Assembly: GCA_963836495.1 (NCBI GenBank) | Contig: CAWIJT010000003.1 | Coordinates: forward strand, 457,667 to 521,666 | Source: an uncultured Actinomycetota bacterium | GTDB lineage: Bacteria; Actinomycetota; Actinomycetes; Mycobacteriales; Mycobacteriaceae | Reading direction: 5' to 3' | Length of the DNA: 64,000 nt | Shown here: one piece after another, positions 1-64,000 of the stretch | How the letters are laid out: every line of letters starts with the position of its first letter | Position numbering within the stretch: the first letter of the stretch is position 1 | Notes under the pieces: generated by a model | Seen by the model: only the letters and a program-made list of their open reading frames with translations | Database searches by the model: none | Told to the model about the DNA's origin: nothing | Position numbers and translations under genes: made by a program

Positions 1-304
1 CCTCGGCACCTTCCAGAATGGAGGCGTTGATCAGGTTCCAGATGATCAGCCCGAGCGTGACGTAGGGCAGATGCACCGACAACTGGAGATGGAACAGCTT
101 GGAATACAAGCCACCCATCGCGACCGCGGTGGTTCCGGTGGCGATGGTGATCCAGAACGGGCCGAGCACCGACCGGCGGTAGCGCTGTTTGATGTCCTGC
201 CAGCCGAGGTGCAGCCACAGTTCGCGGCGCCGGTAACCGTTGACCAGGTCACCCCAGGCCCGATTGAACGTTTTCGACTGCGCCGCAGCATCGACCACTA
301 TCAT
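1..304 (-). CDS. wzm: ABC transporter permease for galactan export (Rv3783-like), truncated by the left window edge
   Basis: Hand translation from ATG 304: MIVVDAAAQSKTFNRAWGDLVNGYRRRELWLHLGWQDIKQRYRRSVLGPFWITIATG...; the DIKQRYRRSVLG motif is typical of Wzm; adjacent to glfT1 and wzt. Not in the ORF track because it is incomplete. Confidence 0.93.
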   Translation of the reverse strand, partial: MIVVDAAAQSKTFNRAWGDLVNGYRRRELWLHLGWQDIKQRYRRSVLGPFWITIATGTTAVAMGGLYSKLFHLQLSVHLPYVTLGLIIWNLINASILEGAE

Positions 305-357
305 TGGCGCCACTCCTCCCCATCGCTACGCTCTGCATCGTCGTCGGCGCGGGTCAT
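301..357 (-). repeat. MIRU-type interspersed repetitive unit (57 bp) encoding mini-ORF MTRADDDAERSDGEEWRQ
   Basis: Minus strand ATGACCCGCGCCGACGACGATGCAGAGCGTAGCGATGGGGAGGAGTGGCGCCAATGA; its ATG overlaps the glfT1 TGA and its TGA overlaps the wzm ATG; matches the known MIRU core GACGATGCAGAGCGxAGCGATG. Confidence 0.85.
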
Positions 358-1262
358 GACGGCCTTTCGAACAATTCCCGACGTCCCAACCGGCGCAGCC
401 GCAGCCACTCCAGCAGACCTTTCGGGTCGCGTCGGGACACCAGGAAGAACCAGCTGAACCGCAACCATTCCTGGACCAGCAGCTTGCGCAGACCTGGCTG
501 CGCCATCAGGTAGCCGCGATTGCGGTAGGTGAAGTACCGCTTGGTGGCGTCATCGGGATACTGCGTGTGCATCCGACCGCCGAGAATCGGCTTGAACTCG
601 GCCGACCCGCACGGATGCAAGTAGACGGTGTCCAGACAGGTCCCGAACGGCAACCCGGACCGGACCAGCCGACGGTGCATCTCGACCTCATCGCCGCGGA
701 CGAACAGCCGCAGATCTGGAACACCGATGGACTCGAACGCCGACGCCCGGAACAGCGCGCCGTTGAACAGCGAGGCGATGCCGGGCAGCAGGTCCTGGCC
801 CGGCTCGGTACGCAACTCGTCGGCTCGACGGCGCCAGACCAGGCCGCGGCGCAACGGAAATGCCAGCAACTGTGGGTCGTCGGCGTTGCACACCATCGGC
901 GACACCTCGGCCAGCCGATGCTTGCTCGCGCAGGCCAGCAGCGTGGCCAGCACCTGGCTGTCGCTCGGATGGCCGTCGTCGTCCGCCAGCCACACCCAGT
1001 CGGCGCCGAGTGTCAGCGCATGCAGTATTCCGAGCGCGAAACCGCCTGCGCCACCGAGGTTTCGGCGTGATGGTAGGTATGTCGTGGGAATGGGCTGGCC
1101 GGTGACCAAGTCGCCAACTCTGCCGTCGCCGTCGTCGGAAAAATCATTGTCGACGACGATCAGATGGTCCGGCAGCCTGCTCTGGGTGCTCAGCACATCC
1201 AGTGACTTGGCCAGTTCATCGGGCCGTCGGTGCGTGACCACGACGGCGCACACCATGGTCAT
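354..1262 (-). CDS. glfT1: Galactofuranosyltransferase GlfT1 (Rv3782-like, GT2)
   Basis: 302 aa; VVVTHRR, VVDND, NLGGAGGF, WLADDDG motifs; located between wzt and wzm. Confidence 0.93.
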   Translation of the reverse strand: MTMVCAVVVTHRRPDELAKSLDVLSTQSRLPDHLIVVDNDFSDDGDGRVGDLVTGQPIPTTYLPSRRNLGGAGGFALGILHALTLGADWVWLADDDGHPSDSQVLATLLACASKHRLAEVSPMVCNADDPQLLAFPLRRGLVWRRRADELRTEPGQDLLPGIASLFNGALFRASAFESIGVPDLRLFVRGDEVEMHRRLVRSGLPFGTCLDTVYLHPCGSAEFKPILGGRMHTQYPDDATKRYFTYRNRGYLMAQPGLRKLLVQEWLRFSWFFLVSRRDPKGLLEWLRLRRLGRRELFERPS

Positions 1263-1315
1263 GCGCCGCTCCTCCTCATCGCTGCGCTCTGCATCGTCGC
1301 CGGCGGTTCAGTCAT
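1259..1315 (-). repeat. Second MIRU-type unit (57 bp) encoding mini-ORF MTEPPATMQSAAMRRSGA
   Basis: Core GCGACGATGCAGAGCGCAGCGATGAGGAGGAGCGGCGCATGA, similar to the unit at 301-357; ATG 1315 lies in the wzt end and its TGA overlaps the glfT1 ATG. Confidence 0.8.
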
Positions 1316-2120
1316 GTGCGGGCGCTTGGGTTTCGGCGAGTACCTCGCGCACGTGCCGCGCGGCGTCTTCGCCTTCGTAAGCCCGCACCACGTCCTCGAT
1401 ACCGCCGGTGAGCTTGATGACGCCGTGGTCGATCCACATCGCCGTCTTGCACAGCCGAGCCAGGAATTCGTTGGAATGGCTTGCGAATACCAGGATTCCG
1501 GAGCGCTCGACCAACTGCTGCAACCGGGTCTGCGCCTTTTTGAGGAAGTCGGCGTCGACGGCGCCGATGCCCTCGTCGAGCAGCAGGATCTCGGGGTCGA
1601 TGCTGGTGACCACGCCCATCGCCAACCGCACCCGCATACCGGTGGAGTAGGTCCGCAGCGGCATCGACAAGTAGTCGCCGAGTTCGGTGAACTCCGCGAT
1701 CTCGTCGACCTTGGCCAGCATCTGTTTGCGGGTCTGCCCGAGGAACAGCCCGCGGATGATGATGTTCTCGTAGCCGGAGATCTCCGGGTCCATGCCGACC
1801 CCCAGATCGAACACCGGCGCCACCCGGCCGGTCACCACGGCCGATCCGCGGGTTGGCTCGTAGATGCCCGAAAGTAGCCGCAGCAGAGTCGATTTCCCGG
1901 CACCGTTGTGCCCGACCAGCCCGACGCGATCGCCGTGGTTCAGCGACATGGTGATGTCCCGCAACGCCTCGATGACCACCACGTTGGACTCGTTGCGCCC
2001 GATGGCGCCGCCGGCCTTACCCAGGAAGGCCTTCTTCAGCGACCGCGACTTCGCGTCGAAGATCGGGAACTCGACCCACGCGTCGCGGGTTTCTATCCGA
2101 GGTGGGTGCGGACTGGTCAC
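1308..2120 (-). CDS. wzt: ABC transporter ATP-binding subunit for galactan export (Rv3781-like)
   Basis: 270 aa; Walker A GHNGAGKST, signature YSTGM, Walker B LLLDE. Confidence 0.93.
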   Translation of the reverse strand: MTSPHPPRIETRDAWVEFPIFDAKSRSLKKAFLGKAGGAIGRNESNVVVIEALRDITMSLNHGDRVGLVGHNGAGKSTLLRLLSGIYEPTRGSAVVTGRVAPVFDLGVGMDPEISGYENIIIRGLFLGQTRKQMLAKVDEIAEFTELGDYLSMPLRTYSTGMRVRLAMGVVTSIDPEILLLDEGIGAVDADFLKKAQTRLQQLVERSGILVFASHSNEFLARLCKTAMWIDHGVIKLTGGIEDVVRAYEGEDAARHVREVLAETQAPAHD

Positions 2121-2126
2121 AACGGC

Positions 2127-2657
2127 CTAGAGGTATTGCCCAGTGCCGTGACCGGGCCGGCCGACTCCCGGCGGCAGACCACGCTGCTCGCGCATCTGCT
2201 CGATCTGGGCCCGGGCGGCCATCTGCTGGGCGAACAACGCGGTCTGGATTCCGTGGAAGAGTCCCTCCAGCCAACCGACCAGCTGCGCCTGGGCGATGCG
2301 CAGTTCGCCGTCCGATGGCACGACCCCTTCGGTGAACGGCAGCGTCAGACGGTCGAGTTCATCGCGGAGTTCCGGCGCCAGCCCTTCCTCGAGTTCTCGA
2401 ATACTGGTCGCGTGGATCTCGCGCAACCGGCTGCGGCTGGCGTCGTCGAGCGGTGCTGCGCGCACCTCCTCCAGGAGTTGCTTGATCATGGTGCCGATCC
2501 GCATCACCTTGGCCGGCTGCTCGACCAGATCGGTCAGCGACCGGTCTTCTGGGTCTTGGAATCCGGAGTCACGCGCCGTCGCCATGATTCGGGGATCCAC
2601 GCCGCCGATGACCTCGATGTCGTTGTCGTCGTCGTTGCCGCTACTCAAGCCGTTCAC
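2127..2657 (-). CDS. pafE: Bacterial proteasome activator Bpa/PafE (Rv3780-like)
   Basis: C-terminal 176 aa of track ORF 2127..3413; GTG 2657 follows a GAGGAGA RBS; contains EQPAKVMRIGTMIKQLLEEVR and the terminal GQYL motif. Confidence 0.93.
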   Translation of the reverse strand: MNGLSSGNDDDNDIEVIGGVDPRIMATARDSGFQDPEDRSLTDLVEQPAKVMRIGTMIKQLLEEVRAAPLDDASRSRLREIHATSIRELEEGLAPELRDELDRLTLPFTEGVVPSDGELRIAQAQLVGWLEGLFHGIQTALFAQQMAARAQIEQMREQRGLPPGVGRPGHGTGQYL

Positions 2658-2662
2658 TCTCC

Positions 2663-4612
2663 TCAGGGGCCCGGAATCGCCGGGGCGCCGCGCCATTCGT
2701 AGATCCAGGCCGCGCCGTTGTCGTAGATCTTCGCCCACAACTTCGATTTGTCTATCGACACTAGACCGTCGGGCACCTTGAATCCGCGAACCGTCGGCGC
2801 GCTGGTCAGCACATAGCGAATGTTGAGCGCCCGTACCGCCTCGGCGCCCCGCGGGTCGGAGTCGACGTCGGCGTAGGCCCAGAAGTTGAACCGGTAATAG
2901 CCCGGGCCCATTTGCTGGGGGAAGTCGTAATGGGTCCACAGCGGGTGCAGGTCGGCGACCGCGTACATCCACGCGGTGCCGTCGACGTTGGAGTTGCCGA
3001 TCAGGGTCGTGCGCGCGCCGGGCAGCGCCGCCAGGTGCGCCATCGCGTCGAGGTCCTGCTGGTTGATCATCACCGAGTCGTATTTGTCGCCGAACAACAC
3101 CAGGTGCCGGTACAGATACTGTCGCCCGGTGAGCACGGTGGCGAGCACCAGCAGCGCGGCAGTCACTGAAACCCACACCGGTGCAGGCACTTTGACGACC
3201 CGTCTGGCGAGTGCCACCGCACCCGCGACCAATGCGAACACCGCGATGGCCGCCATCGGCGTCACCAACATCGTCACCACAGCCGACAGCCGTCGCGGAT
3301 CGTTGTAGAAGAACTGGCTGAACTGTTCGATCGTGGTGCCGAGCGGATTGCGAAACGGCGCACCCGAGTAGATCGTCGCCACCGTGAGCAGCAGCCAGAG
3401 CGCGGGTGGCCACCAGACTTTCTTGTACAGCAGAATCGCCATGCCGATACCGCTCAGCACGACCAGCCCGTACTGCGTCGGGAAGTCATTGAGATGCCGG
3501 GTGTGCAGCAGCAACGCGTCGATCACGCCCTGCTTGACGGACTTGAAGCTGGGGAACGCGTGCCCGGCGATGATGTCGGCCTGCCCGGCCACCCCGAGGA
3601 ACTGCGGCGCCAGGATCAGCGCCGCCGGCGCCGCCGCCAAGGTCAGGGTCAGCAGATCAGCCAGCCGCCCGCGCACCGGATGCCAGCACGCCTCCAGCAG
3701 CCACCAGGCCAGCAGGAACACGATCACCACGAACCCGCCGGTGAGATGGACCGAGAAGACGCCGACCAGGGCCAGCACCGCCACCGGGAGGCGGTCGCGG
3801 TGCCGAAGCGTCGACGCGGTCAGCACGAACACCGGGATCGCCACGCCGTAAGCCGCCAGGTTGGGCATCGCGGCGGTGCCGAACTCGACGTAGGGCACCG
3901 AGGTGAACGACGCCGACAGCGCCGCCGCCGTCGCGGCGATCCCGGCGGCATACGGCGTGCGGGGCCGCAGCAGGAACCAGGTCAGCATCGCGGCGCTGGA
4001 CGGGAACAGCCACACCGAGGCCGCCACCGCGGTCAGCGTGTAGCCAGTGGTGGGCGCCGCGCCGGTGAGCTGACAGAACACCGCGGTCAGGGCGTGGAAC
4101 ACCGACGGGTAGTACAGCTGCTGATGGGTCTCGACGTTGCGCAGTTCGCCCATGTGGGTCGACGACGCCTGGCCGGTGTCGAGGATGAAGCGCACGGTGT
4201 TCGCGTGCCAGACCGCGTCCCAGGTGCTCGGGATGGACTGCCAGTGCACGATGCCGCGATACGCCGCCCACATGATCAGCAGCGCGCCCAAAGCAATCCC
4301 CGCCGTCACGATCAGCGCCGACCGGCGGTCGACCCCGCGTGCTTCGGCTTCGGTGTCGCGGTAGCCGGCGACCAGGGGCTGCAAACTCGCGGCCACGACA
4401 CACACCACGGCAAGCGCAGCGAGCGCAGTCCAACCGTTCCAAGGGATTCCGAGCGCGCCGAAGGGGATGATCGCCAGCGCGACGACACCGTAGGTCAGCG
4501 CCGGGCCAACTGCGACGGCGACCGGCCACGTTAGCTGTGCGATTCGCGCGACGATTGCCCCCGGCGCGATCAGCAAAAACAATGCGATCAGCGTTCCGAA
4601 CCAGAGCCCCAC
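2663..4612 (-). CDS. Membrane GT-C glycosyltransferase, arabinogalactan galactosaminyltransferase (Rv3779-like)
   Basis: Start re-set to GTG 4612 (MGLWFGTLIAL, as in Rv3779); many TM segments; WDAVWHANTVRFI motif; syntenic position. Confidence 0.88.
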   Translation of the reverse strand: MGLWFGTLIALFLLIAPGAIVARIAQLTWPVAVAVGPALTYGVVALAIIPFGALGIPWNGWTALAALAVVCVVAASLQPLVAGYRDTEAEARGVDRRSALIVTAGIALGALLIMWAAYRGIVHWQSIPSTWDAVWHANTVRFILDTGQASSTHMGELRNVETHQQLYYPSVFHALTAVFCQLTGAAPTTGYTLTAVAASVWLFPSSAAMLTWFLLRPRTPYAAGIAATAAALSASFTSVPYVEFGTAAMPNLAAYGVAIPVFVLTASTLRHRDRLPVAVLALVGVFSVHLTGGFVVIVFLLAWWLLEACWHPVRGRLADLLTLTLAAAPAALILAPQFLGVAGQADIIAGHAFPSFKSVKQGVIDALLLHTRHLNDFPTQYGLVVLSGIGMAILLYKKVWWPPALWLLLTVATIYSGAPFRNPLGTTIEQFSQFFYNDPRRLSAVVTMLVTPMAAIAVFALVAGAVALARRVVKVPAPVWVSVTAALLVLATVLTGRQYLYRHLVLFGDKYDSVMINQQDLDAMAHLAALPGARTTLIGNSNVDGTAWMYAVADLHPLWTHYDFPQQMGPGYYRFNFWAYADVDSDPRGAEAVRALNIRYVLTSAPTVRGFKVPDGLVSIDKSKLWAKIYDNGAAWIYEWRGAPAIPGP

Positions 4613-4721
4613 TCGACTAGTATGGCTGGCCGGGTGACCTGGCTCTGGACGGTGGGGACGTATCCGGGCGCCCGCTACCGTCACGGTTTCGCTTGTAGTG
4701 CAGAGCTCTAAGGTGGCTGGT

Positions 4722-5918
4722 ATGGCATACGACGTCGCCCGAGTGCGGGGATTACACCCGTCGCTCGGGGACGGTTGGGTGCATTTCGATGCGCCGTCCG
4801 GGATGCTCATCCCCGACTCAGTCGCGACCACCGTCTCGACCGCCTTCCGCGGGTCGTTCCCCCGCACGTCCGGTCCGCATCCGTCGGCCAAGCGCAGCGC
4901 CGCGGTGCTGGATGCGGCGCGCCAGGCGGCGGCGGATCTGATCAACGCCGACCCGCGCGGAGTGGTGTTGGGCGCCGACCGCGCGGTGCTGCTGGCGTCG
5001 CTGGCTGACGCGTCGTCGACCCGCGCCGGCTTGGGCTACGAGATCGTCGTCACCCGACTGGACGACGAAGCGAACATCGCCCCGTGGCTGCGGGCGGCGA
5101 ACCGCTTCGGCGCAAAGGTGAAATGGGCCGAGGTCGACATCGAGACCGGCGACCTGCCGCCCTGGCAGTGGGAGAGCCTGATCGGGCCTGCGACTCGACT
5201 GGTCGCCGTGACGTCGGCGTCGGGCACTCTGGGCACGGTCACCGAGCTGCGATCGGTCACCAAACTCGTCCACGACGTCGGCGGGTTCGTCGTCGTCGAC
5301 CATTCCGCGGCCGCGCCGTACCGATTGATCGACATCGACGATATCGACGCCGACGTGGTGGCGATCAACGCCGTCGGATGGGGCGGTCCACCGGTGGGCG
5401 CGCTGGTGTTCCGCGACCCCGCGATGATCAACACCTTCGCATCGATATCGACCAACCCGTATGCGACCGGGCCGGCTCGCCTCGAGGTCGGCGTGCACCA
5501 GTTCGGTCTGCTCGGCGGCTTCGTTGCCAGCATCGAATACCTGGCCTCACTCGATGAGTCGGCTCGCGGCACTCGGCGCGAAAGGCTCGCCACCTCACTG
5601 CAGTCCGCGACGTCTTATATGGACGGGATCTTCGAATACCTGATGGGCTCGCTGCGCTCACTGCCGCTGGTGGTGGTGATCGCCCGGCCCGAGGCGCGGA
5701 TCCCGGTGGTCAGCTTCGCCGTCCACGAGGTGCCCGCCGAGCGGGTGGTGCAACGGCTGGCGGACAACGGCATTCTGGCGATCTCCAACGCCAGCTCACG
5801 GGTGCTCGACGTGATCGGCGTCAACGACGTCGGCGGTGCGGTCACCGTCGGCCTCGCCCACTACTCGACGATGGCCGAGGTCGACCAGCTGGTTCGCGCG
5901 CTGGCCTCGCTGGGCTAG
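4722..5918 (+). CDS. Cysteine desulfurase-like PLP protein (Rv3778c-like)
   Basis: [26 protein letters not shown]-terminus; class-V aminotransferase-like sequence; synteny. Confidence 0.88.
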
Positions 5919-6892
5919 ACCGTCAGAACGACCTTTCCGGTCACCTCACCTGCCGACAGCAGACGATGTGCCTCGGCGGCGTCCTGAATCGGCAGGCGTG
6001 CCCCGATGATCGGTCGGACCCGGCCGTCGGCAATCATCGGCCAGACTGAGCGCGTCACCTCGGCAACGACGGCACTCTTGCTGCTGGGCCCAGTCGTCGG
6101 TCGGCCGCGCAGCGTGGTGCCGATGACGTGAGCCCGTTTGCTGAGCAGCTTGGCGATGTTGAGTTCGCCCTTGACGCCGCCCTGCATCCCGATGATCACC
6201 AGCCGGCCGTCGCTGGCCAATGCGTCGACGTTGCGGTCCAGATACGACGCCCCCATGATGTCGAAGATCACGTCGGCGCCCGCCCCGTCGGTGGCTTTTC
6301 GCACCGCTTCGACGAAGTCCTCGTCGTGGTAGTTGATCAAGATCTCCGCGCCCAGTTCGCGACAGAATTCCAGCTTGCCCGCCGATCCCGCGGTGACGGC
6401 GACACGTGCACCCAGCGCGCGGGCGATCTGGATGGCATGGGTGCCGATGCCGCTGGCACCGCCGTGCATCAACAGGACTTGGCCCTCGCTCAGGTGCGCC
6501 GTCATCACCAGGTTCGACCAGACCGTGCAGGCCACCTCCGGGAGGCCCGCGGCGTCCGGCAGGTCGACTCCGCCCGGTATCGGTAGCAGCTGACCGGCGG
6601 GCACCGCGACGTACTCGGCGTAGCCGCCGCCCGCCAGCAAGGCGCAGACTTCTTGCCCCGGCGACCAGTCGCCGACATCGTCGCCGAGTTCCGTGACGAC
6701 CCCGGAGACCTCCATGCCGAGCAGTTCGCTGGCGCCCGGCGGCGGCGGGTACAGCCCAGCGGCCTGCAGCAAGTCGGCTCGGTTGACACCGGCGGCGGTG
6801 ACTTTCACCAACACTTCGCCGCGGCCCGGAGTGACATCTGGGACCTCTTGCCACAGGAGACGTTCGGCGGATTCGGCGACGATGGCATGCAT
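5915..6892 (-). CDS. NAD(P)H:quinone oxidoreductase, MDR family (Rv3777-like)
   Basis: Start re-set to ATG 6892; [15 protein letters not shown] and HGGASGIG motifs. Confidence 0.9.
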
Positions 6893-6956
6893 GAACGCCA
6901 ACCTACTACCAGCGAATTCTGGGCTGTTCGAAAGGCGATGTGTCGCATAGCATGAC

Positions 6957-7445
6957 GTGATGGCCGCCCTCATTGCCGGCCGGACAGCCAGCGAGATGCC
7001 CGGGCTTGACATCGCCGAGCAGAAGTCATGGCAGAACTTTCTGGATTCGACCCTGCGGTTGTTCGCGACGCTCAACCGTCAACTCACCGATGAGCACCAA
7101 CTGTCGCTGTTCGACGTCAGGCTCCTCGACGTCTTGGACAACTCACCGGCCGGGCGCTCCCGGATGGGCGATCTCGCCGAGGCGTTGGCGTCGCTGCCCA
7201 GCCGGCTGACTCGCCAGGTCCGCCGCCTCGAAGGCCAGGGTTTGGTGCAGCGCGAAGCGAGCCTGCACGATCGGCGCGGCGTGGTTGCCACCATCACTGA
7301 CGACGGCCGGGCCGCTGTCCAACAGGCCAGGACGACTTACGCGCAGGCCGTGCGGACCTACTTCCTCGCCCCGTTGTCCCGCTCGCAGATCGTCGCGATG
7401 GGGGAGAACTGTCGTCGAATCAGCGCCGCGCTGAAGCAGCCCTGA
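6957..7445 (+). CDS. MarR-family transcriptional regulator
   Basis: 162 aa; MGDLAEAL..SRLTRQVRRLEGQGLV winged HTH, then DRRGV. Confidence 0.85.
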   Translation: MMAALIAGRTASEMPGLDIAEQKSWQNFLDSTLRLFATLNRQLTDEHQLSLFDVRLLDVLDNSPAGRSRMGDLAEALASLPSRLTRQVRRLEGQGLVQREASLHDRRGVVATITDDGRAAVQQARTTYAQAVRTYFLAPLSRSQIVAMGENCRRISAALKQP

Positions 7446-7470
7446 TGACCAAGCCGCTACCCTTGTCCGC

Positions 7471-7560
7471 GGTGGCGTGGCAGAGCGGCCTAATGCACTC
7501 GCCTTGAAAGCGAGAGACGGCTAAAACCGTCCGGGGGTTCAAATCCCTCCGCCACCGCCA
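7471..7560 (+). tRNA. tRNA-Ser (TGA)
   Basis: GGTGGCG/CGCCACC acceptor stem, anticodon arm ctcgc-ctTGAaa-gcgag, long variable arm, GTTCAAATC T-loop, encoded CCA. Confidence 0.97.
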
Positions 7561-7561
7561 T
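7546..7561 (+). repeat. Left 16-bp direct repeat (target duplication) CCTCCGCCACCGCCAT
   Basis: Identical to 8882..8897; immediately precedes the TGT end of the IS. Confidence 0.92.
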
Positions 7562-8881
7562 TGTGATGAGTCGAGTCATGGGTGACAGATGAGTCGCGTC
7601 ATGGGTTACAGATTCCCCGGCCATCGGCCGGGGTTTTTGTTTTGGTTGCGCCAGTAGTTTTTGTGGGCATCGATGTGGTGGCTGCTGAGTACGTGGTGAC
7701 CGGTTTTGCTGATGACGGTGACGGTGGTGGTGGTGACCAGGATCAGTACGGGGGTGCCGGCGTGGGTGCGGCCGATGCCGAGGTGGCGCAGTCGGCTGGC
7801 GTGGCGCAGGGTGAGTTTGCCGAATTGGTCGACGGTGTCGTGGCGGATGCGAAAGTGCGTGTGGGGTTGTTCGGTGGGGTGGGCTTTGGGTCGGGCGAGG
7901 TAGGCCTGGGCGGGGGTGGTGCCTGCTGGCAGGGCGCGGTGTGTTCGCTCGGTGTTGTAGAGGGTGGCGAAGGTGTCGAGCAGGGTTTGTAGTTCGGCGA
8001 TGTTGGCGGGTCTGGGTCGGGCGATGAGCCAGCGTTTGAGGGTTTGGTGAAAGCGTTCGATTTTGCCTTGGGTTTGCGGGTGGTTGGGGTGGCCGTTTTT
8101 CTGCTTGACGCCCAGGCCGGCTAGGAGGAGTTCGAAGTCGTTGTGGCCGTGGGTGAATCGTGAGGTGTAGACAGATCCGTTGTCGGTCAAGGTGGAGGCC
8201 GGCAGGCCGTAGGTGGTGGCGGTGGCGGTGAAGCTGGCGACGATGTCTGGGCCGGCCACGCGGCGATAGGCGGTGCAGTACAGCAGGTATCGGGAGTGGT
8301 CGTCGAGCCAGTTGAGGATCTCAGTGTCGGTGCCATCAGCCAGAGTCCAATGCGTGAAATCGGATTGCCAGCACTCGTTAGGTTGGTCGGCGGCAAAGCG
8401 AATGTAGGAGCTTTTCGGGCGTTTGCGTGGCTGTGGAGTGATCAGGCCGTGATGGCCCAAGATGCGGCGGATCGTTGAGGTCGAGGGCACCGGCAGTCCC
8501 TGTCGGGCCAGGTGCCATTGCACGGTGATGGGGCCGGCGTCGAGTCCCTCGGCGGTCAACGTTTCGCGCAGCACCACGATCGCGGCGATGACCTCATCGG
8601 GCACCGCGCGAGGGTTGCTGGCGGGACGTCGCGATCGTGGGTCGACGGCCTCCAAACCGCCTTGGCGGTAGCGCTCGATCAGACGATAAATGTGTTGCCG
8701 CGACATCCCGTACGCCTGGGCTGCAGCACTCACCGACAAGTGACCACTGACGACTTCCAACACGACCACACGCGCTCTCGACATGAGCCATGACTGTCAC
8801 CTATGACGCGACTCATCACGAGACGTTGCAGGTGTCACCTATGACGCGACTCATCTGTCACCTATGTCGTGAACTCACACA
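7562..8881 (-). mobile_element. IS481-family insertion sequence (1320 bp)
   Basis: TGT...ACA termini; 26-bp imperfect terminal IRs (TGTGATGAGTCGAGTCATGGGTGACA vs TGTGTGAGTTCACGACATAGGTGACA); internal 23-bp repeats; one transposase; 16-bp flanking DR. Confidence 0.92.
7606..8784 (-). CDS. IS481-family DDE transposase (HTH plus rve integrase core)
   Basis: 392 aa; N-terminal HTH, WQSDFT (D), LTDNG (D), QTQGKIERF (E). Confidence 0.95.
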   Translation of the reverse strand: MSRARVVVLEVVSGHLSVSAAAQAYGMSRQHIYRLIERYRQGGLEAVDPRSRRPASNPRAVPDEVIAAIVVLRETLTAEGLDAGPITVQWHLARQGLPVPSTSTIRRILGHHGLITPQPRKRPKSSYIRFAADQPNECWQSDFTHWTLADGTDTEILNWLDDHSRYLLYCTAYRRVAGPDIVASFTATATTYGLPASTLTDNGSVYTSRFTHGHNDFELLLAGLGVKQKNGHPNHPQTQGKIERFHQTLKRWLIARPRPANIAELQTLLDTFATLYNTERTHRALPAGTTPAQAYLARPKAHPTEQPHTHFRIRHDTVDQFGKLTLRHASRLRHLGIGRTHAGTPVLILVTTTTVTVISKTGHHVLSSHHIDAHKNYWRNQNKNPGRWPGNL

Positions 8882-10146
8882 CCTCCGCCACCGCCATGTG
8901 AGGCCCGCGGGATCTCCAAGGCGATGCGGTCCATCAGCGCCCGGTACCGCTTGACCTCTGGATCGGTGCCCGGCTTACCGCTACTCACCAGACCGCCGGA
9001 CAGCTGACGCTCGGGGTCGGTCCAGATCACGCAGTTGGTCAGGCCGAGATGACCGAACGCCGCCGGCGCATTGCGGCCGAACGGACCCCACTTCTTGGTG
9101 CCCAACTGGAAGCCGGTGCCCCAGCGGGCCGGTTGCAGGCCCATCGCGAAATCAGGACGCAGACGCCGGCTTTCGCGCGCCGCGCCACGCAGAGTGTCCG
9201 GGCTCATCACCCGGACACCGTCGAGTTCGCCTCCGCGCCGCCATATTTCGGCGAATCGCGACATCTCGTCGGCGTTCGAGATGGTGTTGGACGACGGGAC
9301 GACGGTGGTAAGAAACATCGGCGTGTTGGTGATGGGGATCGTCTCGTAGACCGTCCCGCCGATGGCCTTGCGGAACAGGGCCGCAATCGGGGCCGGCAAT
9401 TGCTTGCCGGTCGCGTGGCTGGGCGCGACGAGTGGAATGTCGGTTGCAGCGACGCCAAAATTCGTCCAGCGAAATCCGAGCGGGTCGAGGATCTCGGTGG
9501 CCAGGATGTCGCGAATGTCCTTGCCTGCGGCCGCAAATACGATTTCGCGCATCAGCGGACCCCAGGTCAGTGCGTGATAGATGTGCACCAGCCCGGGTCG
9601 GTACACCGGTCGCAGCTTGCCCAACTGTTCGCGGGCGTACGCGTGGTCATCGGCCCGTTTGAGATCGGGTCGCGGGCCGGTCGGAAACGGGACGCCCGCG
9701 CTGTGCGTCATGACATGCCGGATCGTGGTCCGGTGCTTGCCGTGACTGGTGTAGGTCGGCAGGTATTCGCAGACCCGGTCGTCGAGTGAGAACACGCCGC
9801 GCTCGATCAGCATGTGCGCGACTGTTGCGGTGATCGCCTTGGCCGAGGAGTAGACGCAGAACGGCGTATCGGTCTGGACCGGGACCTTCTCGGCGTCCGG
9901 CGGGTCGGTGGGGGCGTTGCCCCAACCGTGCCCGATCGCCCGGTTGAGGACGACCTTGCCGTTGCGGCGCAGGCAGAGCTGGATGGCCGGATGCAGCCCT
10001 GCTTGATACCAGTGCCGGGCCGCCTGCCAGATCCGTTCGACGGCTGCGGGGTCGACCTCGGAGTGGTCCTCGTCGCCGATCGCGGTGACGGCGTCGAGGT
10101 CAGCCGGGACGCGAATTCTGCCCTGCAAGTCTGGCTGGCCGGTCAT
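8875..10146 (-). CDS. lipE: Beta-lactamase-family esterase/lipase LipE (Rv3775-like)
   Basis: Start re-set to ATG 10146; SxxK motif (YSSAK), HSAG and FGHLG motifs; the stop codon lies inside the IS end. Confidence 0.88.
   Translation of the reverse strand: MTGQPDLQGRIRVPADLDAVTAIGDEDHSEVDPAAVERIWQAARHWYQAGLHPAIQLCLRRNGKVVLNRAIGHGWGNAPTDPPDAEKVPVQTDTPFCVYSSAKAITATVAHMLIERGVFSLDDRVCEYLPTYTSHGKHRTTIRHVMTHSAGVPFPTGPRPDLKRADDHAYAREQLGKLRPVYRPGLVHIYHALTWGPLMREIVFAAAGKDIRDILATEILDPLGFRWTNFGVAATDIPLVAPSHATGKQLPAPIAALFRKAIGGTVYETIPITNTPMFLTTVVPSSNTISNADEMSRFAEIWRRGGELDGVRVMSPDTLRGAARESRRLRPDFAMGLQPARWGTGFQLGTKKWGPFGRNAPAAFGHLGLTNCVIWTDPERQLSGGLVSSGKPGTDPEVKRYRALMDRIALEIPRASHGGGGGV
8882..8897 (+). repeat. 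Right 16-bp direct repeat CCTCCGCCACCGCCAT
   Basis: Exact copy of the tRNA-Ser 3' end plus one base (7546..7561), directly after the terminal ACA. Confidence 0.92.
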
Positions 10147-10217
10147 GCACGCCCTTTCGTCGATGTGTAGGTCAAAGCACGCATTGGCGAGGGTACGTGC
10201 GGCGGTTACCCGGCGAG

Positions 10218-10244
10218 TTATCCACAGTCTCGCTTTTATCCACA
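10218..10244 (+). promoter_or_regulatory. Two tandem DnaA-box consensus 9-mers (TTATCCACA)
   Basis: TTATCCACA at 10218-10226 and 10236-10244 in the divergent lipE/DUF222 intergenic region; function unproven. Confidence 0.4.
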
Positions 10245-10283
10245 GATGCACGATTGTCGGTAGCCGGAGGTCCGCGAGGCCGA

Positions 10284-10305
10284 TAAAATTCGAACATGCG
10301 TTCTA
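10284..10305 (+). promoter_or_regulatory. SigA -10 (TAAAAT) and LexA SOS box overlapping the DUF222 start (probable leaderless transcript)
   Basis: TAAAAT at 10284-10289; TCGAACATGCGTTCTA at 10290-10305 is one mismatch from TCGAAC-N4-GTTCGA; ATG at 10296. Confidence 0.75.
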
Positions 10306-11663
10306 GTGATCGGGAAGAGATCGTCGATGTGTTCGACGCGCTCCAGGCTGACCTCAAGCGCGCTCTGGATCTGTCGTTCGACGCCCTGACCACCCCCGAA
10401 CGGCTGGGCTTGTTGGAGTCGTGCGAGACGCTGCGCCGTCAACTGTCCGCCGTCGAGCACCCGCTGATCAACCAACTCGCCGAGCAAGCCAGCGAGACCG
10501 AGCTAGGCGGCAAACTCACATCGACGCTGGCCAACCGGTTATTGATCACCCGCGCCGACGCCGCCCGACGCATCCACGACGCCGCCGAGTTAGGCCAACG
10601 CACAGCCATCACCGGCGAAGCGCTGCAACCAGTTCTTCCCGCCACCGCCGCGGCCCAGCGTGACGGCCAGATCGGCGCCGGTCATGTCGCGGTGATCCGA
10701 AGTTTCTGGCACCGCCTGCCGGACTTTGTCGACATCGAGACCCGCGCCAAGGCTGAGGCGCAGTTGGCCCGGCTGGCCGGCGAGCATCGCCCCGATGAGT
10801 TGGGCAAGCTGGCCGACAAGCTGATGGATTGCCTGCACCCCGACGGCGACTTCAGCGACGTCGACCGCGCCCGGCGCCGCGGCGTCACCATCGGCAAGCA
10901 AGGCGTCGACGGGATGAGTCCGATCAGCGGATGGCTCAATCCGGAGGCGCGGGCGACGTGGGATGCGGTGTTCGCGAAGTTGGCCGCACCGGGCATGTGC
11001 AACGCCGACGACGACGAACCCTGCATCAGCGGCACACCATCGGCAGCCGCCATCCAGGGCGACACCCGCAGCGCCGGACAACGCCACCACGACGCCCTGC
11101 TCGCCGCCGCCCGCGCGCTACTGGCATCGGGTGAGTTGGGTCAGCACAACGGCCTACCCGCCTCCATCATCGTCACGACGACTTTGGACGAATTGGAGAA
11201 AGGCGCCGGCCGGGGCCTCACCGGCGGGGGCACGTTGTTGCCGATGTCTGATGTCATCCGGCTGGCCGCCCACGCTCATCACTACCTGGCCATCTTCGAC
11301 AAAGGTAAAGCACTGGCGCTGTATCACACAAAACGCCTGGCCTCACCAGCCCAGCGAATTGTGCTCTACGCCAAGGACCGCGGGTGTTCATTCCCCGGCT
11401 GCACCGTGCCCGGCTATCTCTGCGAAGTCCACCACGTCGACCCCTACGCCACCCACCCCGTCACTGACGTCAACACCCTGACGTTCACCTGCTGCCCCAA
11501 CCATAAACTCGCCGACCAAGGCTGGACCACCCGCAAAAACAGCCACAACGACACCGAATGGATCCCACCACCGCATCTAGACCACGGCCAGCCCCGCGTC
11601 AACACGTTCCACCACCCCGAGAAGTTATTACGGGACGACGGTGACAAGGATGAAGACCGCTGA
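10296..11663 (+). CDS. DUF222 / HNH endonuclease protein (13E12 repeat family)
   Basis: 455 aa; MRSSDREEI start, [19 protein letters not shown] and CCPNHK HNH region, [10 protein letters not shown] tail. Confidence 0.9.
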
Positions 11664-11668
11664 CGACG

Positions 11669-11857
11669 CTAGGCCCGGTCGCCCTCGGTGTCGTCGAAGA
11701 ACTGCCAGTTGCCGTCGACGTCGACTTCCATCCGCCAACCCAGCTCGGAGTTGTCGGCCTTCGCGTCGACGAACCACGCATGCGCGTCCTCGGCGCTGGC
11801 GATGTCCTTGGTGTCGACGACATCGCCGTGCGGGTTGAGTACTCGATAGTTAGCCAT
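11669..11857 (-). CDS. Small hypothetical protein (62 aa)
   Basis: Fills the gap between DUF222 and echA21; globular-looking composition and GC-biased codons. Confidence 0.6.
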   Translation of the reverse strand: MANYRVLNPHGDVVDTKDIASAEDAHAWFVDAKADNSELGWRMEVDVDGNWQFFDDTEGDRA

Positions 11858-11894
11858 GCACGGGGGTTACCCGTTGCGGCCCAACCGAATCGTG

Positions 11895-12719
11895 CTACTC
11901 GCCGGTGAACTTCGGCGGTCGCTTTTCGAACGTCGCCGTGATTCCCTCGGTCAGGTCTTTGGACGGCAAGAAGGCCGAGTTCCATGCGGCGACGTAGCGC
12001 AGGCTCGCGGTGACCGCCGAAATCCGTTGCTGGTCAAGCACATCCTTGATACCGCGAACGGTCAGCGGCGGGTTGGCGGCGATCTCGGCGGCGGTAGCGT
12101 GCGCGGCGGCCAACGTGGCGTCGGCGTCCTCGAAGACGTCGTTGACCAACCCGATCTTCTCGGCGCGCGCGGCGTCGATGTCCTTACCGGTCAGCGCGAG
12201 TTCGCGTAGATGCCCGTCGGACAGGATCAGCGGCAACCGCGCCAGGCTGCCCACGTCGGCGACGATCGCCAGCTTGACTTCGCGGATGGAGAACTTCGCG
12301 TCGGCGCTGGCATAGCGGAAGTCGACGGCCGAGATCAGGTCGACGCCACCGCCGATGCACCAGCCGTGGATCGACGCGATCGTCGGTGTGCGGCAGTCGG
12401 CGACCGCGGTGATGGTGTGCTGCATGCGCTGCACTTCGAGATGGAATTCGGACCGCGGCCCCGCCATCGCGCCGTCGGCCAGCACCGGGGCCAGCGTCCC
12501 GCCCATCGCGGGCAGGTCGAGGCCGTAGCTGAAATTGCGGCCGGATCCGGTGAGGACGATGGCCCGCACATCGCGATCGGCATCGAGTTTGGCGAAAACT
12601 TCCGGCAGCTCCGACCAGAACGCAGGACCCATGGCGTTGCCCTTGCCGGGTCCGATCAACGTCACCTGGGCGACGTGGTCCTTGTGCTCGATGGTGACTG
12701 ACTCGTATGGCTCACCCAT
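11895..12719 (-). CDS. echA21: Enoyl-CoA hydratase EchA21 (Rv3774-like)
   Basis: Start re-set to ATG 12719; FSYGLDL, GWCIGGGVDL and FSIREVK crotonase motifs. Confidence 0.9.
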   Translation of the reverse strand: MGEPYESVTIEHKDHVAQVTLIGPGKGNAMGPAFWSELPEVFAKLDADRDVRAIVLTGSGRNFSYGLDLPAMGGTLAPVLADGAMAGPRSEFHLEVQRMQHTITAVADCRTPTIASIHGWCIGGGVDLISAVDFRYASADAKFSIREVKLAIVADVGSLARLPLILSDGHLRELALTGKDIDAARAEKIGLVNDVFEDADATLAAAHATAAEIAANPPLTVRGIKDVLDQQRISAVTASLRYVAAWNSAFLPSKDLTEGITATFEKRPPKFTGE

Positions 12720-12742
12720 GGCGAAACCGTACCGTGGACTGC

Positions 12743-13336
12743 ATGCCTTCCGACCTACGCCCTGGACCCGATTCACCGCCCGCCGACGAACTTCGCGCCG
12801 CCGAAGCATCGCTGGGAGTGCTGCAGCACATCGTGCACCCGATCTCGACCGACGACCTGTCGCGGCCGACGACGAGCGGAGACTTCGACGTAGCTCAACT
12901 CACCGATCACCTGGTCGAGACGATCACCTCGATCGGTGAGGCCTTGGGCGCCGACCTGCCGCCGCGCGACGCCGACGACACCGTCGAGCGTCAGCTCATC
13001 GCCGTCGGCAGGCCCACCCTGGACGCCTTCCATGCGCGACACGGTCTGGACGGCACCGCCACCTGGCGCGGCGAAGAGGTGCCGGTGCGGATCTTGGCGA
13101 GTGTTCTGGCTTTCGGTCTGCTCGTGCACGGGTGGGACTACGCCGCGGGTATCGGCCACCCGCCGGATGTACCCGATTCGCTGGCGAACTACGTCCTGGA
13201 CATCGCCAAGAAAATCATCACCCCCGAACGCCGCGCGAACGGGGAGTTCGGCGATCCTGTCGAGGTCGATGAGCACGCACCGGCGATCGACCGTCTGGTC
13301 GCGTTCACCGGCCGCGATCCGGCCGCCAAGAGTTAG
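12743..13336 (+). CDS. TIGR03086-type DinB/MDMPI-like metal-binding protein (Rv3773c-like)
   Basis: MPSDLRPGPDSPP start; LTDHL, LLVHGWDYA and LVAFTGR motifs. Confidence 0.82.
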   Translation: MPSDLRPGPDSPPADELRAAEASLGVLQHIVHPISTDDLSRPTTSGDFDVAQLTDHLVETITSIGEALGADLPPRDADDTVERQLIAVGRPTLDAFHARHGLDGTATWRGEEVPVRILASVLAFGLLVHGWDYAAGIGHPPDVPDSLANYVLDIAKKIITPERRANGEFGDPVEVDEHAPAIDRLVAFTGRDPAAKS

Positions 13337-13812
13337 GCGCGCTCTAGATAGAAGTAGAAGTAACGGCCTACGCCATCGTGGAAGTCGATGACGCCTTTGC
13401 CGTTCATGATGCCCATCACCGTGTTGTCGTCGACCTTCTTGAAGTGGTCGTGTACCGGTTGGCCGTCGTAGACCATGGTGGCGGTGACTTCGCCGCGAAA
13501 TTCTTCCAGCCACAGGCTGGCTTCGCCTTTGCCCATCTTGACATTGGAAAACCGGTTGCCGTCATCGTCCAGACAGACCAGCGGCTGCACGTCGGCGGGT
13601 GACTTGAACGTCTTGCCGTACCAGCGCGCCTTCTCCAATTGCCCGTTCATCTGGTGGCCGGTGACGAATTCACCGCCTTTCCATTCGCCGAGCATGCCGT
13701 CGATGGTGGCCGGCTGCAGGCTCGACCAATAGTCGTCGAGTTCGGCATCGTCGATAGAGCCTGTGCGTTCTTTGAACTCGGTGAACTTCTTGCGGGCCAG
13801 GTCGTCACTCAT
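13333..13812 (-). CDS. GXWXG / DUF4334 domain protein
   Basis: GEWKGG motif, WYGKTF, ATMVYDGQPVHDHFKKVD. Confidence 0.85.
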   Translation of the reverse strand: MSDDLARKKFTEFKERTGSIDDAELDDYWSSLQPATIDGMLGEWKGGEFVTGHQMNGQLEKARWYGKTFKSPADVQPLVCLDDDGNRFSNVKMGKGEASLWLEEFRGEVTATMVYDGQPVHDHFKKVDDNTVMGIMNGKGVIDFHDGVGRYFYFYLERA

Positions 13813-13828
13813 CGCGCTACTCCTCCGG

Positions 13829-14902
13829 TTAGATCCAGTCCACTGCGAACTTGAGCATGGCGTCGTTTTCCTCCGGCGCACCGATGGTTACCCGGACGCC
13901 GTCGCTGCCGTAGGGGCGGACGACGACGCGTGCGGCAGCCGCCTGCTGCACGAAATCCAGGGTGCGCTCCGCCAGCGGCAGCCAGACGAAATTTGCCTGC
14001 GACGGCGGGAGGGTGAACCCGGCGGCACGCAACGCCTCGCTCACCCGGGTGCGCTCGGCAACCACGGCGTCGGTGCGGGCCAGTAGTTCGTCGGCGGCGT
14101 CCAGCGACGCGATCGCCGCGGCCTGCGAGATGCTGGTCGCCGTGAACGGCACGTAGGCCTTGTCCAGGGCGGTGATCAGCTCCGGGTGGGCGGCCGCGTA
14201 GCCCACCCGCAGCCCCGCGAGCCCGTAGGCCTTCGAAAATGTCCGCAGCACAACGACGTTGCTATGGCTACGCACCAGAGCCAGGCTGTCGGGCAGCAGG
14301 CCGTCGCGGATGTATTCCACGTAAGCCTCGTCGATCGCAATGAGTATGTGCGCCGGCACCGCCTCGACGAACCGGGTCAGCGCGTCCGGATCGACCACTG
14401 TCGAGGTGGGGTTGTTGGGGTTGCAGACGAAGATCAGCCGGGTGCGGTCGGTGACCGCGGCGAGCATCGCGCCCAAGTCGAAAGTGTGGTCGGTGAGCGG
14501 CACCTGCACGGCGGTGGCGCCGGCGAGGCGGACCTGCAGCGGGTAGATCTCGAAACTGCGCCAGCCGAACAGCACCTCGTCGCCCGCCGTGGCGGTGATC
14601 TGGATGAGCTGCTGGCACAGGCTCACCGATCCACAACCGACGGCGATGTGCTCGGGTCCCCAGCCGCCGGCGCTGCCGACTCGGCCGGAGTTCAGATGCT
14701 TGGCCAACGCGGCTTTGAGGTCGACGCAGCCGTTATCCGGGTAGCGGTTGACGGCATCGGCCGCACGCTCGATGGCCGCGCGCACGCCGGGCAACGGACC
14801 GAACACGGTCTCGTTGCTGGCCAATTTGATCGCGCCCGGGACTGTCTTGCCGGGCACGTAAGCCGGCAGCCCGGCCAATTCGGGGCGCAGGCGAGCAGTC
14901 AT
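13829..14902 (-). CDS. hisC2: Aromatic amino acid aminotransferase HisC2/Pat (Rv3772-like)
   Basis: KLASNE, CNPNNPT, DEAY and RTFSKAYGLAGLRVG class I/II PLP motifs. Confidence 0.92.
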   Translation of the reverse strand: MTARLRPELAGLPAYVPGKTVPGAIKLASNETVFGPLPGVRAAIERAADAVNRYPDNGCVDLKAALAKHLNSGRVGSAGGWGPEHIAVGCGSVSLCQQLIQITATAGDEVLFGWRSFEIYPLQVRLAGATAVQVPLTDHTFDLGAMLAAVTDRTRLIFVCNPNNPTSTVVDPDALTRFVEAVPAHILIAIDEAYVEYIRDGLLPDSLALVRSHSNVVVLRTFSKAYGLAGLRVGYAAAHPELITALDKAYVPFTATSISQAAAIASLDAADELLARTDAVVAERTRVSEALRAAGFTLPPSQANFVWLPLAERTLDFVQQAAAARVVVRPYGSDGVRVTIGAPEENDAMLKFAVDWI

Positions 14903-14990
14903 TTCGACAGCATATGTCCGGCCTGTGTACGCTGTGCTCCGCGGCGGTTCCGGGACCGCGATTCGGGTCCGGTACCCTCGGGAAATTCAA

Positions 14991-15082
14991 GGAGGCGTGC
15001 CAGAGCGGCCGAATGGGACTCACTGCTAATGAGTTGTCCCTCTTAAAGGGGACCGGAGGTTCAAATCCTCTCGCCTCCGCCA
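14991..15082 (+). tRNA. tRNA-Ser (GCT)
   Basis: GGAGGCG/CGCCTCC stem, actca-ctGCTaa-tgagt anticodon arm, long variable arm, encoded CCA. Confidence 0.97.
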
Positions 15083-15102
15083 CATTAGACAACTGAACAC
15101 AT

Positions 15103-15175
15103 GCGCCCGTAGCTCAACGGATAGAGCATCTGACTACGGATCAGAAGGTTAGGGGTTCGAATCCCTTCGGGCGCA
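15103..15175 (+). tRNA. tRNA-Arg (ACG)
   Basis: GCGCCCG/CGGGCGC stem, tctga-ctACGga-tcaga anticodon arm, GTTCGAATC T-loop; CCA not encoded. Confidence 0.97.
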
Positions 15176-15193
15176 CTCAACTCGCGGTATGAC

Positions 15194-15216
15194 GTCCGCT
15201 GAGGCTGGACTTTTTT
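15194..15216 (+). terminator. Possible intrinsic terminator of the tRNA-Ser/tRNA-Arg pair
   Basis: GTCCGC-TGAG-GC(T)GGAC hairpin with one bulge, followed by T6. Confidence 0.4.
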
Positions 15217-15416
15217 CGTTTGACTTCCGCGAACACCTCCGCGCCTCCTTCGGGGTCAGTCGCCGCGTCGCTCAATCATCTTGCAGGTTGCCGGGGCTGA
15301 TGCTGCTGCGCCGAGTAAACCAAATGTTGGCGATACGGTTGTAAATTGTTCGTTTGGTATGTAATCTTGCGCTGCAGTGCATCACCGGTATGTGGTGCTT
15401 CCGTGAGGAGGGGCGC

Positions 15417-15551
15417 GTGTCGTTGGTGGCCACAGACGCCGAGCCGCGGTTGCGCTGCCTGATGGCGTGTGGCGCGAATGTCCCTCGCGCGCAGGTGCTT
15501 TGCAGCTCACGGGAGTCTACTGAGGTGGCAGGTATGGGACGCGTTCGATGA
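15417..15551 (+). CDS. Putative 44-aa small protein or leader peptide coupled to the flavoenzyme gene
   Basis: GAGGAGG at 15405-15411, GTG at 15417, MSLVATDAEPRLRCLMACGANVPRAQVLCSSRESTEVAGMGRVR; TGA overlaps ATG 15548. Confidence 0.35.
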   Translation: MSLVATDAEPRLRCLMACGANVPRAQVLCSSRESTEVAGMGRVR

Positions 15552-17365
15552 TCGAGATGGCCATCGTGGGGCTCGGCTCGTGGGGTCTGTGCGTCATGGA
15601 GCGGACGGTGAACCGGGCCAGGCAGTTGGGGACGCCCGTACGGCTGCACCTGATCGAGCCCGCTCAGCTGGGAGGCGGGGTCTACTCCACCGAGCAGCCC
15701 GACTTCCTGGTGCTCAACAACGCCTGCGGTCAACTCTCCCTCTACGCCGCTCCCGACGGAGACGCTCTTCCGCCGTACGCCGTGGGCCTACACGCGTGGG
15801 CAGTGGTCCGCGGCTACCGCTGGGTGGGTTACGAGTGCCGCATCGGCGCCGGCGGTGACCCCATCCTGCCCACCGACTACCTGCCGCGGCGGTTGATGGG
15901 CGAGTACCTCGCCTGGTTCTACGACACGCTGGTGTCCTACGCCCCGCCCAACCTGGAGATCGTCCGGCACTACGCGGCCGCCGTCGACATCTCTCCGGCT
16001 CTGCGAGGGCGCGAGGCGGTGCTGCTCGACAGCGGCACCACCCTCACCGTCGACCACGTCGTGCTCACTTCGGGCCACACCTTCAACGACGAGCCCGGTG
16101 CCGACGGCGGCGTGCACTACTTGCGGCCCTACCCCATCGACTACTTGGACCAGCGCGCCCCGGCCGGATCCTCGCTGGCAGTGGCCGGCATGGGGCTGGT
16201 CGGCTTCGACGTCCTGACCGCGCTCACTATCGGACGCGGCGGGACCTTCGAAGACCGGTGCGACCGGGCCGACCGCTTGCGTTACGTGCCCTCGGGCCAC
16301 GAGCCGACCATCACCCTCTATTCGCGCTCGGGGGCTCCGTACTGCGCCAAGTCGGCTACCGGTGTCGACCCCTACGGCCAATACCAGCCGGTGGTGTGCA
16401 CCCCTGAGGAGTTCGCGGCGCTCACCAACCCGGGTGCGTCGCCGTTGCGGCGGCACGTGGACTTCCGGGCCGAGCTTCTCCCGCTCGTCTTCGCCGAGAT
16501 GCAGGCGCGCTACTACATCCAGGCCGCGTCGCTGGCCGGCGGCGACGTGGAGTCGACCGAGGTCCGCAACGTCCTCCGCCAAGGCTGGGTCGACGGGTAC
16601 TACGAGAAGGCAGTCGACGTTCTCGAGCCGCGCTACGGGCGCTTTGACCCGGCCACCCACCTCTTCGCCGGGGCAGACCGCCACTACACGTCGGCCGCCG
16701 ACTATCAGGGCCAGGTTTACGACATGATCGAGGACGACCTCACCGAGGCTTTGCGGCCCGGAGGGAGCGCGGTCAAGGCCGCCCAGGAGGTGCTGCGGAT
16801 CCTGCGGGACCAGCTGCGTTCGGTCATCGAGTTCGGTGGCCTGTCCCTCGACTCCTACGTCGAGTTCCAAGCCAACGTCCGGGGCCGGATCAACCGGCTC
16901 GAAGCGGGCGTGCCACCCATGCGCTCCCAGCAGCTACTGGGGCTGCTCGACGCCGGGGTGGTGCGCATTCCGCTCGGACCGAGCCCACAGGCGGTCGCCT
17001 GCCATGAGGGCGTCCGCCTGAGTTCCACGGTGCTCGACGAGCCGACAGCGGTGACGGCCGGCGAGGTGGTGCGGGGCTATCTCGACATGCCCTCGCTGGC
17101 CCGGTCTGGCTCGCCTCTGCTGAACCGCCTCTACGCCAAGGGCAGGCTGACCCAGCTCAGCTACGGTGACACCCCCGTGGGCAGCGTGGCCATCAACGAG
17201 GACTTCCACCCCTACGACACCGAGGGCCGGCTCCAGCCCAACCTCTCGGTGCTGGGCGTGCTCACCGAGGGGGTCCGTTACTTCACCCACTATCTGCCCT
17301 CGCCGCGCAGCCGCCTTCGGGCCGTCTACGACGCCCAGGCGTGCGTCGAGGCCGTGATCGGCTGA
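15548..17365 (+). CDS. FAD/NAD(P)-binding protein, CreE/FzmM-like flavin-dependent N-oxygenase family
   Basis: 605 aa; GLGSWG FAD motif, LVLNN, YLPRRLMGEYL, DHVVLTSGH, GMGLVGFD, SRSGAPY, GVPPMRSQQLLGLLDAGVV and GVLTEG follow the motif order of this family. Confidence 0.75.
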   Translation: MIEMAIVGLGSWGLCVMERTVNRARQLGTPVRLHLIEPAQLGGGVYSTEQPDFLVLNNACGQLSLYAAPDGDALPPYAVGLHAWAVVRGYRWVGYECRIGAGGDPILPTDYLPRRLMGEYLAWFYDTLVSYAPPNLEIVRHYAAAVDISPALRGREAVLLDSGTTLTVDHVVLTSGHTFNDEPGADGGVHYLRPYPIDYLDQRAPAGSSLAVAGMGLVGFDVLTALTIGRGGTFEDRCDRADRLRYVPSGHEPTITLYSRSGAPYCAKSATGVDPYGQYQPVVCTPEEFAALTNPGASPLRRHVDFRAELLPLVFAEMQARYYIQAASLAGGDVESTEVRNVLRQGWVDGYYEKAVDVLEPRYGRFDPATHLFAGADRHYTSAADYQGQVYDMIEDDLTEALRPGGSAVKAAQEVLRILRDQLRSVIEFGGLSLDSYVEFQANVRGRINRLEAGVPPMRSQQLLGLLDAGVVRIPLGPSPQAVACHEGVRLSSTVLDEPTAVTAGEVVRGYLDMPSLARSGSPLLNRLYAKGRLTQLSYGDTPVGSVAINEDFHPYDTEGRLQPNLSVLGVLTEGVRYFTHYLPSPRSRLRAVYDAQACVEAVIG

Positions 17366-17369
17366 GCAC

Positions 17370-18644
17370 ATGACGGACTCCATGACCGGACGGGCGCGGC
17401 CGTTAGTGGCGGTGGGCTACGGTCCGCGCTGCGTTCCCGTGATGCAGCTGGCCGAAGCCGCCGCCGGCGTCTGCGACCTGCTCTGGATGATCGACACCGC
17501 CGTGCCGGGCATGAGCGAGATGACTGATCTGCTCAACCGGTTCGGGCCCGTCGTCGACCTCAAGGGCATGAGCGCCGAGCAGGCGATCAAGATCATGGTC
17601 GACTGGGAGCCAGACGGCATGACCACCTACCTCGACGCCGGGATGGTCGAACTGGCCTGTGTGGCAGAGGGACTGGGTCTTCCCTTCCACAGCCCGGCGA
17701 CCGCCGCCGCCCTCACTGACAAGGCCCGCCAGCGTCGCGCCATGGCCGACGCCGGAATCGATATGCCGCCCTGCCACCTCATCCGCCCCGACCAGTCCGA
17801 GCAGGAGCTCGGCGCCGTCGAGGCCGAGGTGGGGTGGCCGGCCGTGCTCAAGCCCCGCTCGGCTCAGGGCAGCCGCTACACCTTCCTGGCCCACGACGGT
17901 CCGGAGCTCCAGATGCTGCTCGACACCCTCGGGCCGAGTCGTCCCGAGATGGTTCTCGAGGGCTACCTGGCCGACGATCCGGCCCGCGCCGGCGACCCCT
18001 ACGCCGGCTATGTGTCCGTCGAGAGCCTGGTCGCCGACGGCGCCATCAGCCACCTGGCCCTGACCGGCCGCTTCCCGCCCGCCGGAAACTTTCGCGAGAC
18101 CGGGTTCTTCATCCCCGCAGCTCTCGACGCAGCGAGTCGCGAAGCCGTCCTGGACCTGGCCACCCGGGCGATCGACGCACTGGGGGTGCGCACCGGTTGC
18201 CTGCACACCGAAATCAAGTTCACCCCCGCCGGGCCCCGCATCATCGAGGTCAACGGACGACTGGGCGGCGGTGTGCCCGAGATGCTGGAGCGGGCCGCCG
18301 GGATCAATCTCCTCGACCTCACCTTGCGGGTGGCCCTCGGCGAGCCGCTGTCGGTCGCCGGGCCCGTCGCCACCGACCGCATCGGCTACCGATTCTTCCT
18401 CCAGCCGCCGACCGTCTCGGCCACGGTGACAGCCATCGAGGGCATCAACGACTTCAGCGACCGCCCCGTGGTCGACACGGTGAGCGTCCACCAGGGCCCG
18501 GGTGCCGCCCTCGACTGGCGGGACGGCTCCGGCAACCACATCGTGGCCGTGGTCGGCTCGACCGACGACGAGGAGCAGTTGCAGGCCGCCTACCGGCTGC
18601 TGCACCAGGAAGTCACGGTCACCTATACCGACGTGAGGTACTGA
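17370..18644 (+). CDS. ATP-grasp ligase (L-amino acid ligase-like)
   Basis: TDKARQR, LKPRSAQGS, LEGYL, VSVES and HTEIK..GPRIIEVNGRLGG motifs. Confidence 0.85.
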   Translation: MTDSMTGRARPLVAVGYGPRCVPVMQLAEAAAGVCDLLWMIDTAVPGMSEMTDLLNRFGPVVDLKGMSAEQAIKIMVDWEPDGMTTYLDAGMVELACVAEGLGLPFHSPATAAALTDKARQRRAMADAGIDMPPCHLIRPDQSEQELGAVEAEVGWPAVLKPRSAQGSRYTFLAHDGPELQMLLDTLGPSRPEMVLEGYLADDPARAGDPYAGYVSVESLVADGAISHLALTGRFPPAGNFRETGFFIPAALDAASREAVLDLATRAIDALGVRTGCLHTEIKFTPAGPRIIEVNGRLGGGVPEMLERAAGINLLDLTLRVALGEPLSVAGPVATDRIGYRFFLQPPTVSATVTAIEGINDFSDRPVVDTVSVHQGPGAALDWRDGSGNHIVAVVGSTDDEEQLQAAYRLLHQEVTVTYTDVRY

Positions 18645-18645
18645 G

Positions 18646-19581
18646 GTGGGCGTTCAATTGGCCGAGGGACCAGCGCGGTGGACGTGTGCCCTGGTCAACA
18701 ACATGCCCGACTCCGCATTTTGCGCCACCGAGCGACAGTTCGTCGGCCTGCTGGAGGCCGGGTCCGGCGGCGACACGCTCGCCCTGACCCGACACACGAT
18801 GGCCGGGGTGCCGCGGGGCGAGCGGATTGCGTCCCAGATCGCCGCCGAATACCGACCCCTCGAGGACATCTTCACCGAACCCCCGGACCTGCTGGTGGTC
18901 ACCGGTGCCAACCCGATCGAGTCCCGTATCGAAGACGAGCCCTACTGGGCTGATCTGCACGGTCTGCTGAAGTGGGGTAGCGAGAACGTGCCGGCGATGG
19001 TGCTGTCGTGCCTGTCCGCCCACGCCGCGCTGGCCGTCTTCGACGGTGTCGAACGGACCACGCTGCCGGCCAAGTGCACGGGAGTGTTCGCCCAGGAGGC
19101 CGACCGGACTCACCCGCTGGCCGCCGGGCTCTACGGTTCCGTCGTCCTGCCGCATTCGCGGCTGAACACCGTGCCCCTCGAGGCAGTGGTCGACGCGGGC
19201 TACTCGGTGGCGCTGCAGTCAGGGCAGGTCGGGTGGAGTGTGGTCACGAAGACGGTAGGTGAGTGCGAGGTCATGCTGGTGCAGGCCCATCCCGAGTACG
19301 ACCCGTCGAGCCTCGTCCGCGAATACGTCCGGGATGTACGCCGCTACGTCGGCCACTTGCGCGACGAGTTGCCTTGTCTACCAACAGATTGCGCGACCGG
19401 TCCAGATTGGGATGCGCTCTGCCGGATGCATGCGCGGGTGGTCGGCGGCGAGCGGAACGCAGACCTGGTAGCCGCGTTCCCGTTCGACGACATCTGCGTC
19501 CGGGCTCCCTGGCCGTGGCGGGGGACGGCCCAGCGCCTGTACGCCAACCTGTTGGGCACTATCCCGAGAAGGAGCGCCTGA
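18646..19581 (+). CDS. metA: Homoserine O-acyltransferase of the MetA (GATase-like) fold
   Basis: LVNNMPD..ATERQF, VTGA..EDEPYW, nucleophile SCLSAHA, QAHPEYD His-Glu dyad. Confidence 0.85.
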   Translation: MGVQLAEGPARWTCALVNNMPDSAFCATERQFVGLLEAGSGGDTLALTRHTMAGVPRGERIASQIAAEYRPLEDIFTEPPDLLVVTGANPIESRIEDEPYWADLHGLLKWGSENVPAMVLSCLSAHAALAVFDGVERTTLPAKCTGVFAQEADRTHPLAAGLYGSVVLPHSRLNTVPLEAVVDAGYSVALQSGQVGWSVVTKTVGECEVMLVQAHPEYDPSSLVREYVRDVRRYVGHLRDELPCLPTDCATGPDWDALCRMHARVVGGERNADLVAAFPFDDICVRAPWPWRGTAQRLYANLLGTIPRRSA

Positions 19582-19584
19582 GCC

Positions 19585-20871
19585 ATGCACGACGAGACCA
19601 TCGCCATCCACGGCGGCTACACATCCGACGGGACGCGGGCCGTGGCGGTCCCCATCTACCAGACCGTCGCCCACGACTTCATCGACGCGGCCCACGCCGG
19701 TGCCGTGCTCGACCTGGAGACGCCGGGCTTCCACTACAACCGGCTCAACAACCCGACGCTGGACGTCCTCGAACAGCGCATCTGCGCGCTCGAAGGCGGA
19801 ACGGCGGCCCTGGTGGTGGCCTCCGGCATGGCCGCCGTCAGCTACGCCATCCTGACCGTGGCGGCGGCCGGCTCGAACATCGTGGTGGCTCCCCAGCTCT
19901 ACGGGGCCACCTTCACCTACTTCGCCCACGTGCTGCCCACGCTGGGCATCGAGGCGCGCTTCGCCGTCGACGACCGTGCCGAGTCGATCGCCCCGCTGAT
20001 AGACGAGAACACCCGCGCGGTGTTCTGCGAGACGATCGGCAACCCGGCCGGCAACATCGTCGACCTCGAGGCCGTTGCCGAGGTGGCCCACGCGGCCGGC
20101 GTGCCCCTCATCGTCGACAACACGGTGGCCACGCCGCTGATGCTCAAGCCCTTCGAGCACGGCGCCGACGTGGTCGTCCACTCGCTGACCAAGTTCGTCG
20201 GCGGCCACGGCACTACCCTCGGCGGAGCCATCGTGGACGGCGGCCGGTTCCCGTGGGCCGACCATCCTGACCGCTTCCCCAATTTCAACCAGCCCGAGCC
20301 CGCCTTCCACGGCGTCGTCTTCGCTCGCGACTTTCCCGAGCGGCCCTTCACCGTGCGGGCCCGCTCCACCCAGCTGCGCAACAGTGGCGCCACCCTGTCG
20401 CCCTTCAACGCCTTCCTGCTCCTGCAGGGCCTCGAGACGATGGCGGTGCGGCTCGAGCGTCACGAGGCCAACGCCCGGGCCGTGGCCGAATACCTGGCCG
20501 CCGATCCCCGGGTGGCCTGGGTGAGCTTCGCCGGCTTCCCCGACCATCCGTATCACCACCTGGTCGAGCGCTACCTGCACGGACGGGTGCCGTCGATCAT
20601 CACCTTCGGGGTCGACGGCGGCTACGACGCCGGCCTGGCGTTCTTCGATGCGCTTCAGCTCATCAAGCGGCTGCTCAATCTGGGCGACGCCAAGTCGCTG
20701 GCCATCCACCCGGCCTCGACCACCCACCGCCAGCTGTCCGGCGAGGAGCTGGCGAAGGCCGGTATCCGGCCGGAGACGATCCGGCTGTCCATCGGGATCG
20801 AGCACATCGACGACATCGTCGACGACATCGACCAGGCTTTAGACAAGGCCATGGCTGGCCGGGTCCACTGA
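19585..20871 (+). CDS. metY: O-acylhomoserine sulfhydrylase / aminocarboxypropyltransferase (MetY family)
   Basis: VPIYQT, YNRLNNPT, ETIGNP, DNT, PLP-Lys motif HSLTKFVGGHG, IHPASTTH, RLSIGIE. Confidence 0.9.
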   Translation: MHDETIAIHGGYTSDGTRAVAVPIYQTVAHDFIDAAHAGAVLDLETPGFHYNRLNNPTLDVLEQRICALEGGTAALVVASGMAAVSYAILTVAAAGSNIVVAPQLYGATFTYFAHVLPTLGIEARFAVDDRAESIAPLIDENTRAVFCETIGNPAGNIVDLEAVAEVAHAAGVPLIVDNTVATPLMLKPFEHGADVVVHSLTKFVGGHGTTLGGAIVDGGRFPWADHPDRFPNFNQPEPAFHGVVFARDFPERPFTVRARSTQLRNSGATLSPFNAFLLLQGLETMAVRLERHEANARAVAEYLAADPRVAWVSFAGFPDHPYHHLVERYLHGRVPSIITFGVDGGYDAGLAFFDALQLIKRLLNLGDAKSLAIHPASTTHRQLSGEELAKAGIRPETIRLSIGIEHIDDIVDDIDQALDKAMAGRVH

Positions 20872-20878
20872 GCGCACC

Positions 20879-22657
20879 ATGCCATTGACGACTGAGGTGT
20901 CGACGTATTTCGGACCGCCTGATTCACCCTTGTTCGGGGTGGTGCATCTGCCGGTCGACAACCAGATCAGGGGCGGGGTACTGATCTGTGGTTCGCTCGG
21001 CAAAGAGGGGATGGACAGCGTCCGGCTGCAACGAATCCTCGCCGACAGCCTGGCCCGCCGCGGTTTCGGCGTGCTGCGTTTCGACTATCTGGGCTTGGGC
21101 GATTCCGCGCACTCGCAGGTCCGCGATGATGCGGTGGCCAACTGGGTGGCGAGTGTGGGCCACGCACGCGACTACCTCGCGCTGATCGGCGCGCAGTCGG
21201 TGACCGCGATCGGCGTACGTGCCGGCTGCCTGATCCTCGACGAGTACCTGGCCCGGTCCCTTGCCGAATCCCACCCGGTCGACTCCGTGGTCTACCTCGA
21301 TCCCGCCGGAACGGGCAGGCGCTATCTGCGTGAGCACACCACGCTGTTCCGCTTGTCGGCGGGGGAGGACGCCGCGACGCCCGGTGAAGTGTTGATCATC
21401 GGCGGCCGGTTCAGTGACCATGCCGCCGCAGAGTTCGCCGGGCTGCGGATGCATCCCAATCCGGTAAGCGTCGCGGATGTACTTCTGGTGGGGCGACCGG
21501 GCGATACCGACAAGCACGTCACTGCTCTGGCGTCGGCCGACGGCGTTGATGCGATCACCACCGGCGGTCTGGCTGAATGCGCACATCCGCTGGCGATACC
21601 GCTACCGATCCCTGTCACCGCGGTCGATTCGATCATCGACTGGATCGACGACAAGGTTCCCACTGGTACCCGTCAGGCCACACCCCGGTACGTGACCACG
21701 GTGACGATGCCGGCAGAAGGGCCCGACGGCGTCGACGTCGTCGAAAGCATCGAACGGATCGAGCCGAACGGCCTGTTCCTCATCCGCACGCAGCCCGAAC
21801 GCTCCAGCAGCGCGCCGGTGAAGACCGTGTTGTTCTTCGTGTCGGCCCACGACTTGCACGTAGGACCCGCCCGGGAATGGGTCGAATTGTCGCGTCGCGT
21901 TGCAGCGGCCGGGTCACCGGCGGTGCGCTGGGACCCGTCAGGACAGGGCTTGTCGGGACCGATCAGGCGGAACCCTTGGCGCACAGTGTATTCCAAGGCC
22001 GACATCACCGACTCGATAGCGGTGGCCGAACATGCGCGCCGAGGCGGCGGCGAACTCCAGCTTGTCGGAATCTGTTCCGGCTCGTGGTACGCCGCTCACG
22101 CCGCCCGCAGCATCGGTGGACAGTCGGCGATCCTGGTCAACCTGGTGGCGTGGAATTGGCGCGTCACCCCCACCGTGATGGAGCAGCAGTATTTCCGGCA
22201 GAAAACGCTGACTGCGCATGCGGCCAACGACAGCGGCGCCGGCCGCTCCGAATCACAGTGGACGATGCGCCTCGAAGCACGTATCCGTCTGGGACAGAAC
22301 CAGACGAAAAGCCTTATGCACAAGCACCTCCCGCGGTTCGTCCTGCGGGTGTTGAGCTGGATCGGGCTGATATTTCTGCCGGAGGATGTTCTGACCACGC
22401 TTGCCCGCCGTGGAACCGACGTGACGGTGATCGCTTGCCCCGAGGACGCGGAGCAGTTCACTGCCAAAGGCGGTCGGGCAGCGCTTGACCGGCTGCAGTG
22501 GACGTCGCAGCCGCCCCGCCTGATCACCACACCCACCGGCGATCATTCGGCCAATCACCCGGCGATATTGGCAGCGATCCGCGCCGCCGTTCTTCCGGCA
22601 GCAGCTACCTCGTCTAGTGCTGAGCGCGATCATGACCAGATAGGAGTCGGCGCTTGA
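20879..22657 (+). CDS. Tandem alpha/beta-hydrolase-fold protein (hydrolase-2/hydrolase-1-type fusion), putative acyltransferase
   Basis: N domain RFDYLGLGDS with elbow GVRAG (no Ser); C domain RWDPSGQGLS with elbow GICSG and late GDHS. Confidence 0.7.
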   Translation: MPLTTEVSTYFGPPDSPLFGVVHLPVDNQIRGGVLICGSLGKEGMDSVRLQRILADSLARRGFGVLRFDYLGLGDSAHSQVRDDAVANWVASVGHARDYLALIGAQSVTAIGVRAGCLILDEYLARSLAESHPVDSVVYLDPAGTGRRYLREHTTLFRLSAGEDAATPGEVLIIGGRFSDHAAAEFAGLRMHPNPVSVADVLLVGRPGDTDKHVTALASADGVDAITTGGLAECAHPLAIPLPIPVTAVDSIIDWIDDKVPTGTRQATPRYVTTVTMPAEGPDGVDVVESIERIEPNGLFLIRTQPERSSSAPVKTVLFFVSAHDLHVGPAREWVELSRRVAAAGSPAVRWDPSGQGLSGPIRRNPWRTVYSKADITDSIAVAEHARRGGGELQLVGICSGSWYAAHAARSIGGQSAILVNLVAWNWRVTPTVMEQQYFRQKTLTAHAANDSGAGRSESQWTMRLEARIRLGQNQTKSLMHKHLPRFVLRVLSWIGLIFLPEDVLTTLARRGTDVTVIACPEDAEQFTAKGGRAALDRLQWTSQPPRLITTPTGDHSANHPAILAAIRAAVLPAAATSSSAERDHDQIGVGA

Positions 22658-23880
22658 CCGAGGACGCGATCAGCATCGGCGGTGTCGACCTCGCCGACCC
22701 GGACACCTACGCGTCGGGCATGCCCTTCGATGCGTTCCGGAAGCTCCGCGAGAACGCACCCGCGGCATGGCACCCGTACAAGGATGGGAGCAGGTTCCTC
22801 GCGCTCACCGGCTACGACGAGGTGTTCGCCGTGTCCCGCGACAGCACCACGTGGTCCTCGGAGGCGACGGGGGTGTACTTCGACGTGCCCGGTCCCGACG
22901 ACATCGCCGACCAGCGGGGCGTGATGATGTTGACGATGGATCCGCCGCGGCACACCGCCCTGCGCGCTCTGGTCAGCAAGGGCTTCAGGCCGCGTCAGGT
23001 AGCGAAGCTCAACGAGCGCATCACGGACATGGCGCGTGACGTGGTCGACAACGTCGTCGAGCGGGGCGAGTGCGACTTCGTCACCGACGTCGCCGGGGCG
23101 CTGCCCTCATACGTCATCGCCGAACTGCTGGGCATTCCGCTGGAAGACGGCTACCGGCTTTACGAGCTGACCGAGATCATGAACACCGGAGCGATAGGGG
23201 GCTCGCGCGCCATCCGGGCAGCCGCCGAGATGTTCGGGTACTCAAGGGAATTGGTAGCGCGCAAACGTGCGGATCCATGCGATGACATCGCGACATCGCT
23301 GCTGCATGCCGAGGTCGACGGACAGCGTCTCACCGAACGGGAGTTCAACTTCTTGTTCATGCTGTTGATCAATGCGGGCGGCGACACCACGCGTAACCTG
23401 GTCGCCGGCGGAATGTGCGCGCTGATGGACCATCCGCAGCAGCGGAGCAAGCTGGAGGCGGAGCCGTCGCTGCTGCCGATCGCGGTTGAAGAAATGCTCC
23501 GCTACGTCACCACGTTCATCGCGTTCTTCCGTACGGCCACGAAGGACACCGAACTACACGGGGTTCCTGTGCAGGAGGGCGAGCGGGTGGCGATGTTCTA
23601 CCCGTCGGCCAATCGGGATGAGACCCGCTTCGTCGATCCCGAGCGTTTCGACGTGACCCGTAAGCCCAACCCACACTTGGCCTTTGGCGGCGGCGGCGCC
23701 CATTTCTGCCTCGGCGCGAACCTCGCCCGGGTGGAGGCGGCGGCGCTGGTGTCGGAGGTGCTGAGCCGGATGAAGAACATGGAGTTGGCGGGGCCGATCG
23801 AGCGCATGCCATCGACGCTGATCAACGGTATCCACTCCATGCCCGTCCGGTTCACCCCTGGCCGACGCGCCTGCGCGTAG
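22654..23880 (+). CDS. Cytochrome P450 (CYP124/125/142-like)
   Basis: TTG start overlapping the upstream TGA; MDPPRH, I-helix AGGDTT, EEMLR (ExxR), heme motif FGGGGAHFCLG. Confidence 0.95.
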   Translation: MTEDAISIGGVDLADPDTYASGMPFDAFRKLRENAPAAWHPYKDGSRFLALTGYDEVFAVSRDSTTWSSEATGVYFDVPGPDDIADQRGVMMLTMDPPRHTALRALVSKGFRPRQVAKLNERITDMARDVVDNVVERGECDFVTDVAGALPSYVIAELLGIPLEDGYRLYELTEIMNTGAIGGSRAIRAAAEMFGYSRELVARKRADPCDDIATSLLHAEVDGQRLTEREFNFLFMLLINAGGDTTRNLVAGGMCALMDHPQQRSKLEAEPSLLPIAVEEMLRYVTTFIAFFRTATKDTELHGVPVQEGERVAMFYPSANRDETRFVDPERFDVTRKPNPHLAFGGGGAHFCLGANLARVEAAALVSEVLSRMKNMELAGPIERMPSTLINGIHSMPVRFTPGRRACA

Positions 23881-23893
23881 CGACCGCGCCGGA

Positions 23894-24520
23894 TCAGGCC
23901 GTGGCGGAACGCAACTCGACGCGCTGGCGAAGAAACGCGGCAAGGCGCAGCGGGATGGCAACGAGGCTCAATAGGGCGAACGGCAGATATTCGGCGGCAT
24001 AGAGCCACTGATGTGGCTTCTGGTTGAGTGCACCCAGCACGAAATCCCGGCCGAAGGCGATCAAGATGTACGTCGTGGCCAGGAAGAGTAAAGGCCGCCA
24101 CAGCCGCCCGAGTCTGCGTATTCCGATTCCGAAGGACAGCAGCACCAGCAGGCAGGTGAAGAAGAGGGCGACGAGGAAGAACCACAACAACCCGCCCTGC
24201 AGCGGAACCTGGCCGATGAGGACGCCGAGCCAGACGACCAAACCGATATGGGCCAGCAGCGCCGCAGCGAAGGCAAGGCCCGAGGCTCGCGCCTGACGAG
24301 CCAACCCGCCGAAGGCCGGCCCGAACAGGACGGCCAGCGCGCCGCCGGTATAGGAAAGCCAGAAGAAGAGAAATGACCAGCGGGCCGTGACGCGCACCCC
24401 GAGCCGAACGCTATCGAGACCGGTTCCGCGCACGACCAAGACGGCCACGGCAAGTGCGAGCGCACCGCCCAACGCGCCCGCTATCCACGCCCAGGTCGGA
24501 TCATGTCTGGGCGTCACCAC
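23894..24520 (-). CDS. Integral membrane protein (about 6 TM), weakly ferric-reductase-TM-like
   Basis: Hydrophobic helices; RVTARWSFLFF..SGLAFAAALLAH pattern; GTG 24520 has GGAG upstream. Confidence 0.55.
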   Translation of the reverse strand: MVTPRHDPTWAWIAGALGGALALAVAVLVVRGTGLDSVRLGVRVTARWSFLFFWLSYTGGALAVLFGPAFGGLARQARASGLAFAAALLAHIGLVVWLGVLIGQVPLQGGLLWFFLVALFFTCLLVLLSFGIGIRRLGRLWRPLLFLATTYILIAFGRDFVLGALNQKPHQWLYAAEYLPFALLSLVAIPLRLAAFLRQRVELRSATA

Positions 24521-24941
24521 ACTCCGCTCCGGCGTCGGGCGGATTGCAGACGACGAGGACAACGGCCATCGCGTGGCAATCGGCGTGCGAGAGCGACAAA
24601 GACGAGCTACGCCAGCCTTGCTGCTGCGCCCGCTCGGCGAGTGATCCGCTCAGCCGGAGTAGCGGCAGCGGACCATGTCGCGTCACCTCGATCTCGCGCC
24701 AGGGAAACGCCATGTCGGGTTCTGCGAATACCTTGATCACTGCTTCTTTGGCGGCGAATCGAGCCGCCAGTCGTTGCACCCGGTTATTGCCCTGGCAGTC
24801 GCTGATTTCGCCGGCCGTGAAGATTTTGCGCAGGTAGCTTTCCCCGAACGCGGCTAGCGAGTTCTGGACATCCTCGAGGGGCACGACATCGCATCCGACC
24901 CGAACGCGATGTCCGTCGACCTCACGTGGCGGGGCGATCAC
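24501..24941 (-). CDS. acpS: AcpS-type holo-ACP synthase (4'-phosphopantetheinyl transferase)
   Basis: VGCDVV, IFTAGE, LAARFAAKEAVIK and SLSLSH motifs; adjacent to an ACP. Confidence 0.88.
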   Translation of the reverse strand: MIAPPREVDGHRVRVGCDVVPLEDVQNSLAAFGESYLRKIFTAGEISDCQGNNRVQRLAARFAAKEAVIKVFAEPDMAFPWREIEVTRHGPLPLLRLSGSLAERAQQQGWRSSSLSLSHADCHAMAVVLVVCNPPDAGAECGDAQT

Positions 24942-25186
24942 GCAACCGCTTTGACCAGGCCTTGAACTACCTGCTCGATGTTGGCGACGGAAGCGAACGT
25001 GGACTTCTTCAGCACTTCGTCGGGGAACTCGATGTCGAAGGCATCCTCGAGGGCAAGCATGACGTCGACCGACGCATGCGACGTCAGGCCGAGGTCGTAG
25101 AGGTCGGCCTGATCGTCCACCTCGCGTGGATCCACCGCCATCCGGCCATGAGCAACTAAGACGTCACGAATTTGGTCCTGAATCAC
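24938..25186 (-). CDS. Stand-alone acyl/aminoacyl carrier protein (82 aa)
   Basis: C-terminal part of track ORF 24938..25759; GTG 25186 after GAGGAAAG; DLYDLGLTSHASVDVMLALEDAFDIEFPD carries the Ppant Ser. Confidence 0.88.
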   Translation of the reverse strand: MIQDQIRDVLVAHGRMAVDPREVDDQADLYDLGLTSHASVDVMLALEDAFDIEFPDEVLKKSTFASVANIEQVVQGLVKAVA

Positions 25187-26130
25187 GCTTTCCTCATTTC
25201 TGCCGTGGTTGAACTGATGAGTTCGGTATGGGGTTCGACGGGCGGAACGTAGGTTCCGGGTGCCTTGAGCCGCTTGCGGGCGACGCGGCGGTAGCCGTAG
25301 AAGTCCGATATGTACGCCGGGCTGTCGTAGAGCCAGTCCAACGGCTCCCGCATGTCGTCGACGTAGCCGATCGAATACGAGCCACGCTGGTAGCCCATCA
25401 GCCTCAGCAGCCCCTCGGGAAGAGTGCGGGCGATCTCGGGCGGGCAAGCGAGATACTGGTTTTCCTCCTGCCGCAGCCACCCGAGCGAGTAGCCCACGTT
25501 CATCCCGATTCGGCTGGTCTCGGTGGTGTTGGCGCCGCCGCCGTGAAATATCGAGCCGGTATACAACAGGACTGAACCCTTGGACATGACCGCCGGAGAG
25601 GACAGCGCACAGTCCACGTCGTCGGGATCGTCCTCCCACCGGTGGCTGCCCACCACCATCCGGGTCGCGCCCATCTCCTCGGTGAAGTCGGTCACGGCCC
25701 ACATGGTGGCGACCTCGGCTTCGAAGCCGGTGGGGAAGTGGTAGCGATCGAACGACCACTGGTCCCGATGAATCATCTGCGCCGGCTCACCGGGTCCGAT
25801 GGTCACCAGCTGGGTCAGGTCGATCTGGAAGGTGCTGGCGTGGTCGCCCAACACCAGGTCCAGCGTGTCGATGATCGTCGGATGAGTGATGAGCGAGCGA
25901 GCGGTCGGCGAACGGGCGATCAAGGCGCCGGTGCGACGGGTGGTCTCGCCCAGGAAGTCGGTGTTGCCGCCGCTGGTGATAGCCAGGTGCGGTTCGAGCT
26001 CGGCCCGTATCTGATCCATCGTGCCTGGTGATGCGAGGTCTGCAATGACCACACAGCCGTCTTCGTTGAGCACGTGCGCAATGTCCGCCGGCGAGGAACA
26101 CGAACCGACTGTCCGTACTGCTATTGGCAT
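25183..26130 (-). CDS. Phytanoyl-CoA dioxygenase-family Fe(II)/2-oxoglutarate dioxygenase
   Basis: HRD...H facial triad (QMIHRDQW; SIFHGGG), GATRMVVGSH, WLRQEENQYL. Confidence 0.88.
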   Translation of the reverse strand: MPIAVRTVGSCSSPADIAHVLNEDGCVVIADLASPGTMDQIRAELEPHLAITSGGNTDFLGETTRRTGALIARSPTARSLITHPTIIDTLDLVLGDHASTFQIDLTQLVTIGPGEPAQMIHRDQWSFDRYHFPTGFEAEVATMWAVTDFTEEMGATRMVVGSHRWEDDPDDVDCALSSPAVMSKGSVLLYTGSIFHGGGANTTETSRIGMNVGYSLGWLRQEENQYLACPPEIARTLPEGLLRLMGYQRGSYSIGYVDDMREPLDWLYDSPAYISDFYGYRRVARKRLKAPGTYVPPVEPHTELISSTTAEMRKA

Positions 26131-26215
26131 AACGGGGACTATACGGCATGATATGAGAGCAATCCAATGACTTACGGTCGGTTAAATCCCGGCTTTCATG
26201 ACTACGTAGAGAGCG

Positions 26216-27148
26216 GTGCCAGTACAGATGCTTCCGTTCCGGTTTGGCATACACGCCGCCGTCGCGCCGACGATGTCGGCGTGGCGGGATCAGGCCCGCA
26301 TGGCCGAGGATCTCGGTTACTCGGCGCTCTACATTCCTGACCACCTGGACGATCAGTTCGGGCCTCTGGTAGCCACGACCGTGGCCGCTGAAGCGACCTC
26401 CACCCTCCACGTGGGGCCGCTCGTGTTGAACAACGACATCCGCCACCCGGTGGTGTTGGCGAAGGAGATCGCCACGCTCGGCCTAGCGGCCGAGGGCCGG
26501 GTCGAGGTGGGTCTGGGGGCGGGCTGGCTCCGGACCGATTACGAGCAGGCAGGGATCGAGCTCGACGAACCGGCTGTCCGGGTGGACCGGCTGGCTGAGA
26601 GCCTCGCGATCATGAAGACGCTGTGGAGTGAGGGGAAAGCGACGTCAACAGGAACGCATTACACCGTGCGAGATGCCCGTTGTGATCCTCGCCCAACATC
26701 GCCACCTCGCGTCATCGTCGGAGGCGGAAGCAGGCGAATCCTCACGGTTGCCGGTCAACAAGCGGACATCGTGGGCGTGAACACCAGCCTGGCTTCGGGC
26801 CAGAAAGGCGGCGACCTGGCGAGCCAGGCCACCTTCGATCATTTCGACCGCTGCTTGGCATGGGTGCGCGAGGGAGCCGGTGACCGCTTCGATTCGATCG
26901 AGCTGCAGATCGTGGCCTTCGCCACCAGGGTCGTCGCCAGCAGTCGTGCTGCCGCTCGGACCGCAACGATGCTCGGCCTTCCGGGTGAGGATGCGCTGGA
27001 GCTTCCGATCGTCCTGATCGGCACCGAGGACGAACTGTGCGAGCGGCTTGTGCAGCGCCGCGAGAGGTGGGGCTTCACCAACATCGTCGTTCCCGGCGAG
27101 GCGATGGAGTCCTTCGCGCCGGTGGTCGCCCGGCTTGCGGGCACCTAG
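26216..27148 (+). CDS. F420-dependent LLM-class oxidoreductase (MSMEG_2516-like)
   Basis: AEDLGYSALYIPDH, LVLNNDIRHPVVLAKE, GLGAGW and VGGGSRRIL motifs; alternative ATG at 26228. Confidence 0.85.
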   Translation: MPVQMLPFRFGIHAAVAPTMSAWRDQARMAEDLGYSALYIPDHLDDQFGPLVATTVAAEATSTLHVGPLVLNNDIRHPVVLAKEIATLGLAAEGRVEVGLGAGWLRTDYEQAGIELDEPAVRVDRLAESLAIMKTLWSEGKATSTGTHYTVRDARCDPRPTSPPRVIVGGGSRRILTVAGQQADIVGVNTSLASGQKGGDLASQATFDHFDRCLAWVREGAGDRFDSIELQIVAFATRVVASSRAAARTATMLGLPGEDALELPIVLIGTEDELCERLVQRRERWGFTNIVVPGEAMESFAPVVARLAGT

Positions 27149-27152
27149 GCCG

Positions 27153-28673
27153 GTGACCTTGACCGGCGTACTCGGCGCGGTGCTGGACCACGCCGATCAA
27201 GCCCCGGATCGGCCCGCGGTCAAGGACCTGGATCGCGCGTTGACCCGGGGCGAATTGCGCGCCGCCGCTGGGCGAGTTGCCGCCGGCCTGGTTCAAAAAG
27301 GCGTCGAGCCCGGAGATCGGGTTGCGCTGCTGATCGGTAATTCCGTGGACTTCGTGGTGGCGGCGCTGGGTTGTCTGTGGGTGGGCGCCACGTTCGTTCC
27401 GCTGGCGATCAGCGATCCAGATCACCGCCGCGCACAGATCGTCTCGGACTGCCGGCCCGCACAGGTGATCACCGGCGGTCCGGACCACGCGGTGCCGTCG
27501 GGATTTCCCGTCGGCACACCGTGGACCACGGTCGCGGCCTTGAGCGCAGGAGGTGGGCCGCCGCCGACACCTGTAACCGGGCCGATCGCCTACATCATCT
27601 ATACGTCGGGTACGACCGGCATCCCCAAGGGTGTGCAGATCAAGCCGGAGGCGTTTTTCACGGCGGTCGAAGCATGCGCTGACGCGGTGGGATTGGCCGA
27701 CGATGACCGGTGCCTGTGCGTTTCGCCGGTGCATTTCGACGGGTCCTTTTCTGCCATCTTCCCCCCGCTCGTCCGCGGCGCCGCCCTCGTCATCCCCGAC
27801 CGGGAAGCCCTGCTTTTTCCGCGGAGGTTCTTCTCGATCGTCGCCGTCGAGGGGATCACGGCGACCAGCTTCTCTCCCAGCTATCTGCGGTTGCTGCGGT
27901 CCAGCGGCCGTCTGGCGGCATTGGCCGACACCCCGCTGCGCGTGATGGCGCTGGGCGGTGAAGCTCCGTCCACGGCCGATATCAGGGCGGTGTGGGCCGC
28001 CAGCCCGGGACTGCGAATAGTGAACCGCTACGGCCCGACCGAGACCACCATCGCGGTTGCCCACCTGGACCTGACCCCGGAGTTGCTCGACGCCGGGCTG
28101 GTACCGATCGGTCATCCTCATCCTGGGAGCTCGTTCTACCTCGTCGATGAGCACGGATGTCCAGTGGATCGTCCGGGAGTGGTGGGCGAGCTGTACGTCG
28201 GCGGCCCGCAGTTGATGGCTGGCTATCTGCACGATCCTGTGCATAGCGCGGCTGTGCTGCGGACGGACGTCATCGACGGGACCACTGTCTACCGGACCGG
28301 TGACCTGGTCTTCCGCGACGACCGGGGCAACTACGTCTACGCGGGCCGTTCGGACCGCGTCATCAAGCGACACGGTGTGCGGATGTCGCTGGTCGAAGTG
28401 ACCGAGGCGCTGGGTGGTACCGACGGGGTCGCGTCCGCGGCGTGCACGACCTTCGACCTGGATGGCGCTCTGGGGGTGGTCGCGTTCGTGGTGCCCAACG
28501 GCGAGCTCACTTCTCTCGCCGTCCGCCGGGCCGCCAGCGAGCGACTGCCGGCGACGATGCTGCCCGATCAATTCGTCGTGGTGGCCGACTTGCCGTTGAC
28601 GTCTTCCAGCAAGGTCGACGAGCGACGGCTGCTGGCGGAGGCCGGCTTGTCTGCACCGAACGCCGGGGCCTGA
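27153..28673 (+). CDS. Stand-alone amino acid adenylation (A) domain protein
   Basis: GTG 27153; A3 [15 protein letters not shown]4 HFDGSF, A5 NRYGPTE, A7 YRTGD, A10 SSKVDE; no C or T domain. Confidence 0.88.
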   Translation: MTLTGVLGAVLDHADQAPDRPAVKDLDRALTRGELRAAAGRVAAGLVQKGVEPGDRVALLIGNSVDFVVAALGCLWVGATFVPLAISDPDHRRAQIVSDCRPAQVITGGPDHAVPSGFPVGTPWTTVAALSAGGGPPPTPVTGPIAYIIYTSGTTGIPKGVQIKPEAFFTAVEACADAVGLADDDRCLCVSPVHFDGSFSAIFPPLVRGAALVIPDREALLFPRRFFSIVAVEGITATSFSPSYLRLLRSSGRLAALADTPLRVMALGGEAPSTADIRAVWAASPGLRIVNRYGPTETTIAVAHLDLTPELLDAGLVPIGHPHPGSSFYLVDEHGCPVDRPGVVGELYVGGPQLMAGYLHDPVHSAAVLRTDVIDGTTVYRTGDLVFRDDRGNYVYAGRSDRVIKRHGVRMSLVEVTEALGGTDGVASAACTTFDLDGALGVVAFVVPNGELTSLAVRRAASERLPATMLPDQFVVVADLPLTSSSKVDERRLLAEAGLSAPNAGA

Positions 28674-28677
28674 GCGT

Positions 28678-29403
28678 ATGCGCAGGACACCGTCATCGGC
28701 ATTCCCCGACGCGAGTCAGTCCAACTTCTGGATCAAGCTGGCGCCGAGCGTTGCGCGCCTGTTCGGGGCTTCCTCGATGCTGCGCACCAAGACCATCAAC
28801 GCCGCACAGATCGCCGATTTCGTCGATTGGCAGGTGCGTGTGTTCGGTGGTCGGCCAACGGTTTTCGCGCGACGGGAAATGCTGTGGGAACGGCTCGCGA
28901 AACGGCTGGATCCACACCGTCCACTTGTGGTGCTCGAGTTCGGCGTCGCCTGGGGTTATGCGACCAATTGGTGGTTGGGTCGATTGGGCGGGCGCGACGT
29001 GGTCTGGCACGGGTTCGACCGTTTCACCGGGCTGCCACGCGCCTGGCGTGAATACGCGCAGGGCACGTTCGATGCCGGCGGTAAGCCGCCCGCGATCGAC
29101 GACGGGCGGGTCCGTTGGCACGTCGGCGACGTCCAGGACACCCTCGGCGCAGTGGACCTGGCCGCCGCGCGGGATGCGCAGTGGCTGGTGCTGTTCGACA
29201 TGGACATCTACGAACCGACGGTCTTCGCCTGGGAGGCGATCAATGCTCACCTACGACCCGGGGATGTCATCTACCTCGATGAAGCGGTGGACCGCGACGA
29301 GCGCCGCGTTCTGGACGAGATGATCCTGCCGTCGATCGGTTGCGAGTCCGCCGGGGCCACGGCGTACGCGCTGGGTTTGGTTGTCACCCGCTCCGCTGGC
29401 TGA
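28678..29403 (+). CDS. Class I SAM-dependent O-methyltransferase, TylF/MycF-like
   Basis: LEFGVAWG, HGFDRFTGLP..W, VGDVQDTL and FDMDIYEPT motifs. Confidence 0.75.
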   Translation: MRRTPSSAFPDASQSNFWIKLAPSVARLFGASSMLRTKTINAAQIADFVDWQVRVFGGRPTVFARREMLWERLAKRLDPHRPLVVLEFGVAWGYATNWWLGRLGGRDVVWHGFDRFTGLPRAWREYAQGTFDAGGKPPAIDDGRVRWHVGDVQDTLGAVDLAAARDAQWLVLFDMDIYEPTVFAWEAINAHLRPGDVIYLDEAVDRDERRVLDEMILPSIGCESAGATAYALGLVVTRSAG

Positions 29404-29445
29404 CGCCCGCAGAAACCGCTCGGCACCTAAAAAAGCTCTTTTGCT

Positions 29446-29485
29446 ACCAATAGTATGAAACATTGCCAAATAGACTACTATTGGT
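29446..29485. promoter_or_regulatory. AT-rich inverted repeat (10-bp arms, 20-bp spacer) upstream of the PaaK-like gene
   Basis: ACCAATAGTA (29446-29455) and TACTATTGGT (29476-29485) are exact reverse complements. Confidence 0.5.
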
Positions 29486-29488
29486 CGA

Positions 29489-30883
29489 ATGGAAGCCATG
29501 GTGACCCGCGCGACGCCGGACGAACTCTACAAGGAACTGATCCAGCGTCAGCGCGCTGAATTACAGGACGCCTACATGAAAGGCGTGCGCCGACTGCGAT
29601 GGGATAAGGAGCGTCTCGCCGCAGAACGCCAACGGCGTCTGCGGGAGCTGCTGGTGCATGCCGCCGACAACTCCCCGTTCTGGCGGGAACGACTGGCGGG
29701 CCACGATCTGGCCAACTTCACCGAGGCTGACCTCCCGTCGCTGCCGATCCTGACCAAAGACGAGATGATGACGGAGTTCGACCGGATTCTCACCGTCCCT
29801 GGTCTGACGCGAGCCCGGATCAAAGAACACATCGATTCGCTCGACGGAGATCGGTACATCGATGACGAGTACCGGGCAATCGTCAGCTCTGGATACGCGG
29901 GAACAGAGGCGTACCACGTTTACGGCTGGGACTCGTTCATCACCTTCGTGATGCAGGGCTCGCGGTGGACCGGGCGACGCGGCGAAGATCCGGCGGCGGT
30001 CTTGGCGCAGTGCTTCAGTTGCAGCGCCCGGCATGAGTCGGGGGCGTTCTACGCGTTCAGCAGCTTCCAGGGCGGCGGTCCGACGTCGCACTGCTTCGAC
30101 GCCACGCTCCCCCTGGACGTCATCGTCGACCGGCTCAACAACATCCGACCCTCGGTGCAGGCCCTCCAAGGATGGCCGAGCCTCATCTGGGAACTGGCGT
30201 CGGAGGCCAGGCATGGACGACTCACCATCACACCGACCTGGGTCAGCGTGGCGGGGGAGCTCTGCACCGAGCCCGTGCGAGAGGCCGTGCGGTCCGCCTG
30301 GGGCATCGAGGCTTCGGAGTTCTGGGGCTGTTCAGAGGGCACCTACGCGTTCCCCTGCGGCGTCGGAGAAGGCATGCACGTCGCCGACGACCTGGTCATC
30401 CTCGAGCCGGCGGATGCCGACGGCAACGTCGTGCCCTACGGGCAGCCCGCGGATCGGATGCTGTTGACCAACCTGTTCAACCCGGTACAGCCGCTGATCC
30501 GCTACGACCTCATCGACGCGGTGACCATGACCGACGAGCCGTGTCCGTGCGGTTGTGCTCACCGGCGCATCACATCGGTCAACGGTCGGATCAACGGAGC
30601 CTTCGAGTACGACGGCGGTGCGGCGGTGCCCCGCGCGGCCGTCGAGCAGACCGTCGTCGCCACCCCTGGCGTCGTCAACTTCCGCGTGCGCAAGACGCAA
30701 GGTGGTGTCGACGTGTCCGTGGTGACCGACGGTTCATCCGACCTGCGGCAGCTGCGGACGGAATTGGTCGACGTGCTCGGCCGGCACGGCGCACCGGAGC
30801 CGGATGTCGCTGTGCAGGAGGTCGATTCGATAGAGCGGCTGTCGCGGGGAAAGACCAAGCAGTTCGACACCCAGGCGATCTAG
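29489..30883 (+). CDS. Phenylacetate-CoA ligase (PaaK/CapK)-family adenylating enzyme
   Basis: SPFWRERL, LPILTKDEM, WGCSEG and QPLIRYDLID motifs; divergent P-loop SSGYAG; alternative ATG at 29498. Confidence 0.8.
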   Translation: MEAMVTRATPDELYKELIQRQRAELQDAYMKGVRRLRWDKERLAAERQRRLRELLVHAADNSPFWRERLAGHDLANFTEADLPSLPILTKDEMMTEFDRILTVPGLTRARIKEHIDSLDGDRYIDDEYRAIVSSGYAGTEAYHVYGWDSFITFVMQGSRWTGRRGEDPAAVLAQCFSCSARHESGAFYAFSSFQGGGPTSHCFDATLPLDVIVDRLNNIRPSVQALQGWPSLIWELASEARHGRLTITPTWVSVAGELCTEPVREAVRSAWGIEASEFWGCSEGTYAFPCGVGEGMHVADDLVILEPADADGNVVPYGQPADRMLLTNLFNPVQPLIRYDLIDAVTMTDEPCPCGCAHRRITSVNGRINGAFEYDGGAAVPRAAVEQTVVATPGVVNFRVRKTQGGVDVSVVTDGSSDLRQLRTELVDVLGRHGAPEPDVAVQEVDSIERLSRGKTKQFDTQAI

Positions 30884-31155
30884 CCGCCCTCTACAGCGAT
30901 ACGCACCTGCTGCTCGTTGGCCGGGTCGGCGGCGAAAACCACACGTACCGCGACGGTTTCACCCGCTGGAACATTGGTGACGTCGTGCGGCGCGAGCGGG
31001 CATGGGGGTGGATGGTCCAGGCTGCACAGCGCTTTGGTGATCGAGCCGCCTGAGCGTTGGGACTGCCGCCGGGCTGCATCGCGATGACGGCTTCGTGGAC
31101 AAGGCTTTGCGGACCACGGAACCTGATCCAACAGTGCGGCGGCGGTGATTGGTCT

Positions 31156-32034
31156 TTACAACGACGGAAGTATGTCGAGTAAGAAGTTGGCGCCGGTGGC
31201 GCTCGCGTGGAGCATGTCACCGAAGGCCGCGGCGGTGTCCCAATCGGTGTCAGACCCCGCCAAGGCGGTGCTGTCAGCGCCAAAGACGGAGGCGAGGTCG
31301 CTTATGCCGCTCGCCTCGGCGTTGCTGTTGGCGCCGTCAGCGATTGCGGTTGTCAGGAATCCGCCGGCGGTCGCCTCGCCACCGCCGGCGGCGGAGGCGA
31401 GGTCGTAGTTGCCTACGCCGGCGGTCGCGCTGCTGCCGGTGCCGATGGCGGTGGCGATGTCACCGTTACCCAAACCAGCATCGGCGTAGCTGTTGGTGCC
31501 GTCGGCGAATGCGGAGTCATCGCTGGCGCCGATTGCGACTTGGGCTTGGCTACCGGTGCCGACGGCGATTGCGGAGTCAAGGTTGGCGCCCAACCCGACT
31601 TGGGCTTGGCTACCGGTTCCGACGGCGACCACGAGATCAAGGTTGGAGCCGCCCAACACGGCGGCGTCGGCGGTGCTTCCGGTGCCGTCAGCGAATGAGA
31701 TGTCGCCGATGCCGCCGCCGAGCGATATGCCGCCGCCCAAGCTGTCGCCGCCGGCGGTCGCATTGGCGCCGTCGCCGATGGCGATCGCCATGTCTCCAAC
31801 ACCTGAGGTGGCAGTGGCGGTGTTGCCTGCGGTCGGGAACAAATCCATCCCGTCGATCGAGACCTGGTAATCCAGCGCTGTCGTCTGGGCGGGGAGTGAC
31901 AGGCCACCCAGCAGTTCATCGACCCACGACAATGGGTCGGTGGACGGGTCAGCCCAGGCGACCCCCGATGTGGAGGCCAGCGCCACCCCAATGCCCAGCA
32001 CGCCCAATAGCCCGCTACGGGTAGCGCGTTTCAT
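31156..32034 (-). CDS. Secreted Ala/Gly-rich repeat protein
   Basis: ATG 32034; signal peptide MKRATRSGLLGVLGIGVALASTSGVAWA-D; roughly 19-20 aa repeats of type xDxAxAxGxGSxAxAG. Confidence 0.75.
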   Translation of the reverse strand: MKRATRSGLLGVLGIGVALASTSGVAWADPSTDPLSWVDELLGGLSLPAQTTALDYQVSIDGMDLFPTAGNTATATSGVGDMAIAIGDGANATAGGDSLGGGISLGGGIGDISFADGTGSTADAAVLGGSNLDLVVAVGTGSQAQVGLGANLDSAIAVGTGSQAQVAIGASDDSAFADGTNSYADAGLGNGDIATAIGTGSSATAGVGNYDLASAAGGGEATAGGFLTTAIADGANSNAEASGISDLASVFGADSTALAGSDTDWDTAAAFGDMLHASATGANFLLDILPSL

Positions 32035-32202
32035 CGGTCTCCCTCTCGTTGGGCGCCCCCCAGGTTTCCGCAACATTTTGGATCGGGCACGGAACCACCG
32101 GTGACGCGGAATCTACTCCCCGCGCAACTCTGGCAAGCGTGTTTGACACAAGTTGAACTACCCGGTTTTTTGCACTGCTAGCGTGCGGTGCGAGGAGGAT
32201 CG

Positions 32203-32877
32203 GTGAAAATCATTCCTAAGTTGGTGGTCTTCGGCCTAGTCGAGTTTGCTGTGTTCGGCTCGCTGCTATTTTTCCCAGCAGGCACGTTAAATTACTGGCA
32301 GGCATGGGTTTTTCTGGTGGTGGTTGCCCTTTGGGCGTGGATCCCGACCATTTACTTGCTGCGCACGAACCCCATTGCGCTTCAGAAGCGGATGCGTGGG
32401 GGGCCGACAGCGGAGGCCCGAATGGCGCAGAAGGTCGTTATTGCCGGCTTGTACTTGTCGCTGGCCGCAATGGTCGTAGTCAGCGCCCGCGACCATCGCT
32501 GTGGCTGGTCGCCGGTACCACCGGCGATCTGTCTGCTTGGTGATGTTCTGCTGGCCGCTGGATTGACTGTGGTGGCTCTGGTGATCATTCAGAACAGCTA
32601 TGCAGCGGCAACTGTCCGGGTGCAGACAGGCCAAAAGGTCGTCTCCACCGGTCTCTACGGGATGGTGCGGCACCCCATGTACACCGGCAATGTGATCATG
32701 ATGGTCGGCATTCCCCTTGCGCTCGGCTCCTACTGGGGACTCGTCTTCGTCGTGCCTGGCCTGATCGTGCTTGCCCTGCGTATCCGCGACGAGGAGAAGT
32801 TACTCCGCGAAGAGTTGAAGGGATACCGCGAATACACGCAGGAGGTTCGCTATCGCCTGATGCCACTGATGTGGTGA
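32203..32877 (+). CDS. Isoprenylcysteine carboxyl methyltransferase (ICMT/PEMT)-family membrane methyltransferase
   Basis: GTG 32203 after GAGGAGG; TGLYGMVRHPMYTG, RIRDEEKLL and YRLMP motifs. Confidence 0.85.
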   Translation: MKIIPKLVVFGLVEFAVFGSLLFFPAGTLNYWQAWVFLVVVALWAWIPTIYLLRTNPIALQKRMRGGPTAEARMAQKVVIAGLYLSLAAMVVVSARDHRCGWSPVPPAICLLGDVLLAAGLTVVALVIIQNSYAAATVRVQTGQKVVSTGLYGMVRHPMYTGNVIMMVGIPLALGSYWGLVFVVPGLIVLALRIRDEEKLLREELKGYREYTQEVRYRLMPLMW

Positions 32878-33035
32878 CAGCCGCGCGGCCTGCACCTGAA
32901 TCGGTCGACGTGCCGCAGCCAACCCATGCCGTGGTGAAGCAGCGCATCAGGTACGAGCGTCCCTCGCATTGCATCTCCTTACAACGTCAAGCCGTGAAAG
33001 GAATGCCGGCACATCGCGCAGCTCCTCGGCAACGA

Positions 33036-36000
33036 TCACTCTGTGGTTTCTTGTGCTGCTGTGGACTGTCTATTCAATTGCTGGCCGAGACTTTTTATGG
33101 TCGGCGCGTTGATGAGGGTGGGTAGCGCGAGGTGGGCGTCGAGGGCTGTGTTGATCGCGGCGATCGCCCGCATCGCCGAAAGCGAATCCCCGCCCAGATC
33201 GAAGAACGAATCTTCGACCCCAACTCGGTCGACACCCAGCACCTCGGCCCAGATGCCTGCCAGGACCTGCTCGATCAGCGTGGCCGGAGCGCGATATTCG
33301 CCGCCGTTGGCCTGGTGTCCGGGTGCCGAGATCGACGTGGTCAGCGGCTGGGCAAACAGCGCCTGATCGTCCCGCTCGTCTAGGTCTATCGATGACAATG
33401 GCTGCTTCGGATCACCGGCCATGGTCACCAACACCCGCTGAAAGCGCTCGATCAGCGCTTCGATGACGGGTGCGTTGAAAAAATCCGCGCGATACTGAAC
33501 TCGCAACTCCAGTTCGTTGCCAGGCACGGCCTGGATCGTCAGCGGGTAGTGGTAGTAGTCGCGGTTGGTGAGCCCGGTAACGACCAACCCGTCTGCGCCT
33601 GACAAGGCCGCTGCGTCGGTCGGGTAGTTCTCGTAGACGATAACGGTGTCGAACAGTCTTTCGTGACCGGTGGCGCGGTGGATGTCGCTGAGAGCCAGGT
33701 GCTGGTGTTCGAGGGTCTGATTGTGGTTGTTGTGGAGCTGGTTCAGTAGGTCGGTGGTGGTCGTCGCCGTGTCGATGGTGGCCCGTACCGGGACCGTGTT
33801 GATCAACAGCCCGATCATCGATTCCGCGCCGACCACCTCATCCGGGCGTCCCGAGACGACGGCGCCGAAGGCGACATCGTGATGGCCGGTCAGCCACATC
33901 AGCAGGGTTGCGAAGGCGCCCTGCAGCACGGTGTTGACGGTGGTGTGTGACGAGCGGGCCAACTCGGCAACCGCCCGGGTGGTGTGCTCGGACACCCAGA
34001 ACGACGCCACGTCTCGCGGTCCCACCCCTAACCGGTCTGGCGGGCCGATCAAGGTCGGGGTGTCAAAACCGGCCAGCACGTCACGCCACGCGGCGCGGGC
34101 GGCTTCGTGGTCCCGATCGGCCAGCCAGGTGATGAACTTGCGGTACGGCGCGGTCGCGGGTAGGCGCTGCCCGTAATAGCTGGCAAATACCTCCCGCAGC
34201 ATGTTTGGCAGTGACCAGCCGTCCAGCACGATGTGGTGATTCGTCAGTACAAACCGGTGCTGATCTTCTTCGGTGCGGATCAACGCCGCCCGGAAGGCGG
34301 GCTCGTCGGCGAGATTGAACACCGCGGCGCGTTCGGCGGCGCACACGCGCTGGATGTCCTCATCAAGGTCCCGGTCGCCTACGCTCAGATCGATAAATCG
34401 CCAGGGCGTCGTGGGATCGGCCGGGATGATCTGAACCGGCTGGTCAAACTGTTCGGAGAATCGGGCCGCTAGGTGTGGATGCCGGGTGACCACCGCATGT
34501 AGCGCGTCGCGGAGCCGGTGCTGATCAAGCCGACCGTTCAACGCGATATCCAGCTGCACTGCATACACATCGTCGCCACCAGCGTGCGCGGTGTTGGCGT
34601 GAAAAAGTAGCCCTCGCTGAAGGGGCGTCAACGGCAAAATATCGGCGATCTCATATTGCCGGCAAAGCTCGTCGATCTGCTGCTGGCTCAGCCGGGCGGG
34701 CGCGATATCCGACGGCGTCAACCCGCCACCACCCCGTCTGACGTATGCGCAGATTCCGGCCAGGGCTTCAAACCACAACCGACTCATCCGACTGACCTGC
34801 GCGTGATCGAGCGCCGACGGCGCCCATGTCCAGCCCGCCTGCAGGTGCGGGCCGGTGTCGGTATCGATGGTTCCGGCATTGAGCGCCACCGTGTGCATCA
34901 ACGGCATGGGGATAGCGGCGGCGACCCCGGTCACCGACGAAGCATCCTGACAAACCTGCCAAGCCTGACCAGATGCCGCGGCCGCCCCTGCACCCAGGCG
35001 CCCCAGGTAGTTGAACCCGATCACTGGATCGGATCCGGCCAGATCAACATCGGGGTTCAGATAACGCAGCAGACCGTAGGTCAACGGATCTGGCAGGGCG
35101 CGCAGCTGCTCTTTGGCGGCTTTGATCACCGCGCCCAAACCCGCATCACCGGCTACCACCTGCACCCATGACAGCCCGCCCACCGCCAACGCCACCGGAT
35201 ACTTGGTCGTGAACCATCCGACCGTGCGCGACAGGTCAACATCGGTGCCCAGCTCCTCTTGGCGACCGTGACCTTCCACATCGATACCGACCGGCGACGC
35301 GCCAGTCCCTAAAAACTCCGCCAGCGCCAACCCGAACGCGATCAACAAAATGTCGTGTATCCCGGCATGAAACGAGGTCGGCACTTCACCGAGCAGCATC
35401 TGGGTGGTCTCGGCATCGAGCAGCACCGACAATTGCCCCGCGCCCGCATAGGTATCCACCTCTGGACGCACCGCCGGCAGCGCGGGAGGAATTGCCGCGG
35501 CCTGCCGCCAGGCGTCGACCTGTTCCACTACTTCCCGGCGGGTTGCATGCTCAACCAACAACGACGCCCAGCGGGCAAATGACATCCCCGGCGCGGGCAG
35601 ATCCACCTGCTGCCCTCCACGATGCTGAGACCAGGCAATGTTGAGGTCCTCCAGGAGAATTCGCCATGACACCCCGTCGACGGCCAGGTGGTGAATGATC
35701 ACCACCAGCTGAGCCGTGGAGGTCGCCCACAGCGCGCTCAACATCACTCCCGCAGCCGGATTCAACCGCGAGCGTGCCGCCACCACCGCGTCGTCAGACA
35801 CCACGTCCACTGTTTGCAGGCACGCGCGCGCATCCACTGAACCGGCATCGGGCACCTGCAGCGACCAACCCCTGGCGCCGTCGTCCTCGACCCGCACCCG
35901 CAACATGGCATGCCGATCCAGTAAGGCCTGCAACAGCACCACTACGTCGGCCTCGGTTACCCCCGCGGGGGCCTGCAACAGCACAGTCTGGTTGAACTCG

Positions 36001-39000
36001 CCCACCGGGCCTCGTACGTCCCGCAACCAGCAGATGATCGGGGTCGCGGCCGCAGGCCCTACACCCTCGTCAATCACCTCGTTCGCATCGGTGGCCACGC
36101 CGGCGACCCGGGCCAGCCGGGCCACGGTCTGCTCCACGAAAATATCGCGCGGCCGGCAAAGCACCCCGGCGCCCCGCGCCCGGGCCACCACCTGCATCGA
36201 CAGGATGCTGTCCCCGCCCAACTCGAAGAAGGATTCGTCGACTCCGACCCGGTCTACGCCCAGGACCTGGGCGTAGATACCGGCCAGGATCTCCTCGATC
36301 GCGTCAGCGGGGGCGCGGTAGCGATCGAGGTCGTGGTATTCGGGCACCGGCAGGGCCCGGGTGTCGAGTTTGCCGTTGACCGTCAACGGCAACGCATCGA
36401 GCACCACCACCGCGGCCGGGACCATATAGGCCGGCAGCCGCTCGGCCAGCACCGCGCGCACCCCGGCCGCATCGGTGGCCCCGGTGACATAGCCCACCAG
36501 GCGCTTATCGCCGGGGCGGTCCTCGCGGGCGATCACCGCCGCCTGCCCCACCCCGTCGACGGCGATCAATGCGGCCTGGACTTCACCGAGCTCGATGCGA
36601 TACCCGCGGATCTTGACCTGCTCATCGGCCCGCCCCACATACCGCAGCTGCCCGTCGGCACCCCACCACACCAAATCCCCGGTGCGATACATCCGCGATC
36701 CCGGCGCCCCGAACGGACAGGCCACAAACCGCGAACCGGTCAACCCGGCCCGACCCACATAACCCACCGCCACCCCGGCACCGGCCACATACAACTCCCC
36801 CACCACACCCGCCGGCACCAACCGCAACCACCCATCCAGCACAACGAAGCCAAGGTGGGCCAGCGGCACCCCGATCGGGCTCACCGCGGCCTCGACATCG
36901 CCGGGCAGGATCTCCCGGAACGAGGCGTGCACTGTTGTCTCGGTGATGCCGTACATATTGATCAGTCGCGGTACGTCGGGATGGCTATCCCGCCAAGCCC
37001 TAAGACGTTGCGGCTCCAGCGCTTCACCGCCGAAAATCACCGCCTCCAGCGTGAGTCGACGGCCCAGCTCAGGCGCCAAGCTGTCGGCGGTTTGCAAGGC
37101 ATAAAACGCCGACGGGGTTTGACTTAAGACGCTGACCTGTTCAGCGACGAGCATGGCGTGGAAATCTTCCGGCGAGCGAACCACCGCATCGGGCACCAAT
37201 ACCAGCCGTCCACCATGGAGCAGCGCGCCAAAGATCTCCCACACCGAAAAGTCGAAGGCCAGCGAGTGCGCCTGCGTCCACACCTGCCCCGCCGCCAGCT
37301 CTACACCGGAATTCAGTGTCTGCAGCAGCACCGTCACGTTGCGGTGTGGAATGGCCACCCCTTTCGGGGTCCCGGTAGTGCCCGAGGTGTAGATCACATA
37401 AGCGATGTCATCCGGATTAGGCGGCGGCAGCGCGGTGCTGGGTTGGCCGGCGATGGCGCGATCCTCGACATCGATAACCACCACGTCCTGCCCGTTCAGG
37501 CGCGACCGCAACGCTGCGGTGGTGATGGCCGCGACCGGCGCGGCGTCCTCGAGGACGAACGCAATCCGGGCTTCGGGCACCGCCGGATCGATGGGCACAT
37601 ACGCGGCCCCGGTTTTGAGCACCGCAAAAATCGCCACGATCGCCTCAGCCGATCGGGGCAGCAGCAGCGCCACACGCCGCCCCGCCCCCACACCCCGCTC
37701 CATCAACGCATGCGCCAACCGGTTTGACGCCTCGTCTAGCTCCCGATACGTCCACGACAAGTCACCGCAGCTGATCGCCACCGCCCCCGCAGTCCACCCC
37801 ACCTGCGCGGCGAACAACTCCGGAATCGACACCGGCACCGGCGCGGGCTGGGTCAACACCGCCCGGTTACCCCACTTCTGCAACCGGGCGTGCTCGGTGT
37901 CATCGAGCACATCGATCGATGAGAGCCGGCGGGTGGGGTCGGTGGTCAGTGCCTCCACGACCCGCCGCAACCGGGTGATCAGGGTGTGGATGCTGGCGGT
38001 GTCGAAGACGTCGGTGCGAAATTCCACCGCCCCGCCGATCCCGGCGGGCTCACCGGTGGGGGTCCAGTGTTCGGCCAACGAAAACGACAGGTCCACTCGG
38101 GCGGTGTGGGTGTCGACCGGCAGCGGTGTGATGTCGAGATCACCCAGCGTCAACCCGGCGGCGGGATCGTTGTTGGTCTGCCAGTTCTGCCAGGCCAACA
38201 GCACCTGGACCAGCGGGTGATGGGTCAGGCTCCGGGCTGGGTTGAGCCGTTCGACCAGCAGCTCAAACGGCACGTCCTGATGCTCGTAGGCGGCCAGGCT
38301 GCGTGCCCGTACCTGGGCGAGCAGTTCGGCGACGGTGGGATCCCCGGCCACCTCGACCCGCAACACCAAGGTGTTGACGAAAAACCCGACGAGCTCATCG
38401 AGGGCGGGATCGCGCCGTCCGGCGATCGGGAAGCCCACTGCCACATCAGCGCTTGCGCTGAGTTTGGACAGCAGCACCGCCAGCGCGGCCTGGATCACCA
38501 TGAAACTGGTCGCGCTGTGCGCGCGGGCCAGCCGGGCAACCTGCTGCTGCACGTCGGCCGGCCAGTCCACTGTCACACTGGCGCCGCGCTGATCAGCCAC
38601 CGGCGGATAAGGCCGATCGGTGGGCAGCTGCAGCCGCTCGGGAATGCCGGTCAAGGCTTGCTGCCAGTAGCCGAGCTGCGCGGCGATGGGACTGTCGCTG
38701 TCGTTGACGTCGCCGAGTTGGGTGTGCTGCCACAGTGTGTAATCGACGTACTGCACCGCCAACGGTGACCAGTTGGGCGCTTGTCCGGTGCACCGGCTGG
38801 CATAGGCCACTGCCAGGTCGCGCACCAACGGGGTGATCGACCAGCCGTCGGCGGCAATGTGGTGCACCACGGCCACCAACACGTGCTCATCCTCGGCCAT
38901 GCGGAAAAGCCGAGCCCGCAACGGGATTTGGGCTGCCAGATCAAACGGGTCACGCGCCACGATGTCGATGGCCTCGCCCAGCCGGCCTTCGGTCCAACCG

Positions 39001-42000
39001 GCGGCATCCACGACGTCCCAACCAACCTCGGCCCGCTCGGCGGGCAATACCAGCTGCCGCGGTATCCCCTCGACCGCCGGGAACACCGTGCGCAGGCTCT
39101 CATGGCGGCTCACCACATCAGCCAGCGCCGCCCCCAATGCGTCGGCATCGAGGCGACCACGCAACCGCAACCCGACTGCCATGTTGTATACCGGCGAGGG
39201 CCCCTGTAACTGGTCGATGAACCACAACCGGTTCTGGGCGAACGACAACGGGACCACCGCGGGTCGCTCACGCGCCGCCACCGGCTCCCGCCGGCCCGCC
39301 TGCGCACCGATACGGGGCGCCAACTGGGCCACCGTCGGCGCCTCAAACAACGTCCGCACCGACAGGTCGGCATCCAAGCTGGTATTGACCGCCGCGACCA
39401 GACGCATCGCAGACAGCGAATCCCCGCCCAACTCGAAGAAGGATTCGTCGACTCCGACCCGGTCTACGCCCAGGACCTGGGCGTAGATACCGGCCAGGAT
39501 CTCCTCGATCGCGTCAGCGGGGGCGCGGTAGCGATCGAGGTCGTGGTATTCGGGCACCGGCAGGGCCCGGGTGTCGAGTTTGCCGTTGACCGTCAACGGC
39601 AACGCATCGAGCACCACCACCGCGGCCGGGACCATATAGGCCGGCAGCCGCTCGGCCAGCACCGCGCGTACCCCGGCCGCATCGGTGGTCCCGGTGACAT
39701 AGCCCACCAGGCGCTTATCGCCGGGGCGGTCCTCGCGGGCGATCACCGCCGCCTGCCCCACCCCGTCGACGGCGATCAATGCGGCCTGGACTTCACCGAG
39801 CTCGATGCGATACCCGCGGATCTTGACCTGCTCATCGGCCCGCCCCACATACCGCAGCTGCCCGTCGGCACCCCACCACACCAAATCCCCGGTGCGATAC
39901 ATCCGCGATCCCGGCGCCCCGAACGGGCAGGCCACAAACCGCGAACCGGTCAACCCGGCCCGACCCACATAACCCACCGCCACCCCGGCACCGGCCACAT
40001 ACAACTCCCCCACCACACCCGCCGGCACCAACCGCAACCACCCATCCAGCACAAACAATGCCGCCCCGGGCACCGGCGAACCGATCGGCACCACACCCGC
40101 GCCCGCCCTCAGGGGAGCGCTGATCGATGCATAAACCGTGGTCTCGGTGGGGCCGTAGCCGTTGATCATCACTCGCCCAGGCGCCCACCGATCTACCACT
40201 TCGGCCGGGCAGGGCTCAGCGGCGATCACCAGCGCCGCCGATTCCAAACCCTGAGATGAGAGCATCCCCACCGCCGACGGGGTTTGACTTAAGACGCTGA
40301 CCTGTTCAGCGACCAGCATGGCGTGGAAGTCCTCGGGTGAGGCCGCCACGGACTCGGGCACCACCACCAGGCGCCCACCATGCAACAGTGCGCCCCAGAT
40401 CTCCCATACCGAGTAGTCGAAGGCATACGAGTGGCACTGTGTCCACACCTGTCCAGGTCCGGGCGGCAGGCCGGCAGCCGGTGCGTCGAAAAGCCGGGTG
40501 ACGTTGTGGTGCGTGACGGCCACCCCCTTCGGCACCCCGGTGGTGCCCGAGGTGTAGATCAGGTAGGCGATGTCATCCGGCGCCGGCGCCGGCAGCGCGG
40601 TGCAAGGGTGATCGTCCACAGCGGGGTCATCGAGTTCGATGACCACCACGTCCTGCCCGTTCAGGCGCGACCGCAACGCTGCGGTGGTGATGGCCGCGAC
40701 CGGTGCGGCGTCCTCGAGGACGAACGCAATCCGGGCTTCGGGCACCGCCGGATCGATGGGCACATACGCGGCCCCGGTTTTGAGCACCGCCAAAATCGCC
40801 ACGATCGCCTCAGCCGACCGGGGCAGCAGCAGCGCCACTACATCGTCGGGACCTACGCCTTGGCCGGCTAATAGGTGCGCCAACCGGTTTGACGCCTCGT
40901 CTAGCTCGCGATACGTCCACGAGTGCTTACCCCCGCTCATCGCGACGGCTTGTGGGGCTTGGGCTACCTGCGCGGCGAACAACTCCGGAATCGACACCGG
41001 CACCGGCGCGGGCTGGGTCAACACCGCCCGGTTACCCCACTTCTGCAACCGGGCGTGCTCGGTGTCATCGAGCACATCGATCGATGAGAGCCGGCGGGTG
41101 GGGTCGGTGGTCAGTGCCTCCACGACCCGCCGCAACCGGGTGATCAGGGTGTGGATGCTGGCGGTGTCGAAGACGTCGGTGCGAAATTCCACCGCCCCGC
41201 CGATCCCGGCGGGCTCACCGGTGGGGGTCCAGTGTTCGGCCAACGAAAACGACAGGTCCACTCGGGCGGTGTGGGTGTCGACCGGCAGCGGTGTGATGTC
41301 GAGATCACCCAGCGTCAACCCGGCGGCGGGATCGTTGTTGGTCTGCCAGTTCTGCCAGGCCAACAGCACCTGGACCAGCGGGTGATGGGTCAGGCTCCGG
41401 GCTGGGTTGAGCCGTTCGACCAGCAGCTCAAACGGCACGTCCTGATGCTCGTAGGCGGCCAGGCTGCGTGCCCGTACCTGGGCGAGCAGTTCGGCGACGG
41501 TGGGATCCCCGGCCACCTCGACCCGCAACACCAAGGTGTTGACGAAAAACCCGACGAGCTCATCGAGGGCGGGATCGCGCCGTCCGGCGATCGGGAAGCC
41601 CACTGCCACATCAGCGCTTGCGCTGAGTTTGGACAGCAGCACCGCCAGCGCGGCCTGGATCACCATGAAACTGGTCGCGCTGTGCGCGCGGGCCAGCCGG
41701 GCAACCTGCTGCTGGACGTCGGCCGGCCAGTCCACTGTCACACTGGCGCCGCGCTGATCAGCCACCGGCGGATAAGGCCGATCGGTGGGCAGCTGCAGCC
41801 GCTCGGGCATGCCGGTCAAGGCTTGCTGCCAGTAGCCGAGCTGCGCGGCGATGGGACTGTCGCTGTCGTTGACGTCGCCGAGTTGGGTGTGCTGCCACAG
41901 TGTGTAATCGACGTACTGCACCGCCAACGGTGACCAGTTGGGCGCTTGTCCGGTGCACCGGCTGGCATAGGCCACTGCCAGGTCGCGCACCAACGGGGTG

Positions 42001-45000
42001 ATCGACCAGCCGTCGGCGGCAATGTGGTGCACCACGGCCACCAACACGTGCTCATCCTCGGCCATGCGGAAAAGCCGAGCCCGCAACGGGATTTGGGCTG
42101 CCAGATCAAACGGGTCACGCGCCACGATGTCGATGGCCTCGCCCAGCCGGCCTTCGGTCCAACCGGCGGCATCCACGACGTCCCAACCAACCTCGGCCCG
42201 CTCGGCGGGCAATACCAGCTGCCGCGGTATCCCCTCGACCGCCGGGAACACCGTGCGCAGGCTCTCATGGCGGCTCACCACATCAGCCAGCGCCGCGCCC
42301 AATGCGTCGGCATCGAGGCGACCACGCAACCGCAATCCGACTGCCATGTTGTATACCGGCGAGGGCCCCTGTAACTGGTCGATGAACCACAACCGGTTCT
42401 GGGCGAACGACAACGGGACCACCGCGGGTCGCTCACGCGCCGCCACCGGCTCCCGCCGGCCCGCCTGCGCACCGATACGGGGCGCCAACTGGGCCACCGT
42501 CGGCGCCTCAAACAACGTCCGCACCGACAGGTCGGCATCCAAGCTGGTATTGACCGCCGCGACCAGACGCATCGCAGACAGCGAATCCCCGCCCAACTCG
42601 AAGAAGGATTCGTCGACTCCGACCCGGTCTACGCCCAGGACCTGGGCGTAGATACCGGCCAGGATCTCCTCGATCGCGTCAGCGGGGGCGCGGTAGCGAT
42701 CGAGGTCGTGGTATTCGGGCACCGGCAGGGCCCGGGTGTCGAGTTTGCCGTTGACCGTCAACGGCAACGCATCGAGCACCACCACCGCGGCCGGGACCAT
42801 ATAGGCCGGCAGCCGCTCGGCCAGCACCGCGCGCACCCCGGCCGCATCGGTGGTCCCGGTGACATAGCCCACCAGGCGCTTATCGCCGGGGCGGTCCTCG
42901 CGGGCGATCACCGCCGCCTGCCCCACCCCGTCGACGGCGATCAATGCGGCCTGGACTTCACCGAGCTCGATGCGATACCCGCGGATCTTGACCTGCTCAT
43001 CGGCCCGCCCCACATACCGCAGCTGCCCATCGGCACCCCACCACACCAAATCCCCGGTGCGATACATCCGCGATCCCGGCGCCCCGAACGGGCAGGCCAC
43101 AAACCGCGAACCGGTCAACCCGGCCCGACCCACATAACCCACCGCCACCCCGGCACCGGCCACATACAACTCCCCCACCACACCCGCCGGCACCAACCGC
43201 AACCACCCATCCAGCACAACGAAGCCAAGGTGGGCCAGCGGCACCCCGATCGGGCTCACCGCGGCCTCGACATCGCCGGGCAGGATCTCCCGGAACGAGG
43301 CGTGCACTGTTGTCTCGGTGATGCCGTACATATTGATCAGTCGCGGTACGTCGGGATGGCTATCCCGCCAAGCCCTAAGACGTTGCGGCTCCAGCGCTTC
43401 ACCGCCGAAAATCACCGCCTCCAGCGTGAGTCGACGGCCCAGCTCAGGCGCCAAGCTGTCGGCGGTTTGCAAGGCATAAAACGCCGACGGGGTTTGACTT
43501 AAGACGCTGACCTGTTCAGCGACGAGCATGGCGTGGAAATCTTCCGGCGAGCGAACCACCGCATCGGGCACCAATACCAGCCGTCCACCATGGAGCAGCG
43601 CGCCAAAGATCTCCCACACCGAAAAGTCGAAGGCCAGCGAGTGCGCCTGCGTCCACACCTGCCCCGCCGCCAGCTCTACACCGGAATTCAGTGTCTGCAG
43701 CAGCACCGTCACGTTGCGGTGTGGAATGGCCACCCCTTTCGGGGTCCCGGTAGTGCCCGAGGTGTAGATCACATAAGCGATGTCATCCGGATTAGGCGGC
43801 GGCAGCGCGGTGCTGGGTTGGCCGGCGATGGCGCGATCCTCGACATCGATGACCACCACGTCCTGCCCGTCCAGGCGCGACCGCAACCCCGCGGTGGTGA
43901 TGGCCGCGACCGGCGCGGCGTCCTCGAGGACGAACGCAATCCGGGCTTCGGGCACCGCCGGATCGATGGGCACATACGCCGCCCCGGTTTTGAGCACCGC
44001 AAAAATCGCCACGATCGCCTCAGCCGACCGGGGCAGCAGCAGCGCCACACGCCGCCCCGCCCCCACACCCCGCTCCATCAACGCATGCGCCAACCGGTTT
44101 GACGCCTCGTCTAGCTCCCGATACGTCCACGACAAGTCACCGCAGCTGATCGCCACCGCCCCCGCAGTCCACCCCACCTGCGCGGCGAACAACTCCGGAA
44201 TCGACACCGGCACCGGCGCGGGCTGGGTCAACACCGCCCGGTTACCCCACTTCTGCAACCGGGCGTGCTCGGTGTCATCGAGCACATCGATCGATGAGAG
44301 CCGGCGGGTGGGGTCGGCGGTCATGGCGACGAGCAAACAGATGTATCGCTGGAACAGCGTCTGGATGCCGGCGGTGTCGAACACATCGGTGTCGAACTCG
44401 GCACGAAGGCCCAGCTCGGTCCCGGGCAGAGCTTGCACCGCAAGCGGGTAGTGGTTGTATTCGCGGTTGCTGAACTCGGTGATGGCCAGGCCATCGGCGC
44501 CCAACGGCGCGGCGGTGTCGATCGGGTAGTTCTCGTAGACGAAGAGGGTGTCGAACAGCTGTTCCTGACCGGCGATGCGGTGAATGTCGCTCAGTGCTAA
44601 ATGCTGGTGGTCGACGGTGTGGTTGTAGGCGCGGTGCAGTTGGTCGAGTAGCGCGGTGGTGGTGGTCGCCGGGGTGATAGTGGCCCGCACCGGCACTGTG
44701 TTGATAAGTAGGCCCACCATCGATTCCGCGCCGGGCACTTCGGCGGGCCGCCCGGAGACTGTTGTACCGAAGGCGACGTCATGGTGACCAGTCAACCGGC
44801 ACAGCAGTTGCGCGAAGGCGCTCTGCAGCACGATGTTGACGGTGGTGTGCGATGAGCGCGCCAGCTCGCTGACCGCGCGGGTGGTCTGCTCGGGCACGCG
44901 GAACGATGCCACGCCTCGCCGCCCCGGCTCCGACCGTTCTGGTGGACCCACCAAGGTGGGGGTGTCAAGACCGGACAGCACCTCACCCCAGGCCGCGTGG

Positions 45001-45551
45001 GCGGCATCACGATCTCGACTGGCCAGCCAGGAGACGAACCTGCGGTAGGGGACTGGAACAGGGAGACGCTCGTTGTAGTAGCAGGCAAATATTTCTCGTA
45101 GCAGGATCGGCAGTGACCAACCGTCCATCACGATGTGGTGATTCGTCAGTACAAACCGGTGCCGATCGTCCTCGACCCGGATCAACGCGGCCCGAAAAGC
45201 AGGCTGGTTGGCTAGATCGCAGACTGCGGCACGCTCAGCGGCGCACACCCGCTGAATCTGCTCAGGGAAACCGTCGGCGTCCAGTTCGACGTACTGCCAC
45301 GGTGTGACGGGATCGGCCGGGATGATCTGTACGGGCTGGTCAAACTTTTCAGAGAATCGAGCAACCAAGTGCGGATGCCGGGCCACCACCGCCTGCACCG
45401 CATCCCGCAGCCGGTGCTGATCAAGCCGACCGCTCAGCGTGATGTCCAACTGCACGGCATACAGATCGTCGTCGCTGCCCTGAGACGTGCTGGCGTGGAA
45501 CAGGAGCCCCTGCTGCAACGGGGTCAGCGGCAATACGTCAGCGATCCGCAT
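33036..45551 (-). CDS. NRPS, C-A-T-C-A-T-C-A-T-E-C-T (Mps2/PstB-like N-terminus)
   Basis: ATG 45551 ([15 protein letters not shown]); C motifs HHIVMDG, HHIAADG x2 and HHIVLDG; three YTSGTTG A domains; T motifs GGDSLSAM x2, GGDSILSM before E (HHLAVDG), and terminal GGDSLSAM; no TE or reductase. Confidence 0.93.
36210..44316. repeat. Near-identical intragenic NRPS duplications
   Basis: 36210..37941 matches 42585..44316 (offset 6375), and 37801..40053 matches 40966..43218 (offset 3165), with only scattered substitutions. Confidence 0.92.
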
Positions 45552-48500
45552 ACAACCGCTCAAGCTCGTCGATCTGCTGCTGGCTCAACTGAGCAAGCGC
45601 GAGATCCGACGGCGTCAACCCGCCCCCACCGTGGCGCACGTGCGCACAGATCCCGGAAAGGGCGTCAAACCACAACCGGCCCAGCCGGCTGACCTGTGCG
45701 TGATCCAGCGCCGACGGCGCCCACCACCAGGCAGCGCGCAGGTACGAGCCGGTATCGGTATCGATTATGCCGGCGTTGAGTTCCACGGTGTGCGCCAACG
45801 GCATGGGCTCCCTCACGGTGGCGTCGATAGTCGACAAGCCGTCCAGGCTGATCCGCCACCCATCATCGGATTCGCCCGCCGCGGCGCCTAGCCGCCCCAA
45901 GTAGTTGAATCCAATCGGTGGGTCGGACCCCGCTAAGTCGACATCGGGATTCATATAACGCAGTAACCCATAGGTCAGAGGCTCAGGCAGGGCGCGGAGC
46001 TGCTCTTTGGCGTCCTTGATCAGCCCCCCCAACCCTGCATCGCCGGCCACCACCTGTGCCCAGGACAGGCCGCCGACCGCCAACGCCACCGGGTATTTGG
46101 TGGTGAACCAACCCACGGTGCGCGATAGGTCAACATCGGGTCCGAGCTCATCGTGGCGCCCGTGGCCCTCCACGTCGATGCCGATCGGCGCGCCGCCCGT
46201 GCCCAAGAACTCCGCACACGCCAAGGCGAACGCGATCAGCAAAATCTCCTGGACGCCAGCGTGAAACGCCGCGGGTACCTCACCCAAAAGAATGCGGGTT
46301 GTCTCCGCATCCAATGCCATCGAGAGCTTCCCGAAGCTGGCATAGGTATCCACCTCAGGGCGCAGCGCCGGCAACGCCGCCGGTGTCGCCGCCACCTGCC
46401 GCCACACCGGTGCCTGCTGCACGACGTCCGGGCGGCTCGCGTGCTCGGTCAGCAGCTCCGACCAGCGGGCAAACGACGTCCCCGGCGGCGGTAACACCAC
46501 CTGCTGCCCCTGGTGGTGCTGGGCCCAGGCGATGTTGAGATCTTCCAGCAGGATCCGCCACGACACCCCGTCGACGGACAAATGGTGCACTATCGACACC
46601 AGCTGGCGGGTGGAGGCCACCCACACCGCGCTGATCATGACCCCGTCGGCAGGGTTCAACCGCGAACCTGCCGCTATGACGGCCTCATCAGTCAACACGT
46701 CCACGGAGTCCAGGCAGTCGCGGGCATGCACCGAACCGGGCTCGGGCACGTGCAGTACCCAACCGCCGACGCCGTCGTCCTCGGCGCGCAGCCGCAGCAT
46801 GGCGTGGCGATCCAGTAGGGCCTGCAACACCACCACCACATCGGCCTCGGTCACCCCCGCGGGGGCCTGCACCACCGTGGTCTGGTTGAAGTGCTCGACC
46901 GGGCCGTCAACGCTTGCCAGCCAACGCATGATCGGGGTCGCGACCACCGGCCCAATGCCCTCATCGACCTGGGTGATCGCACCTTCGGCCACTCCGGCCA
47001 GCCGTGCCACGGTCTGCTCGACGAAGATGTCGCGCGGCCGAAACACCAGGCCGGCCGCCCGCGCTCGCGCCACCACTTGCATCGACAGGATGCTGTCGCC
47101 GCCGAGTTCGAAGAAGGAATCGTCGACCCCGACCCGCTCCAGGCCCAAGACCTGGGCGTAGATGCCGGTCAGGATCTCTTCGATCGCGTCGGCCGGGGGG
47201 CGGTAGTTGTCCGCGTCCAGAAATTCCGGCGCCGGCAGGGCGCGGGTGTCGAGTTTGCCGTTGACCGTCAGCGGCAACGCATCGATCGCCACCACCGCGG
47301 CCGGCACCATGTAGCCCGGGAGTCCCTCAGCGAGGGCGGCGCGCGCCGCGGCCGGATCCGCTGTCCCGGTGACATAGCCGACCAGCCGTTTGTCGCCGGG
47401 CCGGTCCTCGCGGGCGATCACCACCGCCTGCTGCACGCCGTCCAGCCCGGCCAGCGCGGCCTGGACCTCGCCGAGCTCGATGCGATGACCGCGGATCTTG
47501 ACCTGCTGGTCGGCGCGCCCCATGTAGCGCAGCTGCCCGTCGGCGCCCCACCACGCCAGGTCGCCGGTGCGATACATACGCGCTCCGGGTGGGCCGTACG
47601 GGCAGGCGACAAACCGGGTGCCGGTCAACCCTGATCGGCCCACATATCCATAGGCGGTCCCGGCGCCGGCCACGTAGAGCTCGCCGACCACGCCGGCGGG
47701 CACCGGCTGCAGCCAGGCATCGAGCACGAAGAACCCGAGATGTGCCAACGGCACCCCGATCGGACTGGCAGTGCTGTCGACATCGCCCGCGAGGATCTCC
47801 CGGAACGAGGCATGCACTGTCGTCTCGGTGATGCCGTACATGTTGATCAGGCGGGGTAATCCCGGATGGTTGTTCAGCCATGGTCGAAGACGCTGCGGCT
47901 CCAAGGCCTCACCACCGAACACCACCACCCCGAGCTTGAGCTGACGGCCCATTTCGGGTTGTAGCGCGGCGGCGCTTTGCAGCGCGTAAAACGCCGACGG
48001 GGTCTGGCTCAACACGCTGACCTCTTCGGCCACCAGCAAGGCATGGAACTCTTCCGGCGAGCGGACAACCGGGTCGGGCACCACCACGAGCCGCCCGCCG
48101 TAGAGCAACGCGCCCCAGATCTCCCACACCGAGAAGTCGAACGCCAACGAGTGACACTGCGACCACACCTGCCCGGTCAGCTCCAGGTCGGCATCCAGGG
48201 TCTCCAGCAGCCGCGTCACGTTGTGGTGCGGAATGGCAACCCCTTTCGGGGTGCCGGTCGTGCCCGAGGTGTAGATGAGGTACGCGATGTCATCCGCGGA
48301 TGGCGTCGGTAGTGCTGTGTCTAGGCGATTATCGTCGGCGTCTTCGTCGACGGCGATGACGGTCAGGTCGTGCCCGTCCAATCGCGACCGGAACTCGGCG
48401 GTGGTGATCGCAACGATCGGCGCGGCATCACCGAGCACGAACTCGATCCGGGCCGCCGGCACCGCCGGGTCGATCGGCACATACGCAGCCCCGGTTTTCA

Positions 48501-50085
48501 GCACCGCCAACATCGCCACGACGGCCTCAGCCGAGCGCGACAACAGCAGCGCCACCCGCTGCCCCGGGCCCACACCCTGGTGGGCCAACACCTGCGCCAA
48601 CCGGTCAGCGGCCTGCTCGACCTCGCGGTAGGTCCACGAGCGTTCCCCGGCGCTGATTGCCACCGCCTCCGGGGCGCGGGCCACCTGCGCAGCGAACACC
48701 GCCGGAATCGACACCGGCGCCGTTTGCGGTTGGGTCAACACCGCCCGGTTGCCCCAGTCATCCAGCCCGGCGTGCTCATCGGCATCGAGCAGATCCATCG
48801 ACGAAAGCCGCCGGCCCGGGTCAGCGGTCATCGCGACCAACAGCCGCCCCAAACGCCTCGCGATGTCCGAGACGTCGTAATTCGACAATGGCCCGTCGGC
48901 GCCGGCGGTGCTGAGGAAAAGCTGGTCACCGGCGCCGGAGAAGATCAACCCGAAGTCGCCCACTTGTCCAGGATTGGTGAATGACGCCGACGCCTCGACA
49001 CCGGCGAAGTCCATTGTCATTTTCGACGGCATGAAGTTGACGCTCACCCTGGCACCCGGGTGCTCGGTGCTGTTGGGATGGGCCTTGCGCTGCAGGGCGT
49101 GTACCGGAAACCGCTGGTGCTGCAAGGCTTCCCGTATCCGGGTGTCGACATGCCCGCAAAAATCGGCAACCGTAGCTGCCGGCGAAACCCGCAGGACCAG
49201 CGGCACCGCCCCGGAAATCATCCCGGGCAGCGTCTTCAATTCCGGGCGTACCCGCCTGCTGACCGGGAAGTCGAGCACCACCTCTGAGCCCTCGGCGCAC
49301 CACCCACGCACCAGAAGTGCACACGCCGCGGTGAGGATCGATGATCGAGGCATGTTCCATGCGTCGGACAACTCTTGGACTTGGCGAAGGACCGCGGAGT
49401 CCAGTCGAACCGGCGCGGAGGGCGAATGAGGCTCTCCATCACGAGCGGTGTGCGGTTGCCGATAACGCGGTTCGCTTTCCGGCGGAAGGTTCCTCGTCCA
49501 ATATGCTTCGTCGTCCAGATATTCAGCGGACGCTTCGTATTCCGACTCGCAGCGAATCAACTCCTGCAAGGAGCCGAAGAATGGAGGCGGAATCGGTGTG
49601 TCAGAAACAATGGCGGCGTAGACGGTGGCAATTCGGTGGGCGATAAGCGTAATTCCGGATCCGTCGATGACAATATGATGGAAGCATCCGAACAGATAGA
49701 ATTCGTCGACCCACGTTTGAAACAGTGCAAATGTGAACAACGGGCCAGTCGGCGGCATTGGCGTGGACTGGATTGATGCTGCTATCTCGCGTGCTTCCTG
49801 CACGGGATGACGCGATTCGCTCAGGTCATGGAAGGCGATGTCGAACTCTGGATCGCCCGCCCGTTGGAAAACCTGGCCATCAACGTCGAAGATCGCGGCC
49901 CTGGCCGGCTCGGCCTCCCGCATCACGTGACGGATCGCCTGCTCGATCAGATCGCGCTTCACCGTACCGTCGAATCGCACCAGCACACCCAGTTGCCAGT
50001 CCGTCCCGGCGTGACCGGTTTCCTGCGCAAGCCAGATGTCTAGTTGTCCCCGCGTCAGCGGAAGTGTGTGGTCATCAAAATCCAT
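45538..50085 (-). CDS. Starter NRPS, C(starter)-A-T-E (Mps1/PstA-like but single module)
   Basis: [17 protein letters not shown] starter-C N-terminus typical of GPL Mps1, HHIVIDG, Thr-type A domain, GGDSILSM, E domain HHLSVDG. Confidence 0.93.
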
Positions 50086-50323
50086 CCGGTTTCCCTATCG
50101 AAACCCCCTGGTGGCTTGCCAACCTCTCGCGCAGGCTCTTCGGCCGTATATCAGTCCAGTTCTGTTCGATGTAGTCCAGACACGCCGCACGATCCCCTTC
50201 GCCGTACACCACTCGCCAGCCGGCTGGAACGTCCGCGAAGGCCGGCCACAGGCTGTGCTGTTCCTCGTCGTTGACCAAGACGAAAAAGCTGCCGTTGCCG
50301 TCGTCGAACGGGTTGATACTCAC
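50075..50323 (-). CDS. mbtH: MbtH-like protein
   Basis: [34 protein letters not shown]; overlaps the NRPS start by 11 nt. Confidence 0.95.
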
Positions 50324-50345
50324 CACTTCTCCAGACGTCTACTCA

Positions 50346-50376
50346 ACATGGGTGTAACAAGTTCTAGACCATACTG
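50346..50376 (-). promoter_or_regulatory. Putative promoter motif upstream of mbtH-NRPS, shared with pks
   Basis: Minus strand CAGTATGGTCTAGAACTTGTT-N5-CATGT with a TATGGT -10; near-identical copy at 62641..62671. Confidence 0.55.
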
Positions 50377-50457
50377 GAGCCCCTTACGGTTGTCTAAGTA
50401 TTTGGACGTCCGGTCTGGTCCGCTGGATATCTGCGAGGTCGGCACGGTTTTCCCCCG

Positions 50458-51309
50458 CTAACCGGCCGGAGCTGATGTCGCCCCGGTGCGCAGCTGAGAC
50501 CGCAGTATTCGGTACTCCAGCAAGCCCGCCCGCAGCTGTTCGTAGATCGCCGACCCGGGTAGCGCCAGAAAGTTGGCCACCCGAGCATTTCCGTCGCCGT
50601 AGACCTGCTCCCAGTTGTTGCTCGCCTGATCGCGCGAGGCCAATACGTTCGCGGTGATGTCGCGATCGTCTTCGGTGACGAAGCCCAGCGCCTTCAGGCG
50701 CTGCCGCACGTAGTCCCAGTCCTCGGGGCTCAGGAAGTCGGTGTGCAAAAACCATGCATTGGAGCGGCATATCCGGCGAACTTCACCCAGGAATTTCGGC
50801 AGATTTCCGTATGAATGTGAGGACTCGACGTTCAAGACGGCATCGCATGCCTCATCGTGCAGGGGGATATTCAGCGCATCGCCGACCCTGAACTCTATCG
50901 AATCGCCGACGTGCGTTTTTTGGCAGAATGCGATCGCTTCCGAGGACATGTCGATGCCGATGACGTGAGCGCTGAATTTCTCCGCGACGAGTCTGGAATT
51001 GCCGCCGCGGCCACAGCCTATTTCGACAACCGTGCGGTCATTCAGATCCAGCGAACCGATGACCTCGAACACCAGGCGTACCGAGTTGGCATTGAATGTG
51101 CCTTCACGAATGACGAATGCGGATTCATCGCCGGAATCCATCGGAAGGTATCCGTAATTCAGAAAGAATGACGAATCCGCCACCCCGATGGCTTCCAGTC
51201 GGCGGCTGAGCAGGTCGTAGAAGCTGCGCCAGCCGCCGGCGGTCGTCGACAGGAGGTCGTCGGCCAGGTGAGCCGACATGGCAACTGTGGTGTCGCTGTC
51301 GTGAGCCAC
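50458..51309 (-). CDS. SAM-dependent O-methyltransferase, Fmt/Rv2952-like (fatty acyl O-methylation)
   Basis: GTG 51309 after GGAGG; FFLNYGY, VEIGCGRGG, GIDMS and NVESSHSY motifs; lies between pks and mbtH. Confidence 0.78.
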   Translation of the reverse strand: MAHDSDTTVAMSAHLADDLLSTTAGGWRSFYDLLSRRLEAIGVADSSFFLNYGYLPMDSGDESAFVIREGTFNANSVRLVFEVIGSLDLNDRTVVEIGCGRGGNSRLVAEKFSAHVIGIDMSSEAIAFCQKTHVGDSIEFRVGDALNIPLHDEACDAVLNVESSHSYGNLPKFLGEVRRICRSNAWFLHTDFLSPEDWDYVRQRLKALGFVTEDDRDITANVLASRDQASNNWEQVYGDGNARVANFLALPGSAIYEQLRAGLLEYRILRSQLRTGATSAPAG

Positions 51310-51350
51310 TTCATTCCTCCTTGCGTACGTGGAAAGCATTGCCGGACGGC

Positions 51351-54300
51351 CTATTCGGATGCATCGGCGAACTCCGCGCCGCCCGACTCCGGCACCTGAC
51401 CGGCCAGATACTCGGCGAGCGACCCGATTGTCGGGTAGTCGAACACCGCGGTCGCGCTGATCGTGAACGCGCCACCGAACTGGGGGACCAACCGGTTGCT
51501 GAATTCGACCGCCATCAGCGAATCCGTACCCAGTTCCAGGAACCGGCTGGTTGCCGCCGGCGGTTGCGCGAGCCGCAGGAAATTCTGTACTTCGTGCCGC
51601 AGGTACTCGGTGAGGAAACTGCCGCGCTCCACTTCGGGTACCTCGTGCAGCTGCCGGAGCAACTCGCTGTCGCCGCGGGACGCCGTGCCCGCGCTCGGCA
51701 GCACATGGTCGAGAATCGCTGGGCGGGAGACGCCCAACCCGCCCTTCGCGGCGCGCTGCCAATTGGCTTTGATGACGGTCGCCTGCCCGATTCCGTGGGC
51801 GACAATCGCGTCGAGCGCGTTGAGCGCGGCCGTGGGTTCCAGTGGAATCAGGCCTTGCGCACTGAGATTGGCGCGCGCCGCATGCGAGGTGGCCATGCCG
51901 CCCTTTGCCCAGGGGCCCCAGTTGATGCTGGTCGCGGGCAGCCCGCGCGCCTCGCGGTCCGCAGCGAGCCCGTCCAGCAGCGCATTGGCGGTCGCGTAAT
52001 TGGCTTGGCCGGGTGACCCGAGCACGCTGGAAGCCGAGGAGTACACGATGAAGAACTCGAGATCATCGTTCTTCGTCAACCGATGTAAGTGCCAGGCACC
52101 CAGCGCCTTTGGCGACAAGCTGGTCCGGAAACTGTCCAGGCTCTGCTGCGGTAGCAGCGCGTCGTCGAGCACGCCCGCGAGATGTGCCACCCCCGCGAGC
52201 GGCGGCAACTCCGCCCGGATCCGCTCCAGCAACGCTGTCACCTGCGCCTCGTCGCCCACGTCGGCCACGAAGGTGTGGATCCGGCACCGGTAGCGCTCGG
52301 TGATGTCGGCGATTTCCCGTTGCGCGTCCGCATCGGGCATCCGCCGACTGGTCAACACGATGTCACCGGCCCCGAGTTGGGCCAGATGAGCGGCCGTGAA
52401 CAGGCCCAATGCGCCGAGGCCGCCGGTGATCAGGTAGCTCCGGTCACTCTGCGGCTGAAGCGGTTTCGGCATCTGCAGCACGATCTTGCCGATATGGCGC
52501 GCCTGCTGCATGCGGCGGAACGCGGTCTTGGCCTCCGTCAGCGGGTAGACCTCGACGGCGAGTGGCCGCAGCTCGCCGCTGCCCATGCTGTCGGCCAGTT
52601 CGGCTAGCAGTTCCCCAACCCGGTCGGGATCTTCGGCGATGGTCGCGTCCAGCGCGATGATCTCGTAGGCGATGTCGGGACGGACCGCCGCCATCTGGTC
52701 AGGTGTCCAGATGTCGCGCTTGGCGATTTCGGCGAACCGGCCGCCCTGCGCGGTCGCCCGCACGGTCGCGGCGATGAACCCGTCATTGGTCAGGCTGTTG
52801 AGCACGACGTCGACGCCGGCGCCCCCGGTGTCGGCCAGGATCTGATCCGCGAAATCTGTACTGCGCGAGTCGTAGACGTGCTCCACGCCCATCTTGCGCA
52901 GCGTCGCACGTTTGTAGGTGCTGGCGGTGGCGAAGACGGTCGCGCCGCGCTGCTGGGCGATCTGGATCGCGGCCAGACCCACACCGCCGCTGGCGGCGTG
53001 GATGAGCACACGATCACCGGGCCCCACCTGCGCCCAGTCGAACGCAAGCCGGGTGGTGAGCGCCCCAGCGGGGATGGTCGCCGCTCCCACTGCGCTCACC
53101 CCGTTCGGCAACGGCGACAGGAACTGAGCGGGCACGTTGACCCGGGTGGTGAAGCACCCTTGCATGAAGCCGAAGACGCGCTGGCCGACCTCGAATCCGC
53201 TGACCCCGGAACCGACTTCGGTGACGATGCCGGAGAGGTCACCACCGATCAGGCCCGGATCACCCGGATACAAGCCGAGCACATTGAGCACATCCCGGAA
53301 GTTCAGGCCCGCGGCCTCCACCCGGATCTGCACCTGGCCCGCGGCCGGCGGCAGCACCTCCGTCTCGGCCAGGCGCAGGTTGTCGATCGCGCCGCGCTCG
53401 GTCGGCTCCAGGATGTAGTCGCCTGCGCGGGGTACCGGGAGGTGGCCGCTACGTGCCCAGGGCAGTAGCCGCGGCACTAAGTACTTCCCTTGTCGCAGTG
53501 CGAGTTCGGGCTCATCAGCGGGTGCGCCGAGCAGGCCGGCCAGCAATGGCGCGGCATCATCGAAGCTGTCGCAGTCGACCAGCCGGCAACGCAAGGCCGG
53601 CTGCTCGGTGATGACGGTTCGTCCGAAACCCCACAGCGCCGATTGCACGGGGTCGACCGGCTCGCCGGGTTCGGTCGCGACGGCCCGCTCGGTGACGATG
53701 CAGAGTCCGCCGGGGAGTTTCACGTCTTGCTGCGCCTGCAGCGTCTGCACCAAGGCGAGGAGCTGGTCGATCTCGCTCTCCAGCCGCGCGGAGAAGGCCG
53801 TGCTCGACTCTTCTTCGCCGGGCCGCGCGGTGCTTCGCCAGACGACGCCGGAGACCGGGGCGCCGCGCTCCTCGGCGTGGGCGAACAGTTGCTGCCAGGA
53901 CTTCGGATTCGCCGCGATCGAGGCACGGTCGACTGCGACAGCACCCGGGTGGTCGGCGACCAGCTCGTCGAATCCGGCAATCAGCACGGTGCCGTCGCCG
54001 TTACCGACGGTGCTGCCGGACGCCGGTGCCGGTACCTCCTGCCAGCCCAGGGTGTAGAGATTCCGGGTAGCGTCGCCGCCGAGTCCGCGCAGCAGCGCCT
54101 CGCGGGGCGCGCGTTTGACGGTGAACTCGCGAATTTCTCCCAGCTGGCGGCCGTCCCGGTCTACGAAATCCAGGTCGAAGACCTGTGTTTCGCTGTCGGG
54201 ACCGCCGGTCTGCCACCGCGCGCGGCAGTAGAACCGCCGTGGCAACCGCTCACGCAGCACCACCCGCCCGTATCGCAATGGCAAGAACAGGTCGGGCGCT

Positions 54301-57300
54301 TCGTGTTCGGCGGCTGTGAGGATCGCCGGGAAGGCGGGGAACGCGATTCCGGTGCACAGGTCCAGCAGCACCGGGTGGATCGGCTCGCTCCCAAGCTGTT
54401 CGGCGAGCTCGTCGCCGATGGCGATATCGCCGACCGCCTCACCGTCGCCGGCCCACAGCGATTTGAGCGACGTGGACCAGGTGGGACCCCACGTCAGCTC
54501 CATGTCCGCGAACGTGTCGAACAACTGCTGCGGACGAGTGCGGCCCAACCGTTCGCATGCGGCATCGATCGGCTCGGACGGCTCAGGCGCCGGCTGGTCG
54601 TCGACACCGGAGACGATCCGGCCGTCAGCGTTCAGCGACCACTCGGCTTGGCGCTCACCGTAGGGGCGGCTGTGTACCTGGAAGGTCCAGCCGCCTTCCC
54701 CGACGACCGGATGCAGCGTCAACTGCACTTCCCGGGAATGCTTGTCGCCCAAGATGATCGGTTCGTAGAAGAAGACGTTGCGCACCTGAGCCGGCGTCCC
54801 CACCGCGGCAAGAGCCATCGCCGCGTACGTCGCGCCGGGAACGACGACGGTGCCGTAGATGACGTGATGCGACAGCCACGGCTGCGACTTGATCGACCAC
54901 CGGCTGGTGTAGACGCTGTCGCCGGTGGCGAGATCCTTGGCGCTACCCAGGATTCCGGATGCGGCGGCGCCGTCTACGCGGAAGTCGGTGGTCTTGGGCC
55001 AGAAGCTACGGCGTTGGAAAGGATAGGTGGGCAGCTCGAGCCCACGGTGCCGACGATGATGTAGCGCAGCGAACGTGGGGCGATGCCCGGAAACATAGAC
55101 CGCGGCCAGGGCTTCGGCCATCTGACGTCGGGCATCGGTGCCCTTACGCAGGGAGGCGACGGCGTGCGGAGCGGCCGAGGATTCCGGCCAACCTTGCTGC
55201 GCGGCGCCGGTCAGCACCGGTTGCGGACCGATCTCCATCAGCACCGTGCAGCCCAGCTTCGCCACGGTGCGCACGCTTTCAGCGAACTGCACCGGCTGCC
55301 GGGAATGCCGCCGCCAATAAGGCGCGTCCAGGGGAGTCTCCGCCGTCAGCACTGCGCCGGTACGGTTGCACACCAGCGGCAGCGTCGGAACCGTGAATTC
55401 GAATCCCTTGGCGTACGCCTCGAATTCGTCGAGCGCCGGTTCGAGCAGCTCGGAATGGAAGGCATGACTGGTGTCCAGCCACGTGCAGCGGATTCCGTCA
55501 CCGCTCAACGTCGCGACAATCTTTTCCAGATCGGCGGCCGGACCCGACAGCACCGTGTTGGGGCCGTTGTACGCCGCGACCGAAATCTGCGGGAAGTCCT
55601 CGGCGGCACGCTCGACCCGTTGCGGGTCGGCGAACACCGCCACCATCCGGCCGCCCTCGGGCAGGTTGCCGAACAACCGGCCCCGTTCGGCCATCAGTCG
55701 CGCGCCGTCTTCGAGACTGAACACTCCGGCCACGCATGCCGCCGCGTACTGGCCGACGCTGTGACCGAGCACCACATCGGGCTCGATGCCCCACGACTGC
55801 CACAGCCGCGCCAGGCCCATTTCGACGGCGAACAGCGCCGGCTGGGCAAAAGAGGTGTGCCCCAGTGTCTTTGCGGGCTCGTTGCCGCTATCGCCGTCGG
55901 TCTCGAAGATGACCTCTAACAACGGACGCGGCAACATCGCGTCCACGGCATCGGCGCATCGCTGCACGGTGTCGGCGAACACCGGTTCGGCGTCGAACAA
56001 TTCGCGTGCCATCCCCGGGTATTGACTGCCCTGCCCGGTGAACAACCACGCCGTCTTCGGCGGGTCACCGCACACGCCACGTACAGCACCCGGGCCCAGC
56101 CGGTTCTCGGCCAACCCGGCCAGAAGGTCGCGGGCGCCCTGCACCGAATCCACGACCAGTGCGGCCCGGTGTTCGAAATGCGAACGCCCGACCCCGGCGG
56201 TGAAGCACACGTCGGTGATGTCGGCCTCTGGGTGTGCCGCCAACCAGTCGTCATAGCGCTGCGCCATCGACACCAGCGCCTCCGACGACCGTGCCGACAG
56301 CGGCAGCACGCCGACCGGTGCGTCTGCGCTGACCGGTTCCGGTGCAATGTCTTCTGTGACCTCGGATCGCGGTGGCGCCTCCTCGATCAGCACGTGCGCG
56401 TTGGTGCCGGAGAACCCGAAGGAACTTGTGCCGGCGCGGCGGGGCCGACCGTTGGCGTGCCATGGAATCGCCTTGTCCACCACACGAACCGGCAACGAGT
56501 CCCACGGAATGTTCGGTGACGGGTTCTCGAAGTGCAGGTTCTGCGGCAGAGTTTCGTGCTGCAAAGACAACACGACCTTGATCAGGCCGGCGATCCCCGC
56601 TGCCGATTCCAGGTGACCGATGTTGGTCTTCGCCGAGCCGATCAGCAGCGGCCGGTTCGGGTCACGGCCGACACCGTAGGCGGCTGCGGCGGCCTGGACC
56701 TCGATCGGGTCACCCAACGAGGTGCCCGTGCCGTGCGCCTCGAGGTAGTCGACGTCCCCGCCCACCAGGCCGGCACGAGCCAGCGTCGCAGCGATAAGCC
56801 GTTGCTGCGCACCGCCGTTGGGCACCGTCAACCCACTGGACGCGCCGTCCTGATTGACCGCGCTGCCCCGGATGACCGCGCAAATCTCGTCGCCGTCGCG
56901 CTCCGCATCGCTGAGCCTCTTGAGCACCAGAATCCCGCAGCCTTCACTGCGCGCATAGCCGTTCGCGGCGGCGTCGAAGGTCTTGCATCGGCCGTCGGCG
57001 GACAGCATTCTGGCGCGCGAGGTGGCAACGATGGACGCCGGACTCACCAGGACGTTCACCCCACCGGCCAGCGCCATGTCGCAGTCACCGGAATGCAACG
57101 CCTGGCAGGCCTGATGGACGGCGACCAGCGATGCGCTGCAGGCGGTATCCACCGCCATCGCAGGCCCTTCCAGCCCGAGCGCGAACGCCACCCGACCGGC
57201 GATGACATTGAGCGCATTGCCGGTGATGAAATGGGCCTCGATGGTCTCGACCGAGTTGGTGTTCAGCAGCTGCGAATACTCATTGGCGGCCACGCCCACG

Positions 57301-60300
57301 AACACGCCGGTTCGACTGCCGCGCAACGACCCTGGCGCATACCCGGCGCGCTCCAGGCCCTCCCACGCGATTTCCAGCATCAACCGCTGCTGCGGATCCA
57401 TCCACACGGCCTCGCGCGGGGAGATGCCGAAGAACTCCGGGTCGAATCCGTCGATGCCTTCGAGGTACCCCCCGTAGCGGGTGTAGATCTTGCCCGGCGC
57501 CTCGGGATCCGGGTCGTAGTATTCGTCGACGTCGAAACGGTCTTCGGGAATCTCGCGGATGGCGTCGACGCCGCCGGACAGCAACTCCCAGAAGCCTTCT
57601 GGATCGGGCGCGCCCGGAAAGCGGCAGGCCACGGCGACGATCGCGATCGGCTCGTCGGTGCGCATCGTCGTGACCGCTGCCGGCTGAGCCGCCGCATTGA
57701 CGGATGCCGGTGCGCCGATGCTGAGGACGTCGTCGAGCAGGTAGTCCGCCACGTCGACCAGGCGTGGGTAGTCCATCGCCAGCGTCGCAGGCAACTCCTT
57801 GCCGACGGCGTGCTCGACCCGGGTCCGCAGTTCGACGGCCATCAGGGAATCCATGCCGACGGCGAAGAATCCGGCCTCGTCGCGGATCTCCGCGACATCG
57901 ATCCGGGTCACATCCGCGACGACGTCGCGCAGGTAGTCCACGACGAGTTTCTTGCGCTGCTGCGCGGGCGCATTGGTGAGTTGCTCGACCAACCGGGTGG
58001 TCCCCGACGGTGTCGGTGCCAACGCCGACTGGGGCACCTCACGCTGCAACTGCTCCAGGAAGGACCGCTTCCCCGCCAGTTGGTAGAGCGGCAGGAAGCT
58101 GGACCAGTCGATCTTCGCGACGATCCCGTGTGCGGCGCCTCGTCCTGACGACGCCAGCATGAGCTCGGCCATCCCGGCCAGTGCGTCAGCGGGTGACAGC
58201 GTGCGGACCCCGCGCTTGTCGAGTTGTGCCCGGGCGTCCTCGTCGGCCATACCAGCGGCCGCCCACGGACCGAAGTTGACGCTGATTCCAGGAACACCAT
58301 GCTCACGTTGCCGCCAGGCCAGCCCGTCGAGGAAGGCGTTGGCCGCGCCGTAGGCGGTTTGGCCGAAGCTGCCCCACACCGAGGCGATCGACGAGGTGCT
58401 CAGGAAGAAGTCAAGTGGAATGTCTGCAGTGGCCTCGCTCAAACGCCAAGCACCCCAGACCTTTCCGGCAAACACCCGATCGATCTCAGCGTCGTCCAAG
58501 GCTTGCAGCGGGGTGGTGCCGATCTCGCCGGCGGCGTGCACGATGCCGGCGAGCGGCGGTAGTTCGGCTTGCACGGTGGCCAGCAGGCGCGTGACGTCGC
58601 GCGGAGCGGCGACATCGGCCGCGACAACCCGGACTTCGCAGCCGGATTGTTCCTGGAGCGCGTCGATACGCTGCTGCGCAGCCTCGCTGGGCTCGCGCCG
58701 GCTGGTCAGCACCAGATGCCGGGCGCCGTGGGTGGCCAGGTATCCGGCGATCTCCATGCCGACCGCACCCAGCCCGCCGGTCACCAGATAGGTTGCGTCA
58801 GCACGCAGTTGCAGTGGTGTTGCGATGGGTTGTCCGGTGCGCCGGGTCAGCCGGGCAACGTAGACGGCGCCGTCCCGCAGGGCGATCTGGTCCTCCCCGG
58901 GCGGTGCTGACACGAGTTGATCGATCAAACGAGACCACGCCCCGCCGTCCAAGGCACCACCTTGAGATACATCTGCGAGTCCGCCCCACAGTCGCGGATG
59001 TTCGAGCGAGGCGGCGCGACCGAATCCCCAGAGGCAGGTCTGTACCGGGGATACCGAGTCTGCGGCGGTAACACGTTGTGCGCCATGGGTTATCAGCCAG
59101 ATAGGTGTGCGCAGTTCAGCGGCGGCCGCGGCGCGGAACAGTCGACGTGTGCCGCTCAGGACGTGGAACTGCATCCGCTCCAGCGATTCCGTCGAGGGTG
59201 CCGCGTCGGAATCCAGGGCTGCCAGATGCAGGATGCGTAGTGTCGGATCGTCAGCTACCGCATCGCGCAACACGCCGTCGAGTCGTTGCTCGTCCGCGTC
59301 GGATGCCGGCAGCCCGACAATCTGATGCCGCTGCCCGCGCGCGTCGAGCGCGTCGACGATCGGCTGAACTGCCTCTGCATCATCGGCAATCAGCAGCCAG
59401 GCAGATCCCTCGTCGGCTGGGGCGGCTGAGGGCTTGGCAGTCGTTTTCTCCCAACGAATCTCGTAGCGGGAGTCCATGATGGACTGCGCTTTGCGCTGTT
59501 GGTTGTGTTGTGCGGCAAGCTGTCTCAACAAGCCGACGGACTGTTGGTCGGCGCTCGCACCGTCGAGTAGCGCGACGAGTTCCTCGATCCGGCCGTCTTC
59601 GAGAAGTCGGACGGTGTCGGTACGCATCGCGTGCGTCTCGTCGAGGGCCTGGACAGGCCGGACCCGCTCCTCGCGAAACCAGTACTGGCGATGCTGGAAC
59701 GGATAGGTGGGCAGGTCGAGCTTGCGCGCCGGCCCCTGCTGGAGCGCACCGAAGTCTGGCACGTGGCCGACGATGTACGCGTTGGCAAGGGCTTCGGTGA
59801 TCTGACGTAGGTCGGCGTGGTTTCGACGCAACGACGGGATCGCCCGGGGTGCGGTGGCCGGGTCTGGCCACGCCCGCAGGGCTGCCGCGGTGAGCACCGG
59901 TTGCGGGCCGATCTCCAGCAGCATCGTGCAGTGCAGATCGGCCAGTGTGCGAACACTTTTGGCGAACTCGACCGGCTGCCGGGCATGGCGGCGCCAGTAC
60001 GCGCCGTCCAGTTTTGCGTTTCTGCCGAGCGCGGCGCCGGTCCGGTTGCACACCAATGTCCTTTGGGGCGAACCGAATTCGAACCGGTTCGCATACGCCT
60101 CGAACTCGTCGAGGATTGGATCCAGCAGCGCCGAATGGAAGGCATGGCTGGTGTCCAGCCAGTCACAGCGGACACCGTCGGCTTCCAACTTGGCTACTGC
60201 CTGCTCCAGGTCCACCGCAGGTCCCGACAGCGCGGTGTTGGCACCGTTGTAGGCGGCCACCGACAGACTCGGGAACTCGTCGGTCAGGCTCTCGACGCGC

Positions 60301-62372
60301 TCGGCGGCGGCGAAGATCGCGACCATTCGACCGCCCGCGGGCAAACTGCCGAACAGGCGGCCGCGCTCGGCCATCAACAGGGCGCCGTCTTCAAGGCTGA
60401 ACACGCCCGCGACGCAGGCCGCCGAATACTGGCCGACGCTGTGGCCGAGCACCACGTCGGGCTCGAATCCCCAGGACTGCCAGAGCCGGGCCAGGCCCAT
60501 CTCCACCGCGAACAACGCGGGCTGAGCGTAGGAGGTCTGCCGCAGCGTCTCTTCGCAGTCCGGACTATCGGTATCGAAAATGACGTCCAGCAAAGGTCTT
60601 TCGAGAACGTCGGCAACCACCGCCGCGCAACGGGCCAATGTTTCGGCGAACACCGGTTCGGTCTCGAACAACTCGCGCGCCATGCCGGCGTACTGGCTGC
60701 CCTGACCGGTGAACAACCACGCGGTCCTCGGCCTGTCGGCGCACTCACCCCGGACCAAACCCGGCGACGGGCGATCGTCGGCAAGCGCGCGAAGTACCTC
60801 GCGCGCGGATTCCGTCGAGTTCACCACCAGTGCGGCCCGGTGCTCGAGGTGCGATCGGCCGACCCCGGCGGTGTAGCACACGTCGGCCAACGAGGCGTCG
60901 GGGTGGGCGGCTAGCCAACTGCCGTAGCTCTCAGCGAGCTCCGCGAGCGCGGCCGGGCTGCGCGCGGAGAGCGGCAACACGCTGAAGCGCCGGTCGTCAG
61001 AGGGCGCCGCCGGTGCCGCCGCAACCTGGCCCACCGCCTCGGGCGCTTCCTCGATGATGACGTGCGCGTTGGTCCCGGAGAACCCGAACGAACTGACCCC
61101 GGCAATGCGGGGGCGTCCGTCGCGTGCCCACGGGAGGGCCTCGTCCACGACCCGCACCGCGAGCCGATCCCACGGAATGTGCGGCGACGGCTTCTGGAAG
61201 TTCAGGTGCTTGGGGAGCTCTTCGTGCTCGAGCGACAGGATGACCTTGATCAGGCCCGCGATCCCCGCGGCGGCCTCCAGATGCCCGATGTTGGTTTTGA
61301 CGGAACCGATCAGCAGCGGCCGGTCCGCGTCGCGCTCGGTGCCGTAAGCCGCGCCAGCGGCTTGGACTTCGATCGGATCGCCCAGCGACGTTCCCGTTCC
61401 GTGCGCCTCGAGATAGCCGACATCGCGGGCTGCGACACCCGCGGACTGCAGCGCCTCGTTGATGACGCGTTGTTGGGCGACGCCGTTCGGCACCGTCAGA
61501 CCACCCGATGCGCCGTCCTGGTTGATCGCGCTGCCGCGGATCACCGCCCGGATCCGGTCACCGTCGCGGATCGCGTCCTCGAGGCGTTTGACGACGACGA
61601 CACCGCAGCCCTCGCCACGCACGTAGCCGTCGGCGGCCGCGTCGAATGTCTTGCACTTGCCGTCCGGAGCCAGCATGTGCGCGTGCGAGAAGGTCATCGC
61701 GGTCTTTGCGCTGAGCAGCACGTTCACGCCACCTGCCAGCGCGAGGTCGCACTCGCCGTAACGCAGCGCCTGGCAGGCCTGGTGAATTGCCACCAGCGAC
61801 GAGCTGCACGCCGTGTCGACGGTGACCGCCGGACCCTGCAGCCCCAGCCCGTAACTGATCCGGCCGGCTCCTGCGGCGGCGGACGTGCCGATCGCCACGT
61901 ACGCCTCGATCTCGGCGTAGGTCAGTTGTTCGGAGATCAATCCCAGGTAGTCGTGGGTGCCCAGACCCACGAACACACCGGTCTTGGTGTTCGCCAGGGC
62001 CGACGGCGCGGTGCCGGAATGCTCGACTGCCCGCCATGCCGTCTCCAGCAACAGCCGATGCTGCGGGTCGATCAACATCGTCTCCCGCTTCGAGAGCCCG
62101 AAGAACGGCGCGTCGAACCCCGCTACGTCATCGATGAAGCCGGCCCGGCGGGACACGATCTTCCCGGGCGCATCGGGATTCGGGTCGAAGAATTCCTCGA
62201 CATCCCACCGGTCGGCAGGCACCTCGGAGACCGCATCCCGCCCTTGCTGCAGCACCTCCCAGAACTCGTCCGCATCAGCGGCGCCCGGAACGCGCAGCGC
62301 ATAGCCGACTACCGCGAACGCCCCGCCGATCCCCTGTGATTCATGTGCCCGCGTGGATGTCTCGGTTGTCAA
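51351..62372 (-). CDS. pks: Bimodular type I PKS, KS-AT-KR-ACP-KS-AT-DH-ER-KR-ACP (GPL-associated pks type)
   Basis: Probable TTG 62372; KS DTACSSS and DTACSAS; ATs GHSVG/HAFH (malonyl); KR1 without LDD, KR2 with LDD; [12 protein letters not shown]; [10 protein letters not shown]; ACPs GMDSL and GTDSL. Confidence 0.92.
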
Positions 62373-62640
62373 GGCGCGTGTCCTCTCTGCGCTCGGGTTT
62401 TCAATCGGTCTGGTGGGCGCCTGGGCCCTGGTCACCGCTCGGCGCGGCATCTGGAATGGGCGGCTGGATCCGTCGAATTGCCGTTGCGGTCTGTGCGCGG
62501 TCGGCTTCGCCGTATAGCACCCGCCAATTGGGTGGGACATTGGCGAAGGCTGGTCACAAGCTGTGTTACTCCTCGTCGTTGAGAAGAGCGGCAAAAGTGC
62601 CGCTGTCGTCGTAGAGCGGCATGCCCCGGCCGCCTATCCG

Positions 62641-62671
62641 ACATGAGTAGAACAAGTTCCAAACCATACTG
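62641..62671 (-). promoter_or_regulatory. Putative promoter motif upstream of pks, shared with mbtH
   Basis: Minus strand CAGTATGGTTTGGAACTTGTT-N5-CATGT; 19/21 identical to 50356..50376 with the same spacing to CATGT. Confidence 0.55.
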
Positions 62672-62721
62672 CGGGGCCTCGGGCCGATCCAGAGTTTCGT
62701 TAAAAAGGTCCGGATATTGGA

Positions 62722-62737
62722 TGTGACCCAGCTCACA
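62722..62737. promoter_or_regulatory. Perfect CRP (cAMP receptor protein) consensus site
   Basis: TGTGA-CCCAGC-TCACA in the gtf-pks intergenic region. Confidence 0.65.
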
Positions 62738-62791
62738 ACACCTCAGCGGTCCGGTCGACCGATTGTCGTGATGTGCGCCCAGGGGGGAAGG

Positions 62792-64000
62792 TCAGCGCGG
62801 ATCAGAGCCAATGCGCCGCGAGCGGGCGAAGTTTTCAACCAGGTCGGCGGCGGCCGCAGCGTTTTTGGCGGGCTCGGTCATCTGGTTGGCGATGGCGCGG
62901 GCGCGGGCCACGCACTGCGGGTCGAGAATGGTGCGCAAATCTTCGGCGAATGATTTGTCGGTAGCGGTCGAAAAGCGCCGCGCGGTGCCCACCTTCAACC
63001 GTTTAACCGCAGTTCCCCAGGGTGCCTGAGCGGGCAAATTCCAGAGGATCAACGTGGACGCCCCGGCGCGGAGGCCCGCGGCCGTGGTACCCGCCCCACC
63101 GTGGTGCACGACCGCGCGGCAAGCCGGAAAGATGGTCGCGTGACTCACCGCGCTCACCACCTTGACGTGCTCGAAGTAGGGGAGACTGCTGAAGTCAGTC
63201 CCGCCTGCGCACACCAGCGCCCGCTCGCCTAGCTGCGCGCACGTCGCACCAATCATCGCGAGCGTCTTGGCAGCAGACGCCACCGCTGGGCTGCCAAACC
63301 CGAAGTAAATCGGCGGCGATCCCGCGGCAATCCACGACGCGACTTCCTCATCGGCATCTGTCGACAATTCCAATGTCAGTGCACCGACAAAGGGCCGTTG
63401 GCCGTCGAATTTCGCCCATTTGGCCGCCAGGCCGGGAAAGCACACCTCGTCGTAGGCCTGGATTTCCAGCGATCCGCGTTCGGTGATCCGTCGCGCCGCG
63501 CGGCCTGCAGCCTTCGGTAGTCCCAGTTCGCGACGCTGCACGTCCTCGAGCTTCTTCGACAGGAGCCAATACTCCCACTCGTACACCGCCGTCATGAGGT
63601 CATGGGCCCGTATCGGGTTGAAATGCAGCGTGGCCAATGGGATGTCGTAATGCTCAGCGACGTTGCTAGCCAGCTGCTCAAAACTCTGGCCGGTAACCAG
63701 CAGGTCGGCTCCGTCCGCCAGCGACCTCAGCGTCGTGCTCATCTCGTCCCAGCATCGGGTGCCGAGCTCCCTGGTTTCGCGCACGAACCCGATCAGATCT
63801 CGGACCCTCCAGGGCTTGCGAAAAAAGAAACTCCAGGAGGGGCGCAACGCTTCCATGGTGGCCGACCAATCCAGGCCGAAGGTGACCGCGGTAAGCCCAG
63901 CCGACTCGGCGAAGCCAACCAGGTCGGGCGGGACGGCCATGGTCACGTCGTGCCCGCGGCGCAGCAGCTCGCGGCCGAGTGTGACGCAGGGCTCGATATC
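62792..64000 (-). CDS. GT1-family glycosyltransferase (GPL Gtf/RtfA-like), 5' end beyond the window
   Basis: Frame is open to the edge (DIEPCVTLGRELLRRGHDVTMAVPPDL); SLEIQAYD, YFGFGS and VHHGGAGTTAAG motifs. Confidence 0.9.
   Translation of the reverse strand, partial: DIEPCVTLGRELLRRGHDVTMAVPPDLVGFAESAGLTAVTFGLDWSATMEALRPSWSFFFRKPWRVRDLIGFVRETRELGTRCWDEMSTTLRSLADGADLLVTGQSFEQLASNVAEHYDIPLATLHFNPIRAHDLMTAVYEWEYWLLSKKLEDVQRRELGLPKAAGRAARRITERGSLEIQAYDEVCFPGLAAKWAKFDGQRPFVGALTLELSTDADEEVASWIAAGSPPIYFGFGSPAVASAAKTLAMIGATCAQLGERALVCAGGTDFSSLPYFEHVKVVSAVSHATIFPACRAVVHHGGAGTTAAGLRAGASTLILWNLPAQAPWGTAVKRLKVGTARRFSTATDKSFAEDLRTILDPQCVARARAIANQMTEPAKNAAAAADLVENFARSRRIGSDPR

Follow-up and report, generated by a model that had tools for sequence, protein, structure and literature searches.

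Does the 49-kb region that follows a tRNA-Arg(ACG) gene in this DNA encode a single lipopeptide pathway, as an earlier note had proposed, or more than one pathway? The window, by which we mean the whole 64,000-nucleotide stretch analyzed, comes from a soil Mycobacterium, and sequence comparison makes it likely that the region comprises two autonomous biosynthetic units juxtaposed via a lineage-specific rearrangement. Unit L (15548-30883) is a carrier-protein cassette that handles an unusual amino-acid unit. Unit R, which spans 31156 to at least 64000, is a lipopeptide line of GPL-like type and probably extends past the window end. The two units adjoin solely in this genome, and each is inherited separately.

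Gene content and layout

What the earlier note had observed is confirmed, while its interpretation is partly supported. ARAGORN placed both tRNA genes where they had been reported, with tRNA-Arg(ACG) ending at 15176, and Pfam and NCBIfam analyses recovered each listed gene type in the window (Table 1), including three methyltransferases in all (28678-29403, 32188-32877, and 50458-51339, the last on the minus strand). The left half lies, as had been stated, outside every described GPL locus, and no characterized match for it was found.

Units L and R are convergent with no operon in common, and they are separated by a remnant of the flank and a gene for a secreted protein. The remnant matches, at 71-76% by blastn, a 115-120-aa ORF adjoining the cassette in three relatives (L083, L084, and L085). 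The secreted repeat-protein gene accompanies the ICMT and NRPS genes in another relative (L081, 74.5% nucleotide identity) and was found at none of the 80 unit L loci.

Table 1. Features of the region, with window coordinates, strand, and basis of assignment.
Position	Strand	Feature	Basis
14991-15082	+	tRNA-Ser(GCT)	ARAGORN
15103-15176	+	tRNA-Arg(ACG); with tRNA-Ser, conserved left flank of cassette	ARAGORN
15548-17365	+	Class-B flavin N-oxygenase, FzmM/CreE/PcxL family (NAD_binding_9)	PF13454; PDB 8cp2
17370-18644	+	ATP-grasp, L-amino-acid-ligase type	Pfam ATP-grasp/LAL_C2; PDB matches BL00235, BacD
18646-19581	+	MetA-type O-acyltransferase, HTS family	PF04204, 151 bits
19585-20871	+	MetY-type PLP gamma-replacement enzyme, O-acetylhomoserine (OAH) sulfhydrylase subfamily	TIGR01326
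20879-22657	+	Tandem (two-domain) alpha/beta-hydrolase, accessory	Pfam Abhydrolase, residues 35-142 and 331-560
22654-23880	+	Cytochrome P450, accessory	PF00067; in 13/40 relatives
23894-24562	-	Multi-pass membrane protein, hydrophobic, accessory	69-88% in 19/40 relatives
24501-24941	-	AcpS-type phosphopantetheinyl transferase, dedicated	NCBIfam holo-ACP synthase models
24938-25186	-	Free-standing acyl/aminoacyl carrier protein (ACP)	PP-binding; PRK07081, 93 bits (cutoff 72)
25183-26130	-	PhyH-family Fe(II)/2OG dioxygenase	PF05721; best PDB match DhiD, 8zyb
26216-27148	+	F420-dependent luciferase-like (LLM) oxidoreductase	TIGR03621, 295 bits (cutoff 213)
27153-28673	+	Stand-alone A domain, unassigned code DGSSAGRIAK	AMP-binding, TIGR01733
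28678-29403	+	Class-I methyltransferase (Methyltransf_24), rare accessory	Family match
29489-30883	+	PaaK/F390-synthetase-like adenylate-forming ligase	NCBIfam DVU_1553, TIGR02304, and PaaK models; PDB PaaK, AjiA1
30891-31155	-	Boundary marker: remnant/homologue of small ORF flanking cassette in relatives	blastn
31156-32076	-	Secreted Gly/Ala/Asp/Ser-rich repeat protein, signal peptide; unit R neighborhood	Sequence
32188-32877	+	ICMT/PEMT-family membrane carboxyl methyltransferase, convergent with NRPS end	PF04191, PF04140
33036-45563	-	NRPS-B, C-A-T-C-A-T-C-A-T-E-C-T	Pfam, motif map
45538-50085	-	NRPS-A: starter C, A (Thr-like), T, E	Pfam, motif map, A code
50075-50326	-	MbtH-like protein, 83 aa	Sequence; 86-93% identity in relatives
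50458-51339	-	fmt/Mtf2/phthiotriol-MT-like O-methyltransferase	Methyltransf_11
51351-62594	-	Two-module type-I PKS, KS-AT-KR-ACP-KS-AT-DH-ER-KR-ACP	Pfam
62792-63946	-	GT1-family (EryCIII-like) glycosyltransferase (GT)	PF06722

Occurrence of the two units in other genomes

The comparative search used the PaaK-like ligase gene as marker and yielded more than 400 homologues and 80 genome loci; gene counts refer to the 40 full-length mycobacterial loci, each of at least 20 kb, many of the relatives being MAGs with frameshifted genes. Unit L was found as a block in all 40, often at the same tRNA-Arg site, with the free A domain present in 40, MetA in 38, MetY in 37, the flavoenzyme (FMO) in 35, ACP in 34, AcpS in 33, ATP-grasp and PhyH in 31 each, and LLM in 27. 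The tandem hydrolase occurs in 19 of these relatives and the Methyltransf_24 gene in one, being seen only in L005 and a short locus (L056).

Genes for ICMT, MbtH, the fmt-like methyltransferase, GT, and the repeat protein were present in none of the 40 loci, and none of the 80 left-block loci carried NRPS C, T, or E domains, KS, MbtH, ICMT, fmt-like methyltransferase, or GT within 10 kb; the sole NRPS/PKS cross-matches were A-domain or ER-domain paralogues. Left-block genes were likewise absent from loci holding the right block (within 10 kb for the ICMT contexts). The block of PKS, methyltransferase, MbtH, NRPS-A, and NRPS-B is kept without unit L in approximately 14 soil contigs, in which the PKS (81-88% conserved) adjoins the methyltransferase and NRPS-A is 74-82% conserved. 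A 224-aa ICMT orthologue follows the NRPS end in five of five relatives (L081, L082, L132, L133, and L134), with unit L in none of these contexts. One 3.93-Mb contig (contig_13432) carries both units, L at 1.49 Mb (L079) and R at 3.48 Mb (L082), which puts about 2 Mb between them.

These distributions bear on the reading of the region as one hybrid pathway, in which the left block would make an unusual amino acid and the GPL-like lipid would gain a novel residue, either through loading of the terminal, A-less T domain of NRPS-B by the free A domain or through some other mode of attachment. The two blocks do physically adjoin in the window, NRPS-B ends in a C-T that requires some donor while a free A domain is located at a distance of 4 kb, and distant cassettes are tied to surface glycans, making an envelope-directed role plausible. 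However, NRPS/PKS genes occur at 0 of 80 cassette loci, and M. holsaticum plus four MAG contexts have terminal C-T and ICMT but no cassette within 10 kb. On one relative contig 2 Mb separate the units, the cassette comes with an ACP and an AcpS of its own, and the units converge upon the intervening remnant and gene. Since the halves occur independently in the genomes of relatives, an outcome which forms the genomic part of what the earlier note had itself named as refuting, its claim that left-block enzymes tailor the lipopeptide or supply it is unsupported, as is the link by which the lipopeptide would carry the unusual building block; the two halves were found together neither at left-block nor at right-block loci. 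Separate occurrence elsewhere does not imply independence in this strain, because cooperation between neighboring clusters is possible and enzymes acting in trans do not have to be linked, but we regard a single hybrid pathway as very improbable.

The cassette site and its orientation

The same tRNA pair and the same core genes stand beside the cassette in approximately 16 relatives. The claim that core synteny stops at the tRNA is thus true in part only, as the left block is found at the same tRNA-Arg in these relatives, though in the opposite orientation. In L084 and L085, the cassette is flanked on its far side by the small ORF, DUF4185, and RsbU genes, with no NRPS. Comparison of these flanking sequences shows the ancestral place of unit L to be between tRNA-Arg(ACG) and the small ORF/DUF4185/RsbU-like flank, and likewise shows the window cassette, as judged from its retained ancestral flanks (tRNA-Arg and the small-ORF remnant), to have been inverted in place. 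The gene set is unchanged across three cassette arrangements.

A chimeric join or mis-oriented segment in the assembly could produce the same picture, given that all relatives with the cassette at this site have it in the opposite orientation, that the NRPS-B internal repeats (99-100% identical) are hard to assemble, and that no read set spans the junctions; none of the public runs holds the window, the best having 21% of sampled words in common with it. We nevertheless consider an assembly artifact highly improbable, because the cassette ends still coincide exactly with tRNA-Arg and the small-ORF remnant, as expected after a true in-place inversion, and short soil contigs match perfectly over 30813-30963 and 31042-31192.

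Proposed chemistry and comparison with known systems

For unit L as an autonomous cassette, enzyme families suggest the following route. The FzmM/PcxL-type flavoenzyme would N-oxygenate a non-aspartate amine, the MetA-type acyltransferase and MetY-type enzyme may assemble a C4 amino-acid unit derived from homoserine, or couple it, and the ATP-grasp enzyme would make an amide bond. The free A domain, whose PDB matches are LgrA module 2 and DltA, would then charge the dedicated ACP with the product, the cassette's own AcpS having primed this carrier. Tailoring could follow by the PhyH dioxygenase and the F420 oxidoreductase, plus the P450 or methyltransferase where present; the PhyH sequence reads IHRDQ, and this H-x-D motif makes it hydroxylase type, not halogenase. 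Lastly, release of the unit, or its transfer to an acceptor, may fall to the PaaK-like ligase and the double hydrolase. The hydrolase resembles exosortase-A-associated hydrolases 2 and 1, with TIGR03101 and TIGR03100 matches below cutoffs, and the membrane protein has no Pfam or NCBIfam match. The acceptor would most likely be a cell-envelope glycan, an idea based on three distant non-mycobacterial loci in which versions of unit L are located among Wzx/Wzy/GT2 polysaccharide genes with UDP-sugar neighbors; among the distant versions, L071 has the free A domain fused to a GT2. No sugar genes lie beside the mycobacterial cassettes.

That the left block is no pathway, with MetA and MetY being ordinary methionine-biosynthesis genes among unrelated accessory genes, appears very doubtful. 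MetY does exceed the curated OAH-sulfhydrylase subfamily cutoff (578 versus 495 bits) and, at a median identity of 95% among relatives, is far more conserved than its neighbors. Yet MetA falls below the equivalog cutoff of PRK05368 (257 versus 358 bits), both genes are kept with FMO and ATP-grasp in the mycobacterial arrangements examined, MetA stays with FMO in distant phyla-level relatives, and the two form a single fused protein in L071.

An aspartate-nitrosuccinate module (CreE/CreD or FzmM/FzmL type) generating nitrite for an N-N-bonded natural product is scarcely credible: the flavoenzyme aligns full-length to the L-aspartate N-hydroxylase 8cp2 (E 1.3e-48) and an adenylate-forming ligase of loose CreM likeness is present, but no Lyase_1-family nitrosuccinate lyase was found in the window cassette, and the aspartate pocket is, on alignment, not conserved. 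Relative to 8cp2, R409, R412, and R416 are retained whereas R13W, R266K, R276Q, N413D, R577S, and V571F are changed, which alters four of the five aspartate contacts (R13W, R276Q, N413D, and R577S); in the enzyme of known structure, the N413E substitution abolishes hydroxylation (PMC10404684).

In unit R, the PKS would add two C2 units to a fatty acyl chain, a hydroxyl being kept in the first extension and the second being fully reduced, and the fmt-like methyltransferase (NF045825 and NF045823, approximately 122 bits each, below cutoff) may O-methylate the chain hydroxyl. The NRPS-A starter C domain would couple the chain to residue 1, and four modules would give D-Thr-like, Thr-like, X, and D-Thr-like residues, with the A-less C-T module possibly attaching a fifth, loaded in trans. 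The GT, matched by NCBIfam Rgt and MGT models below cutoff, would place a sugar on a Thr hydroxyl, and methyl esterification of the C-terminus may be the task of the ICMT-type enzyme.

The earlier view of the right half as a Thr-rich, non-canonical GPL-like PKS-NRPS-GT line unable to make the D-Phe-D-alloThr-D-Ala-alaninol core was borne out: the four A codes are DFWSVGMVHK, DFWSIGMVHK, DYWSVAGVYK, and DFWSIGMVHK, the three in NRPS-B being Thr-like, unassigned, and Thr-like, and the NRPS contains no reductase or thioesterase domain. The GL8P paper describes second GPL-like loci as variable and Thr-rich. With Thr-like codes in three of four A domains and neither terminal domain, unit R belongs, as a non-canonical member, to these variable lipopeptide loci of GPL-like type, for which GL8P is the described example.

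Gene content and distribution of the two halves

Genes of the window, whose GC content of 61-70% is that of high-GC actinobacterial DNA, were called by codon-position GC and their products scanned with Pfam and NCBIfam, while tRNA genes were located with ARAGORN. Every gene type named in the earlier note was recovered where it had been placed. The MetY-type OAH sulfhydrylase scored 578 bits with TIGR01326, above the cutoff of that model, and the F420 LLM enzyme likewise exceeded the cutoff of TIGR03621. An Arg-rich plus-strand ORF at 31149-32024 overlaps the minus-strand gene for the secreted protein and was dismissed as its shadow, and two window proteins looked up by exact sequence returned no record.

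Features of the window and of related loci used for comparison
Feature	Sequence	Position	Strand	Remarks
tRNA-Ser(GCT)	window	14991-15082		
tRNA-Arg(ACG)	window	15103-15176		
NAD_binding_9 flavoenzyme (N-oxygenase)	window		+	left cassette, first plus-strand run
ATP-grasp enzyme	window		+	same run
MetA (HTS family)	window		+	same run
MetY-type enzyme	window	19585-20871	+	same run
Two-domain alpha/beta-hydrolase	window		+	same run
P450	window		+	same run
Conserved membrane protein	window		-	left cassette, minus-strand run
AcpS	window		-	same run
Small ACP	window		-	same run
PhyH dioxygenase	window		-	same run
F420 LLM enzyme	window		+	left cassette, second plus-strand run
Stand-alone A domain	window		+	same run
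Methyltransf_24 protein	window	28678-29403	+	same run
PaaK/F390-synthetase-like ligase	window		+	same run
Segment matching flank ORF of relatives	window	30884-31155 (remnant 30891-31155)		directly past PaaK-like stop codon
Secreted repeat protein	window	31156-32076	-	right cluster; 306 aa, signal peptide, Gly/Ala/Asp/Ser-rich repeats, no family match
ICMT/PEMT methyltransferase	window	32188-32877	+	membrane methyltransferase, family 224-229 aa
NRPS-B	window		-	4175 aa
NRPS-B repeat, three copies	window	36211-36510, 39421-39720, 42586-42885		
NRPS-B repeat, two copies	window	37085-37289, 43460-43664		
NRPS-B repeat, two copies	window	37801-38100, 40966-41265		
NRPS-A	window		-	1515 aa
MbtH-like ORF	window	50075-50326	-	83 aa; overlaps NRPS-A start; 86-93% conserved in relatives
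fmt-like methyltransferase	window		-	
PKS	window		-	two modules, KS-AT-KR-ACP-KS-AT-DH-ER-KR-ACP
GT1 glycosyltransferase	window		-	
ICMT/PEMT	L081	17010-17684		
ICMT/PEMT	L082	13760-14434		
ICMT/PEMT	L132	16446-17120		
ICMT/PEMT	L133 (M. holsaticum)	14993-15667		
ICMT/PEMT	L134	13894-14568		
IS element (rve integrase, HTH_Tnp_1)	L132	17843-19104		
Left cassette (L079)	contig_13432	1,492,887-1,514,272		
NRPS/ICMT end (L082)	contig_13432	3,481,260-3,505,000		
N-oxygenase-MetA fusion	L071 (Acidimicrobiaceae)	12568-15447	-	959 aa
A domain-GT2 fusion	L071 (Acidimicrobiaceae)	15311-18097	+	928 aa

The earlier note had read the left block as the tailoring set of the lipopeptide made by the right cluster, and the evidence from relatives, in which the two halves occur separately, argues against this. 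As search marker served the PaaK-like ligase, encoded close to the border between the two halves and with more than 400 close homologues. With each species represented by a single genome, the scan returned 80 loci, taken with 10-kb flanks, mostly from soil Mycobacterium MAGs and isolates (Ca. M. methanotrophicum among them) with a few from other Actinomycetota, against which all window proteins were searched by tblastn. Counted over the 40 loci that were mycobacterial and 20 kb or longer, the A domain was present in all 40, MetA in 38, MetY in 37, the N-oxygenase in 35, the ACP in 34, AcpS in 33, the ATP-grasp and PhyH enzymes in 31 each and the LLM enzyme in 27, with the hydrolase (19), the membrane protein (19) and the P450 (13) as accessories. 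The left-block genes are a co-travelling set, found in three internal arrangements with an identical gene set in each. Only rarely does the set include the Methyltransf_24 gene: one of these 40 relatives (L005) and one short locus (L056) carry it. By tblastn, the ICMT, MbtH, fmt-like methyltransferase, glycosyltransferase and repeat protein were each found in none of the same 40 loci. The weak NRPS and PKS matches in the cassette loci trace to paralogous A or ER domains only, and no C, T, E or KS domains were detected in those loci.

The right cluster, for its part, recurs without left-block genes. The E-C-T end of NRPS-B has full-length matches at 64-81% in many mycobacteria, and in all five contexts compared (L081, L082, L132, L133 and L134) an NRPS with an A-less C-T end is followed on the opposite strand by a 224-aa ICMT/PEMT gene, with no left-block gene within 10 kb of the NRPS end; the ICMT gene is therefore a member of the right-hand unit. 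In L081 the secreted repeat protein also accompanies the ICMT and NRPS genes. Additionally, the block from PKS through fmt-like methyltransferase, MbtH and NRPS-A to NRPS-B is found at 74-93% amino-acid identity in approximately 14 soil metagenome contigs, from which left-block genes are absent. The most direct evidence for the separateness of the two units is contig_13432 (MAG MFD00731.bin.1.5, 3,927,877 bp), which carries both a left cassette and an NRPS/ICMT end, approximately 2 Mb apart. The NRPS genes of L081, L082 and L132, all from MFD long-read MAGs, are called as many short ORFs, a fragmentation probably due to frameshift errors, so that protein lengths in lists of homologues fall below the true gene sizes.

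Each of the two units is uncharacterised, and together they define two recurrent orphan gene clusters of environmental mycobacteria which cluster-calling tools or readers would fuse into one 49-kb hybrid BGC, predicting a product that is probably not real, an annotation error that is avoided here. The right-hand unit represents a second family, of GPL-like loci recognisable by an NRPS that ends in an A-less C-T and by an ICMT-type methyltransferase gene convergent with it. The left cassette, a compact carrier-protein set with an N-oxygenase in dozens of species, is to us the more intriguing half: it is widespread, and it can be tested in the cultivable isolates that carry it (M. paraense, M. 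paraterrae and the Mycobacterium sp. strains E787, E796, UM_CSW and 94-17).

Origin of the juxtaposition

In approximately 16 relatives the cassette lies beside the same tRNA-Ser/tRNA-Arg pair and the core genes found at 4-15 kb of the window (77-90% nucleotide identity), with the PaaK-like end adjoining the tRNA. On the far side of the cassette, as seen in the relatives L084 and L085, an ORF of 115-120 aa is followed by DUF4185 and an RsbU-like phosphatase. The segment directly past the PaaK-like stop codon of the window has 71-76% identity to this small flank ORF, of which it appears, from this similarity, to be a remnant. With the remnant at one end and the tRNA flank at the other, the cassette has most likely been turned around on the spot, its ancestral flanks staying where they were, and the lipopeptide cluster starts past the remnant, at the position held by DUF4185/RsbU in relatives. 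No repeats that could account for the inversion were found: the 3' end of tRNA-Arg is not duplicated, as it would be at an att-like repeat, and the cassette is not bordered by inverted repeats. An IS element lies just past the ICMT gene of L132, which hints that the edges of the lipopeptide cluster are prone to rearrangement.

The junction at 30.9-31.2 kb was compared with public reads; the best run shares 21% of sampled words and allowed the assembly of short pieces only. Several metagenome runs, of soil and of rhizosphere, yielded short contigs with zero mismatches at 30813-30963, 31042-31192, 31482-31733 and 32020-32212, indicating that this organism, or a strain nearly identical to it, occurs in soils at low abundance.

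Enzymes and proposed chemistry of the left cassette

The flavoenzyme aligns end-to-end with the L-aspartate N-hydroxylase of PDB 8cp2 (E 1.3e-48, residues 3-603 versus 4-595), which places it in the FzmM/CreE/PcxL multi-N-oxygenase family (PMC10404684), of which PcxL is an oxime-forming member, with the same three-domain class-B flavoprotein organization. The aspartate entry-chamber residues R13, R276, N413, R416 and R577 are W, Q, D, R and S, respectively, in the window enzyme, which also shows V571F and retains R409, R412 and R416; roles of these residues come from the solved N-hydroxylase, whose N413E mutant no longer hydroxylates aspartate (PMC10404684). No nitrosuccinate lyase (Lyase_1) was matched by Pfam among the window gene products scanned. 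A nitrite-generating role of the CreE/CreD or FzmM/FzmL kind was rejected because of the altered pocket and the missing lyase, and for the same reasons we infer that the N-oxygenase acts on a different amine. Whereas FzmM and CreE work with a partner lyase, the window flavoenzyme has MetA, MetY and an ATP-grasp enzyme of the L-amino-acid-ligase type as partners. The free A domain, which resembles NRPS A domains and matched DltA models, has the code DGSSAGRIAK with the Asp that binds the alpha-amino group kept. A halogenase function of the PhyH enzyme is ruled out by its H-x-D motif, typical of hydroxylases. The cassette MetY is conserved to an unusual degree (median 95% identity, and 65-73% even in other families, with its neighbours at 73-90%), which points either to exceptionally strong constraint or to a function shared with primary sulfur metabolism.

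As a working model only, the cassette would make an N-oxygenated, homoserine-derived aminoacyl unit, which would be loaded on and tailored upon the carrier protein of the cassette and then either released or handed to an acceptor, for which an envelope glycan is the most plausible candidate. D-Cycloserine biosynthesis uses the O-acyltransferase DcsE, the enzyme DcsD for PLP-dependent replacement with an N-hydroxy nucleophile, and the ATP-grasp enzyme DcsG. By analogy, both systems would combine O-acyl transfer by a MetA/MetX-like enzyme, PLP-dependent replacement, an ATP-grasp step and N-hydroxylation, and the enzyme set of the cassette recalls the D-cycloserine logic made one carbon longer, in the gamma (homoserine) and not the beta (serine) series. 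They differ further in that the cassette N-oxygenase is a flavoprotein while DcsA is a heme protein, and in the additional A/ACP/PaaK-like/PhyH/LLM layer of the cassette.

The envelope glycan enters this model through distant versions of the cassette. Polysaccharide genes adjoin it in three distant loci, L071 (Acidimicrobiaceae), L077 (Flexivirga alba) and L080, and not in the window or its mycobacterial relatives; in L077 and L080 the core genes stand among Wzx, Wzy, GT2, UDP-sugar dehydrogenase/epimerase and GNAT genes. The fusions of N-oxygenase with MetA and of A domain with GT2 in L071 imply consecutive steps and a tie to a glycan. Adenylating enzymes, small carriers and partners of the alpha/beta-hydrolase fold near polysaccharide genes are also known from the exosortase-A set (TIGR03098, TIGR03100/03101, PRK07081) and from Dlt D-alanylation. 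Only the cassette ACP passes the cutoff among the four exosortase-A models (PRK07081, 93 bits against 72); the double hydrolase scores weakly with the exosortase-A-associated hydrolase models (65.6 against 202.75 and 58.4 against 168.45) and the ligase reaches 165 against 592 (TIGR03098). In contrast to the exosortase-A set, then, the window hydrolase and ligase stay far below equivalog cutoffs, and there is no PLP decarboxylase. Searches of the literature for the gene combination of the cassette, for DhiD/8zyb and for the exosortase-A cassette yielded nothing useful, with no paper describing the cassette.

We regard it as possible, at rather low probability, that the left cassette is an undescribed soil-mycobacterial pathway in which an N-O homoserine-derived, ACP-carried unit decorates an envelope glycan or glycolipid. 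The unit would be an amino acid or dipeptide made by cycloserine- or canaline-like logic, the N-oxygenase would represent a new substrate class of the FzmM/PcxL family, and in this one lineage the acceptor might even be the adjoining Thr-rich lipopeptide.

The right cluster and known glycopeptidolipid loci

In non-tuberculous mycobacteria, GPL-type surface lipids influence colony form, the interaction with the host and serology. The motif map gives C-A-T-E for NRPS-A and C-A-T-C-A-T-C-A-T-E-C-T for NRPS-B, and in both only C, A, AMP-binding_C and T domains were matched by Pfam, with no reductase or thioesterase. A-domain codes were extracted by alignment to a segment that we take to be that of the GrsA Phe-A domain; the alignment returned the code of GrsA itself, DAWTIAAICK, which validates the register. 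In order, the codes are DFWSVGMVHK, DFWSIGMVHK, DYWSVAGVYK and DFWSIGMVHK, three of which differ from the Thr code DFWNIGMVHK of textbooks by one or two substitutions, and none is Phe- or Ala-like. The modules of NRPS-B share stretches of 200-300 nt that are 99-100% identical, suggesting recent module duplication or gene conversion and also carrying a risk of assembly collapse.

The predicted product would be a peptide of D-Thr-like, Thr-like, X and D-Thr-like residues, X being that of the third module, on a long hydroxy- or methoxy-acyl chain; a fifth residue may be trans-loaded at the A-less C-T, and the lipopeptide would be O-glycosylated and possibly carry a C-terminal methyl ester. Taken together, the codes and the missing reductase bear out the view of the earlier note that these NRPSs cannot make the canonical core, and the Thr-like codes in three of four A domains agree with its Thr-rich peptide; its Thr-rich GPL-like lipid is plausible.

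The ICMT/PEMT enzyme is a candidate for formation of the methyl ester. Short N-acyl peptides with mps-type NRPSs and a C-terminal methyl ester are known in L5P of M. avium subsp. paratuberculosis and in the serine-type GPL of M. xenopi. Such lipopeptides fit an ICMT-type carboxyl methyltransferase at the NRPS end, although their peptide sequences differ from that predicted here, and this type of enzyme may account for C-terminal methyl esters of mycobacterial lipopeptides; to our knowledge, no link between the ICMT family and these compounds has been established anywhere. The L5P peptide sequence is also given in PMC8103206.

The canonical GPL peptide is Phe-Thr-Ala-alaninol, with mps1 and mps2 of 3431 and 2559 aa (Data S1, PMC11978893). 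Like the canonical locus (M. smegmatis MSMEG_0380-0403; M. abscessus MAB_4097c-4117c), the window has MbtH ahead of (indeed directly upstream of) two NRPS genes with E domains, an fmt-like O-methyltransferase, a GT1 glycosyltransferase, a lipid-initiated chain and four A domains. It differs in its NRPSs of 1515 and 4175 aa with Thr-like/Thr-like/X/Thr-like specificity, in its C-T end and in its ICMT-type methyltransferase, and shows neither Phe-Thr-Ala-Ala specificity nor the terminal reductase that releases alaninol. The genes mmpS4/mmpL4a/mmpL4b, gap, rmlA/B, rmt and atf were not found at 31-64 kb, where the window ends just past the glycosyltransferase, and may lie beyond.

GPL-like loci vary between species in NRPS size and predicted peptide, and a second such locus of M. 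abscessus, MAB_4689c-4705c, was described in 2025 as the source of GL8P, a Thr-rich rhamnosylated lipooctapeptide (PMC11978893). GL8P is assembled by eight modules with a predicted thioesterase into the octapeptide TAFIYTTT on a plain N-stearyl/arachidyl chain, and the locus as tabulated in Data S1 has no PKS gene (PMC11978893). Against that description, the window shares two adjacent NRPS genes with E domains behind an MbtH of about the same size (82 aa in GL8P), a Thr-rich peptide with D-residues at both ends, glycosyltransferase and methyltransferase genes and a gene of ~230 aa after the last NRPS, whereas it has four A domains and an A-less C-T in place of eight modules and a thioesterase, along with a PKS of two modules and the conserved ICMT-type methyltransferase. 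A partial M. abscessus NRPS (P0161) matches at 64% over 72% of the query. Compared by gene content and published description, the window cluster thus fits a member of the broader, variable GPL-like family rather than GL8P itself.

Follow-up and report, generated by a model that had tools for sequence, protein, structure and literature searches.

A recurrent cassette of a flavin monooxygenase, a MetA-like protein, MetY and an ATP-grasp ligase: probable core of a carrier-protein-dependent pathway in Mycobacterium and Acidimicrobiaceae

Closest described systems

The D-cycloserine pathway employs an acyltransferase (DcsE), a beta-replacement enzyme (DcsD), an ATP-grasp enzyme (DcsG) and the N-hydroxylating DcsA. 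It has several reaction types in common with the locus analyzed here, namely O-acylation of a hydroxy-amino acid, PLP-dependent replacement, ATP-grasp ligation and an N-oxygenating enzyme, but every enzyme comes from another family (HTS versus MetX, fold-type I MetY versus the cysteine-synthase fold, and a flavoenzyme versus a heme protein with arginase); the two systems are no more than analogous. Among the PLP enzymes of cysteine and methionine metabolism, the family to which MetY belongs, RtxA, LolC, Fub7 and CndF carry out gamma-replacement with non-sulfur nucleophiles, those of Fub7 and CndF being bulky, whereas the MetY described here has the unchanged pocket of the bisulfide-specific enzyme. 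Housekeeping homoserine acylation in mycobacteria is the task of the MetX family, which is unrelated to MetA.

The direct-sulfhydrylation route to methionine (MetA or MetX followed by MetY) is matched by a MetY that is 49.5% identical to the Thermotoga maritima enzyme (TmMetY, 7kb0) and by a MetA-like protein with an intact catalytic triad; in contrast to that route, both genes are extra copies in a biosynthetic island, obligately linked and sometimes fused to a flavoenzyme gene, and the MetA-like protein is highly divergent and lacks Lys47. Dapdiamide-type clusters and the exosortase-A cassettes (A domain, carrier protein, hydrolases 1 and 2) resemble the locus in their mixture of ligases (ATP-grasp, AMP-ligase, stand-alone A domain with carrier protein), in having an Fe/2OG dioxygenase and in devoting enzymes to the synthesis of an unusual amino acid, but the corresponding NCBIfam matches (DdaF, hydr1_PEP, hydr2_PEP and ligase_PEP_1) are all far below the family cutoffs, and the flavoenzyme/MetA/MetY chemistry has no counterpart there. 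A canavanine gamma-lyase of the same PLP family is reported to cleave the N-O-C-gamma bond of its substrate (PMC9533460). The flavoenzyme is related to FzmM and CreE, aspartate N-hydroxylases/nitrosuccinate synthases (PDB 8cp2) from a family for which only N-oxygenation is known (PMC10404684; PMC5215806).

Organization of the locus

The window, i.e., the entire 64,000-nucleotide stretch that was analyzed, carries four co-directional ORFs which the initial annotation placed 1-4 nt apart and assigned to CreE/FzmM-like, ATP-grasp, MetA and MetY families. The ORF check gave the same coordinates, with intergenic gaps of 4, 1 and 3 nt, and the family matches given below agree with these assignments. 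The operon extends beyond MetY, with a 7-nt gap to a hydrolase gene followed by a 4-nt overlap with a P450 gene. The GC3 of the quartet genes is 0.83-0.93, and because orthologues are present in 80 species-level genomes, the genes are real; the quartet is a real operon. The genes of the locus are:

15548-17365, + strand: FzmM/CreE-family flavin monooxygenase (PF13454), W12/D421/S585 subclade, 605 aa
17370-18644, + strand: ATP-grasp ligase of the L-amino-acid-ligase type, 424 aa (the fusion P0158 is additional evidence)
18646-19581, + strand: divergent MetA-like acyltransferase (HTS family), 311 aa
19585-20871, + strand: PLP-dependent O-acylhomoserine aminocarboxypropyltransferase of the MetY type, pocket canonical for small nucleophiles, 428 aa
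20879-22657, + strand: two alpha/beta-hydrolase domains in one protein of the quartet's operon, weakly similar to exosortase-A-associated hydrolases 1 and 2
22654-23880, + strand: cytochrome P450, overlapping the preceding hydrolase gene by 4 nt
23894-24562, - strand: conserved protein without a family match, strongly hydrophobic and probably membrane-spanning
24501-24941, - strand: AcpS-type 4'-phosphopantetheinyl transferase (PPTase)
24938-25186 (start approximate), - strand: stand-alone carrier protein (PP-binding)
25183-26130, - strand: PhyH-family Fe(II)/2-oxoglutarate dioxygenase
26216-27148, + strand: F420-dependent luciferase-like oxidoreductase (TIGR03621, 295 bits)
27153-28673, + strand: stand-alone amino-acid adenylation (A) domain, code DGSSAGRIAK; likely start a GTG at about 27153 (mechanical ORF from 27048)
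29489-30883, + strand: PaaK/F390-synthetase-like adenylate-forming ligase

The island spans ~15 kb, is inserted beside the core genes hisC2/echA21, and encodes three carboxylate-activating enzymes. The specificity code of its A domain, DG[SGA]SAGRIAK, with Asp235, Lys517 and Arg322, persists in A domains of as little as 48% identity. No fumarase/aspartase-type lyase domain was detected in the scanned predicted proteins of the window, in line with the earlier observation that the CreD/FzmL lyase is absent from it.

Distribution and co-occurrence

Dozens of Mycobacterium and Acidimicrobiaceae genomes from soil and peat carry the cluster; a literature search found no paper describing it, and it is a small, uncharacterised biosynthetic cluster. 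The counts of co-occurrence are based on 60 loci from species-level genomes, each at least 20 kb long, and on partners within 7 kb of the flavoenzyme gene. MetA and MetY were each present in 59 of these loci, the ATP-grasp ligase in 56, the A domain in 51 and the complete quartet in 55, so that the neighborhood search proposed with the initial annotation did find the four genes together elsewhere. They are arranged in one order in Mycobacterium and in another in Acidimicrobiaceae, and there are two natural fusions, flavoenzyme-HTS followed by MetY (P0126) and ATP-grasp-flavoenzyme (P0158), the latter next to genes for Condensation-domain, MFS and AMP-binding proteins and without MetA or MetY. 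The linkage is not due to chance, and the view of the quartet as one functional unit is borne out.

Distant relatives (L084 and L087-L089; flavoenzyme identity 42-57%) retain flavoenzyme, MetA and MetY, with the ATP-grasp ligase absent from L087-L089. The flavoenzyme, MetA-like protein and MetY are an obligate trio, to which the ATP-grasp ligase and a stand-alone A domain bearing the conserved code are usually added; many loci also have the carrier protein, the PPTase and the PaaK-like ligase, and the P450 occurs in only 6 of the 60.

A homologue of the NRPS encoded in the window was found in only one of 80 scanned genome loci, the other 79 carrying the cassette without it; in M. paraterrae, the cluster is present with no NRPS within 10 kb. 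The methyltransferases of the window (28678-29403, 32188-32877 and 50458-51762) recur in only 1-3 loci. The cassette is not distributed together with the GPL-like PKS/NRPS or the methyltransferases of the window, and it is not an accessory of that PKS/NRPS. The initial annotation's interpretation is supported in part. A stand-alone A domain, a carrier protein and a PPTase belong to the cassette itself, and its product is not obviously destined for the large NRPS.

Sequence features of the quartet proteins

The flavoenzyme matches PF13454 (100.8 bits) and, over the full length of the three-domain fold, the aspartate N-hydroxylase structure 8cp2 (E = 1.3e-48); however, 8cp2 (169 bits) is outscored by over 150 uncharacterised 50%-identity clusters (208-707 bits), which are its closer relatives. 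The catalytic Asn62 and the Arg409/412/416 cluster are retained, but four of the five aspartate-contacting residues of 8cp2 are replaced (Arg13 by Trp, Arg276 by Gln, Asn413 by Asp and Arg577 by Ser), which makes aspartate as a substrate, and nitrite chemistry, unlikely; together with the missing lyase, this agrees with the earlier caution that nitrite production is not implied. In a sister clade that shares Trp12 (37-44% identity), a glutathione S-transferase gene lies directly downstream in all four examined loci, one of which also contains a redoxin-like gene and a TauE gene; from this context, the clade may act on thiol or sulfur substrates. The characterised members of the family are amine N-hydroxylases only, and S-oxygenation by the family is unproven. 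Downstream of the gene for another related flavoenzyme, P0143, comes a sulfotransferase gene.

The ATP-grasp protein matches CPSase_L_D2, with the L-amino-acid ligases BL00235 and BacD as best PDB matches (E = 1e-16 to 1e-13). The MetA-like protein matches PF04204 (HTS, 151 bits) and is very divergent, its score of 257 bits falling short of the equivalog cutoff (358). It retains the Cys142-His235-Glu237 triad as well as Arg193, Tyr238 and Arg249, which we take to be homoserine- or acyl-binding residues of Escherichia coli MetA. Its clade lacks Lys46/Lys47, the latter reportedly having a role in MetA, and has two extra residues within the NLMPxKxxTE motif, which is conserved elsewhere. Because of this divergence and the missing Lys47, the protein may not be a homoserine acyltransferase at all.

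No protein of the cluster is more conserved than MetY (65-98%), which scores 578 bits against the OAH/OAS sulfhydrylase model TIGR01326 (cutoff 495); Fub7 structures are among its PDB matches (about 418 bits). The pocket residues named for TmMetY are all kept except Asn118, which is Thr, and all 71 cluster MetYs retain Tyr58, Arg60, Tyr113, Asn161, Lys210, Arg270 and Arg405. Bisulfide specificity has been attributed to Arg270, part of a wall said to exclude even cysteine, an argument that rests on docking and superposition in a single paper, without mutagenesis (PMC8191291). Given the conservation of Tyr58, Arg60 and Arg270, a bulky N-hydroxy nucleophile is disfavoured and only small N-O nucleophiles would be expected to fit; the initially proposed coupling reaction between homoserine and an N-hydroxy or nitro compound is unconfirmed.

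Proposed pathway and alternatives

We tentatively favor a dedicated homocysteine branch: the flavoenzyme would oxygenate its product, which would next be ligated and loaded. Homoserine would be O-acylated by the MetA-like enzyme, and MetY would exchange the acyl group for a small nucleophile, most likely HS-, to yield L-homocysteine, a supply kept apart from the host's own methionine pathway. With the aspartate-binding arginines lost and an Asp in place of Asn413, the flavoenzyme would anchor the amino-acid head group and oxygenate a heteroatom of the MetY product, either sulfur, possibly in successive steps to a sulfinate or sulfonate, or nitrogen; the anionic side chain of an oxygenated product would be in keeping with the Arg of the A-domain pocket. 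The ATP-grasp enzyme would ligate the amino acid and/or it would be adenylated and loaded onto the carrier protein, and the hydrolase-fold proteins would pass the product on, possibly to a cell-envelope acceptor. This order is one reading, as the sequence does not specify the order of steps. To our knowledge, no metabolite has been assigned to the cluster. No sulfur-supply genes accompany the cluster, which speaks against this pathway.

Two other readings are somewhat less likely. In the first, which elaborates the coupling proposed in the initial annotation and is still a serious contender, a hydroxylamine, oxime or nitro compound from the flavoenzyme takes the place of sulfide as MetY's nucleophile on O-acylhomoserine, giving a canaline-type N-O-C or N-alkylhydroxylamine amino acid which the ATP-grasp enzyme ligates or cyclises, a gamma-version of the D-cycloserine logic. 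The obligate trio, the flavoenzyme-MetA fusion, the N-oxygenation that alone is known for the flavoenzyme family, the canavanine N-O-C-gamma cleavage noted above and the parallels with RtxA, LolC, Fub7 and the D-cycloserine enzymes would suit this chemistry; however, the conserved, unchanged MetY pocket would admit only very small N-O nucleophiles (NH2OH, nitrite), which have no evident source in a cluster without a lyase, and the ATP-grasp ligase is dispensable in L087-L089. About equally likely is a scheme with two building blocks, in which MetA and MetY provide homocysteine, the flavoenzyme N-hydroxylates another amino acid, and the ATP-grasp enzyme, A domain and PaaK-like ligase join both into a small thiol/hydroxamate peptide, e.g., a metallophore or an enzyme inhibitor. 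The canonical MetY pocket and the three carboxylate-activating enzymes are compatible with such a scheme, as is the context of P0158, which suggests that the flavoenzyme elsewhere works with ligases on ordinary amino acids; nevertheless, the fusion to MetA and the strict trio, which persists in L087-L089 without the ATP-grasp ligase, suggest a tighter metabolic link than co-assembly.

We consider it quite improbable that the substrate O-acylated by the MetA-like protein is the flavoenzyme's N-hydroxy product, whose N-O bond would thereby be activated for elimination or replacement by the PLP enzyme in a new route to a heteroatom-heteroatom bond. The altered NLMPxKxxTE motif and missing lysines alongside an intact acyl-enzyme triad, the direct fusion in P0126 and the sulfotransferase downstream of P0143, another possible hydroxyl-activating enzyme, could be read this way, but Arg193, Tyr238 and Arg249 are kept, MetY is canonical and the chemistry has no precedent. 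The alternative offered in the initial annotation, that MetA and MetY only raise the methionine/SAM supply for the methyltransferases of the neighboring lipopeptide cluster, is hardly tenable: such genes do exist in the window, but MetA and MetY accompany the flavoenzyme in nearly all loci versus the sporadic recurrence of the methyltransferases and the NRPS, the fusion argues against a supply role, and neither a methionine synthase nor a SAM synthetase was found among the genes of the window. The co-occurrence data contradict this reading.

The quartet is probably the core of a self-contained, carrier-protein-dependent pathway, whose product would probably be an oxygenated homoserine- or homocysteine-derived amino acid, built on the cluster's own carrier protein and without recourse to the nearby large peptide synthetases.

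Organization of the cassette and conservation of its neighborhood

The four adjoining, closely spaced genes reported in the initial annotation were recovered at the same positions, with gaps of 4, 1 and 3 nt:

15548-17365, + strand, flavoenzyme (PF13454)
17370-18644, + strand, ATP-grasp protein, putatively of the L-amino-acid-ligase (LAL) type
18646-19581, + strand, MetA-like protein (HTS family)
19585-20871, + strand, MetY (TIGR01326)

The third-position GC content of these ORFs is 0.83-0.93, and the window overall is 66% GC. The gene for a 592-aa protein with two alpha/beta-hydrolase domains starts 7 nt after MetY and is overlapped by 4 nt by a P450 gene; the operon extends past MetY into this double hydrolase and the P450. 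The following genes are located downstream of the operon:

stand-alone amino-acid adenylation (A) domain
carrier protein, 82-88 aa
AcpS-type PPTase
PaaK/F390-synthetase-like ligase, 464 aa
PhyH dioxygenase
F420-dependent LLM oxidoreductase
strongly hydrophobic, probably membrane-spanning protein

A scan of one genome per species recovered 228 relatives of the flavoenzyme, of which the 80 best (66-94% identity) were retrieved for comparison; partner genes were then counted within 7 kb of the flavoenzyme gene in the 60 loci of at least 20 kb.

Partner genes within 7 kb of the flavoenzyme gene
MetA-like protein: 59/60 loci
MetY: 59/60 loci
ATP-grasp protein: 56/60 loci
A domain: 51/60 loci
all three original partners (MetA-like, MetY, ATP-grasp): 55/60 loci

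The neighborhood check proposed in the initial annotation shows that the quartet does co-occur elsewhere, all four genes being present together in 55 of the 60 loci; the carrier protein was detected in 40/60 and the PPTase in 32/60. The gene order is flavoenzyme-ATP-grasp-MetA-MetY in Mycobacterium, and in Acidimicrobiaceae the flavoenzyme gene is divergent from MetY-MetA-ATP-grasp; the linkage therefore survives rearrangement. Altogether, no fewer than 80 species-level genomes carry the cassette; they belong to environmental Mycobacterium and Acidimicrobiaceae, and many are MAGs from peat or soil. The closest orthologues come from Actinomycetota MAGs, Mycobacterium sp. E787 and E796, M. paraense and M. 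paraterrae, and the source of the window is an environmental Mycobacterium.

The flavoenzyme, the MetA-like protein and MetY are also kept together at 42-57% identity in four more distant loci (L084, L087, L088 and L089). One of these, L087, also encodes the A domain, PaaK-like ligase, carrier protein, PPTase and a hydrolase, lacks the ATP-grasp gene and is surrounded by polysaccharide genes (Bac_transf, GT2, Wzy_C). Given that the trio is kept in distant relatives, including L087 without ATP-grasp, it is thus the trio that represents the deep core, with ATP-grasp as a frequent but dispensable partner. Two natural fusions were identified, namely a 976-aa protein that combines the flavoenzyme with the HTS domain and is followed by MetY (P0126), and a 968-aa fusion of a LAL-type ATP-grasp with the flavoenzyme (P0158, locus L086). 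Genes for a free-standing Condensation-domain protein, an MFS transporter and an AMP-binding enzyme come after the latter, and the whole stretch (73-7162) contains neither MetA nor MetY.

The PhyH, LLM and double-hydrolase proteins of the window have no match in L003, a locus with the Acidimicrobiaceae gene order. Most of the other Acidimicrobiaceae loci likewise gave no match or a weak one, so that a common core may be tailored differently. Other genes of L003 (7074-9745, 15557-16741) encode an Amidohydro_3 protein (590 aa), an aldo-keto reductase and a longer LLM oxidoreductase (394 aa).

Borders of the island and the adjacent NRPS/PKS locus

The distal part of the window (33036-63946) is a glycopeptidolipid-like locus, whose NRPSs contain four A domains in total:

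33036-45563, - strand, three-A-domain NRPS
45538-50085, - strand, one-module NRPS
50458-51762, - strand, methyltransferase
51351-62594, - strand, two-module type I PKS
62792-63946, - strand, glycosyltransferase

Among the 60 loci, the NRPS of the window was seen beside the cassette only in the nearest relative (L004). The compact cluster of M. paraterrae, at about 1,575,000-1,587,800 of CP092488.2, has no NRPS within 10 kb. The possibility that the cassette feeds the adjacent four-module NRPS/PKS was rejected, given that L004 alone shares this locus and that an A domain and a carrier protein belong to the cassette itself.

The genes for a HisC-like aminotransferase, a 246-aa protein and an enoyl-CoA hydratase are located upstream of the island here and on either side of it in different genomes; we regard these three as hisC2-Rv3773c-echA21, core genes that correspond to Rv3772-Rv3774 and beyond which a LipE-like gene lies. 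The aminotransferase and the hydratase were rejected as pathway members on account of this flanking position on varying sides. In the window, an IS481-family transposase (rve, HTH) and a DUF222 protein (7606-8784 and 10296-11663) break the apparently conserved lipE-echA21-hisC2 neighborhood beside the island; L035 and L039 have a DUF222 gene at this position as well. At the island edge lie a weak Methyltransf_24-like ORF (28678-29403), which recurs in L016 alone, and an ICMT/PEMT-family membrane methyltransferase (32188-32877), with counterparts in L004, L010 and L044; the membership of both in the cluster is uncertain.

The flavoenzyme

The flavoenzyme scores 100.8 bits with PF13454 and aligns over residues 3-603 with 8cp2, the structure of an Asp N-hydroxylase of the FzmM/CreE family (E 1.3e-48), a full-length match that settles its predicted fold. 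The catalytic residues Asn62 and Arg409/Arg412/Arg416 of 8cp2 are kept as N57, R417, R420 and R424, which are invariant or nearly so in an alignment of 25 sequences. In 8cp2, L-Asp is contacted by Arg13, Arg276, Asn413, Arg416 and Arg577, and Asp hydroxylation is abolished by N413E (PMC10404684). Of these contacts, only Arg416 is kept (R424); Arg13, Arg276, Asn413 and Arg577 are replaced by W12, Q278, D421 and S585. By score, 8cp2 (169 bits) is more distant from the window protein than any of the 150 nearest 50%-identity clusters (208-707 bits); most of these clusters have Asp at position 421, and those of the nearest clade share Trp12 as well. Judging from these alignments, the protein belongs to the FzmM/CreE family, and Asp is an unlikely substrate for it, because the contact residues are replaced while the family residues are kept. 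The Asn to Asp change, together with the loss of three arginines, suggests that this site holds an amino-acid head group and not a second carboxylate.

The partner lyase CreD/FzmL was indeed absent from the window, as initially noted: among the window proteins scanned there is no lyase-family domain, and a fumarase/aspartase-type lyase was detected neither among them nor among the genes listed for L001-L003 and L084-L089. The 464-aa protein, which has no Pfam match, was considered as a hidden CreD-type lyase and rejected, being a PaaK/F390-synthetase-like ligase instead.

Of the more distant flavoenzymes that share Trp12, four were examined (P0130, P0136, P0137 and P0145; 37-44% identity), and all four have a glutathione S-transferase (GST) gene directly downstream:

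L094, 8001-11594
L095, 2999-5490
L090, 98-2562
L091, 21-2538

In L094, a redoxin-like gene and a TauE-family gene are also found nearby, and in L095 a 605-aa DAO-domain protein is encoded upstream. This GST-linked sister clade looks like a second uncharacterized module, and the partners of the Trp12 clade, MetA/MetY (homocysteine) or GST (glutathione), hint at a tie to thiol or sulfur chemistry. Genes for a Sulfotransfer_5 protein and a LysE exporter come after an Arg12-type relative (P0143, 40% identity; L092, 8001-11335); this flavoenzyme and the sulfotransferase may pair N-hydroxylation with O-sulfonation.

The MetA-like protein and MetY

The MetA-like protein scores 151.3 bits with PF04204 (cutoff 27) and stays under the equivalog cutoffs of NF003776 (257 vs 358), TIGR01001 (97 vs 495) and NF047918 (96 vs 460). 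Alignment to E. coli MetA (6mtg; MG1655 gene) through the segments LSCLSAH, PHSR, HPEYD and YVRDV indicates that the triad Cys142-His235-Glu237 and Arg193, Tyr238 and Arg249 (E. coli numbering) are kept, and that about 35 N-terminal residues are missing. The MetA motif NLMPKKIETENQ (NLMPxKxxTE) reads NNMPD[SGA]AFxATERQ both in the window protein and in every in-frame copy from the clusters that was aligned, so that Lys46 and Lys47, the latter of which has a catalytic role in MetA, are absent from all of them. Thus, the protein fits MetA in fold and triad but not in Lys47 or equivalog scores; it is probably an active acyltransferase, the acceptor of which is not certain. Some genomes have a split or frame-shifted gene (L087 has two HTS pieces, 7626-8668; L010 and L006 both have out-of-frame tblastn matches at about 13100), and these broken copies are either real pseudogenes or long-read assembly errors.

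MetY scores 578.4 with TIGR01326 (cutoff 495.1) and 606 with the equivalog NF004757, below the cutoff of 790, and is 49.5% identical to Thermotoga maritima MetY. The catalytic residues Tyr113, Asn161, Lys210 (the PLP lysine) and Arg405, and Tyr58, Arg60, Ile61 and Arg270 of the acyl/nucleophile pocket, are kept in all 71 cluster MetYs; the sole differing pocket residue is Asn118, replaced by Thr. The protein would pass for a MetY in every respect that sequence could address. In T. maritima MetY, Arg270 forms a wall that disfavors O-succinylhomoserine, excludes cysteine and enforces bisulfide (PMC8191291).

The ATP-grasp protein and the A domain

The ATP-grasp protein exceeds the cutoff of CPSase_L_D2 (34.5 vs 19.8) and falls under those of ATP-grasp_4 (25.4 vs 27) and LAL_C2 (22.5 vs 29.4); its PDB matches to L-amino-acid ligases have E values of 1e-16 to 6e-9, the best being BL00235 and BacD. 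Reading the core motifs of the A domain by hand gave the specificity code D-G-S-S-A-G-R-I-A-K, and DG[SGA]SAGRIAK is kept from Mycobacterium to Acidimicrobiaceae at 48-88% overall identity. Asp235 and Lys517 indicate a predicted alpha-amino acid substrate, and the Arg among otherwise small pocket residues suggests a side chain that is anionic and either long or bulky.

Possible pathways

The flavoenzyme, MetA-like protein and MetY form an obligate unit inside a carrier-protein-dependent cluster. The best explanation, tentative when all its steps are taken together, is a homocysteine branch followed by heteroatom oxygenation and activation. Homoserine would be O-acylated by the MetA-like enzyme, and MetY would perform gamma-replacement with a small nucleophile, HS- by default, yielding a dedicated pool of L-homocysteine. 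The flavoenzyme would then oxygenate a heteroatom of the MetY product. This atom could be an amine nitrogen or the sulfur, the latter possibly oxidized repeatedly, as nitrogen is by members of the family. The ATP-grasp protein and/or the A domain with the carrier protein would activate the product, and the hydrolase-fold proteins would hand it on, possibly to an acceptor in the envelope.

The coupling proposed in the initial annotation, in which MetY joins the N-O product of the flavoenzyme, appears unlikely; the main evidence against it is the Arg270 wall, which is kept in all 71 cluster MetYs and disfavors a bulky N-hydroxy nucleophile. A similarly low probability is assigned to separate homocysteine and N-hydroxy building blocks being joined by the ligases. 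O-acylation of a hydroxylamine by the MetA-like protein, followed by PLP chemistry, is considerably more doubtful still, and the least probable scenario by far is that MetA and MetY supply Met/SAM for the methyltransferases, the other function initially proposed, which is contradicted by the co-occurrence data.

A more radical reading, to which we give little weight, is that the trio makes a heteroatom-oxygenated or heteroatom-linked amino acid by an undescribed enzymatic route. A flavoenzyme-derived N-O nucleophile may enter by gamma-replacement to yield a canaline-like aminooxy amino acid; alternatively, the Lys47-less MetA-like protein may O-acylate the hydroxylamine made by the flavoenzyme, with the PLP enzyme forming a new N-X bond. 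If true, either version would represent a new type of biosynthetic logic, common among Actinomycetota of peat and soil.

Relation to known systems and implications

By analogy, the cassette might combine features of three known processes, namely direct sulfhydrylation, FzmM-type oxygenation and ligation in the dapdiamide style. Unlike the Asp N-hydroxylase subfamily, its flavoenzyme has different substrate residues and no lyase partner. The D-cycloserine (Dcs) pathway is alike in its set of reaction types, whereas the only enzyme type in common is ATP-grasp (DcsG): Dcs employs the MetX-type DcsE, the cysteine-synthase-type DcsD and DcsA/DcsB as the hydroxyurea source, and in the cassette the acyltransferase belongs to the HTS family and the PLP enzyme to Cys_Met_Meta_PP. 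Among the window proteins scanned, there is no arginase-type protein and the sole heme protein is the P450. The enzyme families are familiar, and their combination is uncharacterized and widely distributed; in the literature, we found no paper describing the trio or the quartet.

The pocket of the flavoenzyme differs from that of the only solved family member, and the pathway is discrete. Working the cassette out would provide a function for a large uncharacterized branch of the FzmM/CreE family and a use for a biosynthetic, non-housekeeping MetA/MetY pair; the outcome may be an amino acid new to mycobacteria, with sulfur or an N-O group, or a new modification of their cell envelope.

Follow-up and report, generated by a model that had tools for sequence, protein, structure and literature searches.

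What does a protein made of two fused α/β-hydrolase domains, neither of which carries the usual serine elbow, do beside a stand-alone acyl carrier protein (ACP)? The window, which is the whole stretch of 64,000 nucleotides analyzed here, contains such a gene, and a sequence-only reading of it had proposed a carrier-dependent acyltransferase. Here we followed this proposal through the structure, conservation, gene context, and descent of the protein.

Architecture and active-site residues of the tandem hydrolase

The tandem α/β-hydrolase gene (P0001; 20879..22657, + strand) starts with ATG, encodes 592 aa, and is a genuine coding frame with a GC3 of 0.77. It begins 8 bp after the end of a MetY-like gene, and its 3′ end overlaps the start of a cytochrome P450 gene by 4 bp. 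The AlphaFold2 (AF2) model of the protein (pLDDT 92.4, pTM 0.93) has two α/β-hydrolase domains, namely, an N-terminal hydr2_PEP-like domain regarded as a pseudo-hydrolase (residues 1–266; 20879..21676, + strand) and a C-terminal hydr1_PEP-like domain predicted to be catalytic (residues 267–592; 21677..22654, + strand). A Foldseek search of the PDB found no solved structure of a tandem hydrolase, and the matches were all generic single-domain hydrolases with a TM of ~0.3 on the query. Most generally, the fold matches were to esterases and lipases, with LuxD, an acyl-ACP thioesterase/transferase, among them, and the automatic names were lysophospholipase, pimeloyl-ACP methyl ester carboxylesterase, and dienelactone hydrolase. 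These generic matches and names are in line with a carrier-independent esterase, lipase, or polysaccharide de-O-acylase, whose nearness to an ACP would only reflect shared envelope-polymer loci. However, the protein is cytoplasmic, with neither a signal peptide nor a transmembrane segment predicted, which speaks against such a role.

GxSxG is absent from both domains, as had been read from the sequence. The elbow of the N domain is GVRAG (residues 112–116; Arg114, codon 21218–21220), that of the C domain is GICSG (residues 397–401; Cys399, codon 22073–22075), and the late His of the C domain is His556 (codon 22544–22546). In the AF2 model, Arg114 and Cys399 each directly follow strand β5 of their own domain and thus occupy the nucleophile elbow; in a PDB alignment with 8trf, Cys399 was aligned on the Ser of a GSSMG elbow. 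According to the AF2 secondary structure, Asp523 (codon 22445–22447) comes after β7 and His556 after β8, and residues 430–510 form a helical lid. The C domain is accordingly modeled in the canonical α/β-hydrolase order, with Cys399, Asp/Glu523, and His556 after β5, β7, and β8, respectively; the Cys-His-Asp triad that structure prediction had been expected to reveal is thus predicted as a conserved Cys-His-Asp/Glu set at the canonical topological positions.

Residues were counted in 122 full-length fused relatives (28–53% identity; alignment of 124 rows). The elbow Arg (position 114) was kept in 119 of the 122 proteins, and so was the elbow Cys (position 399), the remaining three having Ser; His556 was kept in 123 of the 124 alignment rows, and residue 523 was Asp or Glu in every row. 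Because the elbow residues are kept in ~97% of the 122 relatives, the Arg/Cys pattern is not a matter of chance. All 121 stand-alone N-type proteins have the elbow Arg, and a split, two-gene version in Variovorax carries GARLG followed by GMCSG. No nucleophile-acid-His triad was found in the N domain, which has Arg at the elbow and no conserved His in the 124-row alignment; at position 236, most relatives have Asp, Glu, Gln, or Asn, and C37, E43, R67, D69, Y70, S76, D141, and R151 are conserved.

The two domains had been likened to TIGR03101 (N) and TIGR03100 (C), which we take to be exosortase A system-associated hydrolases 2 and 1, respectively, both of them uncharacterized hypothetical equivalogs of NCBIfam. 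In the family descriptions, the two hydrolases adjoin each other, an ACP, and an AMP-forming ligase in exopolysaccharide loci. For the N half, TIGR03101 ranked first among the curated families (4.4e-14), and TIGR03100 was the sole curated match of the C half (1.5e-6), so that the resemblance was found in the proposed order. Membership, on the other hand, did not hold: TIGR03101 scored 65.6 bits with the whole protein and 52.6 bits with the N half alone (cut-off, 202.75 bits), TIGR03100 scored 58.4 bits with the whole protein and 27.7 bits with the C half alone (cut-off, 168.45 bits), and the exosortase model TIGR02602 had no match in the genome of the window (93% complete). Since the scores lie far under the cut-offs and exosortase is absent from the genome, the tandem hydrolase is a relative and not a member of these families. 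No protein above the TIGR03100/03101 cut-offs was found in its own genome or in 14 control genomes. The relatives in Mycetohabitans, B. gladioli, and Variovorax gave the same pair of matches. A profile search with the C halves retrieved tandem proteins only, and the matches of the Variovorax stand-alone N-type protein were confined to its own family. The setting of the described families is found in the window as well: hydrolases 2 and 1, fused here with hydrolase 2 in front, lie 2.3 kb from an ACP and 4.5 kb from the adenylate-forming A domain.

Gene neighborhood, coupling to the carrier protein, and descent

The ACP, AcpS, and free A domain that had been noted together with the fusion were located as follows. 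The stand-alone ACP (24938..25186, − strand; 82 aa, motif DLGLTSH) matched NF005480 (PRK07081) with 96.3 bits against a cut-off of 72. Its GTG start overlaps the stop of the first gene of the ACP operon, which encodes a PhyH-family Fe(II)/2-oxoglutarate oxygenase (25183..26130, − strand). AcpS, a cluster-encoded phosphopantetheinyl transferase, is at 24501..24941 (− strand), followed by a polytopic membrane protein of 222 aa with no assigned family (23894..24562, − strand). Conservation of the latter is confined to the window's cluster type, where it often lies between AcpS and the hydrolase gene, and profile comparison rejected it as a diverged relic of DUF1839, ACAD, or ligase (probability <1%). 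The stand-alone NRPS-type A domain (27153..28673, + strand) has no T domain and is the presumed loader of the ACP, replacing the amino acid:carrier-protein (aa:CP) ligase of related cassettes. An F420-dependent luciferase-like oxidoreductase (26216..27148, + strand; TIGR03621 above cut-off) and a PaaK/F390-synthetase-like adenylating enzyme (29489..30883, + strand) are conserved cluster members.

Upstream of the hydrolase gene and in the same operon are genes for an FAD/NAD(P)-binding protein, an ATP-grasp ligase, a MetA-type homoserine acyltransferase, and a MetY-type PLP enzyme (15548..20871, + strand), which are conserved only with the window's cluster type. The cytochrome P450 gene (22654..23880, + strand) is translationally coupled to the hydrolase gene and was found in 13 of 34 compared loci of this type. 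The hydrolase gene and the ACP are in separate transcription units, the ACP operon being convergent to the hydrolase. A functional tie to MetY, considered from the 8-bp spacing, was rejected, as gene order is shuffled in other loci, where the hydrolase gene lies beside AcpS, ACP, or P450. The window's cluster type contains no sugar genes and no obvious acceptor-making genes.

We then scanned 301 genomes of the host's family for co-occurrence, using raw genome counts. The hydrolase and this ACP type were found together in 99 genomes, the hydrolase only in one (60% complete), the ACP only in four, and neither in 197; when both were on the same contig, 63 of the 88 pairs were within 10 kb. At every divergence level, from 30% to 81% identity, the ACP (often with AcpS) adjoins the hydrolase gene, and the loader is an aa:CP ligase in some loci and an A domain in others. 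There is thus strong evidence that the genomic coupling of the tandem hydrolase to this ACP type is near-obligate. The suggested dependence on a carrier is strongly backed by this comparison of genomes (99 co-occurring versus 5 discordant among 301).

Some loci are more in keeping with an esterase that works without a carrier. An ACP of this type was absent from the retrieved flanks of 7 of 30 more distant loci (30–49% identity), two of the seven ending at a contig end; in the genus g29, the ACP and hydrolase are ~0.5 Mb apart or on separate contigs; and in B. gladioli, the hydrolase is placed among polysaccharide genes and the only ACP is in a neighboring fatty-acid desaturase cluster. Nevertheless, 99 of the 100 genomes with the hydrolase hold one particular ACP family, a frequency difficult to account for if the two were functionally unrelated, the hydrolase/ACP/AcpS trio was retained when the window's clade lost every polysaccharide gene, and even on distant metagenomic contigs the hydrolase lies beside the aa:CP ligase. 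We therefore consider a carrier-independent role very improbable. The metagenomic contigs of the distant relatives are short and offer little context.

Most relatives belong to an orphan aa:CP ligase cassette within polysaccharide loci, including those of Betaproteobacteria. The cassette consists of the ligase, ACP, an ACAD-like protein, DUF1839, AcpS, and often GH2, with the tandem hydrolase as a regular member in Mycobacteriales and Betaproteobacteria; the betaproteobacterium Mycetohabitans rhizoxinica has the same cassette, and Rhodococcus erythropolis and Mycolicibacterium frederiksbergense are further carriers of it. Some relatives form fusions with Wzx flippases or GT4 glycosyltransferases, and some are located between aminoacyl-ACP genes and Wzx. 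Since relatives occur in polysaccharide loci or are fused to Wzx/GT4, the proposal that a sugar serves as the acceptor is plausible at the level of the wider family, but sugar genes are absent from the window's own cluster type.

Related loci were searched using a 16-row alignment as the query. In the tree, the hydrolases in an A-domain context formed one shallow clade nested inside the genes in an aa:CP-ligase context, and the sister loci of the window's clade (L042 and L043) showed 59–61% identity. Some loci of the window's type retain relic fragments of DUF1839 and the ligase. Neither in the window nor in the whole genome was an aa:CP ligase (NF005479) found, and no DUF1839 was detected in the genome; the window is devoid of the ligase, ACAD-like protein, DUF1839, GH2, and all polysaccharide genes of the cassette. 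As far as tree and gene content can tell, these comparisons show that the window's hydrolase descends from the hydrolase of the aa:CP-ligase/polysaccharide cassette. The window's type is, by the same comparisons, a derived Mycobacterium clade in which the hydrolase, ACP, and AcpS were kept and the loader was apparently swapped for an NRPS-type A domain. With the aa:CP ligase and DUF1839 undetected in the genome, the hydrolase is the only hydrolase-fold/transferase-like enzyme left with the ACP. Because it stays with the carrier when the rest of the cassette is exchanged, the tandem hydrolase is the prime candidate for the unloading step.

Proposed off-loading of the carrier protein

We somewhat favor, at slightly better than even confidence, the explanation that the tandem hydrolase performs the off-loading in a dedicated carrier-protein system, in which a Cys acyl-enzyme would pass the acyl group to an acceptor. 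The following steps, including the withdrawal of the acyl group from the ACP, the part played by the N domain, and the nature of the acyl group and acceptor, are our inference. The stand-alone A domain would adenylate an amino acid, probably made or tailored by the surrounding genes, and attach it to the phosphopantetheine arm of the free ACP, primed beforehand by the cluster's AcpS. The C domain would then take over the (amino)acyl group, held by the ACP as a thioester, on Cys399, giving a thioester acyl-enzyme; His556 and Asp523 would complete the predicted triad. An acceptor nucleophile may then receive the group from the acyl-enzyme in preference to water, or at a higher rate. The N domain could be a non-catalytic partner, whose former active-site pocket, with its Arg, would hold either the acceptor or the carrier's pantetheine phosphate. 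For the ancestral cassette, the most likely acceptor would be a lipid-linked sugar repeat unit at the cytoplasmic face.

The same tight coupling to the ACP and AcpS would also be expected of a hydrolytic thioesterase, which would free the finished acid or clear mis-primed or stalled acyl groups with water as the sole acceptor. Carrier, AcpS, and thioesterase would make a coherent "carrier maintenance" trio, and the ATP-grasp and PaaK-like ligases of the cluster could use a released free acid. A Cys nucleophile is compatible with hydrolysis, as in dienelactone hydrolase, a Cys-His-Asp hydrolase; DLH-family Pfam matches were obtained with some fused relatives, and LuxD is among the fold matches. 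However, type II thioesterases are single-domain Ser enzymes of ~240 aa, whereas the present protein is a tandem with Cys and without a match to PF00975 (Thioesterase) even at E ≤ 1. Simple hydrolysis would not account for a 590-aa tandem in which a second domain bears an invariant Arg, the Wzx and GT4 fusions point to a partner on the sugar side, and a Cys in the place of Ser is, within this fold, typical of transferases (SyrC, CmaE, and PhaC). We hence regard release by hydrolysis alone as unlikely.

The lipopeptide had been named as the other possible target, and the window does contain a SyrB1/SyrC/SyrE-like set, namely, a free A domain, a carrier, the PhyH oxygenase, a Cys hydrolase-fold enzyme, and a neighboring NRPS (33036–45563) ending in an A-less C-T module. 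The tandem hydrolase might act as a SyrC/CmaE-like carrier-to-carrier shuttle that moves the aminoacyl group from the ACP to this terminal module, or as the missing release enzyme of the TE-less terminus. Orthologs of the NRPS terminus were ~6–16 kb from the hydrolase in 5 of the 32 cluster-bearing genomes, in differing arrangements, and Variovorax has a TE-less NRPS (C-A-T-C-T) directly followed by a PPTase and the split hydrolase pair. In contrast, ~12 of the 32 genomes have no ortholog of the terminus, in most others the hydrolase and terminus are on different contigs, some of them very large, and the entire ancestral family operates with no NRPS. The comparison does not support an obligate link between the hydrolase and the A-less terminus. 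A SyrB2-like halogenase partner was rejected; the PhyH protein is not a halogenase because it has an HxD motif (IHRDQ), and it is related to small-molecule dioxygenases. A shuttle or release role for this NRPS is in our estimate decidedly unlikely.

Returning to off-loading by a Cys acyl-enzyme, a broader version of it can be put forward only tentatively, and we think it rather doubtful. The hydrolase-2/hydrolase-1 pair, fused or split, might be a general off-loading transferase for one stand-alone carrier family, a built-in heterodimer in which the Cys domain would be acylated and the Arg-elbow domain would position the acceptor or carrier. It might then supply the missing last step of the aa:CP-ligase system, acylation or aminoacylation of a lipid-linked sugar before flipping, and the window would represent a module captured by a small-molecule or lipopeptide pathway, in which an NRPS A domain would have taken over loading from a tRNA-synthetase relic, with the carrier, its AcpS, and the transferase remaining a unit. 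If this holds, the aa:CP-ligase system, an orphan since 2010, would gain its last step.

Should the tandem hydrolase prove to be a transferase, its joining of a pseudo-enzyme to a Cys enzyme would be a two-domain arrangement new to carrier-dependent acyl transfer. It would also define a means by which bacteria decorate their surface polysaccharides, a derived branch of which would supply a mycobacterial metabolite. As a thioesterase only, it would be an ordinary release enzyme of unusual shape.

Comparison with known carrier-dependent systems

A study from 2010 reportedly established that aa:CP ligases charge dedicated carriers. To our knowledge, published work on these ligases covers the loading step only; our literature search found nothing on the fate of the cargo, and for DUF1839 nothing beyond a fold classification. 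The window is like the aa:CP ligase cassette (Bradyrhizobium Bll0957 with its carrier and Agrobacterium Atu2573; PDB 3mey and 4h2w) in its carrier type, NF005480, and in having the tandem hydrolase as a member. It differs in that an A domain, oxygenases, and an amino-acid-building operon stand in place of the lost genes.

With the TIGR03100/03101 systems, the window shares the hydrolase pair in the same order, the ACP, and the logic of an adenylating ligase. Unlike them, it has one fused chain with scores 3–4 times under the cut-offs, a genome without exosortase, and an NRPS-type A domain as the loader (aa:CP ligase in relatives).

The proposed Dlt-like relay was borne out in part. As in Dlt (DltA, DltC, DltB, and DltD), an adenylating enzyme presumably loads a small dedicated carrier; the window's A domain scored a sub-threshold 207 bits against DltA (cut-off, 476). 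Among the cluster proteins scanned against Pfam and NCBIfam, neither MBOAT (DltB) nor DltD partners were found. Because these counterparts are absent, "Dlt-like" holds only for the step from the A domain to the carrier. The cargo of Dlt ends on a cell-envelope polymer, and the transfer enzyme proposed here is, unlike that of Dlt, a cytoplasmic α/β-hydrolase-fold protein.

SyrC and CmaE reportedly use an active-site Cys, described in 2007 by Singh et al. and Strieter et al.; this Cys sits in a GxCxG-type elbow. The window has the features of the SyrC/CmaE/CouN7 type, namely, the fold, a dedicated carrier, an adenylating loader in the cluster, and a predicted Cys nucleophile. Among the α/β-hydrolase-fold transferases that take acyl groups from carriers, CouN7 delivers to a free-standing substrate, and CmaE and SyrC hand the acyl group to another carrier (PMC8748450). 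CouN7/CloN7 (carrier to noviose sugar) and CmaE and SyrC (carrier to carrier) are thus like the present protein in fold, stand-alone carrier, and adenylating loader, a likeness drawn by fold and context. They are, however, single-domain enzymes and lack a fused Arg-elbow pseudo-domain.

A tandem hydrolase with arginine and cysteine elbows

The tandem hydrolase gene (20879–22657, + strand; ATG start, 592 aa) has a codon-position GC pattern that matches the other genes of the window (GC3 = 0.77; window GC, 65–68%). A gap of 8 bp separates it from the stop of the preceding MetY-like gene, and at its 3′ end it shares 4 bp with the start of the P450 gene. The sequence-only reading had reported Arg and Cys elbows, a late histidine, and no GxSxG in either domain. 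Sequence inspection confirmed this: GVRAG occupies residues 112–116 of the N half, GICSG occupies residues 397–401 of the C half, His556 lies in TGDHS, and GxSxG is absent from both halves. Since no signal peptide or membrane segment was found at the N terminus, the protein is considered cytoplasmic.

A Pfam scan gave only weak, generic α/β-hydrolase matches in both halves. The AlphaFold2 model, calculated from a 124-sequence alignment, comprises two complete α/β-hydrolase domains (mean pLDDT 92.4, pTM 0.93). In the modeled C domain, which carries a helical lid at ca. residues 430–510, Cys399 follows β5 (393–398), Asp523 follows β7 (514–519), and His556 follows β8 (547–550). The predicted order is the canonical nucleophile, acid, and histidine, in agreement with the Cys-His-Asp triad anticipated from the sequence. 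In the PDB alignment, Cys399 falls on the Ser of the GSSMG elbow of hydrolase 8trf. The N-domain elbow, which follows β5 (108–113), carries Arg114, and no conserved histidine was found after the last strand. Arg114 and Cys399 were each conserved in 119 of 122 full-length relatives (28–53% identity), the remaining three having Ser in place of Cys399; His556 was conserved in 123 of the 124 alignment rows, and position 523 was Asp or Glu in all 124. These results indicate that the elbow pattern is a family signature and not a chance occurrence. The elbow Arg was also invariant in 121 stand-alone N-type proteins. An invariant Arg in a domain lacking the triad suggests a binding role, with the acceptor or the pantetheine phosphate as the ligand. 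Further near-invariant residues were C37, E43, R67, D69, Y70, S76, D141, and R151 in the N domain and G329, P330, R332, W334, R339, R350, D352, D378, and N421 in the C domain.

The best NCBIfam match of the whole protein was TIGR03101 (hydrolase 2, exosortase A-associated; 5e-18, 65.6 bits), followed by TIGR03100 (hydrolase 1; 7e-16, 58.4 bits). When the halves were searched separately, TIGR03101 was the best match of the N half (4.4e-14) and TIGR03100 the sole match of the C half (1.5e-6), so the resemblance proposed earlier was reproduced half by half. However, neither whole-protein score comes close to its curated cut-off (202.75 bits for TIGR03101 and 168.45 bits for TIGR03100), and no exosortase was found in the window's genome (93% complete). 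Therefore, the tandem hydrolase is a relative of these families and not a member. Variovorax paradoxus encodes the two halves as separate, adjacent genes, whose products read GARLG and GMCSG in gene order and match TIGR03101 and TIGR03100, respectively.

Close homologues, all uncharacterised and automatically named, number in the hundreds in environmental Mycobacterium. Among 1.8 billion cluster representatives, 294 matched the protein at E ≤ 1e-30, and the majority of these are full-length tandems. Foldseek against the PDB retrieved only single-domain esterases/lipases and the acyl-ACP enzyme LuxD, and no solved tandem of this kind. Some natural fusions carry further hydrolase domains or long unannotated extensions (a set including P0210, P0238, and P0125).

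Coupling to a carrier protein

The tandem hydrolase gene is the fifth of six in a tightly packed + strand run. The four genes before it encode, in order, an FAD/NAD(P)-binding protein, an ATP-grasp ligase, a MetA-type homoserine acyltransferase, and a MetY-type PLP enzyme, and the gene after it encodes a P450. The best NCBIfam match of the ATP-grasp protein (17370–18644, +) was the N-terminal part of PRK02186 (2.4e-33), an 890-aa ATP-grasp/argininosuccinate-lyase fusion; no lyase gene was found among the scanned neighbours of this gene. A convergent unit encodes a PhyH-family oxygenase, an 82-aa ACP (24938–25186, −), AcpS (24501–24941, −), and a 222-aa polytopic membrane protein (23894–24562, −). 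The ACP gene, whose GTG start overlaps the PhyH stop, encodes the motif DLGLTSH, and its product passes NF005480 (PRK07081; 96.3 bits, cut-off 72). The next + strand unit encodes an F420-type luciferase-like oxidoreductase, a stand-alone A domain that lacks a T domain (27153–28673, +), a methyltransferase, and a PaaK/F390-synthetase-like enzyme; large NRPS genes begin ca. 10 kb beyond it. The co-occurrence of ACP, AcpS, and a free A domain noted in the sequence-only reading was thus observed. The PhyH protein was ruled out as a SyrB2-type halogenase because it has an HxD iron motif and resembles small-molecule dioxygenases.

We searched the same 301 genomes of the GTDB family for the hydrolase and for the ACP. 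Both were present in 99 genomes and both absent from 197, while four had only the ACP and one, a 60%-complete genome, only the hydrolase (Fisher's exact test, 1e-73, uncorrected for shared ancestry). The hydrolase gene was single-copy in nearly all genomes. The two genes shared a contig in 88 cases; the distance between them was at most 10 kb in 63 of these and at most 35 kb in 85. The exception was one genus of the family, g29, in which the two genes were ca. 0.5 Mb apart in the three genomes having both on one contig and on different contigs in seven others. The g29 exception genomes include G175, G162, and G289; G210 has the ACP only. The tight co-occurrence and proximity make a carrier-independent role of the hydrolase unlikely. 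The earlier interpretation, a probable carrier-dependent acyltransferase resembling TIGR03101/TIGR03100, is partly supported: the resemblance and the genomic coupling to a carrier stand, and family membership does not.

Two locus types and loader replacement

We compared 79 Mycobacteriales genome loci (30–81% identity), with flanking genes assigned by tblastn and HMMs built for the analysis. The loci fall into two context types. Type A, to which the window belongs (loci with at least 62% identity), contains genes for the hydrolase, ACP, AcpS, PhyH, the membrane protein, the F420 oxidoreductase, the A domain, and the PaaK-like enzyme together with FAD, ATP-grasp, MetA, and MetY genes; a P450 was present in 13 of the 34 type A loci compared. 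This content is conserved while gene order is heavily shuffled, and in several loci PhyH, ACP, AcpS, (the membrane protein), and the hydrolase lie on one strand. The 222-aa membrane protein, which is conserved only in this type and is often encoded between AcpS and the hydrolase, had no match in Pfam or NCBIfam and was unrelated to DUF1839, ACAD, and the amino acid:[carrier protein] ligase (aa:CP ligase) by profile comparison. An asparagine-synthase-like amidotransferase is encoded between the A domain and MetY in L022 (16834–18732) and four other type A loci and is absent from the window, indicating that the accessory content of the cluster varies.

Type B comprises two Mycobacterium loci (59–61% identity), nearly all loci of 30–49% identity, and two short metagenomic contigs. 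Its aa:CP ligase passes NF005479 (412.9 bits, cut-off 357) and matches PDB 4h2w (7.5e-65), and carriers adjoining aa:CP ligases in related loci are of the same NF005480 type as the window ACP. Further components of type B are an ACP, an acyl-CoA-dehydrogenase (ACAD)-like protein, DUF1839, and AcpS, often joined by a GH2 enzyme. Wzx/Wzy polysaccharide loci that also encode Wzz, glycosyltransferases, and a priming sugar transferase surround the cassette, and the hydrolase gene is commonly located right after the aa:CP ligase and right before Wzx. The cassette was also found in Betaproteobacteria. On Mycetohabitans rhizoxinica pBRH01, an operon encodes acyltransferase_3, ACP, an ACAD-like protein, aa:CP ligase, DUF1839, GH2, and the tandem hydrolase; the hydrolase gene of Burkholderia gladioli is flanked by flippase and polysaccharide export genes.

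In a maximum-likelihood tree rooted on betaproteobacterial sequences and read for topology only, all type A genes formed one shallow clade nested inside type B, with the type B loci L042 and L043 as closest sisters. A 158-aa DUF1839 fragment remains between ACP and AcpS in type A locus L001 (12801–13277). DUF1839 fragments also occur in L015, L041, and L044, and weak aa:CP ligase fragments in L010, L011, L019, L022, and L024. Such relics are consistent with the ancestral cassette having been replaced recently. The window's genome lacks an aa:CP ligase, and the window itself has no DUF1839 by a purpose-built HMM; DUF1839 was not detected in the genome either, which is weaker evidence because that search matched no control genome. 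Taken together, the nesting, relics, and absences indicate that one Mycobacterium lineage gave up the polysaccharide context along with DUF1839, the ACAD-like protein, and the tRNA-synthetase-like loader, and has in their place an amino-acid-building operon, oxygenases, and an A domain of the NRPS type. Exactly three parts, ACP, AcpS, and the tandem hydrolase, were retained. Several type A loci (e.g., L016, 6186–7628; L017, 7777–9039) share genes for a DUF4185 protein, a right-handed β-helix protein, and an RsbU-type PAS/SpoIIE/HATPase regulator immediately upstream of the hydrolase gene. DUF4185 and right-handed β-helix proteins are typical of glycan-acting enzymes, and these two genes may be left over from the polysaccharide context.

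Proposed off-loading role

The most likely role of the tandem hydrolase is to off-load its ACP, judging from the constant trio, the Cys-His-Asp/Glu triad, the cytoplasmic location, and the finding that type A loci encode nothing else resembling a hydrolase or transferase beside the ACP. The C domain would move an (amino)acyl group from the ACP thioester to Cys399 and then hand it over to an acceptor. Retention of the hydrolase in the window's clade despite the loss of DUF1839 argues for a function bound up with the carrier itself. Wzx-type flippases are fused N-terminally to the distant tandem hydrolases P0163, P0184, and P0233, and GT4 glycosyltransferases are fused C-terminally to P0167 and P0264. 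Along with the gene position beside Wzx, these fusions point to a lipid-linked sugar unit, prior to flipping, as the probable type B acceptor. No sugar genes were found in the window's type A cluster, where the small polytopic membrane protein is encoded. A literature search found no paper on the fate of the aa:CP ligase cargo. Locus L091 of V. paradoxus VAI-C (1–16429) carries a TE-less NRPS (C-A-T-C-T), a PPTase, the split hydrolase pair, and polysaccharide export genes, which suggests that an NRPS product is passed to a polysaccharide pathway.

According to a minority reading, the tandem hydrolase is a shuttle or release enzyme for the neighbouring lipopeptide NRPS. The window resembles the syringomycin arrangement in its free A domain, free carrier, PhyH-family enzyme, Cys hydrolase-fold enzyme, and NRPS ending in an A-less C-T. 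Orthologues of the A-less terminal C-T module (33039–34649, −) were sought in 32 genomes with a type A cluster. A full-length match was present in ca. 17, and in five of the 32, including the window's, it lies ca. 6–16 kb from the hydrolase in differing arrangements (the others being L038, L048, L053, and L062), so proximity appears recurrent; in the remaining genomes with a match it is on another contig. However, ca. 12 genomes lack the module. Proximity is commoner than chance but not obligate.

The tandem hydrolase is an uncharacterised, widespread, carrier-protein-coupled fusion of a pseudo-hydrolase and a Cys hydrolase, and the window contains a derived form of the system with its loader swapped. 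SyrC and CmaE reportedly use a cysteine, according to their primary papers. For the off-loading role that we favor, enzymes of the same fold offer parallels: CmaE and SyrC move aminoacyl groups from carrier to carrier, and CouN7 takes an acyl group from a carrier and transfers it to a free-standing substrate (PMC8748450).

Follow-up and report, generated by a model that had tools for sequence, protein, structure and literature searches.

A conserved condensation-thiolation ending without a release domain, and an adjoining ICMT-family gene, in mycobacterial lipopeptide synthetases

Introduction

To our knowledge, chain release is the least varied step of non-ribosomal peptide synthesis, and is nearly always ensured by a thioesterase (TE), a reductase (R) or a terminal condensation (C) domain. 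Release by terminal C-type domains is exemplified by CroK-C2 (hydrolysis), fungal CT domains (macrocyclisation) and VibH-type domains (amine capture). Modules lacking an adenylation (A) domain are also known, such as SyrE module 9, which is loaded in trans with SyrB1/SyrC, and the A-less module of the ramoplanin and enduracidin systems. Such trans-loaded C-T modules add a residue which is retained in the product, their clusters encode a dedicated A-T loader (plus a shuttle enzyme in the Syr system), and further modules or a TE are found downstream.

The locus described here resembles each of these systems only in part. As in release by terminal C-type domains, a condensation-fold domain, rather than a TE or R, ends the assembly line, but in those systems the C domain comes last and acts on the upstream thiolation (T) domain, whereas here a conserved carrier follows it. 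As in the trans-loaded systems, a C-T unit without A domain is found inside an otherwise canonical NRPS, but here this module is the last one, no loader is conserved, and the mature product of one family member, GL8P, gains no residue from it. The C-type GPL synthetase Mps1/Mps2 of M. smegmatis, M. avium and M. abscessus is likewise a mycobacterial lipopeptide NRPS with E domains, related C domains and a D-allo-Thr glycosylation site. The last module of Mps2 is nevertheless C-A-T-R, from which the chain leaves reductively as an amino alcohol (alaninol), and this system has neither the C-T end nor the ICMT gene and methyl ester considered below.

The closest described system is the GL8P synthetase of the M. 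abscessus complex. GL8P, a lipid which promotes both uptake and growth in the host, is N-acyl-T-A-F-I-Y(OMe)-L-T-T, and its residues 1, 3, 6 and 8 are predicted to be D; it is assembled by eight modules and carries a C-terminal 'carboxymethyl group of Thr-8' (PMC11978893). A figure legend of the same paper mentions a Te domain, while the C-T end and the gene MAB_4689c are not discussed (PMC11978893).

Results and Discussion

An NRPS ending in a C-T didomain

The window, i.e. the whole stretch of 64,000 nucleotides analysed here, encodes an NRPS (NRPS2) with the following terminal organization:

33036..45563, minus strand: NRPS2, 4175 aa, organized as C-A-T, C-A-T, C-A-T-E, C-T
34689..36086, minus strand: E domain of module 4, directly upstream of C5, with HHLAVDG at aa 3291
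33399..34646, minus strand: C5, terminal condensation domain of the DCL type, aa 3640-4055 (Pfam Condensation)
34218-34238, minus strand: catalytic motif HHIVLDG of C5, aa 3776-3782 (motif position)
33297..33398, minus strand: scar linker of 34 aa from C5 to T5, site of the excised A domain
33078..33296, minus strand: T5, terminal thiolation (carrier) domain, aa 4090-4162 (fourth Pfam PP-binding stretch, with GGDSLSAM)
33183-33185, minus strand: phosphopantetheine Ser of T5, aa 4127, in the GGDSLSAM motif
33036..33077, minus strand: C-terminal tail of 13 aa and stop codon (33036-33038), from the translation, with no release domain after it

Pfam detects five Condensation-family, three AMP-binding and four PP-binding stretches in NRPS2, and no thioesterase or reductase family match over the whole protein. 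Motif positions follow the same layout: HHxxxDG occurs at aa 142, 1179, 2234, 3291 (E domain) and 3776, and GGDS motifs start at aa 991, 2046, 3116 and 4124, while SGTTGxPKG is found at aa 602, 1672 and 2727 only. The terminal C-T is an incomplete elongation module, as it lacks an A domain and C5 and T5 are only 34 aa apart, and the stop codon lies 13 aa past T5, in place of the TE or R which follows the last T in canonical termination. The original prediction of an A-less C-T end at 33036-34650, with intact HHIVLDG and GGDSLSAM motifs and no TE or reductase, is thus confirmed by Pfam and motif positions, and its coordinates are correct.

Both domains are intact. C5 carries HHxxxDG, directly follows an E domain, as expected of a DCL domain, and is 69% identical to the first C domain of NRPS2, which itself follows the E domain of NRPS1. 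T5 shows the PP-binding fold and the GGxS attachment serine of a carrier protein. As C5 is close to elongating DCL domains and T5 resembles an ordinary loadable carrier, ordinary elongation would fit these features too. The A-domain codes of NRPS2 are, in order, DFWSIGMVHK (Thr-like), DYWSVAGVYK (unassigned) and DFWSIGMVHK (Thr-like), and the DNA sequences of its modules 1 and 3 hardly differ.

The 34-aa linker begins with 'LSSID', the usual start of a C-A linker, and ends with 'YRAPA', the usual end of an A-T linker, as judged from the three complete modules of the same protein. These edges correspond to those which flank the A domain in a complete module, and the A core was indeed cleanly excised, as had been suspected from the sequence. 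Linker length varies from 24 to 49 aa among orthologues, the longest ones (49 aa) retaining both edges of a complete module, with SAPEYHDNGDGYRAPAT as the second edge. Sequence comparison indicates that the excision was ancient, occurred only once and is common to the whole family, and that the linker of the window has lost a further ~10-15 aa.

Conservation and selection among relatives

Relatives were drawn from the best 80 loci of a genome-collection scan (M. avium is not among the loci listed). Forty-five terminal-type loci were collected, 44 of which are distinct (L002 and L010 being one contig). Among the matches listed, the E-C-T-stop ending, without TE, R or last-placed C domain, is therefore present in at least 44 other Mycobacteriaceae loci, including some from the M. 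abscessus complex. All 44 have an E domain directly upstream of the terminal C domain and a stop codon 10-40 aa after the T domain, with neither TE nor R, and the code of the last A domain is Thr-like in 32 of the 38 loci in which it could be read.

The original prediction had named conservation and dN/dS as the means of judging whether this end is functional. The catalytic His motif (HHxxxDG) and the T-domain Ser are invariant in all 43 aligned sequences. Between close pairs, dN/dS ranges from 0.08 to 0.18 for C5 and from 0.02 to 0.10 for T5, against 0.2-1.3, i.e. near neutral, for the linker; as a control, the same pairs give 0.00-0.07 for T4 and 0.12-0.16 for the E domain. These ratios indicate purifying selection on C5 and T5, similar to that on the neighbouring E and T4 domains, the linker alone appearing to drift.

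Such a pattern leaves little room for a relic or an artefact, i.e. what is left of a full C-A-T-R/TE module in decay, or an assembly error across repeats, in a cluster making no product. Near-identical repeated modules could mislead an assembler, and public soil-metagenome contigs from this region are short low-depth fragments, which cross the stop codon, but none of which cleanly spans the linker. The same junction is nonetheless found, with an intact frame, in 44 independent assemblies of other species, exactly matching contigs from other runs extend over the end of the T domain, the stop codon and the 3' end of the ICMT gene, and the invariant catalytic residues and purifying selection on C and T domains are at odds with decay. 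Moreover, a family member with the same ending makes an isolated product (PMC11978893). We therefore reject both decay and mis-assembly, which had been raised at the outset, as extremely improbable.

In 43 of 45 cases, terminal C domains have another terminal C domain as their nearest neighbour, and C5 has diverged only slightly from elongating DCL domains (about 65% vs 68% identity). Six signature positions (V281, V353, D381, Y383, Q402 and R404, in the numbering of the 554-aa C-T query) separate terminal C domains from internal DCL domains, five of them being the same in every terminal C domain and the sixth in 89% of them. These substitutions suggest a changed function, and could be taken to mean that C5 releases the chain directly to water or an alcohol, T5 having only a docking or structural role, for example by opening the acceptor side of C5 or by holding the synthetase at the membrane machinery. 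Release to water or amines by terminal C domains has precedents in other systems (CroK-C2, VibH-type). In addition, many slow-grower orthologues share a conserved C-terminal tail ('...EEVPAVSPASDL', '...EEVPVIPDL') which looks like a docking peptide. This tail is not conserved family-wide, however, as it is different and shorter in the window and in rapid growers. Moreover, the T5 Ser is invariant in 43 of 43 sequences and dN/dS is as low in T5 as in a working carrier, which is not expected of a purely structural domain. We thus consider such direct release quite unlikely.

Taken together with the GL8P data below, the C-T ending can be regarded, from its sequence record, as a conserved and selected feature of a family of mycobacterial PKS/NRPS (glyco)lipopeptide synthetases which includes that of M. 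abscessus GL8P.

An ICMT-family gene next to the C-T end

A gene which the original prediction did not consider adjoins the NRPS2 stop codon:

32203..32877, plus strand: ICMT/Ste14-family integral-membrane methyltransferase, 224 aa, convergent with NRPS2, the two stop codons being 158 nt apart

Its product matches the Pfam families PEMT (46.8 bits, cut-off 25) and ICMT (39.9 bits, cut-off 24), as well as ERG4_ERG24, also above cut-off, and weakly matches the NCBIfam isoprenylcysteine O-methyltransferase. Over residues 30-213, the protein can be aligned with the Methanosarcina ICMT structure 4A2N, and both RHPMY and the EE region fall within the aligned part. With Ste14/ICMT, this enzyme thus has in common its Pfam family, a near full-length alignment including the cofactor-binding RHPxY...EE and, presumably, SAM-dependent methyl esterification of the alpha-carboxylate of a lipid-anchored peptide. 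The presumed substrate differs, being a non-ribosomal lipopeptide instead of a prenylated protein.

In 40 of the 44 relatives, the C-T stop has an ICMT-like gene within 1.3 kb, as against none of the 37 loci that were matched via internal C domains only. It is co-directional with the NRPS in Mycobacteroides, where it overlaps the NRPS stop by 4 nt in one contig (L085). Nothing relevant on ICMT-type enzymes in NRPS methyl-ester formation was found in the literature searched. This adjoining gene and the link to methyl-ester lipopeptides are what the present analysis adds to the original prediction.

The GL8P synthetase of M. abscessus

The link to methyl esters comes from GL8P. Orthologues of MAB_4690c (2716 aa) in M. 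salmoniphilum (2719 aa) and Mycobacteroides sp. CBMA271 (2711 aa) both read A-T-C-A-T-E-C-T, with no Pfam match to a TE (L022) and no TE-type GxSxG motif (L084). The Te domain in the GL8P legend conflicts with these sequences: the published description of the cluster drew a thioesterase where the orthologues end in E-C-T. Gene order in Mycobacteroides (TetR, a 147-aa gene, an ICMT-like gene of ~230 aa, and NRPSs of ~2716 and ~8100 aa) matches MAB_4687 to MAB_4691c. For M. abscessus, the ending is deduced from the orthologues and from a contig that agrees at its C-terminus with the reverse primer of the paper: the GL8P cloning primers encode the MAB_4690c ends VKADAT... and ...STSAR-stop (PMC11978893), the first of which is how the L084 protein begins, and the second how the L085 C-T fragment terminates. 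On these grounds, MAB_4690c, together with MAB_4689c, can be assigned to the E-C-T family.

The GL8P synthetase (MAB_4691c/MAB_4690c plus MAB_4689c) and the window have in common an A(Thr)-T-E-C-T-stop organization and a neighbouring ICMT-family gene, a Thr-like code in the last A domain, and glycosyltransferases in the cluster, and their terminal C-T units are 61-63% identical. The two clusters differ in size and lipid part, with eight modules and a plain fatty acyl chain for GL8P as against four A domains and a two-module PKS for the window, and in the orientation of the ICMT gene, which is convergent in the window.

The GL8P product is a lipopeptide ending in a D-allo-Thr methyl ester, and the reported formula of GL8Pa, C71H116N8O18, is indeed that of a methyl ester and not of a free acid (formula check). 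Its eight A domains correspond to its eight residues, the last of which comes from the final A-T-E module. With eight A domains, eight residues and a D-allo-Thr methyl ester at the end, the C-T pair adds no residue that is kept in GL8P. Loading of the last T domain in trans, as originally suggested, is accordingly unsupported as a general mechanism, all the more so as relatives share no conserved free-standing A domain close to their C-T end.

Given the gene pairing (40 of 44) and the GL8P methyl ester, we infer that the ICMT-like enzyme methylates a carboxylate, and it most likely makes the C-terminal methyl ester of the product. The E-C-T/ICMT pair would then account, in a testable way, for the methyl esters at the C-terminus of mycobacterial lipopeptides, and assigns a putative function to the 'conserved hypothetical' MAB_4689c and its relatives. 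It may also serve as a genomic signature, predicting a product which ends in the methyl ester of a D residue, usually D-allo-Thr-OMe. As a separate observation, the M. fortuitum locus L001 was considered as the fortuitine cluster, but is probably not, as its last two A codes (Thr, Thr) do not fit ...Ala-Pro-OMe.

A proposed model of chain termination

The reading we prefer, with moderate confidence, is that the E-C-T ending is a functional chain-termination module, in which off-loading selective for the D epimer and release as a free acid precede methylation by the ICMT-like enzyme. The DCL-type C5 would accept only the epimerised (D) peptidyl chain from T4, and would move it to the phosphopantetheine thiol of T5 or directly to water, without adding any amino acid that stays in the product. 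The thioester would then be hydrolysed to the free acid, and the ICMT-like enzyme would use SAM to methylate the C-terminal carboxylate of the membrane-embedded lipopeptide. The original prediction had proposed that the C domain condenses the chain onto an external acceptor. This comes closest to the evidence, except that the acceptor is most likely water (possibly via the T5 thiol) rather than another building block. We know of no precedent for a C domain located upstream of a T domain passing its chain to that thiol or to water. No hydrolase or thioesterase is conserved beside the C-T module among the 44 relatives; candidates for a conserved release hydrolase were discarded, as a PF10118 hydrolase occurs in three loci and a Ste24-like M48 protease in one locus only.

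More tentatively, and just short of moderate confidence, an E-C-T end combined with an ICMT-type methyltransferase may represent an unrecognised two-part logic of NRP termination, where a DCL domain off-loads a D-chain to an exit carrier or to water and a Ste14-like enzyme caps it. If true, this logic would explain methyl esters long known in mycobacterial peptidolipids.

An even stranger, CAAX-like version can be conceived, in which an extra residue is added transiently, then trimmed, and the new end methylated. T5 would be aminoacylated in cis (by the Thr A domain) or in trans, C5 would form the bond, and the n+1 peptide would be trimmed and methylated; this would be a bacterial lipopeptide counterpart to eukaryotic CAAX processing (Ste24/Rce1, then Ste14). 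Consistent with such a route, C5 resembles elongating DCL domains almost as closely as it does its own orthologues and has kept HHxxxDG, while T5 is strongly constrained and resembles loadable T domains. Potential trimming enzymes are encoded between the NRPS stop and the ICMT gene in a few loci, namely a Ste24-like M48 CAAX protease in L030 and a PF10118 metal-dependent hydrolase in L023, L032 and L033, and the window carries a free A domain (27048-28673) and a small carrier protein 4-8 kb away from the C-T end. Nevertheless, no A domain or peptidase is conserved near the C-T end, hydrolase genes being present in four of 44 loci, and the free A/carrier sub-cluster of the window has no counterpart within 10 kb in any relative. 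GL8P has no extra residue either, and this route requires more steps and more unseen enzymes than direct off-loading. We thus regard a transient residue as unlikely, and retain off-loading by C5 followed by hydrolysis and methylation as the preferred reading.

Other genes of the window

The remaining genes of interest in the window are as follows:

45538..50085, minus strand: NRPS1, C(starter)-A-T-E, with A code DFWSVGMVHK (Thr-like); its stop overlaps the NRPS2 start
51351..62594, minus strand: two-module PKS, KS-AT-KR-ACP-KS-AT-DH-ER-KR-ACP, which would supply the lipid chain
50458-51762: methyltransferase ORF, overlapping the 3' end of the PKS
62792-63946: glycosyltransferase, flanking the PKS
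31156-32076: secreted Gly/Ala/Asp-rich repeat protein adjoining the ICMT gene, with no family match
27048-28673: free-standing amino-acid adenylation protein
about 24938-25180: small carrier protein

The last two belong to a sub-cluster at ~13.8-31 kb, which contains an A domain, a carrier protein, a fused alpha/beta hydrolase pair, PhyH, an F420-dependent LLM oxidoreductase, a P450, an ATP-grasp ligase, HTS and PLP enzymes. At first sight it resembles a SyrB1/SyrC-type loader. As none of its genes is found within 10 kb of the C-T end of any relative, we treat it as a separate cluster, and trans-loading of T5 by its free A domain is not favoured. Neither an MbtH-like protein nor MmpL/MmpS transporters were seen among the window ORFs scanned, and the cluster may run past position 64000.

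The window combines an A(Thr)-T-E-C-T NRPS with an adjacent ICMT-like gene and a glycosyltransferase, as in GL8P-type clusters. Its predicted product is a PKS-derived acyl-D-allo-Thr-L-Thr-X-D-allo-Thr methyl ester, which is probably glycosylated.

The terminal C-T module of NRPS2

NRPS2, a 4175-aa synthetase encoded in a high-GC region of the window (about 65%), contains five Condensation-family, three AMP-binding and four PP-binding stretches, and no Pfam match to a thioesterase or reductase anywhere in its length. Motif positions indicate the domain order C-A-T, C-A-T, C-A-T-E, C-T. Pfam content and motif positions thus show that the original prediction of an A-less C-T end without release domain at 33036-34650 is correct, and the intact HHIVLDG and GGDSLSAM that it read in the C and T domains were both located by motif:

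45563 to 33036, minus strand: NRPS2 ORF, 4175 aa (ORF call)
aa 3640-4055, minus strand: terminal condensation domain C5 (HHIVLDG motif)
34 aa, minus strand: linker between C5 and T5 (motif positions)
aa 4090-4162, minus strand: terminal carrier domain T5 (GGDSLSAM motif)
13 aa, minus strand: tail after T5, then the stop (translation)

The C5-T5 linker starts as a C-A linker (LSSID) and finishes as an A-T linker (YRAPA), two edges that are present in all three full modules of NRPS2 and that are joined here across only 34 aa, as had been proposed.

Modules 1, 2 and 3 of NRPS2 (36101-44646) have in common stretches of at least 300 nt, 98-100% identical and 3165-3210 nt apart, an observation which also covers a stretch of the upstream synthetase NRPS1 (46986-48636), and module 1 matches module 3 at 99.7% protein identity in the A domain. 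These repeats suggest recent duplication within the gene, or gene conversion. Because of such near-identical repeated modules, NRPS genes of relatives are often fragmented in assemblies.

Conservation of the ending

When the C-terminal 554 aa of NRPS2 served as a protein query, more than 100 proteins were returned (60-78% identity, about 99% query cover), whose sole Pfam families are Condensation and PP-binding; named matches are mycobacterial without exception. From a genome scan with one genome per species, we kept the best 80 loci and added two via their encoding contigs. Among these, 45 loci matched through both C and T, corresponding to 44 distinct places, as L002 and L010 represent one and the same contig. 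In all of them the stop lies 10-40 aa beyond T, and none of the 45 has a release domain after the terminal T. All 43 of 43 aligned sequences keep HHxxxDG and the carrier Ser unchanged. The C-T linker ranges from 24 to 49 aa across aligned orthologues, and the longest linkers retain '[17 protein letters not shown]' and 'SAPEYHDNGDGYRAPAT', that is, both edges of a full module; the A core was therefore cleanly removed in a common ancestor.

As GC3 bias compresses dS, only relative dN/dS values are meaningful: in close species pairs they are 0.08-0.18 for C5, 0.02-0.10 for T5 and 0.2-1.3 for the linker, with 0.00-0.07 for T4 and 0.12-0.16 for E, the domains just upstream, as controls in the same pairs. 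Two explanations that the original prediction had left standing are thus excluded: a decaying module, given the invariant residues and the values of C5 and T5 near those of T4 and E, and a mis-assembled junction, given an ending common to 44 distinct places. Public soil-metagenome contigs cross the NRPS2 stop codon, and none spans the linker cleanly. The C-T module is intact, selected and ancient.

Many slow-grower orthologues have a common C-terminal tail after T ('...SVEEVPAVSPASDL', '...EEVPVIPDL'), which could be a docking peptide; the tail in the window ('[12 protein letters not shown]') is shorter and unlike it.

An E domain directly precedes the terminal C in 44/44 loci, and the last A-domain code is D[FY]WSVG[ML]VHK in 32 of the 38 readable loci. 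Terminal C domains are 68% identical among themselves versus 65.5% to internal DCL domains (the condensation subtype following an E domain), and the nearest neighbour of a terminal C is another terminal C in 43/45 cases. Six positions separate terminal from internal C domains: five are invariant in terminal C and the sixth is conserved in 89%, while all six signature residues are rare (11% or less) among internal C domains.

An ICMT-like gene accompanies the C-T end

Next to the NRPS2 stop lies a gene of the Ste14 family of membrane methyltransferases, and in some relatives a further gene separates the two:

32203-32877, convergent with NRPS2: ICMT/PEMT-family membrane protein, 224 aa (family profiles)
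about 11600-12570 in L023, L032 and L033 (three rapid-grower loci), minus strand: PF10118 'predicted metal-dependent hydrolase', 311-319 aa, in the NRPS-ICMT gap
11647-12879 in L030 (a Mycobacteriaceae MAG): Ste24-like M48 CAAX prenyl protease, between the C-T stop and the ICMT-like gene

Nearly the whole window protein can be aligned with 4A2N, an archaeal ICMT structure, RHPMY and EE motifs included. An ICMT-family gene occurs within 1.3 kb of the C-T stop in 40/44 places, in most cases convergent (gap -26 to +215 nt) and co-directional in three loci, and near none of the 37 loci matched by internal C only. The C-T module and an ICMT-type methyltransferase are genetically linked. The PF10118 hydrolase, whose gene is inserted in the NRPS-ICMT gap, is a candidate for chain release or trimming. 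The Ste24-like insertion was found in one locus only; there, it forms with the ICMT-like gene the same pair of enzyme families that eukaryotes use to process prenylated proteins.

GL8P, a family member with a known product

The locus of GL8P, a Mycobacterium abscessus lipopeptide, comprises MAB_4691c (8108 aa), MAB_4690c (2716 aa, 'PstA') and the hypothetical MAB_4689c (230 aa), followed by MAB_4688 (147 aa) and a TetR regulator (PMC11978893, Data S1). In Mycobacteroides sp. CBMA271 (L022), a 2711-aa protein with the architecture A-T-C-A-T-E-C-T and no TE precedes a 230-aa ICMT-family gene on the same strand. Similarly, M. salmoniphilum (L084) encodes 8135- and 2719-aa proteins, the latter equal in architecture to the L022 protein, and then the ICMT, a 147-aa gene and a TetR regulator. 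Complementation primers encode the MAB_4690c ends as VKADAT... and ...STSAR* (PMC11978893). The 2719-aa protein begins VKADAT, and an NRPS fragment on another contig (L085), taken as M. abscessus on its match to the reverse primer of that study, has the C-T end '...GGNSLGAMRVVAAIN...QQLESTSAR*', its stop being overlapped by the ICMT gene by 4 nt. Judged from these matching ends, MAB_4690c itself therefore ends in C-T without TE; MAB_4689c, filed as 'conserved hypothetical', is an ICMT-family methyltransferase. Whereas the legend of Fig. 1 in PMC11978893 names a Te domain in the GL8P NRPS, L022, L084 and the primer-matching L085 contig all show a C-T end without TE.

GL8P is N-acyl-Thr-Ala-Phe-Ile-Tyr(OMe)-Leu-Thr-Thr with rhamnose on Thr-8, eight modules giving eight residues (PMC11978893). 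D residues were predicted at positions 1, 3, 6 and 8 from four epimerisation domains, and by Marfey analysis allo-Thr, Leu and Phe have the D configuration (PMC11978893). A carboxymethyl group is assigned to Thr-8 as the C-terminal residue (PMC11978893). The published formula of GL8Pa is that of a methyl ester; the free acid does not fit. Residue count and formula together thus show that the C-T pair adds no retained residue in GL8P, which ends in the methyl-esterified D-residue supplied by the final A-T-E module.

Chain termination

We propose that the terminal DCL domain would act as gatekeeper for the D-epimer and shift the finished chain off line; the acid would next be freed, and the ICMT-like enzyme would then methylate it. 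That the carrier Ser is strictly conserved speaks for covalent use of the terminal T, which would favour either an 'exit carrier' or the addition of a short-lived extra residue, trimmed later. The rare Ste24-like and PF10118 genes between NRPS and ICMT lend the latter alternative some support.

The A-less C-T modules known elsewhere contribute a residue, come with a dedicated loader and precede a TE or more modules, whereas the window-type module comes last, without release domain, and leaves no residue in GL8P. Chain-releasing terminal C domains exist, but no T domain is known to follow them, while here T comes after C. C-terminal methyl esters have long been known among mycobacterial peptidolipids: fortuitine and the serine-type GPL of M. 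xenopi both carry one. So does L5P of M. avium subsp. paratuberculosis (PMC8103206). In the literature searched, we found no description of an E-C-T end without release domain combined with a Ste14-like methyltransferase; the sole paper on a family member (PMC11978893) drew a thioesterase at the end.

Surrounding genes in the window

Upstream of NRPS2, in order toward it and on one strand, are:

62792-63946, minus strand: glycosyltransferase
51351-62594, minus strand: two-module PKS
50458-51762 as listed, minus strand: class-I methyltransferase ORF (domain at aa 240-350 of the listed ORF)
45538-50085, minus strand: NRPS1, C-A-T-E

The listed methyltransferase ORF overlaps the PKS 3' end (stop at 51351) in another frame, and its true start codon probably lies beyond the PKS stop. 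PKS, NRPS1 and NRPS2 with their neighbours make up a colinear lipopeptide assembly line that has four A domains. Read off a pairwise alignment to one template, the codes from NRPS1 to NRPS2 are DFWSVGMVHK, DFWSIGMVHK, DYWSVAGVYK and DFWSIGMVHK, with the Thr assignment anchored only by GL8P positions 7 and 8. The predicted product is an acyl-D-allo-Thr-L-Thr-X-D-allo-Thr methyl ester, probably glycosylated.

Downstream of NRPS2 and its ICMT-like gene lie:

31156-32076, minus strand: secreted-looking Gly/Ala/Asp/Thr-rich repeat protein, 306 aa, adjoining the ICMT-like gene
13829-30883: second biosynthetic gene set (family matches)
about 24938-25180, minus strand: small carrier protein of this set (family match)
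7606-8784 and 10296-11663: IS481-family transposase and DUF222 (13E12-repeat type) protein

The repeat protein has no family match; in the closest relative (L003), a 43%-identical homologue comes after the ICMT gene. The second set, none of whose genes recurs within 10 kb of the C-T end in the relatives compared, also encodes an aminotransferase, an FAD/NAD-binding protein, an ATP-grasp amino-acid ligase, a homoserine O-succinyltransferase (HTS), a Cys/Met-type PLP enzyme, a fused alpha/beta hydrolase pair ('exosortase A-associated hydr1/hydr2' types), a P450, PhyH, an F420-dependent LLM oxidoreductase, a free-standing adenylation protein, a methyltransferase and an F390-synthetase/PaaK-like ligase. 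The transposase and DUF222 protein separate the left part of the window from the biosynthetic region and suggest a mobile-element boundary.
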